This document shows, piece by piece, positions 1 to 64,000 of a stretch of 64,000 nucleotides of DNA (within the stretch, counting starts at the first letter, position 1; each line of letters starts with the position of its first letter). This DNA comes from Mobula hypostoma. Its lineage: Eukaryota. The DNA lies in assembly GCF_963921235.1 (NCBI RefSeq), contig NC_086097.1:177446001-177510000 (forward strand). Reading direction: 5' to 3'. Both the position numbers and the translations under genes were made by a program. Below the pieces are notes generated by a model, which worked only from the letters and a program-made list of their open reading frames with translations, ran no database searches and had not been told where the DNA came from.

Positions 1-130
1 CTGAGGAAAGTTATTGTAGTAATTACAAAGGAGGTGATTATTTTTTTCAGCCTCACAATTTTGGTTTTATTTTGATTGACTGGTTTTGGAAGTTTTTGAT
101 TTAGCATAATGCACAATGATTTTTAGATTA

Positions 131-661
131 CAAGTGTTCCCTGCTTTCCGAATGTTCTCTTTACGTTTCGCTTTTACGAAAGACCTACATTACTACCTGT
201 TTTCATTAACCAAAAGAGGATTTTCGCTTTTACGAAAAAAGACGCTCGCTTTAAACTTGTGTTTACCCCGAGAAAGACTACCATGACCATGAAGCTTTGC
301 GCGGGCAGGTGTGCACGCATGCGTACGTGCACATGCGTGTACCTGCCGATATTTTTTTTTCCCAACAAATTGATTTTGGCTCAGACTTCCCGATTCTGTT
401 CAGTGAAACTATACTGCACGTGCATTATTTCTACTTTATGTAGGCTGTGTATTTATCATATCATTCCTGCTTTTACTATATGTTAGTGTTACTTTAGGTT
501 TTATATGCTAGTTAGTATGATTTGGTAGGTTATTTTTTGGGTCGGGGAACGGTCAAAAAAATTTTCCCATATGAATGGTAATTGCTTCTTCGCTTTACGC
601 CATTTTGGCTTACGAACGGTTTCATAGGAACACTCTACCTTCGGTTGGCAGGGGAAACCTG
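131..661. mobile_element. Tigger/pogo-type (Tc1-mariner) MITE
   Basis: TA flanks both ends (129-130, 662-663). Termini are caagtgttccctgc...gcaggggaaacctg. The right end (615-661) is the reverse complement of the left end of the element at 43768. Confidence 0.8.
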
Positions 662-788
662 TAGCTCAAAATGTGACTTCATTATATGTTAAATTTAGAA
701 AAATTGACAGCAAAATGTGAAAATAATTGTGGGGGCTGAATTCTTTTCCAAGGCCCTCATAATTTTGTATACCTCTAAGAACTCTTCA

Positions 789-886
789 CTAGTCCTGACG
801 AAGGGTCTTGGCCCGAAACATCGACTGTACTTCTTCCGATAGATGCTGCCTAGCCTGCTGCGTTCACCAGCATTTTATGTGTGTTG
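789..886 (+). mobile_element. Short Penelope-derived insert starting with a minimal hammerhead motif
   Basis: Motif agtc-ctgacga-agggtcttggccc-gaaa-ca-tc-gact at 791-826. TSD ctaagaactcttca (775-788) / ctaagatctcttca (887-900). Confidence 0.8.
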
Positions 887-1029
887 CTAAGATCTCTTCA
901 TTCTCTTGTTTCAAGGAATAAAATACTGACTTAATCAACCTTTCCCTATCATACCAGGGCCTCAAGTCCCAGCAACATCCTTGTAAATCAACAACCTTGT
1001 TGCTGTGCCACAGTTGCTTTGGTAACCAA

Positions 1030-2210
1030 ATGATTGGTCCAAACAATATATTTTGAGGAAGTTTAGGGAGAGGATTCCAGACTTGAAGCAAAGGCAGGGT
1101 TGCCAAGGAGTGGATGTATGTTGGACAGAGATTTAGAACTGGGAACTAGTATGATTAGAGATGTAGAGGGGAGTGAAACCACGGGTTGGCAGTCAGTGGT
1201 GAGCGGTGTGCCACAGGGGTCGGGGCGCTGGTCCTGCAACTGTTCGCAATTTACATTAACGATCTGGATCAGGGGATGAGTGTGAGTGTAGTGTGTGCAA
1301 GTTTGCAAATTGAGTGGAAAAACAAATTGTGCTGAAGATATGATGTGACGTGTGGATGGAGATTCTCTCTGTGTCTGACCCTGGGTGTATCTGATGTGAC
1401 GGGAATCTGCAGAGAGATAGGGATAGGTTAAGTGAGTGGGCAATGGTCTGGCAGCTGGAATGCAATGTTGGTAAATGCAAAGTCATCCACTTTGGAAGGA
1501 AAAATGGAAGATCAGATTATTATTTAAAGGGTAGAGGATTGTAGTATGCTGCTATGCAGAAGGATTTGGGAGTCCTTGTGTAGAAATCATGAAAGGTTGG
1601 TTTGCAGGTGCAGCAGGCTATCAAGAAGGCAAATGGAACGTTGGCCTTCATTGCTAGAGGGATTGAATTTAAGAGCAAGGAGTTTATGCTGCAACTGTGC
1701 AGGGTACTGGTGAGGCCGCACCTGGAGTACTGCTGCAGTTCTGGTCTCCTTACTTGAGGAAGGATATACTGGCTTTGGAGGTGGTGCATAGGACGTTCAC
1801 CAGGTTGATTCCAGAGCTGAAAGGGTTAGAATGTGAGGAGAGATTGAGTCGCCTGGGACTGTACTTGCTGGAATTCAGAAGAATGAGAGATCTTATAGAA
1901 ACACCAAATTTGACAGGGATAGGTAAGTTGGAGGCAGGAAAGTTGTTTCCACAGGGAGGTGAGACTAGAACTAGGGGACATAGCCTCAAGATTCGGGGGA
2001 GTAAATATAAGACAGAGATGAGGAGTGGTGAATCTGTAGAATTCTCTGTCCAGTGAAGCAGTGGACAAGGTTAGATAGATTTTTGCTTAGTGGGAGAATT
2101 GAGGGTTACGGGGAAAAGGCAGGTCGGTGGCCAGATCAGCCATCATCTTGTTGAATGGCGGAGCAGGCTCGACAGGCTGGGTGGGCCACTGCTGCTCCTA
2201 TTTCTTATGT
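1030..2210 (+). mobile_element. CR1 LINE 3' fragment (decayed reverse transcriptase C-terminus and 3' UTR)
   Basis: Remnants SGVPQG, YINDLD, LVRPHLEYC, QFWSPYLRKDILALE and RTRGHSLKI. Typical tail ctgctcctatttcttatgt. Contains stops and frameshifts. Confidence 0.9.
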
Positions 2211-5200
2211 AAGTAAGAATGCAAATTCTAAACAACATCAAATGCTGAATATACTCAGCAGCATCTGAGGAGAAGGAAAAACAATTGTTTTCTTGTTTTA
2301 ATTCGGACGTGCAGCATGGAATCAGGCCTTTTCAGCCCAATGTGCCACCCAGTTACACCTGTGTGACCAGGCTACTGGGCTGCCCCTTGTGCAAAGAGAG
2401 AGAAAGCTCCAGATTTGTCAATTCAGACAAGTTATTGGGATATATGTTAACTGTTTCTCTCCACAGATACTGCCTGTCCTACTTAAGTGTTTCTTTGCAT
2501 GAAATTTTTAAAGGCCAAGGCTTTGCTGGATTGGTAGCCAATGCCAAATCAGTTATGGCACTGGGGAAAGGGTCTGGGTAGAGGAGAGGGGATGAGGGCA
2601 AGTTTGGGTGGAGGAAATATGATGCAGTGAGGCACTGGGGAAGGGGGAGGAAGGGATCAGTGAAAGCCTGGCCAGAAGAGAGGGTGGGTGAGTGAGGGTC
2701 TATGGAGGGAAGAGTGAGTGTCTAGGTGGAGGCAGTGACCTTAAAAAAAATACTGTCGTTTTTAAACAGTAACAAAAGAGCCCAATTTCTTTTCATGTTT
2801 ATCTGCTTCCCCTTTAGGCTTTCATACACATGCACAAAGTCACACTGCACACAGAACCGACACATGTGTTTTAGAGTAATGAAGACCACCCACTCTTAAA
2901 ATTTTTATTCAGTGCTTGGTGCCCTAATAAAACACATTCCTCTGAAGCATGACATTGCAAAGCAGGCTTTGGGGTTTCAGCACCTGGAGCCTACTCTTGG
3001 CTGGAGCCAATACTGCTCGTCGTGCACACCGGCTGCTACCTCTTCACTTGGAGCTGCAGAGTTGCTCAGCATTCAGTGCTGCCAGATAGGACCGATTGTT
3101 TACCGACCTCTGGAACATTATGTTGACACACTGTTGTCCTTCACATGAACTGCCTCACTACCCCAGTGGCATTTGCTTTGGTCACTGGTCTAGGCTTTGT
3201 GGAACTTTATCATCAAAGCAATGCCCATGCCCCACTCTTACTGGTGGTATTTGTCACATGTACTGACACATACATTTGGAAACTTTGCTTTGTGTGCCAT
3301 CCAAACGGATCATGCCATGTGGAACCACACCAAGGTAATGGAAAGGAAAACAATGCAGATTCTGGCTTTTGCATCTTTCCTGTCCCACTCTGTTAAAGGT
3401 TTTGGCCACTGTTTATTCCCCTCCATGGATGCTGCCTGACTTGCTGAGTTCCTTCAGCACTTAGTCTGCTTTGTTCCAAGATTTCCACCATCTGCAGAAC
3501 ATTTTTTTAAAGACCTGGGGGCAGAATTAGACCATTTGGCCCATCATATTTGCTCCTCTCCCAACACCATTCTCCTAGCTTCTCCCCTTAACCTTGTCTT
3601 TACTAATTAAAAACATGTCAACTTCCCATTTTAAATATTCCCAATGACTTGGTCTCCACAGTTACCTGTGACAACTAATTCTACTGATTCACCACCTTCT
3701 GGCTAAATAAATTCTTCCTCATTTCTGTTCTAAAGGATGTCCTTCTATTGGTCTGTGCTCTCTGGTCCTACTATTGGTGTGAGAGTTATACCATAAATTC
3801 TCCCACTATTGAAGCATCCTTTGCAAGTTCATTCTATCTAGGCCTTTCATTATTCAGTAGGCAATTTTCCTCTGAAAAGCATGTTTGGGATTGGAGGGAG
3901 TGAGTTGTTTGCTTCAGGGAGATCTTGTTCAAAATTAGATTTATTATCATTGACTTGTACGTCATCAAATTGTTTTGTAGTTGTGTAACTACCCACCTCA
4001 ACTCTGAACTGATTCCACAATCTATGGACTTACTTTCAAGGACTCTATAACTTATGTTCTCAGTGTCACATTGGTTTTGTCAGTCTTTGTGTGTAGTGTT
4101 TTCAATGAGTCTATTGTATTTTTTTCTGCTATGAGTGCCTGCAATAAATTGAATCTCAGTGTATGGTGACCTGTACTATATATACTTTGATAATAGTTTA
4201 CTTTGAATTCTGAACCTTTGAGACAGATAGTGTCATTTGAAGCCTATAACCCTTCGCAACCCACGTCAAGTGCTGACACACTGCTGGTTAAGCTGCACCT
4301 CAAATTAAGTCTTCCATCCTTGCTTTCAAATTGCACATTCTGGGCCTTCTTAATGTTGTATCCTCATCCAGCTTTCTCTCTCCAATATCCCTGAACCCTT
4401 CCACTACAGTTCTCTGGAGCCTGATTTTCCCCAACTCAAACCATTCAAGTCGTACCAACTGTTGTAGCTGCTTGAATTCTGGAATTATTTCTCTAGACAC
4501 CTTCAACTCCCTCCTCAATCTACAGTACGCCCAAACTGGGCTCATGTGACTTAGCATCACTCAACGTTGCTGCCAGTCTGATGAAATTGAAGAGTCTGTG
4601 AGCAGTTGGATGTGTGAAAGATGTGATTTAGAGGCAGGTTGTTTGAGGTATTGCCACTTAACCATTGTTTCATGGATGCATTCTGCTTGTACTGGCGAGG
4701 TGTTGGAATTTGATCTCAGGCTTTTGTAGGTCTGGTCGGCAGGCAGCTGTTTCCTTTCTGTGGGAGCCCTGGTGGAGTTGTAAATACCTAGCACATTTCA
4801 GATCAACATCCCTAAAGTTTTCAACCTGATAACCAGCCAACAGTGATGTCATCTACAAACCTTAAATATTTCTGTTACTATGAGCAACCTCTTTTTTATT
4901 GTTCTCTGTCTAGTTGGATATTTTTTTTCTCTTCCTTTCTGGATCCTCCTAATGTTTTACACTGAGAATGTTGGGAGGAGAGAAAGAGCATTTTCTCCAG
5001 TATAAATCAAAGCAGGTAAAGCGACATTCTCCCTGCCCAGTGCTGCAGAACTGAAGCCCAACAATACTGTTGGCTCTGATGGGCAGGCCATGTTGTTTGT
5101 GTGCCCCATGTCAAACTCCAGGAACAGCCCTTCTATCACAAACTCTGTCTCAGGAAGAGGCTACCAGTTAGATGGCAGAGGATGCAGATGTGCTAAAGGC

Positions 5201-6694
5201 CACAGCTAAAATGCAATGGCATCTTTGATTCTTGAAGCCCATGCTGCCTGACCTGTTGAGTTCCAACAGCATTTTGTGTGTGTTGCTCAGATTTCCAGCA
5301 TCTGCAGATTTTTTCTTGTTTGTGACTGAACTAAGGGCATGGGTTTAAGGTGAGTGCTGGAAGCAAATATTATGACACTGTCATTGCGGAGGCTGTTAGA
5401 CACATGAATATGCAGGCAATAGAGAGATTTGGATCATTCACAGGCAGAACTGATTTGGTTTAATTTGGCACCATGGTCAGCATGTGGTGGGTTTGTGCTG
5501 AAAGGCCTTTTTCTGTGCTATACTTTGCTTTGGAATCAGTGTACTGTATCTGGGTTAAGTTGAAATGAGCAATGCCCCTTTACTGCTTGGTAGTGTAGAG
5601 TTGTCTCTGGCAGATTCTTTTGGTTCCTGCTCCTGGATTTCTGTATAGATTCCCGTTCCCTTAGCTAGACGAGTCTAGCCTTCTCAAGACCTTTTATCTC
5701 ATGCAGATGCATTTATCAAACTCCACTCCCCCTCCCCCATCCACATCCCCCTCCTGTCTTTCATCTCCAGCTGGCCACTGTGAAGTGGAATTCGATCTGC
5801 GAGGAATGCCTATATTGGGAAATTTGATAGTTTGTGGAGATGCATTTCAAAGGTGGAGGTGGGGGCCATGTGTCAGATGATGCTGTACCAAGTATTGTTT
5901 GAAGGATATGTGGGGGTGGGGTTGGGTGAAGTGAGGAGTGGGAGAGAAAGAGGAGAATTAGGCTTCCATCTCTTGGTATGAATGGGCTGTTCTGATGCAA
6001 ACAAAGTGGAAACCCCACTGGCTCAGTTCTTTTGTGGAGATCCACTGAAGGATTTCATAATATGCATAACCTTTGACTTGTGCTCCCCCTCCCCCCTCAT
6101 CCACCTCCCTTCGAGAGTACAGGGGAACGGATGACTGAATGTGCAATTGTTTCAGCAGCTTGCCGGGCCCAGGAGAGCTCCCAGTTATTATGAGGGCCCA
6201 GCTTGCAATCCTTGCTGTGTTTTTATAAGGGCAGGTCTTGGGCTGTTCAATTCATTGGTGCTTAATTAGTTGTAACCTTAAACCGCAATGACAGTGAAAG
6301 CTGTAGAGTGGGGAGGAGACAGTAGCATAGCAACCAGACGCGATGTGTTAATTGGTACATTGCCCAACAACAGCCTTTGGGATAGGCAGCCAGGCTCACA
6401 AAAGGATTCAGTTCCAGAGTCTGTTTCAGGACCATCTGACTTGACAGCGAATAGTGTTCTTATTTTTAAGTGTGCGTACTGGTCAGAAAATTGGCTGTAA
6501 GTGTTTGTGCACAAAAAGGCTCCCACAAAGTTGATGGGCTTCAGCTGAGCTGTAGTCCCCGCACAGTCGACTGGCAGACTGGATTAAGAGAGACAGTCTG
6601 ACTGGTGCCAAGTAGTTCTGGGATTTCCTGGCTAATGACCATGTGAAGTCCCGGACTTGCCACCACTTCAAGATCTGGCTGTCTTTAGAAGAAA

Positions 6695-7640
6695 GACAGT
6701 TCAAAATAAATTTATTATAGAGGAGCACGTATATCACCATATACAACTGTGAGATTCATTTTCTTCTGCGTATCCTCAATAAATCCAGTAACCATAATAG
6801 AATCAATGAAAGTCTACACCAATGGTGTGGGCAGCCAGTGTACAAATGACAACAAACTCTGCATATACAAAAAAAATTAAATAATAAATATCAAGAACAT
6901 GAGATGAAGATTCCTTGGAAGTGAGTAGTGAGTCAATAAGTTGTGGGAACAGTTCAGTGATGGGGGCAGGTGAAGTTATCCCCTTTGGTTCAAGAGCCTG
7001 ATGGCTGAGTGGTAATAACTGTTCTGACCCTGATGGTGAGAGTCCTGAGGCTCTTGTACTACCTTCCTGACGGCAGCAGTGAGAATGGAGCATAACCTGG
7101 GTGGCGGGGGTCTCTGACAGTGAATGCCACTTTCCTGCGACAACACTCCCTGTAGGTGTGCTCAGTTTTGGGCAGGGTTTTACTCATGATGGACTTGGCT
7201 GTGTTCACTACTTTCTGTAGGATTTTTCATTTAATGGCATTGGTGATTCTATGCTAGGCCATGATGTATTCAGTCAATATACTCCCCGCCACTCCATCCA
7301 GAGAAATTTGTCAGTGTTGGATATCATACAAGTCTCTGCAAGCTTCTACGTAGAGGTGCAGCCGTACTTCTTCGCAATTGCACTTAAGTGACAGATCCAC
7401 TGTGATGATACTACCGAGGAATTTAAAGTTGCTGGCCTGGCCCTGAGGTGATGGAGCACTGGCTTATGGACCTCAGATTTCCTCCCAAAGTCAATAATTG
7501 CTCCTTGGTCTTGCTGGCATTGAGTAAAGGTGGTTGTGACACCACTCAGCCAGATTTTCATTCCCCCTTCTATATGCTGATTTGTCACCACCTTTGATTC
7601 AGACTATGACAGTGGTGTCATCAGCAAATTTAAATAGGGC
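6695..7640 (-). mobile_element. Rex1/Babar-like LINE 3' fragment
   Basis: The minus strand near 7600-7632 reads KFADDTTV. The 3' region is shared with the copy at 14620-15190. Confidence 0.7.
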
Positions 7641-7752
7641 TGGACTTGTGATCCTGTAGAGTCAGACAGCGTAGAAGCAGGCCATAAGACCTTATGGTTC
7701 ATTTATTAAGGCATACAACTCTGAAATTCTTCTCCAGATGGCCACGAAACCA

Positions 7753-8240
7753 TAGAAAGGGTGCAGAGGAGATTTACAAGGATGTTGCCTGGATTGGGGG
7801 AGCATGCCTTATGAAAACAGGTTGAGTGAACTCGGCTTTTTCTCCTTGGAGTGACGGAGGATGAGAGGTGACCTCATAGAGGTGTATAAGATGATGAGAG
7901 GCATTGATCTTGTGGATAGTCCGAGGCTTTTTCCCAGGGTGGAAATGGCTAGCACGAGAGCGTACAGTTTTACAGTGCTAGAAGTAGGTACAGAGGAGAT
8001 ATCAGGGTTACATTTTTTTTTACGCAGAGAGTGGTGAGTGCGTGGAATAGGCTGCCGGCAATGGTGGTGGAGGTGGATACGATAGGGTCTTTTAAGAGAA
8101 TTTTGGATAGTTACCTGGAGCTTAGAAAAATAGAGGGCTATGGGTAACCCTAGTAATTTCTAAGGCAGGGACATGTTCAGCACAACTTAGTGGGCAGAAG
8201 GGCCTGTTTATGCTGTAGGTTTTTTTCTATGTTTCTATGA
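7753..8240 (+). mobile_element. CR1 LINE 3' fragment
   Basis: Remnants ERVQRRFTRMLPG and RMRGDLIEVYKMMRGID. Tail ttctatgtttctatg. Confidence 0.88.
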
Positions 8241-11235
8241 AACTAAGAAAGTACAATCATCAACTCCCCAAAACAGAACAGGCACATCGACCCCCATCAC
8301 ACAAAAAATGAGAAAGATCGGCTGAAAATCACAGAATATTTTTAAAAAACTGAAAAAAAGTGTAGTCCAAGTCCGTATTCAAAATGCAGAAAACCTGGGT
8401 AACATTGTCCGGGTACAGCCGCAAGCCTTTCCCACACTGTAGCAGAGCGATCACACCAGCGATTTAAATGGAAGCTTCAATTGGCGAAATGGGGTCGAAC
8501 ATCGGCTCACACCCCACAGCCTTCTCACCTCGAGGTTCCCGCATGCTATCCCTGTCTCCTGGAATTTCCCTTTGGAAGCTGCAGAGCACTGAAACGCCCA
8601 TACGATCTCCAAACTGCAAATCACAGGCTCCACCGGTTGCAGGATCTATAAGGTGCAGGAGCAGAATTGGGCCATTTGCCCATTGAGTCTGCTCCAACAT
8701 TCGATCATGGCTGATTTATTTTCTCCCCAACACTATTCTCATGCCTTTTCCCCATAATCTTTGACACCCTTTACTAATCAAGAGCTTACCCACCACAGCT
8801 TTAAATGTACCTAAAGACTTGGCCTTCATAGTCATCTGAATTCCATTGTTTCACCACCCTGTAGTTAAGAAAATTCCTCCTCATCTCTGTTCTAAAGGGA
8901 TATCCTTCTATTCTGAGGCTATGCCTTCTAGCCCTAGACACAGAAATGGCCTCCGAAGTACATGATATTTTTATATACCTTTAAGGTCAATTGTAACAGG
9001 TGATTCAATACAGTTTCAATAGTTCTAACAACAGCCCAATTCTTTTGGATTCATAATGCTTCCTTTGAATTGTGTACTTACAGTGGGAGACACCGCTGAA
9101 CGATCAAATACTTTGGCTGCGACATTTCCTTAAACTTATTTACATTTAAAATGGTACAAATTTCTTCAGGCCATAGTTGATGCAGGACAATTCACACAGC
9201 CCCTTGTTTGCACATTGAAATGTCTCATGGTCAGCAGTTTGCAAAAGCCCTTCCCAAGGATCTCAGTCCGAAATGTCAGCTGTGCTTTTTTTCCATAGAT
9301 GCTGCCTGGGCCTGCTGAGTTCCTCCAGCATTTTGTGCGTATGTGTTGCTTGCTTTCCCAGCATCTGCAGATTTTATTTTATTTTCTAGTTTGCAAACTA
9401 TATCTTTTGTCTGTAGGCTTTTAACTTCAATTTACTGCTTGCAATTTAAAAACTGAAGACTAATTGCAAGCTTCCTGAACTTATTTACATTTACAATCAG
9501 AACTGAAGACTGATTCTTGTTCGAATTAATCGCTGCTGTTATTAATATCCACGTAGCTCCAGAATACTCCCTTAACAGCAGCGTCCTCAGTTTCCATGGT
9601 CTTTCCGCCCCCACAAGCATCTTCCAAAAACCCTCAATTCTTTCCCCTTGTTCCTTCGAGAGATCTCTTCCTGTTATAGAGCTTGAGGTGCAGGGTCCAT
9701 TTTGGGTTTCTGTTGTTGATCATCTGGACTTGACGAAAGTAACCAGTACCTCTGGGAGAAGTGCCCTGGGAAAAGATGCTGAAGTTGGTTCATTTGTCTT
9801 TGCAGTGAGTTTAAAGTGAATTCAGATAAAGTGTGAATTTGTACATCAAAGGCAATAGTGAATCTCACCGTCATTTCCATCTTGTGTTGACTCTTGAGGT
9901 AGGGAAGTGGTCCATATTTTCCATGGTCTTGCCATGAACCATTTATCATTGGAAGGCAGTATTCTATAGTGAACATAGAGGACTTTGGTGACACAGGAGA
10001 CTGCAAATGCTCTATTCTGGAGCAAAAAAACTGAGCCAGGCAGCATTTGTGGAAATGGTGGAATCGTTAATACTTTTTGTTCAGACACCAACTATCCCTC
10101 TGCCTTCCCAGATGCTGCCTGATCTGTTGATTCCTCCGGCAGTCTTTTTTTTAAACTGGAGGACCATGGCCTTGTCAATGTAAGGGAGAGTAAGGGTTGA
10201 CTTTAGTACATAAGAACTTTCCAGGCATAGGATATCATATTTCTTGAGGAATTTTTCTTATGAATTGATAATACAGACAGATTAATCCAGGCATTTCAGA
10301 ATGCAAAGGGCTGTAATCTTAGAAATGGAAGGGCAGTCATTCGGAAAACTTTGGAAGCAATTCTGTGAAATCTGGTAGAGGTATGTTACTCTCTCCCACA
10401 AAAGTGGTTATTGGCTCGATAAAATATTGAGTGGAATTAGGGACTGTGAGAACTTGCGTACAGAAACATAGCTTTGATCCATTTAGTCTGTGCCTTCCTG
10501 GTCTTCTGCCTAGTTCCTATCTACCTATACCCAGACCATATCCTTCCAAACCCCTACCATCCGTGTACCTCTCCAAATTTACAATTGAACCTGCATTCAT
10601 TTGCACCAGCCTCTGAGTGAAGAAATTTGCCCTCAGATTCCCCTTAAATATTTCACCTTTCACCCTAAACCTATAACCTGGTCTCACTCAACGTGAGGAG
10701 ACTGAGAACCCTGGAGTGAAGGAGGCTGAGGAGCAATCTTTTGGGTTTTTAATATCACTAGGGGCATGGATAAGTTGGTTAGCCATTCTTTTTTTCCCTG
10801 AGGAGAGATTCTAAAACTAGAGCACATAGGTTTAAGGTGAGAGGACCTGGGGGCGGTTGGTTTCTCACAGAGGGCGGTAGGTGTGTGGAACAAGCTGTCA
10901 GAGGAAGTGGTAGAGGCAGGTAATTAAGAACATTTGGCATTTTGTGGGAGCTCTGAGTGAGACATATGATTCATTGATAGCAACAAGTGAAGTGCTAAAC
11001 ATTGCACTTTCTTTTATTGCTGCTGGGGGAAAAAAAAACCTGAAGATTCTAGACCAGGGACCTAGCTTCTGTGCTAGTTAAGTTCCTGGAGGGGCTTTTG
11101 AGGGATGGGGTAGTCTGTATAGGAAAGGTTTAGAAGGATGTGGGAATCAGATGGAAATCTTGGGCAGAATGGCCAGTTTCCATGCTATTATAACTTTGAT
11201 TCCATGATGGATTCATGGATAAGAAAGGTTTAGAG

Positions 11236-11314
11236 CAGGGATTCCCACACTGGGGTCCACAGACCCTTCGGTTAATTGCAGGAGTCCATGGCATTAAAAG
11301 GTTGGAAATTCCTG
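11236..11314. mobile_element. hAT-type mini-MITE (related copy at about 54737-54802)
   Basis: Termini cagggattccca...ttggaaattcctg with an imperfect 8-bp TSD gtttagag/aattagag. It is inserted in a CR1 3' UTR remnant. Confidence 0.6.
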
Positions 11315-11459
11315 AATTAGAGGGATTTGGACCTGCTGTGGGCAAATGGCGTAGTTAGGCTTCATCGTCTCCATGGACAAGGTCGGCCAAAAAGGCCTGG
11401 TTCTAAGAATGTGAGTTCTTAGATTTAGTTAAAGTATAGCTGGGATTGAGAATTTAATC

Positions 11460-12410
11460 GCTAACGAGAGAAAATCTGCATATGCTGGAAATCCAAGCAG
11501 CACACACAAAATACTGGAGGAATTCAGCAGGCCAGACAACATCACTGGAAAAGAGTGCGGTTGACATTTCAGGCCGAGACCCTTCAGGACTGGAGAAAAA
11601 AAGATGAGAACAACAGGAATTCTGCAGATGCTGGAAATTCAAGCAACACACATAAAAGTTGCTGGTGAACGCAGCAGGCCAGGCAGCATCTCTAGGAAGA
11701 GGTGCAGTCAACGTTTCAGGCCGAGAACCTTCGTCAGAACTAACTGAAGGAAAAAAGATGAGAGGTTAGTTAGGTGGGGGGGGGGAGAAACTGGAGGAGG
11801 GGAATGAAGTAAACAGTTGGGAAGTTGATTTGTGAAAGCGATGCAGGACTGGAGAAGGGGGAACGATGTACAGGAGGCTACACCAGGAGCACTATACACA
11901 GTATATGACCCTAGCAGACTCTCAGGTGAAGTGTTGCTTCACCTGGACGGACTGTTTGGGCCCTGAATGATAGAGAGGGAGGAGGTGTAGGGGTAGGTGT
12001 AGCACTTGTTCCACTTGCAAGGACAAGTGCGAGGAGGGACGAATGGACAAGGGAGTTATGTTGGGAGCGATCCCTGCGGAAAGTAGAAAGTTGGGGGGGG
12101 GCGGATGTGCTTAGTGGTGGGACCCCGCTGGAGATGGCAGAAGTTACTGAGAATTATGTGCTGGACGTGGGTGGTAGGTGAGGACAAGATGGAACCCTTG
12201 TGGGAGGATAGGGTGAGGGCAGATGTGCTCAAGATGGAAGAGATGTGTTTGAAGACACCATTGATGGTGGAAGAAGGGAAGCCTCTTTCTTTGAAGAAGT
12301 ACATGTCCTTCATTCTGGAATGAAAAGCCTCATCCTGGGAGCAGATGCAGTGGAGATGGAGGAATTGAGAAGGGTTTTTTTTACAAGGAAGAGGGTGAAT
12401 AGAGAATTTA
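11460..12410 (-). mobile_element. Penelope-like element, decayed (post-RT region, GIY-YIG start and terminal repeat)
   Basis: The minus strand gives FFKERGFPSSTIN...QHIILSNFCHLQRGPTTKHI and QVKQHFT*ESARVIYCV*CSWCSLLY (degenerate GIY-YIG N-terminus). These are followed by the terminal repeat found throughout the window. Confidence 0.85.
11610..11750 (-). mobile_element. Short hammerhead-headed PLE insert nested in an older PLE
   Basis: TSD aaaaaagatgaga at 11597-11609 and 11751-11763. The minus strand of 11706-11741 reads agtt-ctgacga-aggttctcggcct-gaaa-cg-tt-gact. Confidence 0.75.
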
Positions 12411-14619
12411 TGCCAGTGAGTGTGGCAGTCAGCTGTGGTGATATTGATTGATAGAATGGATGTGTGGGACTGAGTGATATTGCTGCCTACAGAGAGAATG
12501 CAGAACAGTAGAGCACAAGAACAAGCCCTTCAGCCCACAAATTAAACTAGTAATTAAATACATACTCACTGTCCATACACCTCTGTTTCTCAGCACCTTC
12601 ATGGGCCTATCTAAGAGCTTCTTGAATCCCTATTGTATCTGCCTCCACCACTACCCCTGGAAGAACATTCAACATCACTCTTTGTGGGGGGAGGGGTTTT
12701 CCTTTGAATATAAGGCTTATGGACAGGAGAAATTCTGGAGATGTTGGAGATTCTGAGCAACACACACAAAATGCTGGAGGAACAACTCGGCATTCCTTTC
12801 AACTTAGCCCATCTCAATTTAAATGCACACCGGCTCGTACTAGAGCATGTTGTCAGAAATAAGTGAGGGGAATGGGAATGCTGGGATATTCCTGAGCGCA
12901 GGCATGGATTGGATAGGTAGACTGGCCTTGTGCTGAAAGGGAATACGATTATGACCTTGCAAAGAGGAACGGGCGCAAATGTAAAATGCTGAAAACAGGA
13001 TTGCAGCAAGCTACTGAATGAATTTATATATTTGACATTGTTCTCTGTAGGCTTTACTTTCAATTGTTCATACCTACTGTGATTGTTTATACCAACTGTG
13101 CTTCAGCCTGTTCACAAGAGTATGTCACTTAGCCACTGAGGTGTTAATTGTACAACAAAGGATGCATTCAACCCATAGGACCAATGCTATCTCTTGGAGG
13201 TCTAAATTAACCCCACTGAAAATCTTTCTTCGGTCCTTGAAAGCTGCTTTCACTGCTGTCTCTTTTAACAGACCTTGAATCACAACTATGCATTCACAAA
13301 ATGTCATCTCATCCACTCTCCTCGGAGAAGGGCACCATTGAAAGGAGCTAACAAAATTATCTCTCATTTCCCTTGATGATTCATTCTATTAGCTGTAGCA
13401 ATCTTATTTAATTTGTTAGCTTTGATTTTTCTCCGTCTTGATTCCCTCTTCTCTCCCTGCACTATTCTGTCATCCAAACCTGTTCTGCCTTTAACCTGAT
13501 CTCACCACATCCTGGTGGTGATTTCATCCACACGTCCCAGCACCAACATAGCACGCTAGCAATGTTCAGCAGAGCAGAACACAGCCAATGTACAACAAGT
13601 AACAACCAAACAAAGCCCCTCCGCTCGCACATATGCACATCTCCAACCCCAGGGCAGGCTGGCTTGGAGTACTATTTTGATCACCCTGTTGAGGGACAGC
13701 TGGAGGGAGTACGAGGGTGTAGCCAGGACTGGAGAGGCCAAGTTATTGTGCTTGGCTGTCTCAATTCAATTTTCATTCACCAGGAGAATGAGGAGCAACT
13801 TTAGGGGTTTTATAAAATCACGAGGAACACCAATAAGGTGGACGGCAAGTCTACAAGAGGGTATGGGAGACCAAAGCTAGGGGCATAGATTTAAGTTGAG
13901 GGGAAAGAGTCAAAATGGACCTAAGGGAAGCTTTTCACGCAGAAGGTGGATAGTATATGAACGAGCTGCCAGAGAAAGTGATTGAGGCAGATATAATACA
14001 TCAGTTAAGCAGCACTTGGAGGGGGGCTTGGAAAGGTATGAGCCAAATGCTGCCGGGTGGACACATGGACTGTTTGGGTTGAAGGGCCTATATCTATGCT
14101 GTATTGCTCTGGCTATGACTACAGTGGAAATACTGACATTTTTTCCAATTTATTGGTTCTTGGGACGGTCCCATCCTTAATGGATCTTGAACTGAATGGT
14201 ATGCAAGATACAATTTTCAGAGAACTTTTGAGAATAACTTTGCTGTGGTCTGGAGATCCATACAGGCCAGACTGGCTGACAATGTCACTGAATTTTAAGA
14301 TTTGATTAGAAACTTGAATTGAAATCTTGAGCTGTTTCTTTGGAAATTAGATTTATACATAGAGTTGCACAAGTTGGAAGCAGGTCCTTTGGCCCAATTG
14401 GCCCATGCTGACCAGGATTCCATTGTTAGTCCCATTTGATAGCATCTGGCCTCTATTTCTCTCAGTCTTTTTGATTTTAAAAGAAGTTTAATACATATTC
14501 CTTGGGTTATCAGCCCAAGCCACTGGATAAAAGACCAGTAACTTAACTGCAACGTTACCTATCCCATTTCAGTATCGTTGATTTCACCAGCTCTTGGTCA
14601 GAATGCCAGTAATTATGGT

Positions 14620-15190
14620 TTAAAATAAATTTTATTAACAAAGTACATGTATGCCACCATATACAACCCTGAAATTTATTTTCTTGTAGGCATACTCAAT
14701 AAATCTATAGAATACTAACCAGAACAGAATCTATGAAAGACCACCCAACTGGAGCTTTCAACCAGAGTTCAGAAGACAAACTGAAAATTAAAAAAAGATA
14801 ATAAATAAATAAGCAATAAATGTCAAGAACATGAGATGACGAGTACTTGAAAGTGAGTCCATAGGTTGTTGGAATATTTTGGTGATGGGGCGAGTGAAGT
14901 TATCCCCTCTGATTCAAGAGCCTGATGGTTGAGGGGTAATAACTGTTCCTGAACCTGCTGGTGTGAGCCCTGAGACTCCTGTACCTTCTTTCCGATGGCA
15001 ATAGTGAGAAGAGAATGTCCTGTGTTGTGGGGGTCCCTGATGATGGATGCTGCTTTTTTGCGACAGAATTTAGATGTGCTCAGTGGTTCAGAGGGCTTTA
15101 CCTGTGATGGATTGGGCCGTGTCCACTTTTTTTTAATATATAGGAGTTTCCATTTAAGAGTATTGGTATTTCCATACCAGGCCGTATGTA
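14620..15190 (-). mobile_element. Rex1/Babar-like LINE 3' fragment
   Basis: Close similarity to 6700-7260, for example caagagcctgatgg...aactgttc...cctgatggtg. Confidence 0.7.
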
Positions 15191-16791
15191 TTGTGTCCCT
15201 AAGTCAGTCTTGAATGACGAAGCAGCCTCTCTGGAGTTACACATGGACCAGATGAGGTAAAGACAGTAGATTTTTGCATCCAGAAGATATTAGTGGATTT
15301 TTAATTCTGTTCCGCAAAATCTGGTTCAGCACCACTCACTTTTTGTAATTTGAATTTAAAACACTTAGATTTTAGGGTCTTATTTGAACCTCTATTTCTT
15401 TCTCAACAATCTGCCTGTTAACTATGGTTTAAGGTGAAATATTCAAGGGGAATCTGAGGGGGAGCCTCTTCAGTCAGAGGCTGATGTGAGTGTGAACCTT
15501 TTCCAAAGCCTCCACCTATGTACTGTAATGGGATAACCAGAACTGTACACAGTATTCTAAGTGCAGACTAAGTGAGGTTTTGTACAACTGCATCATGACT
15601 CTTTAGATGTCCAGTGTGGAATAATCCCTTCCATCCCTTCAAGCCGTGCCACCTAGCAACCCACCAGTTCAATCCTAGCCTAGTCGTGGGACTGTTTACA
15701 ATGACCAATAACCGGTACTTCTCTGGACTGTGGGAGGAAATCTACGTGCACCTGGGAAGAAATGTGCAAACTTGCTTTCAGAGGATGCCGGAATAGAGCT
15801 CTGAACTCTGACTTGTCTCCTGTACTCTGTGACTCGAGCGGCGAAAGCAAGCATGCCATACACCAGCTTTACCACTCATATTTGTGTTGCCATTTTCAGG
15901 GAGCTTTGGACTTGGACCCTAAGATCTCTCTATACCAGTGCTGTTCAGGTCTGCCATTGCATATAAAGAAATTCTATGCCTTCTGTGTCTTAACCGACTC
16001 CATTACAAAGGGTACGATAACCCATTTATTTTACCCAGGCTGCTATGATACAGAAGGTGTTCTATTTGATTTTTGACAACCTCAGAATGCTTCTACTTTT
16101 AATCCTGTTTAAGGATTTCTCGGGCCATGAGGCAATTCTATCCCCTTAACTCACTCGAAGAACACAGCGCAGCTAAATATAAAAAGATTTGGGGTAGGAG
16201 TTCTGGTTAAACCTTCGAACAGTTGACCTTGGTAAAATGGAGAAGCCAGGGTTCTCCTTTGAGCAGGGAACGTTAAGCTGAATTGTGACTGTGTTCACGA
16301 TATCTTTAGTCTGCAAATGGAAGGTAATCTCACTGTATTTATCCCTGTGCATTGGAATTTGAGGCCATGCTCAGAGACAAACTTAAGTCGCTGCGTGAAG
16401 TGTATGGTCTATACTCTTGTACAAAGCAATCAATAAAATTGGGGATTTTAATTTGTGTAATTAATTCTGGAGAGAAAAGCTAGTTCCAGAAATGGCAACC
16501 ACAGAAATGCCAGACTCTCATTAGAAAGTCTGGCATATCATGCGACTAATTGCCCTTAGTCTGCTTCGCTGTCCTTCAGGGAAGGAAATCAGCCAACCTT
16601 AACCACACTAGGCTAACCGTGACTCCAGTCCCCCACACAGCGGGAACTCTTAACCGCCCTCTCAGACTGGCAGATCCAATTGTAACCTGAACCATTCACC
16701 CACCTACTGCTGGCTTTGTCTTTGTGAAATCTTTCACACCCCTGGTTTTACTGTCCATTCCACAGGTAGTTCCAGGCATCCTCAACTCTCA

Positions 16792-17672
16792 GGCTACATC
16801 CACAGTAGACCAGATAATTTTGAAAGTGCCGGTTTTGTGTAAAAACGATAGGCGTCCACACCAGACGTTTTTGAAAATACCTCCGTCCACATTAAAATGG
16901 GTATTTGGTGAATCTCCTTCTACTGGGCGTGTGCAGGGCACATCTACAGAAAACAAGCGAAGAGGAAGTGGTATACTTAGTGCGCGTTTGTCCAGTTACA
17001 GACTAGAAAAACTGAAAAGGAAATTGCCAAACGAAAGACTTGGTGTGCATTTGTCCAGAAACATTTCCTACAGCCATCGTCTCTTCACCGATGAAAGGGA
17101 TGACAACTACAACTAAATGCAATAAGGCTTGTTACTGGGCAAAAGTGAAATTTGCTGTTACCTCATTTGTTTGCCTTTACTTTTGCCAAGTCTTTGTGTA
17201 TTACTTTGCTGTATTTAACATGCGCAATAAAATGAGTTACTGGGCAAAAGTGACAATTGCGTCTATTGAATGTTTGCACAAGCAATGCATTAATAAAGCA
17301 CCTTGTTAAATGTATAAAACATGTCTGCATCGGTGTTATCTTGTATTTCCATACAATGTTACATTAGGCTGTTACACATCTATTGTCAGATATTGTCGTT
17401 GTGGTGTTGGAGGTTGTGTTCAAGAAAACAGTGAAATGCTGTGCTGCCGCCACCATTTGTTCCGGCACATCATGACAGTGTTTTTAAAATTAGCCGGTTA
17501 CCCCGTACGCACTACAATGGCCAACCGGCGTTTTCAGATTTAAACACTCTGGAGAGTGTTTTAGAAAAGCTCCGTTTTAGAGGGAAGAAACGCCGTTTCA
17601 GTGTGATGGAGGATCAAAACGAAGAGAAAAGGCTTCGGTTATGGATTTATCCGGTCTAGTGGGGACATAGCC
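16792..17672 (+). mobile_element. Non-autonomous PIF/Harbinger element, copy 1
   Basis: TIRs ggctacatccacagtagaccagataa...ttatccggtctagtggggacatagcc, with 3-bp TSD tca at 16789-16791 and 17673-17675. Internal block 17285-17390 is the reverse complement of 51060-51165. Confidence 0.85.
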
Positions 17673-18132
17673 TCAGAATTCACCTCACCTGTTTTTTAAC
17701 AAACAACTCCTCACTCACTCTGGAGACACGAGACATTAGATGCTGGAATCTGCTGGAGGAACTCAGTGGGCTGAGCTGCATCCAATGCAGTGTTCAAATT
17801 TAAAATGTAATTCCCTTTTCTCCCCACAGTTGCTGCTTGACCCTGCTGAGTTCCTCCACCAGTTTATTGCTCTTTACTCAAACTCAACATGCCTGTCTAT
17901 GGGTGTAATAAATCTTCTCCAAGTTGCTTTCCAGTGCTTTAAAAGGATGAGTGCTGTGATGGTACTCCAGATGAGGTTGGCCCATTCCTGGTATATTTTT
18001 GTTCCAGATCCCAGCATCTGACAAACATCTGCAGTTTAAAAATACTTTGCTATTGCTCTGGACAGTCCAGAGATCCGAAAAGTACTATAAAATGTCAGCT
18101 GATCTGCTGTCTTTAACCCCGCTTGCATGTGT

Positions 18133-18682
18133 ACTCAGTGACCACTTTATTCGGTACTGCCTGTACCTAATATAACGGCCACTGAGTGAATGTCACTGGT
18201 CATCTGCCACCCATCCAGCCCAACTTCGATATTCTGTGCATTCACCGATATTGTTCTGCATATACCCCTGTTGTAACGCGTGGTTATTTCAGTTATCTTA
18301 CTGTCAGCTTGATCCAGCCTGGCTGTTCTCCAGTGACCTCTCTCAGTAACAAAAACTTTAGCCCCCATTCCCCCTACAGTACTGCTTCTCACTGGATTCT
18401 TTTGCTGTTCACAATGTTCTCTGTAAATTCTAGGGATTGTTGCGTGGGAAAAGCCCTGGAGATGAACAGTTTCTGAGATGCTCAAACTACCGTCTGACAC
18501 CATCAGTCATCCACAGTCAGTTACTTGGATCGTATTCTTCTCCGTTCTGATATTTGGTCTGAAAAACAACTGAATCCCTTGATCATGAGTGCATTCTTTC
18601 ATACATTGAGTTGCTGCCATATGATTGGCTGATCTGATATTTTGCATTTATGAGCAGGTGTGCAGGTGTATCTAATAAAGTG
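18133..18682 (-). mobile_element. Tc1-like transposon deletion derivative
   Basis: Termini actcagtgaccactttatt...aataaagtg. The minus-strand remnant LSISETVHLQGFSHATIPRIYREHCEQQK...RTARLDQADSK resembles the N-terminal HTH of Tc1 transposase. Confidence 0.75.
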
Positions 18683-19399
18683 CACCTCTGCATTCTTTTG
18701 GCTCTCTTGGCAAAGGAATCTCGCTGGAATTCCGGGATGTATTTATTACTGACTTGTTTAATTCTCTGCTGAGGACCCCTTAAGTTCTTTCAGTGTGGTA
18801 CCTGAAAGGGTAATTATTTCTGAGTAACTAAGCTCAGTGTGGAACCAAATAGGCTCGGAGCACAATTTGACCATTGTGACTTTTAACACCCAGCAGAATT
18901 AAGCCCAGGTAGTCATCTTTACTAGGTAAACATGGGTAGAATGCATGCAGCTGTGCACACAGTCCTGCTTTGTGATCTTGGTAAATTGTTAAATTGGTTT
19001 ATATTGTCACACGAATTGAGGTACAGTGAAAGACTTTTGTTTTGTATGCCATCCGTTCAGAACAATTCGGCGCCATCAGTGCATTGAGGTAGTACAAGGC
19101 AAAACAACTGAATGCAGAATAAAATGTCACAGTTACAGAGAAAGTGCAGAGCAGGCAGATAATAGTGCAGAATTCTATTGTTTACTTGCATTTTCAGAAG
19201 CTCTGCTCCACTATCAGATTTTTGAATGGTCAATGAACCAAACCAAGAATGCTACCTCACTTTTTGCACTAATTATTTAACTGAGATATTTTATGTATTG
19301 CACTGCCCTGCTGCAAAACAACAAATCTCATGTGTGCTGTACTTTATGCAGTGATGGTAGGTCTGATTCTGAAGAGCTACATGCTGCACACCAGGCTGC

Positions 19400-20035
19400 T
19401 CAACAACAGAAAAGGAAAATGCTATCATGGAAAGAAGATTGGCTGACTGTCAGGAAACAAGCAGTGGGAATAAAGGGCTTTTTCTGGTTGTCTGCTGATG
19501 AGAAAGCAATGTTCCGCAGGGGTCTGCTACTTTTTACATTTATGTGCTGATAACTTGGACAAAGGAAATGATGATTTTGTGGGCTAAGATAGGTAGAGGG
19601 GTTGAGGAAGCTGTGACTCTGCAGGAGGATTTGAACAGAATGGCCATAGTAGAAACAGATGGAATACATTGTGGGGAAGTGTATGGCCATGCACTTTGGT
19701 AGAAAGACTAAAGGTATGGACTATTTTCTAATCTGGGAGCAAATTCAGAAATCAGAGGTGCAAAGGTACTGGGGAGTCATTGAAGTCCTTTAAGAACTGA
19801 TGAGAAGGTGTTTCTTTAGCCAGAGAGTGGTGAAGCTGTGGTATTCATTGCCACAGACAGCTGTGGAGGCTGAGTCCTTGGGTACATTTAAAGCGGAGGC
19901 TGATGGTTACTTGATTAGTAAGGGTTGCAGGGAGTAGGTAGGAGAATTTGGTTGAGGGACAATAAATTAGCCTTGATTGAATGGCGGAGTAGACTTGATG
20001 GGCCAAATTTTGCTGCAATGCCTTGTGGCCTTATA
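19400..20035 (+). mobile_element. CR1 LINE fragment with internal deletions
   Basis: RT-region remnants (W..DWL..RKQ.VGI), FSQRVV-like sequence and a CR1 3' UTR. Confidence 0.75.
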
Positions 20036-21144
20036 AGGTGCAAGATCACAGCAAGGCAGATTGAGGTCAAGAGTTCACCCTACTAGGGAGCCGTTTCATA
20101 GTCTTATAACTGTGGAATAGAAGTTGTCCTTGAGCCTGGTATTATGCTGTCAATCATTTGTATCTTCTGCCTGAAGGAGGGGCTGGGAGAAGAAAGAATG
20201 TCCATGGTGAGTGGGATCTTTGATTGTGTTACTGAGCCACTGGGAAGTGTACACGTTTGATGGAGGGGAGACTGGTGCCTGATGTGCTGAGTTGTCTACA
20301 GCTCTGCAGTTTCTTGTGGTCTTCCTTGCTGCCCACTCTGCCCCCAATCTTGCTGTCATCCACAAATCTGCTACTCCAGTTAACCACATTACCATCCAGG
20401 TTGTTGAAAATGATAAACGACAAAGGATCCAGCACCAATCACTATGACTCGCCAGTAGTCACAGGCCTTCAGTCAGAGGCGCAACATTCGACTACCATTC
20501 TGTGGCTTCTGCAAAGCCAATATCGAATCTCATCTTGAATGCCTCAAGTGACTGAACCTCCCAAGCGGGACTGTTAGATATGCCATGTGAAATTCCCAAA
20601 GCTTGGTTCTTTATCACATATCCCTGTGAATTTGGCAAGTTACACAGAAGTGATTTGGCAAAGATCTGAAGTGCCTGGGGCTGCACTTAATGTTTTGATG
20701 CCATGGCCAAAATTACCTTCACAGGAGCAGTGGCTGAGTTTGAATCCCAACCCATGCACACATCGGAAGATTTAGGCAGGCGATCCAAAGGTAAACTTGC
20801 AGAAAAGGAGCCTAGGAAATACTGGAGCTCAGGGCCAGGGAAAGAGAAAGCACGGTCTATAGAGCAGCGGGAATTGGCAAAACTTCAGAAATAATGTGGG
20901 TTGAAGGTGGTGAGAACATGCTGATGGGAGTGGCATAGCTGAGGCATAAGTCAAGGATTTGAAAAGGAAATTACACTAAAGCTATCAGCCTGCACAAAAT
21001 CCATATTTTTCCATTCCTTGCACATTCATGGCTCTGTATCTGCTTCCACTACAGCCCTGTAGACACCTGCCATTCTCTGTATGAAGAACCTCACCCCACA
21101 ATCTCATTTAAACTTTCCGTCTCTTGCCTTAAAGCTATTTCCCC

Positions 21145-21620
21145 AAGGTCATCCATTGGTCAAGGTTGATGTGGATGTTATGTCCTGGTTATCTAGATAC
21201 GCAAGCCAGGACAGTACAATATGGAGAGCAAGCTGATGCCCATGTAGCAAGCTCCCCCTCTCCAAGCATCTGATGAGCCCTAAGGAATGGCAGAAACCAA
21301 AGTTTGGCACTGGTGCATCAAAGGAGTTGCCCGTCAGCGTTGAACTCGATGTAGGACTGCCTTAGGGGATTCCAACTCCAGATTTTTCCCTCTGGCATTA
21401 ATCCTGAAGCTTTCTCCTTGAGTAGGTATAGCTGCAAGGCACCGGAAGTATGAGATCAGTTTTCCTTCTCCTAGATGAGCTGCTAAACATGATTGACGAG
21501 CCCCAGTAGCCTGAAGTGACTGGTTTAAAGTTGTCTTTGCCTCTTCTGTTAGTAGAAAGAGTTCCACTGCGCTTGGTAGCTAAGCCACTTGTGAAGACCA
21601 GGAGCTGGACTTGGTTTGTC
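21145..21620. repeat. Unclassified interspersed repeat, related copy at 24295-24645
   Basis: Shared blocks include ccattggtca..., atatggaga.caa.ctg, ttgaactc.a.gtaggactgcct and gagatca...ttttccttctc.tagatgag. Confidence 0.75.
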
Positions 21621-21799
21621 AGAGACTCCGCTAGTACCTACCCCAGCTCTGACAATCTTAAAGAACCTTAAGGGCATGTCCTCTAGTACTTGTCGTGCCT
21701 TAGGTAAACAAGTTTGTGGATGAATTGGCCTCAGTACATTGCCCCTATTGTATAGGCTCATGATAGAATCTGAGGGGAGTAGGTTAGCATTTGGGGAGA

Positions 21800-22075
21800 C
21801 ATCACAGTGGTTAGCGTAATGTGATTACGGCTTGGGGTATTTAGAGTTCAATTCCAGTGCTGTTCTGTAAGGAGCATCTGTACAGCCTGCTTGTGGAATT
21901 GAGTTTTCCCCGGGTGCTCCAGTTTTCCTCCCATGGTCCAATGGCGTGCTGACGAGGTTAACTGGTCGCTGTAAGTTGTCCCTTGATTAGGTTTGGGTTA
22001 ACCGGGTTTATGAGGTTGCTGGGGCGGTGTGGTTCGAACGGGCCGCTCCACACTATCACTAAATAAAGGAAGAAA
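21800..22075 (+). mobile_element. tRNA-derived SINE (V-SINE-like core); related minus-strand copies near 15610-15800, 48540-48730 and 55790-55980
   Basis: A-box-like agtggttagcg and B-box-like gagttcaattcc, with core cgggtgctccagttttcctccca. Confidence 0.65.
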
Positions 22076-22799
22076 ATTGGGTGAGTGTCAATAGTCTGTG
22101 CTGCTTCTCTCTGACTATCTGATGCTGTCATCAGTTGGAATTGGCAAAAGGATAGCCTGTTGACTTCCCTCATTCCAGTCGCATTCTTCCCATCCCATGC
22201 CCTCAAGACCTGTCCCTCACCTCCCTCCAGTTCCCTTCCTCCTTCCATGTATTCTGTGGTCTTCTGTCTTCTCGTATCAGATTCCTCTTTCAGCACTTGC
22301 CTCTTCAATTTAGTTTATTCTAGCAGCTTGTCACATCACCCCTTCGTGTACCCTCCCCACTCAACTTCCCCCTCATCTGGTCTCCCCTATCACCTGCCAG
22401 CTTGTACTCCTAACCCCTCCTTTCATCTTGTTCTGGCATCCACCTCCTTCCTTTCCAGTCCTGATAAAGTCTCGGCCTGAAACATCAAATCTTTCTTCCT
22501 CCGTAGGTGCTGCCTGACTTGCTGAATGTGTGTTGTTCAATTCAAGACTGGTGACCTGCAGCTGTTGTCTCTGGGTCTTATTGAGTTTGGGGAGAGCAAC
22601 TGCCCAAGACAAACGAACTGCTAATTTAGGTGATAAAGTGCATTCTGATACAGTTTTCTCCAAATTCATGAAGTGGCTCAATGGATTAGACAGAGTACAG
22701 ACATTTCTACATGTAGGAATTAACATTTGGTGTGAAGTACTGGATTAACAATCCAGTAGGAATTTCTGGGGAAAATTCCTATCTCCAGTGTGTGCAGTG

Positions 22800-23390
22800 A
22801 GGAATGCAGAATCTATTTCAGGATGCTAACGAAATTCTGCATGTCTGTATCGACTCTTGCCGATTTTTATCCAAGCATTCTTTCTGGATATATAACAGCT
22901 TTGTTTGGCAGCAGTTCTGAATGTGATTGCAGGAACCTGCAGAGTTGTGGACATAGAGCTCAGCACATCACAGGAGCCAGCTTTCCCATTTGGACTCTTG
23001 ACTATACTTCTAGTTGCTTTGGTAAAGCTATCAACGTAACATAATAAAGGACCCTTGCATCCCAGACATTGTCGCTTTCTCCCTCCCATCAGGAAGACAA
23101 TTTAAAAAAAACTCCTGAAAGCACATACCACCAGACTTGAGGGCAGCTTGTAACTTCCTGTTGTCAGACAGGATATGATTGTAGGTCTGTTTAAATGATA
23201 ATTGTATGATGAGATTGACTCTTGACCTCACAATCTACCTCGTTGTGATCTTGCACTTGTCATTTACCTGCCTTGCACTCTTTCAGTAGCCTTCACACCT
23301 TATTTTGCACAGTTACTGTTTTACCTTATTCTAGCTCAATTTGATCTGTATAAACAGTATGCAAGTCGACACTGTATCTTGGTACACGAG
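22800..23390 (+). mobile_element. Rex1/Babar-like LINE 3' fragment
   Basis: Remnant SILSGYITALFG...CRNLQ...AQHITG (DUF1891-like) followed by a 3' UTR. Confidence 0.7.
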
Positions 23391-23489
23391 CCTTCAGGAT
23401 GTTCAGTGTTGGACTGCTGGGTGAAGAGATGAGGGAGAAGTGAACAGGTCAGTTTTTCCTTGGATGCCTTCTACTATTTTGAGTAGGAA

Positions 23490-23647
23490 CAGAGTTCTCC
23501 CTAAGGTCCTGGCCAATATTTATCCCTACATCAACATCACAAAAGCAGGTTATTGGGTTACTAATGCAGAGTTCTCCCCAAGGTCCTGGCCAATATTTAT
23601 CCCTACATCAACATCACAGAAGCAGGTTATTGGGTTACTAATGCAGA
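23490..23647. repeat. Tandem duplication, 2 x 77 bp
   Basis: The unit cagagttctccc...gggttactaatg starts at 23490 and again at 23567, with 2 mismatches. Confidence 0.92.
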
Positions 23648-26600
23648 AAATAAAGTAGTCTATATCTAGTAAGATGCGGACAGTATGTGGGTGTGAACTG
23701 CTAAATGAGTGAGTCCAGGAACCTACCTATTCTTGACATTCAGTGACATTAGCAATGCTGAGATCCTCGCCACCAATATCCAGGGACTCGCATCCAAAAC
23801 TGTACTCATTTCCTTAACAGAGTCCAACAGCATCTACTAAACCCACCACCTCTACTGCAAATATTGTAGTCAGGCCAAAATGACTAACTTGGCGTGTCTC
23901 ACGTTCCTACATTTGACTCTTATCCCTCTAACTTTTCCTATCTGTGTACATATTTAACAGTTGTAATTGTACCCACCTCAACAACTTACTCTGGCAGCAG
24001 CTCAGTTCATTTCATATGTTCCCTACCCTAACATAGAAAAGTCTTGCCCCTTGGGTCACTTTTTAAATCTTTCCCCTCTCACTTTAAACCTTTGACCGTT
24101 TGGGTTAGAGATAAGGCTTTGGCTATTTTCTTATCTCTGCCCCTTCAGACTTCATAAAGCTCTAAGCTCACCCCTCGAGCTCCTGCAGTCCAGGGACAGC
24201 GTTCCCAGTCTGTCTAGTCTCCTGTCCCAGTAACGTCTCAGTAAACCTCTTGCACCCTCTTCAGTTTAATAACTTCTTTCCTTTCAGTTCTGAGGGCCAC
24301 CATTGGTCAGGATCAACCAGAGACATTTGTTTCATAGCTGTCAGTTGATACACAAGCCAGCACAGTGTGATATGGAGAACAAACTGTTGTCCATGCAGTG
24401 GAACAGGCTCTCCCTGTCCACACAGCTGATAAATCCAAGGGAGGAGCAGAGACAGCGTCACGGCTGTTGCCTGTCAACTTTGAACTCAACGTAGGACTGC
24501 CTGAGAGACTCCAGTTATGGATTGTTTCCCTGGGTTTACTCCCGAAGCCTTTCCTGTAAGTGGGTATAGCCACAAGGCAGCGCAGGTTTGAGATCAAAGT
24601 TTTCCTTCTCTTAGATGAGTCACTGATTACAACTAACAAGCCTCATCTTTCCTATTGGTAGGGTGACCAGTTCTCCAAATGTTGCTAATGTTCTGGTACA
24701 GTTGTAACATGGAATTTCTGTACTCAATATTCTAGCTTATCTGAAGGTTACCCTCCAAGTCATACAACATCCCGGCTTGGAAATGTATTTCTGGTCATTC
24801 AATGTCACTGGGTTGGAATCCCTCCCCAACAGTACTTTATGAGCACAGTCACCTGAAGGACCATAGCGTTCCAGAAGGCAATTCACGCCCCCCCCCCCAC
24901 CAACCTTCTAGGGATGGGGAGTAAGTGCCAGCCTGAGAATTGAAACTGGTTTATTATTGTCATGTACCAAGAAGCTTGCATATTGTTCATACAGATCACA
25001 TTATTGCACAGAGCATTGAGGTAGTGCAAGGTAAAACAATAAGGTGTAAGGTCATCGTGAGGTAGAGTCCATCATCTGGTACAGTACAAGATGACTGTTA
25101 CATTTATAAATCATAAGACCTTGCTATACTCATTTTTAGCAGTAGCTGCACTCAAGTGGCTATAAATAGTTTTGGGACCTTCTGAAATGAAAACAAGGTA
25201 GCATTGGTTTGTGTCTTTTGCCTTAGTTGAGCTCTGGGCTTGCTGTTGAATGGGGTTGAGAGGGAAAATAAGATAGCCATGATCAAATGGCGGAGTAGAC
25301 TTGATGGCCCATCTGGCATAATTCTACTCCGGTGTCTTGTAGTATTCCGTCTCACTTCGTAAACTGGGAGGATATATCTGGTATTTGGCTGACGCTGTAG
25401 TATCTGAGCATTAACAACTTTGCGCAGTGGCACAGTGACTGAAAGTTAACTGACATTTGTAAAGCTGGCAGAGAAAGGAATGGCTGCTGCTTTTGTTCCT
25501 TGGGCCTGGTAGCACATTCTTGCAACTGAAGCCTAGTTACAAATGGAGCTTGGCGTTGTGATTGTTGTCTGCCCTGGAATGCTGGCCTACATTGCCAACT
25601 TTACCGCAGTGACGCGTTGATAATTCCTAGCCTTTTGTTGCTGTTACAAAGCAGCACATTCTTTTCATGCATTAGTTGAATGTTGCACTCAGGGTATCTC
25701 TACTTTGAGCAGATTTAGTGTTCTGTGGTATTTGGTGGAAACTTTCCCCAGTGATTGCACTGACTTACTGGTTTGAGCAGTTACTGGAGGTCCTTGATTC
25801 AAATCCCAGAGCGGAATTTAAAATTCGGGCTGCCAGTTCAGCAAATGTCTTGTGACATTTCTTCCTCCTTTGAGATTTGCCTCTCCCGTCACCTGTGTCC
25901 TGACTTGCTCAATGAGTGAACTTTAATTTACGAGGATGTTGCTGGGACTGGAGGAACAGAGGCAGCTTGATGGAAGACTGATTTATGGAGAGCGGTTGAG
26001 AAGGTTGGGGCTTCAATGATTAGAGTGTAGGAAAATGTGGAATGATCTTAGAAGTGTATAAAATCATGAGGGACATAGGGTAAATGTACTCAGTATTTTT
26101 CTTGGGGTTGGAGGATTGAGCGCTAGAGATCATGAGATGGCAACTTCACAGATGGTTATCTGTGTGGAATGGGTGGCAGAAGAAAAGGTTGAGGCAGATA
26201 CATTAATGGCGTTTAGGGGACAATTGGACAGCAGCATGGACGCGAAAGATTTAGAGGGATATGGTGCTAATGTGGGCAAATGGAACTGGGTTGAATGGGA
26301 CTTGGTCAGTATGGACCAGCTGGGCCGAAGAGTCTGTTCCTGTAGTGCATGAATCTACAGTATGCGTATTGAAGCTTTTTTTCAGGGTTGTTAGGGAATT
26401 TAAAAACTAGACATTTAAGTTTAGGGTGAGATGGGAAAACTTTAATAGGAATTTACGAGGTAATTTTTTTTCAACAAGAGGGTGGTCCATTTATGGAACA
26501 CAGTGCTGGAGAAGCTGGTGGAGGCAGGTGCATGATAGGAAAGGTTTTAGAGGGACATGGGCCAAACACGGCAAATGGGACTGACTGACTTGGTTGGTAT

Positions 26601-27234
26601 GGATGAATTGGGCCAAAAGGCTTGTTTCCATGCTATACGACTTTTTTCTGGGCACAGAGTACTTGCTGTTCCCCAGTAATAAGTCACTGCTCAGTCTGAG
26701 TAAGCAACTTATCTTTTAATTGTCTAACCAGACCCTGCAGCTGGGGTCAGGTTTTGTATCAAAAAAAGTTCCAATTTCATGCAAACATTCTGCAGTCATC
26801 GACCTTTAGAGTGTTGTACTGGAAACAGGAACTTGAATGTTAGCTGAAAGATAACAGCTGAAAATAAACTTCTGGAGGAACTCAGTGGGTCAAGTAAATT
26901 CCAGCGTCTACAGTCCCTCATGTCTTCGAGAGATGATATAGTCCTGTCCTGTGATCAAAGGCAGCAAATGCATCATGCCCCTTGCATCTTGTCTACTGGC
27001 ACTGCAGTTCCTCTAACTGTAACACCATATTCTGTACTCTGTTATTGTTTACCCTTCTACTGCAATGATGTGATGAAATGATTTCTATGAACGGTATATA
27101 AAACAAAGCCTTCCCCACTGTACATTTGACAATAGTAAGCCAACTTACCAATTTTGTATAAAAGGACTAAATTGGGGAAGGGGAAAGAAAAGGTGAAAGA
27201 GTGAAATCTGTCTTAAAGCATACAAGCTCTAGAC

Positions 27235-30200
27235 CAGTGTTTCTCAAAGTGTCTGATATCATCCCTGCCGGGGTGGTGGGAGTTAAGGTGTTGATAAAGT
27301 TAAAGAAGGTAGTGGGGTGGGGGGTGCTCATAACAAGGGAGGCAGCTAATGAATTAGTACAGTATTAGTACGATTCTTGTATACTAATCATGCAGTAATG
27401 CGATTCTTGAGAATTTGGCTATGGTGAGGTAAATGGGGTAAAGTTCAGAATCTGCCCCAAGTTCATAATAAATGTATCACCAATGTATATATGTCTTCTA
27501 ATACAACCCTGAATTCACTTTCCTGTGGGCATTCACAATAAATACAAGAAACATAACGGAATCTATGGACCACACCCAATAAGATGGACACACTCTTTCA
27601 AATGTTCTTGACTGCATTTGAAGGCTCCTTGAACATTTGAAGAGCAAGCACTGAAAAAGAAAGCAAGAACTTGACTTATTTTCAGTCACTCCATGAAAAC
27701 CTTCAGAAATGGGAAACACTTTAAAACATGCCTGCCAGCTCTTCACAACAAAACAGATGATTTGCAGGCTTTATACAACATTTCATGCCTCATACAATTG
27801 GAGAAGAACTGATTCTGCCAGCAGTATGGGAGGTTCTGAGTGTAGACCAAATAATTTAACTGATTCCACTCGACAGCTCTGCTCAAAGATGAATAGATGA
27901 TATGTCTAAGAATGTGAAAGAAACATTGTTCAATATACTTAGGGCATCAGAATTTGCTCTGCTGTCAGCTTTTCCAGGTAACGAATCTTTGCTTCTTGGT
28001 TATGTTCACTTAATAAAAGATGAAAGCGTGGTTCAAGAGTTGTTATTTGCATTCATCTTGTCACAAAAAAAAACTTGGTATTCAGCTGCACAAATTATTA
28101 AATGCTGTTATCACAGTGGTAAATAAAATCACAGTCCCAATTTTCAAATCTATTGGGAAGGGTTTAAACTAATTCGGTAGGGTATGGGAAATTTCAGTGA
28201 TAGGGTTGAGGATGGGAAAGATGGTTTACAAGCAGCGGCAGTCTGTAGTGAAACCATCAGGAAGGACAGACAGAAGGTAGGGCAAGTTTGATGACAGAAG
28301 TGGGATGAGTTGCAGTGTCACATGGACAAAATTGAAAAGGGTGATGAATACAGGATTAAAGATATTACATTTAAGTGCATGCAGTGTATGGAATAAGGTA
28401 GATCTTGTAGCACCAGTTAGGATTGGCAGGTATGACATTGTGGGCATGTCTGAGTCGTGGCTGAAAGATTACTGTTGGAGCTTGTATTGAAAGGACAGCC
28501 TGGTAGGCAGAGGGGGTGGTGTGGCTCTAGTTAAATTCTAAAACAGTGGTGACATAGGACAGGAAGATATAGAAACATTGTGGGTAGAGTTAAAGAACTG
28601 CAAAGGTTAAAAAGACCCTCCTGGGGGTTATATACAGGCCTCCAAACAGTAGCTAGGATGTGGGCTACAAATTACAGTGGGAGATATAAAATGAATGTCA
28701 GAAGGGTAATGTTACGAGAGTCATGGGAGACTTCAATATGCAGGTAGATTCAGAAAATCAGGTTGATGCTGATTTTGGTTCCAAAGTGAGAATTTGTAGA
28801 ATGCCTACAAGACGGCTTTTAAAGCATCTTGTGCTGGAACCCACAAGGGGATTGGCTATACTGGATTGGATGTTGTTTAATGATCCAGAGTTGATTAGGA
28901 GGCAGTGATGATATGATTTGAAAGGGAGAAGCTAAAGTCAAATGTATCAGTATTACAGTGGAATAAAGGGAACTATGGAGGCATAGGAGAGGATTTGGCC
29001 AATGTTGATTGGAAGGAGGCGCTAGCAGGATCGACTGGAATTTCTGAGAGTAATTCAGAAGGCGCAAGATAGGTACATCTCCAAATGTGGCTAACAAAGG
29101 AAGTCAAGGCCAACAGAAAAGCGAAAGTCAGGGCATATAATACAGCAAAAATTGGTAGGAAGTTAGAGGATTGGGAAGCTTTTAAAAACCAACAGAAGAC
29201 CACTCAAAAAAAAATCCCTAAGGAGGGAAAAGATGAAATATGAAGGTAAGCTAGCCAATAATGTCAAAAGTATTTTCAGATAAATAAAAGCAAAGTAGAG
29301 ATGAGAGTAGATATTGGGCTGCTGGCAAATGATGCTTTGAGGAAACAATAAGGAGGATTGACAATAAGGAGGATGTTGTTTATTCGGATTTTCAGAAGGC
29401 CTTTGACATGGTGCCACACATGAGGTGGCTTAGCAAGGTACGGGCCCATGGTATTAAAGGAAAGATGCCAGCATGGAAAGAGCATTGGCTGATTTGCGGG
29501 AGGCAGAGAGAGGGAATAAAGGAAGCCTTTTTATGATTGGCTGCCAGTGATTACTGGTGCTCCGCAGTGGAATGTGTTTGGACCACTTCTTTTTACATTA
29601 TATGTCAATGATTTGAATGACAGAATTGATGGCACTGTGGCCAAGTTTGCAGATGATACGAAGATAGGTGGAGGAGTAGGTTGTGTTAAGGAATCAGAGA
29701 GGCTGCAGAAGGACACACAAGGAGAATGGGCAAAGAAATGGCAGATGGAATAAGTGTATTGTCATGTACTTTGGTAGAAGGAATAAAAGTGTTGTCCATT
29801 TTCTAAATGGGGAGAAAATCCGGAAATCTGAGCTGTAAAGGGACTTGGGAATCCTCGTGTAGGAATCCCTAAAGGTTAATTCACAGGCTGAGTCAGCAAG
29901 GAAGGCAAATTCAATGTTAGCATTCATTTCAAGAGGACCAGAATATAAAAACAAGGATGGAATGGTGAGGCTTTTTAGGTCACTGATGAGGCCTCACTGG
30001 ATTACTGAGTGCAGTTTTGGGCGCCTTATCTATGAAAGAGGTTCATGAAAATTATTCCAAGAATGAAAGGCTTATCATATGAGGAGCCTTTGATGGCTCT
30101 GGGCCTGTACTCACTGGAATGTAGAAGAATGAGGTGTGGATCTCATTGAAACCTATCGAACATTGAAAAGCCTAGACAAAGAGGATGTTCCCTATGACGG

Positions 30201-31591
30201 TGAGTGGGGGGGTTGGGGTCTGAGACCAGAGGGCACACCACAGAATAATGTCGATTTTGAACAAATGAGCAGAAATTTCTTTTGCCAGAGGGTGGCGAGT
30301 TTGTGGAATTTGTTGCCATTAGCAGCTGTGAAGGCCAGGCCACTGGGTATATTTAAGGTGGAGGTTGATAGTCGGGATGTTAAAGGTTACAGGGAGAAGA
30401 CAGAACATTGGGGTTGAGAGGGAAATGAATCAGCCATCCGTGATCAATTGCTGGTGCAGACTCAATGGACTGTATGGTCTAATTCCCCTCCTATGTCTTA
30501 TGGACATAAGGTTTTATGGACTATTTTGAAAGATTGTATTGAGAATGATAAACAGTTTGAATGCTTGCTGTTGCACGCAGAAGTCGGATGATTCTCACAA
30601 GGAAACTCTTGTGTGCTTTTTGAAACTAATAAAGTTCATTGAGGTCTCAAATGCTTCATTCGGTAATCAACTCAAGTATATTAGGCATGACATTGTGAAT
30701 ATTTCAGACAAATAAGCAAAGTTTAATGGAATCAATATTCAGTTGCAAGGAAATGTTAATCTTATCAAAGCCTCCACATCTCTCTGCAAGTTAACCATAT
30801 TTAAGTGCAACAATGGCCATCACGACCTTTTCGAATTTCTGAGCCTTTGAGTTGGAAGAGAAAAAAGAATACCAAATGATCTTCAAGTATAGTGTCCCCA
30901 TCTAGGTGAAATGCATGAAGATATGGCAGAGCGATTTCAGGATCCTCTCACCCCAAGTTCCAGATTGGGTAATAAATCCATTCCTGAACACTTGTAATGA
31001 GGAATTACAGGAAGGATGGAGGAAGAACTGATCTCACTATAAAATGACATTTGAATTGAAGCTGAGGTTCTGAAAAAATCTTATCAAGACTTTTGGTTGC
31101 AGAAAAATATCTCTGCCGGTTATCCTGTACTGTGGAAAAAGGTCAAGATGTTCTTTATTGCTTTTCCGACATCATATTTAGTGGAGCACAGTTTCAGTGT
31201 TTCAGAGTCTCTTTCAAAGCAACGAAACAGACTGCAAATTAGTGAACGTGGGGATCTGAGACTCCTGAGTGATATTCAGTCTGATCTTGAGAAGCTGATA
31301 ATCACTGCACCAAGCCCATCCATCTCATTGAATGGTGAATAGTATGCTCTAAAATTGATGAAAGTTGTTTTTTCTGTAATTAAATGGAAGAACTAATTTT
31401 ATTTGTAGATTTAAATGATGTTTGCAATATGTGTCACTGCTTTGAATTTGCAGTTCCTATTTTCTTTCATCATGCACTGTAAATCAATCCGTCATTGTTT
31501 TTATATAATGGCCATAAAGGGAGAGGGAGATACTGGGGGTGTGGTCTGGGAATCAAAGGGGCCATAACCCAAAGAAGTTTGAGAACCACTG
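27235..31591 (+). mobile_element. hAT (Charlie/Buster-type) transposon with a decayed transposase, interrupted by CR1
   Basis: TIRs cagtgtttctcaaa...tttgagaaccactg and 8-bp TSD ctctagac/ctctaggc. Remnants include LLLHAEVG (LxHxEVRW-like) near 30565 and FWLQKN...YPVLWKKVKMFFIAFPTSYLVEHSFS...SKQRNRLQI (hAT dimerisation domain). Confidence 0.9.
28146..30520 (+). mobile_element. CR1 LINE (endonuclease and RT remnants) nested in the hAT element
   Basis: Endonuclease remnants YDIVGMSESWL and MGDFN. RT remnant FGPLLFTLYVNDL...KFADDTKIGG. Tail cctatgtcttatgg. Confidence 0.9.
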
Positions 31592-34500
31592 CTCTAGGCT
31601 GAAAGTTACACAAGCCTTTTGGCCAATTGAGACCATATGGACCATCACACATCAATTGATGCTCATCTTGCCATTTTATTCTCAGCAAATGCCATGAACT
31701 GTTTTGATACTCAGCTAAGCAATTTCCAGTGATTCATTTACCTGCCCGCCAGCATTTCTGTGGGACGTAGGGGAAAACCAGCCACAAGTGTGGTGAAAAG
31801 CAGGGCGGAGGCTGAATGGGATGTGAGCAACAAGGGATGGTCTAGAGGCTGCATAAGTTTCTGCAGATGCTCAAACTCTTGGGCAACACAGGTGCTTCAG
31901 GACCTCCGCAGGTCTGGCAGTGTCGAGGACAGTTTTGGGTTGAGACCCTTAAACGGGACTGGAAGGAAGGTAGGGGCAAGGGTTTGAACAAGAGCTGGTG
32001 GGTAATAGATTGATCCATGCGGGGGGGGGGCGGATGTGTAGGGTAGGAGGAGGTGAAAGAGAGAGGGTGATGGTATATTCAGGAAGAAAAAGGATCAGAG
32101 GAGTGTGATTACTAGAAATTGGAGGAAAAGATGTTCATATTGTCAGGATGGAGACTGCACAAACAGATACGAGGTACTGGCCCTCTAATGTGCATCTAGC
32201 ATCAACTCAGCAAAGGAGGCGGCTTTGGACAGACATCAGTGAGGCACTGGGAAGTGGAATTAAACTAGCCAGTAGGGGTGGGGGGGGAGAAGAGCAAAGG
32301 TACTCAGCACAGTGGTCTGTTTACCTGAAGTTAGTCTAAAATGTGCCCAGACCTTTCTGGTTTTACCCTGTGTGGTTGTGTGCGAAAGCTTGCATCAACC
32401 TTGGGGAGACCCATCAATCTCTTCCCTTCTCTCCTCTCTCTCCCCCCCCCCCACCTTCCACTGAGCAGGTATCCTGATTTGTTATTCCATTTCTGACTGA
32501 GATGCTTAGCCTTGGCCCTCTACAGCTGAACTTGGAGTTATCGCCAGTCATTCAGCCAGTCCCTTTAGCATCTGCTCTCATCTAAAATTTTAATACTTTG
32601 CCATTTGAACACCTTTCTTACAATAAAATCGCAGTAGATTCAGGCATAGAAAGCTGGTGGGAGCTTGGGCTTTATAAACACAGGCAGGAAGCACCAAAGG
32701 AGGGCAGGTATGATTAACCTCTGTGAAAGGGATGGGGGCAATGGTTACCAGAAGTTAGAAGATGGGAAAACGTTCATGCTGTCAGGTTGGAAACTGAAGT
32801 GGAATATGAGGTGTTGTTCTAGTCTTCATCTAGCCTCAACTCAACTCAGTAATGGAAGAAGCTTTATGTCTCATGGAATCCGGTGCAGTGGTAATCGCTG
32901 CCCACAGCTCCAGAGACCTGGGTTTAGTACTGACCAGGCAATGTTTGTGTGGTGTTTGGCTTGTATTGTGGCCTGAAGAAGGGTCTTGGCCCCAAAACAG
33001 TGACTGCTTTATTCCCCTCCCCAGATGCTGCCTGACTTGCTGAGTTCTTCCAGCATCTTGTGTGTGTCACTCAAGATTACCAACATCTGCGGAATATTTT
33101 GTGTTGGTCACTTTCCTGTCCAGGTGGATGGGGAGGGGGGTGGGAGGAGTGAATAGAGCTGGCTCTGGCTCTCTACTGCCACTTCCCTCCGTCGATGCTA
33201 CCTAATCCGCTGTGTTCCTGCAGCTCCTTTGTGTGTTGCTGAAGAACTGTTGGTTATGTGAGAGAGTTGCGTATATGGAAAGGAGGAAGGGGACCAATGG
33301 GATTGGTTGGCATGGATTCTGTGGCCTCCTGTATTAATATCAGTGTGGGTTTCAATCTTTGTATCCCACGTGCTTGCTAAAATCAAATTTACTCTGAAAG
33401 ATTTGACATCCAGTTGCTATAGAGTGTCCTCCTCCTCCACAATAGACCTTTGATTAACAGCAGTGTTTAGCACAGTCTCCTGTTCCTTGTGGCAGCTGCA
33501 ACAGATTTGTTTAGTCAACTTTTGCCAAGACAGCTTTAGTTCTTGTACAGCTACTGGATGTCACTCCCACCTCTCTCCTCTAATTAGAATCTTCCCCATT
33601 CCACATTTTTGTTAAATGATTCTCAGGAGTAAGAGCTGATAACATTGACAGCTGAGTCAATGGCAATGGGAAAAAAAAATTGTATCCCATGGTTGTGTAG
33701 ATGACATTTATCTACTTTAATAATAAATTTACTTTGGGAGACTTAAATCTGGAAGGCAAATCAGCAGCTGACTTTGAGCTCTCATGGTTAGTATCCAGAA
33801 AATAGGCCAAACGGACCCCTCTCTCTGCTGTGACTAAATGTACTTGAGCCCCTGTAAAATCAGGAAGGGTGTGGATAGTTGAATGCGCACTGTCTTTTTG
33901 CCCAGGGTTGGGGAATCAGGAACTGGAGGGATTAAATTGGAGCCTGAGGGGCAACTGTTTCACCCAGAGGATGATCAGTATGTAGAATGAGGTCCTGGGG
34001 AAGCGGTTGAGACAGCTACATTAACAACATTGAAATGGCACTTGGGCAGTTAGATGGATAAGAAAGACTTAGATGGGAAAGGACCAAATGCAGGGAAATG
34101 GGACAGGCTTAGATGGGATTCTTGGTCGCATTGATCAGTTGGGCCAAGGGGCCTGTTTCTGTGCTGTGACCCCATAACTATAGTTCCTGCTTCCTGGATC
34201 TGCTGTCAAATACATCTGAAGAGATATCAGTATGAGCAAGTGATTTATTGGAGGAACTCTGCGTCAAGCAGCATCTATGAGGGAGGCGCAGAGAAACCGT
34301 TACTGTTTGGGGTTGGAATCGTGCACCAGGACTGGTTTCAAGCTGAAATGTCGACAATTTGTTTGCCTCCTTATAGATTCTGCTGCACTGGCTGAGTTAA
34401 TATCTTTCACCAGTGAAAGTTTGTTGCTTCAGATTCCAGCATCTGTAAAAGTTCAAAGGTTCATTATGCAGAATACAAGTCTGAGATTTGTCTTTTCCAG

Positions 34501-36289
34501 ATAGTCATAAAATACAGAAAGCCATAAAAGTAGTTGAAAGCCATCAATAAAAAGAGTAAGTAGAAGACATAGAAAAAACTAAAAATGTTTGACTATCCAG
34601 GAGATGTCGCCCAAGGAATCGTTCACTGGTGCCATCTTGACCAGAATTTGAGCCCAGCCGACAGGAATGTGCATTGCGGTAGTATCTTGTGATTAGGTTA
34701 CTGGACTCAAATCCAAGGTTTGAGTAACCCAGAGGAAAGAGTTTATAATGACATTTTAAAAAAACACTACTACCGCATTGACATCTCATTCAGAAAGCCT
34801 AAGTCACAATAATGTGGACAGTAATGTTGAAGTTTGTCAGCCAGTTTGTATACAGGCTCCCACAGCCACAAGGTATAATGGGTGAATGGCCTCTTCCCAT
34901 GGTGTAAATGTCCTGAGCTTGCCCACAGCCTAGCACTCCCAACCCTACCTTTTGAAGTGTGTTTATACTGTTATAGAGAAGGCAATTTTAATGGTATAGT
35001 AGTGGAGGAATTGTCTTGACTGACCTCTGTTCCTTAATAAAATGGCTGCAAAGACCTTTTGTCCATTTGTGGCCTCTGTTTAACTTTTGTTCCAGAAGGC
35101 AGCTCCTTAGACGGTGCGTTATTCCCTCATTGCCACAATGGCAGAGTTGATTGTGCGCCAGGGTTTAAACACGATCAGGAGAGGTATTCTGTTTCCCTGT
35201 GGAAGTATCCAGAAGGGCAGAAACACTGATCTGTGCAATACTTAAAAATTACTGAAGTTACATTTATATGTGAGTAGTAAGCTCTGAGGTCTGTGTTCCT
35301 GCAGACCTGCACTAGCGATCATCCTGGATTTCCATTGCTCCACCATTGATAACCATGTCTTTGGCTGCCTGCTCCCGAACTTTTATACACTCCCTGCCTT
35401 CTGGGACGTGTATTAATGAATGTGGACAAATTCACAGATAGGTTTGAAATTATGAAAATATAGATAAGGTGGACAGTGGGGGTAGGGGAATCCAAAAATA
35501 GGCAGCATAGATTTGGGGCGAGGGAGAAAGACTTAAAAGGGACCTCAGTGGCAACTTTTTCATTCAGATGGTGATGAGTGTATGGAACGAGCTGCCAGAG
35601 GAAGTGGTGGAGGCAGATACAATAATATTGTTTATTTAAATACAGGAACTTGGGACTAGTTGGATGGGCACTTTGGTCAGCTTTGATTGGTTGGGCCAAA
35701 GGGTCTGTATCTGCTGTTTTCTTTGTTGGGGATTATTCTAGAGTTATGAAATTATAGGTGGCAATGAATTAAAACGAGAACCAGTGTTCAGGAAAAAATA
35801 AAAACACCACACACACAATGCTGGAGGAACAGCAGTCCAGTTAGCTTCTATGGGAAGAAAAGTACAGCTGATGTTTTGGGCTGACACCCTTAAGGCTGAG
35901 TTATACTTGTGCGTACAGTCAGCGAAGTTTTGACAGGATTTCAGCCCGATATGTCAACTGTACTTTTTTTCCATAGACGCTGCCTGGCCTGGTATGTGTT
36001 ACACGGATTTCCAGCATTTGCAGATTTTCTGTTGTTTGAGAAGTCAGAGTAAGAAGGTGGGGGGAGGGGCTTCAGGCAATAAAGCCTGTTCTCAATTTAC
36101 TTAATTGTTAAGGCTATTGAAACCAATCACTAGGACGTTTGATCTATCCCATTGAAACTGGTTTGATCCATTCCATTGAAACTATGTAGAGAAAGATAAT
36201 AGATGAATTTTCATGTTAATTGTTGTTCATTGAAACTTTCAGGAAGAGATCAGGAAGGGCATTAATCAGTCATTTCCTGTATTAGCACA

Positions 36290-36466
36290 TTATCACAGAG
36301 GGTAAAAGGAGGAGAGGATGATGGAGGCTACGATGGATGGATAATACATATACAATGCGTATGACCTTGGGGGATCTTAGAGAGGCAGCTTCCAACAAGA
36401 AGGCTTGGTATACATGAGTCCGTGAGGTCACGAAGAGTCGGACTTGACTTAACAACTGAACAACAA
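36290..36466 (+). mobile_element. RTE-clade (BovB-like) LINE 3' end
   Basis: Remnant EGKRRRG*WRLRWMDN followed by gtcacgaagagtcggacttgacttaacaactgaacaacaa, which resembles RTE/BovB 3' termini. Confidence 0.7.
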
Positions 36467-38187
36467 AGGTTTATCTTTGTTAATGCACAGTCAGTTTTGA
36501 TGCTTTATATTTTGGCTGGTTGTATATTCAGGGCATCATCCCTCAGCACTAATAACGGGGGTCTGTGTTCCATGTCTGGAGTTTGTGCCCAGAAGCTTTC
36601 AGACCAGCTAGTGGTATTGAATATTCAAAGTGGTTTTGCTAGTTGGGATGAGTATCTAGAGGAGTCACCTGGCCTCGTGCACATGCTCCACAGTTTATGG
36701 CCAAATGGCCTTATTCTGCGTCTGATCTCTAATAAGATTAATGGCTGGTCGACTTCAATGCCATTTTCCTGGCTTTCTGCTCGTATCCCTAGACTCTAAC
36801 ATCCTAAAATCTTTATAGAGTCATGGTCAATGCAGCCTGGAAAGAGGCCATTTGGCCCACTTATCCATGACAGACAATCTGTTTTAATCCCACCCTGAAG
36901 AACTCGGGCTCTTGCACTCCATGCCAAGATAATTAGTGTGGATCCAGGAAGTTAATAACTGCAGTCACCACTCTGGGTGATAAAGCACCCCCCCCCAATC
37001 TTCTCTAAATCTCTTCCCCCTTATTCTAAATCTATGCCATTTATTTACTTTCATCTTCTACTATTGGGGAAAGGTTTCTAGCAGTATTATCACACACACA
37101 ACATCCGGTCCTGATAAAGGGATAAAGGCCAGAAATGTCAACTGTCCATTTCCCTTCAGGCTGGAGGCCTGTGACTTGTGGGGCACTACAGGGATCGGTG
37201 CTGGGTCCGTTGTTGTTTGTCAACGATATTAATAACTTGGATGATGATGTGATAAACTGGATGAGGAAATTTGGAATAAACCCAAGATTGGGGCAGGAGC
37301 TGAAACTTTGTTCCTTGGGACATAGCTGACTTTAGGGAATTGTATAAAATCATGAGCAGATTAGATAAGGTGAATGCACTTTTTCCCAACACAAGAGAAT
37401 GAAGGGCTGTAGGGAATGGGTTTACAGAGAGATTTTAAATGGACCCTGTGGGGCAACATTTTGGTGTTGAGGGTGGGCTAGAGAATGGGCTAGAAATGGT
37501 ACATTAAACAACTTCTGAATGTCACTTGGATAGGTACATGGATAGGAATGGGTTAAAGGTCAAATACAGACAAACGGGACTAACTTGGATGGGCGTCTTG
37601 GTCAGCATGGGTGTTGGGCTGAAGGGCCAGTTTCTGCGCTGTTAATCTGACGGTCTTGCAATGCTCCTTGAAGCAGCCACATGATTAATGACACTTTACA
37701 AATGTAGTTCTGCTGAGCTCTTGGCACAGAGGAAGAACTGAATGGAGCTCTCCTGTCTGGATTTGACCTTCTGCACCTGTCCTGCTGAGTGTTTGCAGAG
37801 TTTGCTGTTCAGATTGCAGGTCTCTTGCTTTAACAGAGTTTTGCTTTTGTTATAGTCTGTACTGTGCCAGGTGTTACATATGTTCTTGGCCCCTGTGGTG
37901 GATGGCAATGGTTGCACACTTGTTGGCTCTGAATGAACCAGTCAGGAATGTCTCCACTCAGAAGGTGAGATCTGATCGTAAATGTCTGGTGAGTTGTATT
38001 GTGCCCGACCAAACTCATGGATAGAGGTATTGATGTGAATATACCATAGAACATGGAATAGAACTGCACAAGAGAGGACCTTCAGCCTATGATGTTGTGC
38101 TGATCTTCAAACCTATTTAATATCAGATATAACCCTTTCTTCCCAAAACTCTTCATTTTTCTTTCATCCATGTACTTATATAAGAGT

Positions 38188-38340
38188 AACACACATCAAA
38201 GTTGCTGGTGAATGCAGCAGGCCAGGCAGCATCTCTAGGAAGAGGTACAGTCGACGTTTCAGGCCGAGACCCTTCGTTAGGACTAACCAGCAACTTTGTG
38301 TGTTGCTTGAATTTCCAGCATCTGCAGAATTCCTGATGTT
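38188..38340. mobile_element. Short PLE insert with an inverted hammerhead-bearing part
   Basis: TSD tacttatataagagt (38173-38187) / tacctatataagagt (38341-38355). 38188-38286 is in minus orientation (motif at 38249-38284, core ctaacga). The remainder is the element tail in plus orientation. Confidence 0.82.
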
Positions 38341-38499
38341 TACCTATATAAGAGTCTGTTAATTCTCCCTCATATATTTGCTCTAAAATCTCATGGTCAT
38401 AGTATGGTTTGAGGGGATGGAAAAGTACTCTGTGCCCAAGATTGAGCCAAACAGCACTGACACATTCCCTGGGCCCGACCGGTCCTCGCTGACAAAAGA

Positions 38500-39220
38500 T
38501 GCATCTAAACTGGTCACATTTGGCCCATATTCCTCTAAACCTTTCCTATCCACAGGAGTCTTGTAAATATTGTTAACATACCTGCCTTTACCTCTTTCTC
38601 TGTCAGCTCATTCCACATACACAGAAAACCTGTGTGAGGAAAATTGTCCCTTAGGTTCCTATAAAATCTTTCCCCACTCAATTTAAACCTAATGCCATCT
38701 AATTCTAGATTCTTTAATCCTAGGCAAAAGACTGTGTATTCATGCTATTGAATACTATTGCCCCTGTTGATTTTAAACACCTATAAGGTCACCTCTCAGT
38801 CTCCTACACATCAAGGAATAAAGTCCTAATCTGTTTAACCTCACACTATAACTCAGTGCCTCAAGGCCTGGCAACATCTTCATAAGTTATTTTCCCTGCA
38901 CGCTCTTCAGTTTAATCGCATTGTTCTTGCAGCAGGGTGACAAAAACTGAGCACAGTATTCTAAATGCAGCCTCACTAGTGTCTTGCACGACAGAAATAT
39001 AATATTCAAGCTTCTGTACTTGGTGCTCTGACTAAAGGCCAGAGTGCCAAAAGCTGCCTTCCGCGCACTATCTGTGACTCCACTTCCAGTTAACCATGTA
39101 CTTGTCAGTCCTTTTGTTCCCCAGGTTTTCATTCCTCAGGGCCCTACTGTCACTGTGAAAGTCTTACCCTGGCTTGACTCCCAAAGTGCAACACCTTGCA
39201 CTTATCCAAATTAAACTTAA
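38500..39220 (-). mobile_element. CR1 LINE 3' fragment
   Basis: Minus-strand remnant KTLVRLHLEYCAQFLSP. Confidence 0.8.
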
Positions 39221-42200
39221 GTGTCTGCATTCCTGCCATCAAGTAAATCGCACTCTAGAGACACATCCAACTTGGCGCTCCACCGCAGGGCCAGAGGAGC
39301 TTCAATATCCGAGATCCTGTTTGCCACTTTACATATTAAATTAGCGCTTCGTCTCTGTAAGGGAAATCTACCCAGGGCCCTGCCTCATATTTGTACAGGC
39401 TTACTAAACTGTCTGGTCATATTGACTCTTGTGACTTTGCTTCCTGCTCTACATCCATTTCAAGGCTATTGGAACCCCAGAGTAGATATAAAAGGGATTC
39501 GAGATGCAACTTCGTGCACACACAGGGTGGTGTGTATATGGAATGAGTGCTTGAGACAGATACAATTACATTTAAAACACACGTGGGCAGATATATGGTT
39601 AGGAAAGGCTTAGAGGCACATGGAAGAAACCAGGCTAACAGGACTAGCTCATAGACATTTTGGTTAGCATGGATGGGTAGGGTTGAAGAGTCCGTTTCTG
39701 AGCTGTATGACTCATGTTGTACCTTTCCAATCGTTTGTGGCTGATAAGCAGACAGTCTGGCCCAACAAGTTATCGAGCACCCGTATACACTGATCCCATT
39801 TTATTCTCTGCACATTCCCAACAATTTCCCCAAATTGGTGCTTATTAGTCCCCCTCACGGTAAATGCATGTGCTTTTGTACTTGACATTTCTACCCTTGG
39901 AAAAAGTTTGAGCGGCCATCTAAGCTCATGATTTTATAAAAATCCATCAGGTCTCCCCTCAGCTTCTTGACACTCCAGGGAGAATAGCCCAAGTATGTAA
40001 CACATACCCTCTAATTTATGCAGAATCCTGGTGAACTACTTCTGTACACACTCCAAAGCCTCCACATCCTTCCTGTAATAGGGTGACCAGTATTCTAATG
40101 CTTCATTATAGGAAGAACATGGAAGCTTTAGTTTACCAGGATGCTGCTCGGATTAGAAAGCATATCTTATGAGGCAAGGTTGAGCGAACTTTGACTTTTC
40201 TCTTTGGAGTGAAGGAGGTGACAGGTGACTTGATAAAGGTCTGAAGATGATAAGAAGCATAGAAAACATGAAGGGGCACAACTGTAAGGTGTTTAGAGGA
40301 AAGTATAGGGAGGATGTCAGAAATGGGACTTGTAGACAGAGGATGGTAAGTGCATGGAATATGCTGCCGGGGCACTGGTAGAGCCAGATACATGAAGGAC
40401 ATTTAAGAGGCTCTTGGATTGGCACATGAATGAAAGAAGAGGGCTATGGGGAAGGGTTGGATTGATTTTAGAGTAGGTTAAGGAGTCGGCACAACACTGA
40501 GCTGAAGAATCTATACTGATGTGTATTGTTCTGTGTTCCAATCACACATAACATTCCATTTGTGGCGTATCCAAAGTTTATACAGGTTAGATGTGTTACG
40601 GAGCTCCTGTGAGAGATTACAATTCATCGTCCCCACATCTTTTATGAGATGCTCTTTCTGGGGCTTCTCCAGAGAAACTCTCTCCCCCACCCCCCTTTCC
40701 TCTTGTTTGCCATTCATTGGCTCTAATTTAAATTGTTAATGAAACACCCATACAGCACAAATTGGCAAGTTGATGGGTAACAAATGTCTGGGTTTTTTTA
40801 ATATTTCAGGCAGTCCTGAGGACAGGTTGAAATGTGTTTTTGATATATACATTAGCAGCTCCAACCTTTTGTGCAGTCTTTCAAGAGCTGAATGTCAATC
40901 TGAATTTCCCTGGTCATCTGTATTGTTTCTTCTGATTGCCCAGATGGCCATTAAAAAAACTAATGCTAAGTTCAAGATACTGGGCGACATGGATTATTTG
41001 AGACACAAGAATATGGCTTAATGGAACTGGATTACTTTTGTGCTGATTTTAAAAACCGTTAATATACAGTAATGTAAGCTATTAAGCTCAGTGCCCTTTG
41101 AATTAAGGGGTCTCTCATCTGTAAATGGGTTACTTTTCTTATGACTCGGAGCAGCCTCGTGCAATGAGGAGAATTTGTCAGTTCCTTAATGCATTTGAAC
41201 AATTCAGCTACGTGCTTAGGCAAAATGTATTGAAAATGTAATTATTGTGCCTGCTTTCATTTGTGAATATCCTCATTGTCAAAGAGAGCACACAAAAGCA
41301 CTACAAGAATTGGCTGTATTGTGTAACCTCTTCTGAAGACTTCAGGCTGGTCCTTGTATGGGAAGTGGGTTAGTGAAAAGCCATCGGTTGCAAAACGGCG
41401 GTCAATTCCTTTACTCCTGTTGGCCGAAGTGAGTGAATGACATATGGTTAAAACAGATTTCACCTCTGTGGAGAAACTGGATAGTCTGGATTTGTTTTCC
41501 TTGGAGTAGAAGAGGCTGAGGTAATGGGAGGAGTGTGCATGTTAGGAAGAATCAAATAGAAATATATAAAATTATGAAAGGGTATAAAGTGGGAAACTCT
41601 TCCTCATAACATGTCATGTTCATACAGCATGGAAACAGGCCTTTCAGCCAAACCCTGCTGACCAAGATTATCATTTAAACTAATCTCCCATTCCTGCGTT
41701 TGGCCCATTATCTTCTAAAGCTTGTATATGTTTATTTATCTACCTACTTCAACTACTTCCTCTGGTAAGTAATTCCATATACGGACCACCTATGTGGAAA
41801 AAGTGGCCTTCGGTTTCTGATTAAATCTCACCCTCGCTCTCAACTCAAACCTATGGTCTCTCCTTGATTCCCCTACCATGGGAAAAGCGAGAAAGTGATG
41901 GATGAATCCAGGTGGGTGAAGGAAGAGAGATGAAGCTGGAGGGTGGAGGTGATGGGTGGAAAAGGTAAAGGGGAGAAGGAATCTGATGAAGAGAGTGGAC
42001 CATTGGAGAAAAGGAAGGAGGAGGGGCACTAGTGGGAGATGATGGGCAGGAGACGAGAAGGGGTAAGAGGCTGGAGTGGGGAATAAAAGGAGGAGGAAAA
42101 TATTGACCGTCAATTTTCCCTGCATAGATGCTGCCTGACCTGCTGAGTTCCTCCAGCATTTTGTGTGGCGCTGCTCCTAAGTCTCCTGCGTCCCTCCTAC

Positions 42201-43767
42201 TTGATTTCTAACCTTTCCCAGTTCAGACGAATCCTTAACTCTTCTGTCCTGCCCATGCCCACGGCTACTGCTTAGTATTCCCCACAACACACAGAAAATG
42301 CTGGAGGAAGTCAGTAAATTAGGTAGCATCTTTGAAGGGGAATAAACAGCCAATGTTTCGGGTAGAAGATTTAGAGTCAGTAACGTGGACAAGTTTGTGG
42401 GGTTTGCATTGATGAGCAACTACCTTTTCTCTTCGAGTCAATCAATGGAATGTATGTTTCTTTTTCAATCCATATTGTGACTGGCATGATTTTTATAGAT
42501 GATCTTTGACCTTCAGCCTTTATCCGAATGGGGCTGAATCTTACCTGATGCTGAAAGTCAGGGTAGATTGGACGTGGAAAGGATGTTTTCATCAGTCGGA
42601 GAGTCAAGGATCCAAGGGCACCGTCTTAGAATAAAGGAATTTCTTCCTCCCGTCTTCCCTCCTCCTCCCCATTCTCCCACCTTGTATGGGCTTCTGCCTC
42701 TTTCCCTTCCAAACCTGATGAAGGGTCTCAGCCCGATTCGTCTCCATAGATGCTGCCTGTCTTGCTGAGTTCCTCCAGCATTTGTGTGTGTCCAGCATCT
42801 GCAGAATCTCTTAAGTTTTATTATTCCCAGAAATTTTGTTTTTTATTCAAGATTTGAAGCATCTGCAGTTTTTTTTACTTTTCTAATGTTCTGTCTGTCT
42901 TGAATCACTGCTAACAATGTAGACGTCTCATGTGATTGCTTCATGCAGAGAAACAGCCTGATCATTTGCAGTGAGTGTCTCTGTGGAAATATGAGTGTGC
43001 TCAACCTGTACTTGATAGCCATTTAACTGCCTCAGATCCTACACAAAAGGATTGCAAATGGTTGCTATTGATAGCATCGCCATTGCCTATTTGCACAGCT
43101 AATAGTTGTTAATGGTTCCTCGTGCATGATGACATGCCTTGAAGTTGGGGTTGGATGTGAATTAAATCGATAATGCACATTGAGCACCTCCTGACAGGAT
43201 GGGTCCTTAAGATGCATGTTGATTGAAGGCTTACTCTAGTGTTTGAATGCTCATTACTGGGGAGGATGTATGTTTTCTCTGTTCAAGACCTGATTGCCAT
43301 ACTTGGGAAGGAGCAAAAACAAACCTAAAGGACTTGGGTTAGGCAGCATCAGGGAGGAAGAGATCTCACTGAAACATACTGAATATTGAAAGCCCTAGAG
43401 AGAGTACACTTGCAGAGGATGTTTCCAACAGAGTCTAGGACCAGGGAGCACAGCTTCAGAATAGGACATCCCCTCAGAACAGAGTTGAGGAGGAATTTCT
43501 TTAGCTAGAGGGTGGTGAATCTGTGGAATTCATTGGCACATCATACAGCTTGGAGGCCAGTTCATTAGGTACAGCAGAGTTCAATAGGTTTTTGATTAGT
43601 AGGGATACCAAAGCTTGCAAGGAGAAGCCAGGAGAATGGGATTGGGGAAGAAAACCATGATCGAATGGCAGGGTAGACTTGATGGACTGAATGACTTAAT
43701 TCTGTTCCAATGACTTATGGTAGAGATTCTTCTTTAGGACTGAAAGATAAAGGGGAGATGGCCAGTA

Positions 43768-45072
43768 CAGGTTTCCCCCGCCATCCGAAGGTAGAGCATT
43801 CCTATGAAACGGTTGCCTGCACAGATCTCCATAGCAAAAATCTTCTTTGGCATAAACACGCTCTCCAGTAACCTTTAAGCTATGAGGCTGCCAAATCATA
43901 CCAAATAACGCGTAAAAATACACAGCCTATATAAAGTAGACGTAATGTATGTACAGTGTAGTATCACTTACCGGAATCGGGAAGACAGCTTGCCGAGCAC
44001 ACTGATGGTATGTTAGACTGAGTCGTCTCAGGTTGGGTGGTGCAGTGACCCCCACCCTCCAGGCCGCTGACCCGATACATTGCCGTGAAGAACGTAGCAG
44101 TAGCCGGGAGGCACACAGCACATCTTTAAGAAAAAAGCCGAAATAAACATGCTAATTAATTAGGTGCCGCTGACACGTAATTGTCAGCCCAGATCAGTGC
44201 CGATTTCTGATTGCATCACCTCTGATCTGGGCCGACAATTACCTGTCGGCAGCACCTAATTAATTAGCTTGTTTATTTCGGCTTTTTTCTTTAAAGATGT
44301 ACTTGTGCCTCCCGGCTACCATTGCATTCTCCGTGAATCGGTACAGTATCTGTCCGGGGCCCAGGGTTTGGGGTGGTGGAACACGGGGGTGTCATCTCAT
44401 CATCGATCAGGGCAGGCAGCTCATCTTCTCCTATGACTGCCCACCTCGATGTAGAGATCGAGGTTCATCGCCTGCTGTGGCTGATGTGGAAGGCTTGCTT
44501 GACTGCTGAGCCTCGCGCATTTTTCTATCATACAGTTGTTTGTAAGGACTCAAACCATCCTGCAAATATTCCCTAAGCCTATGTACCCTTTCAAAATTAA
44601 AGTTGTACTTTATCATTGCAGTGAAAATCTCACGCAATTGCTTCACGTTCAGTTCGCTACTGCGTTCGGTTTCGATTGTTAGCTTTTCCTCTTCCAATGG
44701 CATCAGCTCTTCATCTGTCAGTTCTTGGTCATGGGATGCCAAAACCTCTTCAACATCATCGTTGTCAGCTTCCACAAGCCAAACTCACTTTGTCCTTGCT
44801 TCGTTCACCATGATTGAAACACTTAATTATATCTAGTTTTACGCTAAGTGTAACACCCTTACAAGCTCTTTTAGTCTTTTCCGATACCTTAGAACTCATC
44901 TTGCTAACGGCTGCTCACAGGCACGTGTTTAAGCAATGCCGTTCCGAATCCGGGGGAGAGCGGCTGCTTGGGGCTTTTTATCGCGCGCTGCCTTTCTTCG
45001 TAACAGTGAAAACACCTTCTGAAAGTGAGAAGAGGGTACTAAAGCGAATGTTCGAAAAGCGGGGGACACCTG
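43768..45072 (-). mobile_element. Tigger/pogo transposon deletion derivative
   Basis: TA TSDs at 43766-43767 and 45073-45074. TIRs caggtttcccccgc / gcgggggacacctg. The minus ORF 44431-44775 (DDVEEVLASHDQELTDEELMPLEEE...PYKQLY) resembles the acidic C-terminus of Tigger transposase. Confidence 0.88.
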
Positions 45073-46496
45073 TATTAATTCATGAGAAAGGGTTAAGCAT
45101 GGTTGGTAGGTGAAGGTGGATTGAGGTGAGAATGGTGATAGGTTGATGGAAGAGGAGAGTAGATATAATGAGAGGCTGGGATAAGGGAGGCGGGCAGGGC
45201 AAATGGGAAAATTGGAGGAGGAGTGGTGATGGACAGACAGTGGGTGCAGGAGGAGTCAGGATCAGGGTGATGGGGCTGGGGTAGGTATGGGAGGGGAAAT
45301 GAGTAGATTGAGAGGAGAGAGGAAAGGGACGGGGGGGGCGGGAGCAGATTCCCTCAAGTTGGAGAATTCAATAGTCATGCCATTGGGTTACAGACTACTC
45401 AGGTGGAATATGAAGGATCTGAAAAGTTGGCTGTCACAGATGTTGCCTGACCTTGCTGAGTTCCTCCAGCAGATTTGAGTATTCCTCCTTATCTCAATTC
45501 TAAAGGTTCAGCCTGTCTCCTGAGGCTGTCCCCTCTGGTCCTAGACTCTCCTAATAATGGAAGCATCTTCTCCATGTCCACTCTATCTAGGCTCTTCATG
45601 ATTCGGTAGGTTTTAATGAGATCCGCAATTCTCCTACTAAAATCCAATGAGTACAGGCCCAAAGCTGTCAAAAGCTCCTCATATGTTGACCCTTTCATTT
45701 TCTTTGTTCATTTATTATTGTCACAAGTACTAAGATACAGTGAAAAGCTTCTGTTTGAATTCATCTGTGTAGATCATTCCAAAACATCAGTACACTGAGG
45801 TAGCTCAGGGGAAAAGCAATAACAATGCAGGATATGGTGTTGCAGTTACAGAGGAAGTGTAAGGACCACAGCAAGATAGTTTGAGAGATCCAGAGTTGAT
45901 CTTTATTGTATGAGTTGTAACAGTGGGATAGAAGATATCCCTGAGCTTGGTGGTATATGTTGTCGCACATTTTTCTCTTCTAAGGGGAGTATTGAATGAT
46001 AGTTCCTGGAGTGGAATTATTTATATTCTTTAAAATGTACTCAAACAATTACAAGGACCAAAGATCTTTGAGCAGAATTAGGGCAGCAGGCTGTTCAAAC
46101 TTGCCTCCATGTTCAGGATGAACTCCTGACTCGAGCAGTGCTGTGCTCCATGTGAAATGTAACAAAAGAACATGTTTAGAAAAACTTGATAGGCCATGTA
46201 GCATCTGTGGAGAGAGAAAAACAGTCAAGACATCCATCAGCAGAAAAAAAACAAACTGCTGGAGGAATTCAGAGGCTCAGGCAAGATCTCCAGAGGAAAA
46301 TGGACAGTCGACTTTTCAGATGAAGTTCCAGAGTATCAGCCCAAAATATCAATTATCTATCTGCCTGACCTGCTGAGTTCCTCCAGCAACTTCCTTCTGT
46401 TCCAAATTCCAGCATCTTGTAGTTGGCTTTAACGTCAAGAAACTACAGAGAGTTGTGGACACAATTAGTTCGTCTCGGAAAACAAGTATAGACCCT

Positions 46497-46530
46497 GTCC
46501 TGACGAAGGGTCTTGGCCTGAAACGTCGAC
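46497..46530 (+). ncRNA. Minimal type I hammerhead ribozyme motif with an intact core
   Basis: gtc-CTGACGA-agggtcttggcct-GAAA-cg-TC-gac. Stem I is GUC/GAC, stem II is GGGU/GCCU, helix III is the palindrome ACGU and the cleavage triplet is GUC. Activity is not shown. Confidence 0.7.
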
Positions 46531-46596
46531 TGCACCTCTTCCTACAGATGCTGCCTGGCTTGTTGCGTTTACCAGCAACTTTGATGTGTGTTGCTC
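46500..46596 (+). mobile_element. Short hammerhead-headed PLE insert inside a Rex/Babar-like remnant
   Basis: TSD atagaccctgtc (46488-46499) / atagactctgtc (46597-46608). Confidence 0.8.
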
Positions 46597-49097
46597 ATAG
46601 ACTCTGTCTAAATTTCTTGCTGCCTCAGTAAAGTAGCCAGCATAACCAAAGATCCCACCCACCCAGATATTCTCTCTTCTCATCCCTTGGGCAGAACATA
46701 TAAAACCTTGAAAACACTTTATCACCAGGCTCAAAGACTGCTTTTAACCCACTTGGAAGAATATTGAATGGATCTCTCATAAGATACAAAAGACTTGAGA
46801 GGGAACTTCTTTACTCAGAGAGTGGTGGCTGTGTGGAACGAGCTTCCAGCAGAAGTGGTTGAGGCAGGTTCGATGTTGTCGTTTAAAGTTAAATTGGATA
46901 GATATATGGACAGGAAAGGAATGGATGGTCATGGGCCGAGTGCAGATCAGTGGGACTAGGTGAGAGTAAAAGTTAGGCACGGACTAGAGGGGCCGGAAGG
47001 CCTGTTTGCGTGCTGTAATGGTTATATGCTTACCACAATTTATCTTGTTTTGAACTTGCGCCTTACTGTCTACTTGTAATGTACTTTCTCTATAACTGTA
47101 ACACTTTATTCTGAATTCTGTTATTGTTTTTTCTTGGACTACCTCAATACACAGTTGTAATTAATTTATCTCTATGGATCGTATGCAAGACAAGTTTTTC
47201 ACTGTGCCTTGGTACATGTGACAATAATAAACCAGTTTACCAATTTCTCTAGAGGTAGACGGGTTCTTGATAAGCAAAAGGGGTAAAGGTTTATTGCAGG
47301 AAGGTAGACATGCAATCTGCCAGAATTTTATTGAATGCCGGAGCACACTCAGGCTGAATGGCCTACAGTTAGCTCTAATTTGTTTGTTCATACTTAAAGT
47401 TGAACACATCAAGACTGAGTTCAGGCACTAGGCAGATGGCTAGAGTTTAAATCGAGCAGATTAGCTGTGATGTGGCAGAGTGATGGTACTGATTCAAAGG
47501 GCCTAATAGCCTGGGCCTTCATCTTGGTGTGTGATGTTTCTTTGTGAAGCAGCAGTCTCTGATCAATAACCCTTGCGAGTTGTCTACTGCCCATCCTCCT
47601 TCCGTGCAGAGGTCGTGCCAGGGGATTTGAGAGGCTTCAGCTCAACAAAAGAGGCGAATGAGTCAGCAGGATAAGCTCTTTGTCTGCGTTTACTCAGTCT
47701 GTTGGCCAGCGGGTTTGTTTTTGTGAAGTGTACCTATGCGCTGTCCATGCGATTCCCCCTCAACAATTTTCATCAGGAATTGCTTGCCATTTATATTTTT
47801 AAAAAATGAGAAAAAGAAGCTGCAAATTTGAGGCTTTGTACATGGTTTCTGCATGCGGTTATGAGGCAGACATCTAACAAAGAGATTCATTTACTCCCTA
47901 AATTCCAGCCTGCAAATGCTCTTTATTGCTTTTTGAATCATAGTTTTCTCCCTTAGTCTCCCTCCCCCCTTGTATCTACACCCGCACTTGCCTCCTGCAC
48001 GCCTCCCCCCACTCTCCCTCTGCCTCCTCTCCCCTTTCTCTGTTCCCCACTCTCTCTCCTGTATGAGAGATCCCTGTCTTGCCTCCAGTCTTTCTTTGGC
48101 TGGTTTTGTCCCGCTTGTTACTATACTGCCAAGGCTTTTGTTGTTCTGGCAACACAATGCAAGATGCTGAAGAAAAATCAGACTGCCCATGGTTTCTTAA
48201 TTTTTGTCTAATTAACAAAACCAGAGCTGATTATGATTCAATTAAGCCATTCTCCAATAGAAACACAGGCCAGTGCGTTTAATTGCAAGCTTTAGCAATG
48301 TGCAGTGAAGTACATCAAATGACAGGTTAAGCTTTGCATTTACATAGGGCCGTTCACAACCCGAGAATGCCCACAGCATTGTGGAGCTGAGCTGCAGATC
48401 CTAGTCACAGCTGGATGTGACAGAGTCCTGTAGTAACTCAGACAATATGCTGTAGAGTTTAAACATTAAATCTCTTCGTTAAGATTCCTTCTGTACATGA
48501 ACCAGCGTGCAAATTATCTATGGTTTGTTTATTTAAAGATAAGAGCGCAGTAACAAGCCCATGCTGTCCAACAACACCGATGGACCCATTAACCTACTAT
48601 TATTTGGAATCTTGGGGGAACCAATGTAAACCCAAGTGGTCACGGGGAGAACGTACAAACACTTTACAGATAGTGGTAGGAATGGAACTCAAATTTTGGG
48701 CTCTGTAGTAGCTACCTTACCGTACCTCGTTTCTTGTAGCTACCTCAGGTTATTGAAATTCCAGTGCAATTTCATAGCCCTGGGTAATTATGATCTAAGC
48801 TTTGTGCGGCCTTTGTAGTGAAGAATTCAAGCAAAGTTAATATGTTGTGCTGAGCCAGACCGTTATCTGCCCTCAGCTACAGCGTCCACTTAGCTGCTTT
48901 GTAGAGTGTGTCTTTGATCATCGCCTTTGCGCAGACTGTTCTTGCTTCGTTGTGTAAGCAACTCCTGCTGTGATGGAGTTTTCAGAGATTCTTTGGCTCC
49001 AGCTCCTGCCTCATCCCAACTGCTACTGGTGATCCACTGGTGGCAGTCATGTCTCAGAGCCCAGAGATCCGCACGTAGTTGGTCTGTCTTAAGACAT

Positions 49098-49255
49098 GCG
49101 CGCGCGCGCACGCACACACACACACACGCACACACACACACCCCTGACCCTTCCTTCCATTGCTCATGCGCTTGTTCCCCACTGTCTCTCTCACCCTCTG
49201 CTTCCATGCCCTACTTCCTCCCTCCCTCCCTCCCTCCCTCCCTCCCTCCCTCCCT
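49098..49255. repeat. (GC)n(CA)n tract (49098-49141) and (CCCT)n tract (49217-49255)
   Basis: Read directly from the sequence. Confidence 0.95.
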
Positions 49256-49539
49256 TCCATGAGATGCCACTACAAACCTACTTTTGTTCTTGCACTTCAT
49301 GCAGAAGATGATTTAATGAGGAACTGCCTTTTCTGTCACAGATCAGTGCTGGCAGAATGAGAACTCACTGATGTTATTTAGGGCACAGATCGCCCAAACT
49401 AAACTTGCCCATTTATTATCAATTTATCTCACTTTGAATTTAGTGAAGAGTTGGACCTGACTTAGACTTCATAAACAGTCAGTCTTGAATAATTATATCT
49501 ATTTTTGCTTTTCTAAAAGCCTTGTGATTAATGGGGCAT

Positions 49540-50300
49540 CGCATTGAATTGACTTTATTTCTTATATTGTTCACATACATGAGTAAAAATCTTTACGTTA
49601 TGTCTCTGTTGAATGTGTAATGTGCAAATTATAGTAATTTGTAATAAATGTTATGTAAAGTAAGATATACAACTGAACAGTCAATATAGCTTAAAAATAC
49701 AATTGTGTCAGCGTGAATTAATCAGTCTGATGGCCTGGTGGAAGAAGCTGTCCTGGAACCTGTTGGTCCTGGCTTTAATGCTGTGGTACCGTTTCCTGGG
49801 TGGTAGCAGCTGGAGCAGTTTGTGTTTGGGGGTGACTTGGGTCCCCAATGATCCTTCGGGCCCTCTTTACATACCCGTCACTGTAAATGTCCTGAATAGT
49901 GGGAAGTTTACATCCACAGGTGCCCTGGGCTGTCCACATCACCCTCTGCAGAGCCCTGTGATTGAGGGAAGTACAGTTCTCATACCAGGTAGTGATATAG
50001 CCAGTCAGAATGCTCTCAATTGTGCCCCTGTAGAAAGTCCTTGGGATTTGGGGACTCATGCTGAACTACTTTAACCGTCTGAGGTGAAAGAGGCACAGTT
50101 GTGCTTTTTTCACCACACAGCTAGTATGTACCGACCAAGTGAGGTTGAGGAACTTAAAGCTGCTTGCCCTCTCAACCACAGATCCATTGGTGTCAATAGG
50201 GGTTAGCCTGTCTCCATTCCTCCTGTATTTTTGTGACATTATGGGAGAGGTTGTTTTCTTGACACCACTGTGTCAGGATGATGACTTCTCTGTAGGCCGC
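49540..50300 (-). mobile_element. Rex1/Babar-like LINE 3' fragment
   Basis: ORF 49775-50059 reads FYRGTIESILTGYITTWYENC...ALQRVMWTAQ...IIGDPSHP, a DUF1891-like C-terminus. Confidence 0.85.
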
Positions 50301-50484
50301 TCATTATTATTTGAGGCACTGTCGCCAGGATGATAAAGTTTCTCATATTTCTTATTTTCATTTAAGGTCATCTCCCACTTTAGCTCAATGGACTTTGCCG
50401 CATCCCGCTAACCCTTGTCATTGTGGACACTGCCCACAAGAAATGAGTCAATTTAAAAAAAACCCCTTCACACCTCCAGACTAA

Positions 50485-51526
50485 GGCTACGTCCACACTA
50501 TGCCAGATAATTTTGAAAACGAAGCCTTTTCTCTTCGTTTTGACCCTCTGTCCACACTAAAACAGCGTTTTCAGCCCCCGAAAACGGAGATTTTCAGAAA
50601 CGGTCTCCAGAGTGAATAAATCTGAAAACGCCTAATATCCGTTGCAGTGTGGACATGGTAACGGAGCTTTTTAAAACCGCTGTCATGATGTGCCAGAACA
50701 GATGGCGGCAGCGTGGCATTTCATTGTTTTCTTCTTATTATTACTTTATGTCGCCAAGCAATTGATACGAGAGCGTACAATCATCACAGCGATATTTGAT
50801 TCTGCGCTTCGCAGAACCTAACAATTTCAGAACAGACGGCAACGAGACTGAAGCCAGAAGAGTTAGAAATGTATTCACCAAATACTTTGACCCATAGCTT
50901 ACTGAATAAATAAGTATACTCACTTTGCCCTGTTTTCTGTCCTTGCTTGTATGAAGGTAAAGACAGAAAACACCCTCCGCCACCTTCAGTTTAAATTCCA
51001 TGTGGAATATTTTGGAGGATCAAGAACCAAGATGGTTTACCTATTTATGCACGTACTTCTCTGATAATAGATGTGTAACAGCCTAATGTAACATTGTATG
51101 GAAATACAAGATAACACTGATGCAGACATGTTTTATGCATTTAACAAGGTGCTTTATTAATGCAACAGAGTTAGTCAGTTTTTCAATGTTTGTCGTCAGC
51201 CGGGTCATACTGTCCGTGAACTCCCTGTCGGTTGCCTCCATACGCTCCAGTATTTATTTTTTTTAGTTTTAAGTCCTCCTGCGCGAGAGCCAAGAACAAT
51301 TCCTTCTAAGTTTTTCTACTCTGTAACTGGACAAACACGCACCATGTATACCGTTTCCTCTTTGCTTGTTTTCTGTGTGTCCTGCGCATGCCCAGTAGGA
51401 GGAAATTCGCCCAAATATCTGTCTAATGTGGACAGAGATATTTTGAAAAACGCTTAGTGTGGACGCCTGTCGTTTTTACTGGAAACTGGCATTTTCAAAA
51501 TTATCCGGCGTAGTGTGGACGTAGCC
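50485..51526 (-). mobile_element. Non-autonomous PIF/Harbinger element, copy 2 (opposite orientation to copy 1)
   Basis: TIRs ggctacgtccacacta...gataattttgaaaa / ttttcaaaattatc...tagtgtggacgtagcc, with TSD taa at 50482-50484 and 51527-51529. Confidence 0.9.
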
Positions 51527-53639
51527 TAAGACAAGTATTTTCCTACATGAGCAAATTCCTGCACCTGCAGGAAATCTGAAACAAAGCAGAATAGGGGAAA
51601 CTCTCAGCAGTTCAAGAGGCACATGTAGAGAGAGAGAAATGGTTAATAATCCAAGTCATACTGTGGACATCATCTGAAACAAAAGAAGTCGGCTAACTCT
51701 TTAACGTAATAAACCAGTCACAGCACTTCAGACAATCATAGCATTAGAGTACAGCATGGAAACAGGTGGCAGCCATAGTGGCCACCGAGCCAGTCTCACT
51801 TGTGTGCATTTGCCTTGTATCCCTCTTAACCTCTCCTATCTGTGTACCTGCCTCAGTCACCCCCTCTGGTAACGCATTCCATACATGCACCACCTTCATT
51901 GTGAAGCTTCTGATTGTCCGTCTTTTCTCCCTTAAGCCTCCTATCCTCTAGTTTTTAGTTCCCCTTCCTTCGGAAAAAGACTGTGCATTCGCTCCCATCT
52001 GTGTCCTTCCTCCCCTTCCCAACCTCTTGCTGTAACCCAGTCTCTTTTCCTACATCCGGATGACCAAAGTTGCACATGATTCTGGGTGGAACATGTTATC
52101 CGGTTCTACAACAGAGAGAGAGAGAAAATGAAAGGAGAGTGGGCAGTGGAGGGGGAGGAGTATTTTGCTACTTGGTCACATTGGACAGGTCTAAAGCTCT
52201 CACTGTTTGACTTGGGAATGGTCAGTGTTTGATCGTTGAACCAATTGCTTTCAATGAGACCTTTTCCTTTTATTACCTGCAGAGTGAAATGTACCAGTCT
52301 AAAATTAACATTGAACTTGGCAACAGATACAGTTTATAGGAATTCTAAATAACAGCATAGATATTCCTTCCTAACTTCACTCCTAAATTGGAATTGGTTT
52401 ATTATTGTCACATGTACCGAGGTCCAATGAAAATCTTATTCCATACTGTCCATACAGATCAATGCATCAAATAAGTAGATAGTAGATAGAGGTAGTACAA
52501 GAGAAAACAATAACAGGATGCAGAATAAAGGATATCGGTAGTAGAGAAAGTGCAATGCAGGTAGATTTAAGGTGCACGATTGTAATGAGGTAGATTGTGA
52601 GGTCAAGAGTTCATTTAATCACATAAGGGATCCATTCAGTCATCTTATAACTGCGGGATAGAAGCTGTTCTTCAGCCTGGTAGTATATCGAACATAAGCC
52701 TTTCAACCTACTGCATGATCTGTGTGTTTTTAAAAAAAAAACAGCCCTGACATCCTCCCTATATCTTCCTCCAAACACTTTAAAGTTATGCCCTCCCATA
52801 TTAGCCATTTCTGCCCTGAAAAAATGGTGCTGACTGTCCACTCTATCAACGCCTGTTAGGATTTTGCACATTTTGATCATCACTTCTTATCCTTTTTTGC
52901 TCCAAAGAGAAAAGCCCCAACTTTCTCAACTTGTCCTTTTCCGGGCTTTTATATCCTCCGCCTGATGGAGTGAGAAACCCCGGCTCTGGCTTTTGACTTT
53001 CCAGACCAGCTGGAAAAAGTTCTCTCTCAGAAACAGTCGGCTCCCATTAGTATCGTGAGCAGAGATGATCCCATTCCTGCCTGCGTTCTGTATGCTCTGG
53101 TCTATCTAAATCCTACTGAAGTAACTGGAAGGTTGATATCCAGGTGGGGTTTTGTTATAATAATTCAGAGCACACTGCTGCTATATGGTGTTGGCAGCAG
53201 ATTCAGTAAGGAGAAGGGGCATTGCAAGACTGTTTGGAAAAGGAGGAGTTTGCAGAGCTTTTAGGAAGGATCAGTGGAGTGGGACTGATTGCATTGACCT
53301 TAGGAAGTGAAGTGTCCAGCATCTTCCATTACATTTTGTTCCGTGCTTCTGTTAATGGCAATGACTTTGTTATTTTCCCATCCATTTATGGGGTTGGGGG
53401 AAGAGGTTGCTGAGATTATACTTTCTAATATGGGAATGTTCACATTCATAATTGGTTAAAGTGATCTTCTGATTTTGGGCCCGAGTATTACTAGCTCGTC
53501 ACCCACTCATTCACACTCACCTCTTCCGCCACTTGTGTCAGCCCCACCATTCGGTATAAGCGTGGCCAATCTTTTACCTCCAAATCACTTTCCCACACTA
53601 ACCCTTGAATTCTAATTTCTGGTCATTTCTCCCCCAGAT

Positions 53640-54540
53640 CCTTTGTTTCCCCCCCCATTCTCCATTCTCTTCACCTGCCCAATACCCTTCGCTGGTCTCC
53701 TCTTACTTCCCTTTTTTCCATTGCCAACTGTCTTCTTCAGACCTTTCTCTTCCCCTCACAGCTTTTTACTTCCTTCCCCCTCCCTCCGCCACCCACCCTT
53801 TCCCCTCACATGCTCTCACCTATCATCTGTCAGCTGGTAGGCCTTTCCCTCCCACTACTTTCTGCCTTCTGCCCCTGCCCCTGTCCCCTTCCTTTTCAGT
53901 CCCAATGAAGGGTCTCAACCCACGACATCACCTGTTTATTCTCCTCCATAGCTGCTGTCCAGCTTGCCGAGTTCTTCAGCATTTTGTATTGTCCTAGGGG
54001 ACTGTCATCCCTTAATCACGCTAGTCCCATAAGAAACACAGACAAAATGCTGGGGCAACTCAGTAGGTCATGCAACATCTACGGAGGGGAATAAACAGTT
54101 GATGTTTGGGTCCGAACCCCTTTAGGACTGGCGAAGAAGCCAGAATAAGAAGGGGCATGGGGTGAGGGGGAGGCATATACACTGGCAGGTGATAAGTGAG
54201 ACCGGACGAGGGGAGTGGGGTGTACGAGATAAAGGGCTGAGGGAGTCTAATAAGAGAGCACAGTGGACTGTGGAAGGAAGGGAAGGAGGGGAACCAAAGG
54301 GAGATGATGGGCAGGTGAGGAGAAAAGAGGTGAGAGCGGAACCAGGATGGGGAATGGAAAAAGGGAAGTGCGGTGGCGAGAGTGAAATCAGAGAGGAATG
54401 GTTACTGGAAATTAGAGAAATAGGTGCTCATGCCGACGTTTATTCCCCTCCATTGACACTGCCTGACCTGCTGAGTTCCTCCAGCATTTTGTGTGGATGT
54501 TGCTCAGGGCTTCCAGCATCTGCAGAATTTCATAAGTCCC
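53640..54540. mobile_element. Cluster of Penelope terminal-repeat fragments in alternating orientation
   Basis: Pyrimidine-rich then purine-rich tracts with repeated ctgagttcctccagcattttg-like and caaaatgctgg...aactcag-like motifs. Similar clusters lie near 22200-22520, 41880-42360 and 45100-45480. Confidence 0.7.
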
Positions 54541-56806
54541 ATAAGAATTGTTTTGTTTTAGTAAGATCAACTCCTATTCCACTGCACTCTTGTGCTACAT
54601 ACGGAGTCTGCTTAAACTTACTTCATTAAAACAATGTGACTCCAAACCCCTAAAATATTTTACCAAGCTGTTGTCTGGAATAGAGGTTATGAGCTGCAAG
54701 GAAATTTGGGATAAACGCGGGTTGTTCTCTCTGGAGCCGAGGTCCCCAACCTTTTTTATGCCATGGACCAATACCATTAAGCAAGGGTTCTGGGAACCAC
54801 TGATCTAAAGCATCATCTGGAGAGACCTGATGGAGATTTTAAAAATTGAGATATTTAAATAGGGTGTACAGTCTGAATCTTTTCCCCAGGGTAGAAATGT
54901 CAGACTCAAAGGCAAGCTTTTAAGGTTAGAGGGGAAGCTTAAAGGCAGTGTGAGGGGTGAGCTGTTTTAGGCAGAGTGTGTAGGTGCCTAGAATGGGGTA
55001 CCAGGAGTAGCAGTGGAAGCAGGTAGTTTGGCACAGTTTAAGAAGTGTTTAGATTGACACACGAATGTGAAGGGAATGCAGGGTATATGGATGGTAAATA
55101 GTAAGAGGACACTTAGTATAAATTGGCATCAAGATTTGCGCTTGAATGGCCTGTCTAGTGCCATACTGACGTTCCTTGTGTGCTGCGTTATGAGGGGCAT
55201 AGATGGGGTTATTCCTGTCAGGTTGGGTGAGGATAGAACTAGTCATAAGTTTAGGTTGAAAGGTGAAATATCTAAGCAGAGGGCGATCCTCTTCACTCAG
55301 ACAGTGTGAGTATGGAATGAGCTACTGGCAGATGTGTTAGATGTGGGTTCAATTGTATCATTTAGGATAGGTACATGCATGAGAGAGGTATGGAGGACTA
55401 TAGTTCGGGTACAGGTAGAAGCACTAGTAGTACAACCAGGTTGGCATGGACTAGGCTAAGGGCCAATTCCTGTGCTGTAGTGGTGTGTGGAACCTATGCA
55501 CCCTACATCCTTCCCTCAGTTGGGGGGGTAGAACTCTAGAGAGTATCCATGGTTGGTCCACTGTGCCATATTAATTTCATATCATTGAGTTCATTATCAA
55601 GTGTGCAACTACAGTGAGTTACAAGTGCAATAAAAAGCTTGCAGCAACATCATGGGCACATAAGTAATGATTTTCTTTCTTTGTCACTCGTACATTGAAG
55701 CATGCAGTGAAATGTATTATTAGTGTCAATCAACAACCAAACAGTTTCGAGCATGCGCTGGGGAAGCCCGCAAGTGTAGCCATGCTTACAGCGCCAACGT
55801 CACAGGCCCACAGCTTACTAGCCCCAACTGGTACATCTTTGGAATGTAGGAGGAAACCCACGGGGAGAAATTTTTTTAAAAAAAGAAAACTCCTTACAGA
55901 GAGCGGTGGGAATTGAACCCCGGAATTTCCTATCACTAGAGCTGTAAAGCATTACACCAGCCACTACTCTACCGTGCTGCATGCTGAACTTAAACGAAGC
56001 AGTGCAAAATAAAAGCAGAGACTAGTCCACAGGATTGGGGAATGCTCTGTAGTGTTTCATTGCTGAGGCCGGATCAGGGTTGTGCAGATCATTTCTAGAG
56101 CCTAATGGCTGCTTGGTTATTTGGCTATTGGAGGTGTTTGTCACTGGCGAGATCCCTGTGCCCATCTTGGGACTGAGGGTGCTGTTAGGAGTCTGCAACA
56201 TTAGTGGGGTTTGGGTCACACCTAGCCTAGCGCATGGGGTGGTAGATTCTGGTCCTTGAACAACAAGTGATCTACTGGAGGAAGGAAATGTGGTAATTGA
56301 TGCTTCAGGTGAAGGATCTTGACCTGAAATATCAGTGGTCCATTTTTTTCCATTGTTGTTTCCTGACCCACTGAATTCCTCCTGTTATTTGCTGCTCCAG
56401 GTTCCAGCATGTGCAATCTCTTGTATCTCCTATCTGCTGGAGGGACTCAGCAGGTCGAGCAGCATTTATGGGGGAGGCAGGGGAAGAATTGCCAACGTTT
56501 CAGCTTGTCACTATATCGGGACCGGAAAAAGTGGAGAGGGAAGATGGTGACTGTTCCTTGAAGATCAGCATGACAACAGCATTATGAAACTCCAGGAGGC
56601 TCATGATTCATGTTACTGGTATTTGGTGCTTTTAAAATTCCAGATCTAATTGACGTTAACATTCCACTGTTGCTGTTGTAGGATTTGAGCTCTTACCTGT
56701 GCATCAGTAGTCACTGAATTTCGGTCCTGTTGAGAAACTACAATGATATTGTATTGTACACAAGACTTCTGGGAAGCTAAATGTTCTGCATTGTTCTCTC
56801 TTGCAG

Positions 56807-57036
56807 TGGAGTTCAACGACTGCTTTGGAAGTGTTTTGATTCGCTATGAGACCAGCAACCCCAAGTTCAGAGTCCAGCAAGATGGTGTGGTGTATGCAGC
56901 CAAGAACTTTCAAGTCCCTGGGAAACAGTTGAAGTTTATAATAACGGCATATGATGCTCAGTCACAGCAGCATTGGCAAGCTGCTGTCCGGTTGACCGTG
57001 AGGCCAGAGAGTAGCACCAAGCAAAGTGGACAGAAG
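56807..57036 (+). CDS. Type I classical cadherin (N-/R-cadherin, CDH2/CDH4-like), prodomain exon (equivalent to exon 3)
   Basis: Acceptor ttgttctctcttgcag ends at 56806 and donor AAG|gtaatt starts at 57037. The 230-nt exon (phase 1 in, phase 0 out) reads (V)EFNDCFGSVLIRYETSNPKFRVQQDGVVYAAKNFQVPGKQLKFIITAYDAQSQQHWQAAVRLTVRPESSTKQSGQK. This matches the CDH2/CDH4 prodomain pattern V.F..C...YE....F.V..DG.V.A...F...A.D.....W...V.L. Confidence 0.93.
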
Positions 57037-58199
57037 GTAATTGAATCCCAGTTTCCCTTGAGGTTGACTTCTTCCAGCTCATGGAACCCATTCTGACCAA
57101 TCCCAAGCTTTGAGACTTCCTGAAAGGGATTGAGTATGAAGAGTTGTACAGCAAGGAAACAGGGCTTCCGGCCCAACTGGTCCTCGCTGACCAAGATTCC
57201 CTTCCGAGCTATTCCCGTTTGCCTATATTCGGCCCATTTTCCACTGAACCTTCTGTATCCATGTACCGATCCAAGTGCTCTTTACATGTTGTTAATATAG
57301 CTCACCCCTCACATTGCCTTTATCTGGCAGCTTGTTCCATATACCCACCACCCTCGAACTGAAAATGTTATCCCTCAGGTTCTTGTTAAATCTTCGAGTC
57401 TGGTTTCCTAACCCCAGAACAAATATTGAGTGTAGTCATCTGATGCCCCTCTCGATTTTGTAATTATCAACAATATCATCCACCACGCTCCAATGAATCA
57501 AGTCTCAGCTGGAGTATTCCTAATATTTATTTTAATCTTTGGGATCATTATTGATGAAGCTGAAAACTATTTAGTCCATAATTTCCACACTTCTCTTTAA
57601 AACAATCCAATCTTCCCACTCTTTCCCAACAACTGCATGGTTGTTTTCCCCTCAAGCATCTATCGGATTCCCTAATGGAAGCCATGACTGATGCTCCTGC
57701 ACGGATCACAGAGCACCCTTGCATTGGTTAATAGATATCATTTAATTTGGAGTCTAGTTTGCAATCAAATGTATAATACAACTTCTAGGATCAATATATC
57801 CAGGAGCTTTCTGGTGTATGTCTGGTTTGTGGTTGTGACTGAAAGCTTGTTTTATAAGCTTTATATTGCATTTAGTTGGTAGAGAAATGTCATAATGATT
57901 TATGGCTCGCAATTGTAGCATCTGTTTTATCTATGCGGTCCATTTTCCTGAAGAGAAGGGTCACAGACCTGCATTTCTATAGTATTTTTCACTATGCTTT
58001 TTTGAAGGTCCTAGGACACTTTACAGCCAAGAAACAATACCCACTGTCATGATGTAGGAGTTCAGGTCCTATGGTTTCAGACAGTAAGGTCCTACACAGC
58101 AATTGGAGATGGTGGGAAAGCTGCTTTAGCGATGTTGATTGTGAGAAGAATTTTCTCTTTCTCTCCCCCCCACCAAGTGGGGACTTTAAGTTGATAGGG

Positions 58200-58700
58200 C
58201 GTTTAAGAAGATGTGTGGTGTGTTACCTTCCTTAGCTAGGGGATTGAGTTCTTCAAGAGTAACGAGTTAATGTTGCCACTTTTAAAACTCTGTTTAGACC
58301 ACAAGTTGAATATTGTATTCAGTTGTGGCCGCCTCATTAAAGGAAAGTTATGGAAGCTTTAGATGAGAAGAATGCAGATGACATTTGCCAGGACGCTGCC
58401 TGGACTCGAGAAGCATGTCTTATGAGGATAGGTTTTGTGAGCTAGTGCTATTCTCTTCAGAGCAAAGGGAGATGAGAGATGGCTTGATAGTGGTGTATAA
58501 GATGATAAAAGGTATAGATAGAGAGGACTTCCATTTTTGTTCCAAATGGTTAATACGAGAAGGCAGAATTTGGAGGTGATTGGAGGGAGGTATAGAGGTG
58601 ATTCAGAGGTAGAATTTTTACACAGTGATGGGTGCGTGGAACGTGCTGTGAGGGGTAGTGGTAGAAGTAGTTGTGCTAGGACATATAAGAGACTCGTGGC
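58200..58700 (+). mobile_element. CR1 LINE 3' fragment
   Basis: Remnants RPQVEYCIQLWPPH and MSYEDR...LFSSEQREMRDGLIVVYKMIKGIDR. Further CR1 pieces lie near 25930-26640, 40130-40540, 54660-55480, 61950-62260 and 63000-63470. Confidence 0.8.
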
Positions 58701-59837
58701 TGGAGTACAAGTGGAGGGCTACCACCACTTACGCTGATAGCTTGTTCCACACTTGCACCACCCTTTGAAAAAGTTTCCTTTCAGATTCTCCTTAAATATT
58801 TCACCATCCATCGTAAGCCTATGACCCCAAGTGAGGGTGAGAAGCTTGTGTGCATTCACGCTATCTTACCCCTTTTCAAATGTTTTTGGCCAACAAACGT
58901 CCTGGTGAGCCTTCTCTGCACCCATCTCCCCCCCCCCAACCCCCACCCTCTATGACAATCAGCTCTGGGCAAGAGTGGTTTCTCGGAAGCTCAGTGGTGC
59001 GTTCTAAAATACTCCTCAGAATGTCCTATTTGACCTCTTCTGAAAGTTGGAATTTAGACGGACAAAAGTGAAACCCTTCAGGCGGCACTTCCTATTGTTG
59101 ATAAAGGCCAAAAATGTCCACATAGTTCAGTTATCTATTCATTTTGTTCTCCTGTTAAAGCTGTCATCGTGTACTTGATGACATTCACAGTACAGGATCC
59201 AGCTGCTCTGTAATAGAGGCTATTTCCTAATTGGGTGCCAAAACCCAAATGTTATTTAGTGCCCTAGCTGAAGAGTGTTTGTCAGTATTCAGTAAATATT
59301 TAAAGTTGTGGTTGAATAACTTTTACTATGTCCATGCTATTACAATGTCCGGTGGTTCTGCAATCTGTAGTATCCTACTTTTAGCTTTGTATGTATGTTA
59401 AACTAGAAATTATAACTTGGGAAGCAAGACTGTGTAAGGTTTTCCAACTGTCTGAGCATAGTGCTGTGTGTTTCAGGTTCTGGCTGTAGAATGACGTAAT
59501 TGCAAATTTATTTGCCCCTTTCAATGTTCAGAGTGGTGTTTTATAGTACGTTAACAGAAGGTTAGAGCTTCTCACCCCTTTGTTCCCACACATCAGAACA
59601 GAAGTAGGTTTTTCCCACAGTACCATCACTTTGGCACTTGGATGCAGACCCTGCCTCTTTTAGGTCCCATCCCTCCTCTGTAGTTGTTTACGAGCTGATG
59701 ATTTCTGACACCATTGCATAATCTTTTGAGTTGGGTCGGAGTTTTTTTTGTCAGGAAGCATTTAGACAGACATGAGCATGCAGGGATCTTGTTCAGTTGA
59801 TGGGATTGGATTCATCTGGATCATGGTCAGCACACTG

Positions 59838-59904
59838 CAGTGCTGTGCAAAAGTCTTAGGCACATACATACAGCTAGGATGCCGAAGACTTCTGCTCAGT
59901 ACCG
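59838..59904. mobile_element. Palindromic Tc1-type mini-MITE (partial second copy at about 60268-60321)
   Basis: cagtgctgtgcaaaagtcttaggca...tgccgaagacttctgctcagtaccg forms an imperfect inverted repeat. Confidence 0.6.
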
Positions 59905-61117
59905 TGTTTGACAACCTGGAGCGGAGAGCGAGTTTGTAAAGCTGACGGGAGCAAATGATGTTTGGAATGACGAGGGTGTTTGGAAGTGGCAGAGGGGGTG
60001 TGCCAGGGCAGTGGTGACAGACCCAGCCCTGAGACACCAGGCAGGGTCACTTGATTCCAAACAACTGGTTTATTGAACGTCTTTCTGTTGCCTCCCACTC
60101 CCTCCCCTCTCCCTTCCCCTTTCCCCAGCCATGATTCCCCTCTCCCTGCCCCCTCCCCACTCTCAGTCCACAATAGTGACCCGTATCAGGTTTATCATCA
60201 CACGTATGTCATGAAATTTGTTGGGTTTTTTTGCAGCAGTAGTACAGTACAATACATAAAATTACTATAGTACTGTGCAAAGGTCTTGGGTACCCTAGCT
60301 GTGCCTAATATATGTGCCTAATAACTGTGGCAAGGGATTCCACAGATTCATCACCCTCTGGCTAAAGAAATTCCTCCACATCTCATTTCTAAAGGGATGT
60401 CCCTTTTATTCTGAGGCAGTGCCCAGAGATCCCAGGCTCCTACTGATGGAAACATTGTCTTCATATTCACTCTATCCAGGCCTTTAATGTTCAGCTCATG
60501 TACCCCCCTCCCTTCCTATCCCGACAGTGTAGTTGTAAACCTCTTCCACATTCTTCCTGTAATGGGGTGACCAGAAATCCACACAGTTATAGTTCAGCTT
60601 TGTTGTCATCTGCACAATACATGTACACACGGGTACAATGATAAACCCACTTGTAGCAACATCAGAGGCACATAACGTGAGGTAAGCAACAGTCACAAGA
60701 AAAACTTAAATGTATTATAAAATATACATCATCTTTATAAGAAGGATCACAATTAGGTCTTTTTAAAAATAGTATTTTTAGTGCAAAGTGTTCAAAGTGG
60801 CTGTACTGAGACTATGATTAGGTTTTGCAGGTTGGTTCAAGAATTGAATGGTTGTAGAAAAGTAGCTGCACTTGAACCTGGTGGTGTAGGACTTAAGGCT
60901 TCAGGACCTCCTGCGCGATGGTAGCTGCAAGAAAGTGAAAGCATGGTTACAGGTTTGTGGAATACAGATTGGAATAGTTGGTCATGAACCAGAAGGAGCT
61001 ATTTTATTAAACCAAGAACCAGAAATTGCCTGTGATTATTGCAGAGATTGTAATGGTTAGTTGAGGCAGGTGTATGTTTACTTCAATTAAAATTTGTCAA
61101 TTACTGTGCATTGACAG

Positions 61118-61288
61118 AGCTGGAAGACCAATGGCATCGCCCTGCCCCAGACAGTTCCGGATATATTGTTCCCTGAATTCCGGCCGGACAGCAACGGTCA
61201 GCTGAAACGCCAGAAGAGAGATTGGGTCATCCCACCGATCAGCGTGCCCGAGAACGCCCGTGGTACTTTCCCACAGGAATTGGTCAGG
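61118..61288 (+). CDS. Type I classical cadherin (CDH2/CDH4-like), exon with prodomain end, furin site and EC1 start (equivalent to exon 4)
   Basis: Acceptor gcattgacag ends at 61117 and donor AGG|gtaagt starts at 61289. The 171-nt exon is phase 0/0, in frame with the upstream exon, and reads [57 protein letters not shown]. It contains RQKR, the adhesive Trp2 and the PEN calcium-binding motif. It is absent from the ORF track. Confidence 0.96.
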
Positions 61289-64000
61289 GTAAGTGTCCAC
61301 CCAGGTGTCCAGCAGTAATCTTCTTACTGGAAATAATTAATAACTAGAGCAGGAGAAAAGTCAAAAGTTGAATTCATTGTTTGCATGATTACGTGTATGC
61401 ATTGCTACAATGGACAACTTACTTGTATTAGCATTGCGAGCACATAGAATCAGATAAGCACCGCTCACAAGAAAAACATAAATTGAACTTTTAATTATGC
61501 ACAGTTTTTCCAAGAAAGATCACAAGTAGAACAAAGCAGTAGCAAAGTCTGTTGTTGTGCACTGTGATCAAAGTGCTGAGGGAGTGATTAGAGGTGTGCA
61601 GGTTGGTTCATGTACCAAGTCGTTGAGTGAGGTTGGGTGGCCTGTACCTCTTGCCCCGTTTGTAGCTGCGAGGAGATGGTGGGGATCGTTGATGGATGTT
61701 CTTTTTGAGACATCACCTCCCTGAATTAGATTTATTATCACTGGCATTTATGACGTGTTTTGCAGCGGCAGTACAGTACAAAGCTACTATAAATTACAAA
61801 AAAACATTGTGTAAAAGAAAAATGATGAGGTTCAAAGTAAATTTATTATCAAAGTATGTATATGTTGCCATATACTACCTTGAGATTCAGTTTCTTGTAG
61901 GCATTTACAGGGGAAGAGTAAGTACATTAGAATTTTATAGATCATGTAGAATTACAAGGACATTGGCAGGACTGGAGGACTTATGTTACAAGGTAAGATT
62001 GAATAGATTAGGGCTTCATTCCTTGGAATGTAGAAGATTAAGGGAAATTTGATAGAGATGTACAAAATCATGAGGGGTATAGTTAGGATAAATGCAAGTA
62101 GGCTTTTTCCACCGAGGTTGGGTAAGACTACAACTTGAGGTGAGATGTTTAAGGGGAACATGAGAGGAAACTTCACTCAGAGTAGGGAGAGTGCGGGGGA
62201 ACATTTGAGAGAAGTTTGGATAGGTATATGGATGGTAGGCGCCATGAAGGGCTATGTGAAATTCTACCTGTAAAATAAAATTCGATTTTACGTTGAGGAC
62301 TTCTACAGAGCATTGTTCATAGAAATTCGGATGTTGGGGAGGTATGCACCAGTGATGTGTTGGGCTGAATTCACTACTCCTTACAGCTTATGTTGCCATG
62401 CATTCGTATTTCTGTACTGGACCACAATGCACCTTCCAAACCTGCAATCTCTCCCATTAAGGAGGGCAGCAGCCCTGTGAGAAATCCACCCCCCACCCCC
62501 ACGATATGTTAACTCCATCCTGACTCCTGACTTGAAAGTAAATTGCTGATCTTTCATTGTTGCTGGGTCTGTATTCTGGAACTCCCTCCCCAAATGGAGT
62601 CAGAGTTCCTACACCTGGAGGTTCACAAAGTAACCTCACCAGACAGGGAAAAACATTATCTTTCAGGGGAGTCTGTTTTGGAACTTACTGGGAAAATACA
62701 ATGAGTCAGTTGAACAGACCATACATGTAGGAAAAAAAAGATTCTAAAATTGAAATTAAAATTAAAATTGAAATGTGTGAAGACTCTTTAGAGACCCAGC
62801 AAACCATCGAAACCATTCCCACTATCATTTAGTTGCATATTACAAAGCAGGCTTAAAGGAATGAACTTTGAATAAACCAGCTGGAAAATCCACATCTAAA
62901 TTCAAATAGAATGTTTTTCAAAGGCCTGGTGTTAAAGACAAAGAGGGTGTTCTGTGGAATCATTTAAGAATTTGTTGGGTAAAATGTAGGCAGGGACAGG
63001 AAGTTAACTTGGAATGAGAGTCAGGAAATTATTTTGCAGGTATATTATACTTTTCCTTAGGTCACATTTGGCATATTTTGTAAATTCTGGTTGCCCATTA
63101 TGGGAAGGATTAATGTGGAGGCTTGGAGAGTGCAGAAGAGGTTCACCACTGGGATTAGAGGGCGATAGCTGTAAAGAGCAGACAGACAGGTTTGGGTTGT
63201 TTTCTTTGGAGCATAGGAGGCTGAGGGGCCCGTCAAATAAGTTTATATAAAAACAGGAGAGGATAAGATCAGGTAGACAGTCTGCCTTCTCCCCAGGGTA
63301 GACAAGTCAAGTATTAGAAGACATGCATTTAAGGTGAGATGGGTGTGGGACAATTTTATTACATGAGTGGTGGGTGCCTGGTACAGGCTGCTGTGGTGGT
63401 GGTGACAGGTACGATAATGCGTGTATTAGACTCATGAATGTGCAGGGAATGGAGGATTATATACAGGCAACATTAACCAGCCCCACTGTTTCAACTATCA
63501 GGGCAACTCAATGTCATGAAAAGCATGCTATTGAAATACAAGTTTAATAGCTTAGTGTACACTGCCATCATTGTCAAGATAATGGAGACACTAGTCTGAA
63601 TCCTAACACAACTATTGATGTACTTTAACTGCGCATCCACTTGAGCTGCTGCCTCACAGTCCCAGTGACATGGGCTCAATCCGGGAAGTTTTTACTTCCG
63701 GGGCGCCTAGGCGCGACTCGAGTAGCAGCAGTACTCTCGATGGATACGATTAAATATTACCGTTTCAGCCTGATAGAGCTAAAAACCAAGGTCAGTACAA
63801 TAAACAAAGATGTCTTAATGCATTCAAACGATTCATCGCTGCTTAAAACCGACGGAAACAACACCAATTGTGGTCGGAAGTGCCCTCGGAGGAAGTGCGG
63901 GTGTAGATCGGGGTTACAAGGTGTGTTTAAGGAAACGGGGGGTTTAAACTCCCTATACCGACTATCTTACTGGCGAACATGCAGATTCTGGTGAATAAAA

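Follow-up and report, generated by a model that had tools for sequence, protein, structure and literature searches.

Four short inserts carrying hammerhead motifs in the Mobula hypostoma genome probably arose, judging by their sequence, as short products when an endonuclease-bearing Penelope-like element (PLE) of Neptune type transposed in the ordinary way. We analysed a 64,000-nucleotide stretch of DNA, hereafter the window, in which an initial annotation had offered two readings of these inserts, namely a discrete, recently mobile non-coding unit or a fixed priming or stop site at the ribozyme. The discrete unit was not borne out, and a preferred stop near the ribozyme was supported.

Four inserts and their probable parent element

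All four proposed inserts (A 789-886, B 11610-11750, C 38188-38340 and D 46500-46596; 97-153 bp in length) were confirmed, and the diagnostic variant that they were said to share is present at each. Offsets below are counted from the first core base of the hammerhead.

Insert A: 789..886, + strand; starts at the hammerhead front (-5/-6) and reaches the first 3' end (+91); its subfamily is sister to that of B-D
Hammerhead of insert A: 790..827, + strand; minimal type I, helix I 790-794/823-827, core from 795
Insert B: 11610..11750, - strand; from -10/-13, core at 11737, to the second 3' end (+127), tail included
Insert C, arm 1: 38188..38285, - strand; front at -5/-7, core at 38280 with a core G-to-A change, first 3' end at +92
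Insert C, arm 2: 38286..38340, + strand; 55 bp of tail in inverted orientation (about +70 to +128), facing arm 1 head-to-head
Insert D: 46500..46596, + strand; core at 46500 to the first 3' end (+96), all core letters kept
Older PLE 3' end receiving insert B: 11463..11609, - strand; hammerhead relic and tail, including the target-site duplication (TSD) copy at 11597-11609
Decayed PLE ORF remnant: 11853..12535, - strand; RT thumb, cysteine linker and start of GIY-YIG

Two motif searches with the diagnostic variant each returned one extra match (30580 and 1793), neither with the surrounding unit. Insert A differs from B-D at 16-17 of 95-97 columns, compared with 7-9 differences within B, C and D (blastn identity 87% vs 90-92%), and by sequence it is of a subfamily other than theirs. 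A further young-type copy, with its start at about -13 and its end at the first 3' end, lies inside the Mobula hypostoma protein model P0004, a mis-annotated model that was the sole match on the units in a tblastn with 154 proteins; the same search showed no ORF start at the hammerhead. A pattern scan for further copies in viral contigs gave 0 matches, and a lone match in a metagenome contig (63% GC DNA, no surrounding unit) was dismissed as chance. The ray family was absent from the openly accessible literature searched, with Repbase, Dfam and subscription journals outside that search.

We identified the hammerhead manually, on the basis of its core letters and helices. A majority sequence drawn from the four inserts has the CUGANGA...GAAA core, helices I and II, a palindromic helix III stub and the cleavage triplet, with the predicted cut at +27. 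In insert A this corresponds to 822|823, and a palindromic helix III position is mutated. Core or cleavage-triplet positions are changed in three of the four motifs (A, B and C), and D has all core letters. Across nine copies, 83% of helix cells are paired, with 0 compensatory changes and covariation no better than in shuffles; folding left no unit clearly better than its shuffles (z +1.18 to -1.63), and no Rfam family matched the motif at any threshold. The minimal type I form, the unpaired base before helix II and the palindromic helix III stub are shared with metazoan PLE hammerheads, of which the accessible text of the survey describes solo minimal examples as mostly single, dispersed and "probably related to truncated PLEs" (PMC4209133). 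The present set differs from the one in that text in coming from a cartilaginous fish and in having its insertion boundaries and TSDs given.

The proposed PLE origin is supported by a PLE remnant in the window that carries ORF sequence and terminates in the same hammerhead-tail segment. The ORF remnant (11853-12535; tblastn E 5e-42) is continuous with the older hammerhead-tail, and its relatives combine RVT_1, GIY-YIG and a cysteine linker. The CX2-5CxxC linker occurs in P0005, in P0002 and in 10 other relatives listed with it, and the last cysteine is changed in the window remnant. The family encodes an RT with a C-terminal GIY-YIG domain, as endonuclease-bearing (EN+) PLEs do, and its linker is that of the Neptune/Nematis type. 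Insert B shows 77% identity to the older copy that it adjoins and is a later insertion beside it.

Target sites, 3' ends and two-armed insertions

The direct repeats of 12-15 bp with at most one mismatch, proposed in the initial annotation, were found at all four inserts.

TSD of A, left: 775..788, + strand; 14 bp, within an older LINE-like repeat
TSD of A, right: 887..900, + strand; 14 bp, 1 mismatch between copies
TSD of B, first copy: 11597-11609, - strand; 13 bp exact, within the 3' end of the older PLE copy
TSD of B, second copy: 11751..11763, - strand; 13 bp exact, in the older element's polypyrimidine tract
TSD of C, left: 38173..38187, + strand; 15 bp, within an older repeat
TSD of C, right: 38341..38355, + strand; 15 bp, 1 mismatch between copies
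TSD of D, left: 46488..46499, + strand; 12 bp, final three bases also matching helix I
TSD of D, right: 46597..46608, + strand; 12 bp, 1 mismatch between copies
Older two-armed insertion: 54023..54547, strand not assigned; exact 13-bp TSD 54023-54035/54535-54547
Old-variant insert of the same build: 9236..9397, + strand; body 9246-9387, starting at about -4 and ending at the tail

The TSD of B can also be read as 16 bp with 1 mismatch. Repeats of at least 12 bp exceeded chance, occurring in 0 of 1500 random intervals when the search was confined to ±8 nt of the element ends; in a loose 70x70 nt search, the score of D was equalled by 15 of 300 controls and that of C by 1 of 300. Targets rebuilt with a single TSD copy aligned across the junction to older paralogous repeats at three places for A and at one each for B and C; for D, the window held no paralogous older repeat aligning across the junction. 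The TSDs are 69% AT compared with 56% for the window, over a TSD total of only 54 bp, and insert B lies within a terminal repeat belonging to an older PLE copy of its own family.

The description of the inserts as recently mobile holds in relative terms only, the TSDs having 3 mismatches in 54 bp; nearby DNA differs between this genome and the closest relative among the runs at 15 positions in 787 bp. No empty allele was seen in the contigs of 4 of 24 listed runs compared over 11000-12600. No contig bridging insert B was present among those listed, and the X12, X15 and X16 contigs are without cover of the unique flank bins around it. Contig joints skipping part of insert B were considered as an empty allele and rejected, as they derive from paralogues.

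The 3' ends fall at two sites 31-37 nt apart, at +91, +92 and +96 or at +127/+128. Among the rows listed, loose ends with mixed AT-rich flanks pile up at 11463 and at 11496/11501 (runs X12, X15 and X16), that is, at two 3' ends 33-38 nt apart in three runs, and the tail end also piles up at 11609/11615 (X5) and 11615 (X16). Target-primed insertion is supported.

Insert C consists of two arms joined head-to-head within one TSD. Tight head-to-head pairs occur at 34.3, 35.9, 38.3, 46.3 and 54.4 kb, in which one arm has the tail and the other lacks it. The pair at 54023-54547 joins a long terminal-repeat arm on the - strand to a short arm (54438-54534) on the + strand. The old-variant insert has an exact 10-bp TSD (9236-9245/9388-9397). 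A TSD search over 19 older copies or pairs gave two clear cases (9255 and 54 kb), the rest lying within the control range, and TSDs were undetectable in the 5 other older head-to-head pairs tried.

These structures bear on the discrete unit, which would be a non-autonomous element copied from a ~110-145 nt RNA with its start at the hammerhead front; short master loci would produce this RNA and the PLE protein would mobilise it in trans. In favour of this reading, each of the five young-type copies seen is short, with a start no more than 13 nt from the core; at the rate of the older copies (10/29), the chance of four short in four is 0.014. In the window, no young-variant copy adjoins a long terminal repeat or an ORF, and protein searches yielded one short copy and otherwise no hit. 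The variant is also lineage-restricted: the ratio of summed contig depth at the diagnostic place 11666 to that at the old tail 11500, which is not a copy number, was 11.6 (X5), 4.7 (X12), 4.8 (X16) and 0.014 (X15). However, subfamily turnover would explain this restriction equally well. In addition, precedents exist in accessible portions of the literature, both for non-autonomous PLE derivatives (MRC1; PMC8557442) and for retrozyme monomers (bioRxiv 10.64898/2026.07.22.740005). Against this, the ends vary on both sides, A and B-D belong to different subfamilies, the old-variant copy at 9236-9397 has the same build, and a single TSD can enclose both a short and a long arm, as at 54023-54547. 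Pol III A/B boxes were absent from all four inserts on either strand, and no tRNA or tRNA head was found in the window. We therefore consider a discrete element improbable. As for a 5' end shared in the manner of SINEs, the starts spread across 13 nt in the 4 copies.

The 5' boundary in front of the ribozyme

The clustering of 5' ends in front of the hammerhead core is real. Relative to the first core base, starts lie at -5/-6 (A), -10/-13 (B), -5/-7 (C) and 0/-3 (D), so that the stop falls 0-13 nt before the core in 4/4 young copies; it recurs in 10/17 older copies holding the core. The claim that each insert begins near stem I thus holds for the hammerhead-bearing parts of all four but fails for the outer end of C, which on the motif strand is the 55-bp inverted tail arm (38286-38340). 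There, the hammerhead start is the inner junction between the arms.

In a set of 29 older copies, the stop lies at -11..+9 in 10 and beyond this on the downstream side in 12, and the other 7 run well upstream. Stops per 100 nt at risk were 0.91, 2.85 and 0.17, falling from 2.85 to 0.17 past the front (descriptive p 1.5e-5), a statistic that sets local alignment ends against a model from the same 7 long copies in bins picked post hoc.

Heavy ordinary 5' truncation could in principle yield such a cluster with no special stop, through small numbers, microhomology and alignment limits in the divergent, pyrimidine-rich upstream sequence. Consistent with this, 12/29 old copies start downstream of +12, and the starts of A, B and D are ambiguous because of microhomology at the junctions, which often spans 2-5 nt at the 5' side. 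Moreover, no pile at the hammerhead front was seen among the 24 loose-end rows listed (4336 more), and a sharp genome-wide 5' boundary is thus not backed. However, the boundaries of A, C, D and 9246-9387 were not made by alignment, because they are set by TSD or inner junction, and the rate drop past the front speaks against it, as does the pyrimidine content upstream, which is 0.30-0.57 in 9/10 front-class copies vs 0.70-0.87 in several long copies. Truncation with no preferred stop is thus highly improbable.

It is scarcely credible that the ribozyme itself sets the boundary, whether by self-cleavage or through a circular monomer that defines the template as in retrozymes. The older arm at 54438 does begin about 2 nt or less from the predicted cut, and several old starts lie at +18..+36. 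However, the four inserts retain the whole motif and their boundary lies ~27-40 nt upstream of the cut, so self-cleavage is not what sets it; moreover, no tandem array was found, three of the four motifs are altered at core or cleavage-triplet positions, and the template of PAc (Poseidon of Anolis carolinensis) is uncleaved RNA, as far as the accessible text states (PMC11167929).

The pyrimidine tract and CAG before helix I resemble a splice acceptor, and helix I is where the Drosophila virilis intron ends. A spliced template was nevertheless not supported, as sequence upstream of the nearer AG is retained in A, B and C, both AGs are retained in B, and no common first exon was seen.

Mechanism and comparison with known elements

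In the transposition model that we favour, the GIY-YIG domain would make cuts in AT-rich DNA staggered by 10-16 nt, as expected from the known enzyme class. Reverse transcription would then start inside the RNA at two sites 31-37 nt apart, giving 3' ends at ~+92 and ~+128; the inserts carry this footprint, and the mechanism itself is known from PAc (PMC11167929, in its accessible part). Copying passes through the uncleaved hammerhead, beyond the cut site at +27, and would halt 0-13 nt before the core, where the ends cluster. The product would then be attached to the other end of the target, often via 2-5 nt of microhomology, and priming by both target ends would yield head-to-head two-armed insertions such as C and 54023-54547.

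As to what may halt copying, we tentatively suggest that the insert starts mark where a PLE RNA begins, its 5' end lying at the front edge of the ribozyme. The protein would prime at the internal start sites ~100-140 nt away and run off, so that each transposition-competent transcript would spawn mini-inserts and short inverted arms, and the short product may be self-propagating in this lineage. Alternatively, with a reasonable though less than even chance, a protein or structure could act as a roadblock at the polypyrimidine-CAG signal beside helix I. A preference for microhomology is a rather unlikely cause.

The accessible parts of the literature describe 5'-truncated copies, inverted arms and an optional 30-40 bp tail for PLE insertions (PMC8557442; PMC3846280; PMC2377424), and head-to-head pairs with one tailed arm (PMC8557442; PMC3846280). 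The ray inserts resemble these EN+ PLE products in their 5' truncation, head-to-head arms in one TSD, single-arm tail, 5'-junction microhomology and insertion into another copy. Unlike the rotifer examples described there, with TSDs of 8-10 bp, those here measure 10-16 bp, and the EN+ product descriptions in the accessible text make no mention of the 5'-end pile at the hammerhead front; nor did the openly accessible literature searched contain any description of it.

For PAc, the accessible text reports that reverse transcription initiates internally, that hammerhead mutants leave insertion unaffected and that the own-family terminal repeat is a named target (PMC11167929). The ray family is similar in its two internal start sites ~30-40 nt apart downstream of the hammerhead, extension of both target strands, AT-rich targets and uncleaved RNA template, and differs from PAc, of the Penelope/Poseidon clade, in its cysteine linker of Neptune/Nematis.

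Non-LTR retrozymes, according to the accessible text, are tandem units with at least two complete hammerheads and circular RNA (bioRxiv 10.64898/2026.07.22.740005; PMC7761336), and one chondrichthyan genome is included in the retrozyme survey (bioRxiv 10.64898/2026.07.22.740005). The ray inserts share with those described there a non-coding nature, a type I hammerhead, derivation from PLE terminal repeats and occurrence as dispersed monomers. Unlike them, the ray inserts are single units that end at RT start sites; no tandem array with at least two complete hammerhead units was found in the window, and the insert bounds, 27-40 nt upstream and 64-100 nt downstream of the cut, are not cleavage sites.

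Truncated PLE tails with minimal hammerheads are already described, and the family itself matters little. The interest is mechanistic, given that the formation of inverted arms and the role of the hammerhead in vivo are open questions in the PLE papers cited here. The TSD-bounded vertebrate copies described here, from a clade other than that of the element studied in vitro, show again the pair of internal start sites and the uncleaved template known from that element, and the preferred 5' stop is an added feature of the ray copies. If the RNA does begin at the ribozyme, this would account for the inverted arms and tails that characterise PLE insertions, and genome data alone could locate the RNA start.

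Inserts and their target-site duplications

Four short hammerhead-bearing inserts with flanking repeats had been reported in the initial annotation, and we located all four:

789-886 (+): insert A, 14-bp repeat
11610-11750 (-): insert B, 16-bp repeat (13 exact)
38188-38285 (-) and 38286-38340 (+): insert C, two arms head to head, 15-bp repeat
46500-46596 (+): insert D, 12-bp repeat

The repeat search covered 8 nt on either side of each element end, and with the same search none of 1500 random intervals reached a repeat of at least 12 bp; in a looser search, insert D alone was weaker, being equalled by 15 of 300 controls. When rebuilt with a single repeat copy, the targets of A, B and C can be aligned over the junction with older repeats of the window that are paralogous to them; for the rebuilt D target no such paralogue was found. 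The control-tested repeats and the rebuilt-target alignments of A, B and C establish A-D as true insertions with target-site duplications (TSDs).

This part of the annotation therefore largely stands, with three revisions. Insert C is two-armed, so the hammerhead at which it was said to begin marks the inner junction between its arms. Grouping all four holds for B, C and D (7-9 mutual differences), whereas A is set apart from them by 16-17 differences in 95-97 columns. The ends are not uniform: numbering from the first core base of the hammerhead as 0, with the predicted cut between +27 and +28, the 3' ends form two groups, +91/+92/+96 and +127/+128.

The window has a GC content of 41-47%, and the named proteins closest to it come from two rays, Mobula hypostoma and Hypanus sabinus; we treat it as ray DNA. 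It also contains:

23490-23647: 77-bp tandem duplication, two copies, 97% match
44179-44240: 62-bp near-perfect palindrome, sub-threshold Rfam match
44431-44784 (-): reading frame ~200 bp from the palindrome, without a Pfam match, which we take to resemble the end of a pogo/Tigger transposase
56734-57093 (+): cadherin prodomain exon (Pfam Cadherin_pro, E 1.7e-17)

Hammerhead motif and two-armed insertions

An Rfam search of the window left the motif unmatched, and by hand we assigned it as a predicted minimal type I hammerhead, matching a layout described in the available text of PMC4209133: helix I, core, one unpaired base, helix II, GAAA, a palindromic stub and the cleavage triplet. The core letters are complete in D, whereas A, B and C are each altered somewhere in the core, the stub or the triplet. 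Pairing in the helices reaches 83% across nine copies, with no compensatory changes among them, no better than shuffles. An exact 21-base match in a metagenome contig of 63% GC (L001, 3001-3021), with no unit around it, was rejected as chance.

The two 3' end groups lie 31-37 nt apart, compared with the 30-40 bp tail bounded by two internal sites at which reverse transcription begins in PAc, the Poseidon of Anolis carolinensis, a Penelope-like element (PLE) that uses both target strands, AT-rich DNA and an uncleaved RNA template (PMC11167929, in the part available). In contigs of four related sequencing runs (X5, X12, X15 and X16) over 11000-12600, the 24 rows listed, with 4336 more behind them, include loose-end piles with mixed AT-rich continuation. 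At the tail end these sit at 11463 in all four runs, and X5 and X16 have a further one at 11609 or 11615; at the inner site X12, X15 and X16 have theirs at 11496 or 11501.

Five tight head-to-head pairs (34.3, 35.9, 38.3, 46.3 and 54.4 kb) each combine one arm that stops before the tail with one that carries it, the same pattern as published for PLEs (PMC8557442 and PMC3846280, as excerpted). The 54-kb pair joins a long terminal-repeat arm to a 97-bp arm inside one exact 13-bp TSD (54023-54547), and insert C shows this arrangement in its smallest form. Both resemble products of the twin priming model of L1. No TSD was detectable at the older short head-to-head PLE pairs 17738-17870, 34249-34460, 35802-36041 and 46249-46417. 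The start of the short arm at 54 kb lies no more than ~2 nt from the site at which the hammerhead is predicted to cut, a single case.

A probable preferred 5' stop and its proposed cause

The young copies stop at -5/-6 (A), -10/-13 (B), -5/-7 (C) and 0/-3 (D), with 2-5 nt of microhomology at their junctions. A fifth young-type copy, in the Mobula hypostoma protein model P0004 (STARD3 N-terminal-like isoform X3), runs from about -13 to the inner site at amino-acid resolution; the C-terminal part of this model is a translated young-type unit, by exonisation or mis-annotation.

The fixed start had been read as the mark of one young unit or of a fixed priming or stop site at the ribozyme. Older subfamilies also stop at the hammerhead front. 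From 43 profile matches we retained 29 older copies (E <=0.01 and reaching +40), leaving out five young pieces and nine weak or upstream-only matches; seven extend well upstream, 10 end at -11..+9 and 12 at +13..+63. For every 100 nt at risk there were 2.85 stops at the front, against 0.91 downstream of it and 0.17 upstream (descriptive p values 0.009 and 1.5e-5), with bins picked after the fact, a model built from the seven long copies and local alignments that lose their ends. At 9246-9387 (+), a copy of the old variant runs from about -4, at the hammerhead front, to the tail inside an exact 10-bp TSD (whole insert 9236-9397; its score was reached by 1 of 400 controls). Because these older copies stop at the same front, the 5' pile characterises several subfamilies of the PLE lineage and not a single young unit. 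Among the 24 loose-end rows listed (4336 further rows) there is no pile at the front, which counts against a sharp boundary.

Self-cleavage was rejected as the boundary: it would yield starts at +28, and the inserts start at 0 to -13. Copies keeping the upstream region carry a pyrimidine tract, with CAG beside helix I in 7 of 8 printed, which fits the consensus of either an initiator-like start or a splice acceptor. In the accessible portions of the sources, Drosophila virilis has a promoter inside the terminal repeat (PMC2377424) and an intron ending at helix I (PMC4209133), and shortening the template at its 5' side gave a shorter product in the Poseidon assays (PMC11167929). We favour a template whose 5' end lies at the hammerhead front, where copying would run off; the main alternative is that the pyrimidine-CAG signal itself acts as a roadblock to copying.

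Probable parent family, age and classification

Insert B lies in the pyrimidine tract of an older copy to which it is 77% identical, 13 nt before the hammerhead of that copy. This host copy runs upstream into an ORF remnant (11853-12535) matching ray proteins with reverse transcriptase (RT), cysteine linker and GIY-YIG. Full-length relatives carry RVT_1 and GIY-YIG domains and a CX2-5CxxC linker, by which, rather than by a tree, the family is likened to the Neptune and Nematis clades (PMC8557442, in part). A profile search found 40 family pieces in the 64-kb window. No young variant joined to an ORF was found among window copies or in protein searches; in public mobulid assemblies it presumably follows a full terminal repeat and GIY-YIG end. 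Two minus-strand PLE ORF-end fragments (32128-32226 and 32767-32865, ~640 bp apart) are adjoined by a plus-strand short unit at 32972.

The TSDs hold three mismatches in 54 bp, and B, C and D each carry 2-3 changes relative to their own majority sequence (91-93 places compared); set against the nearest relative among the sequencing runs (15 of 787 bases differ, two contigs near B), this divergence makes the inserts probably older than the split from that relative. No empty allele appeared among the contigs listed, none of which spans insert B. Summed depth at the diagnostic position 11666 relative to the old tail, which is not copy number, was 11.6 in X5, 4.7 in X12 and 4.8 in X16; the same ratio, likewise not copy number, was 0.014 in X15, so the young variant is nearly absent from one relative.

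The inserts fail the definition of a non-LTR retrozyme, which consists of tandem complete units (bioRxiv 10.64898/2026.07.22.740005; PMC7761336; both in part), and a search for Pol III features in them found none. The literature covered, Repbase and Dfam lying outside it, yielded no account of the ray family or of the 5' pile, and the excerpt of a recent mobulid genome preprint (10.64898/2026.10.27.761883) does not mention Penelope. In the features tested, the inserts behave like EN+ PLE insertion products. The discrete mobile unit initially proposed is unlikely, the 5' pile being common to several PLE subfamilies; the inserts are likely by-products of ordinary PLE transposition, in which copying has a preferred stop on the 5' side.
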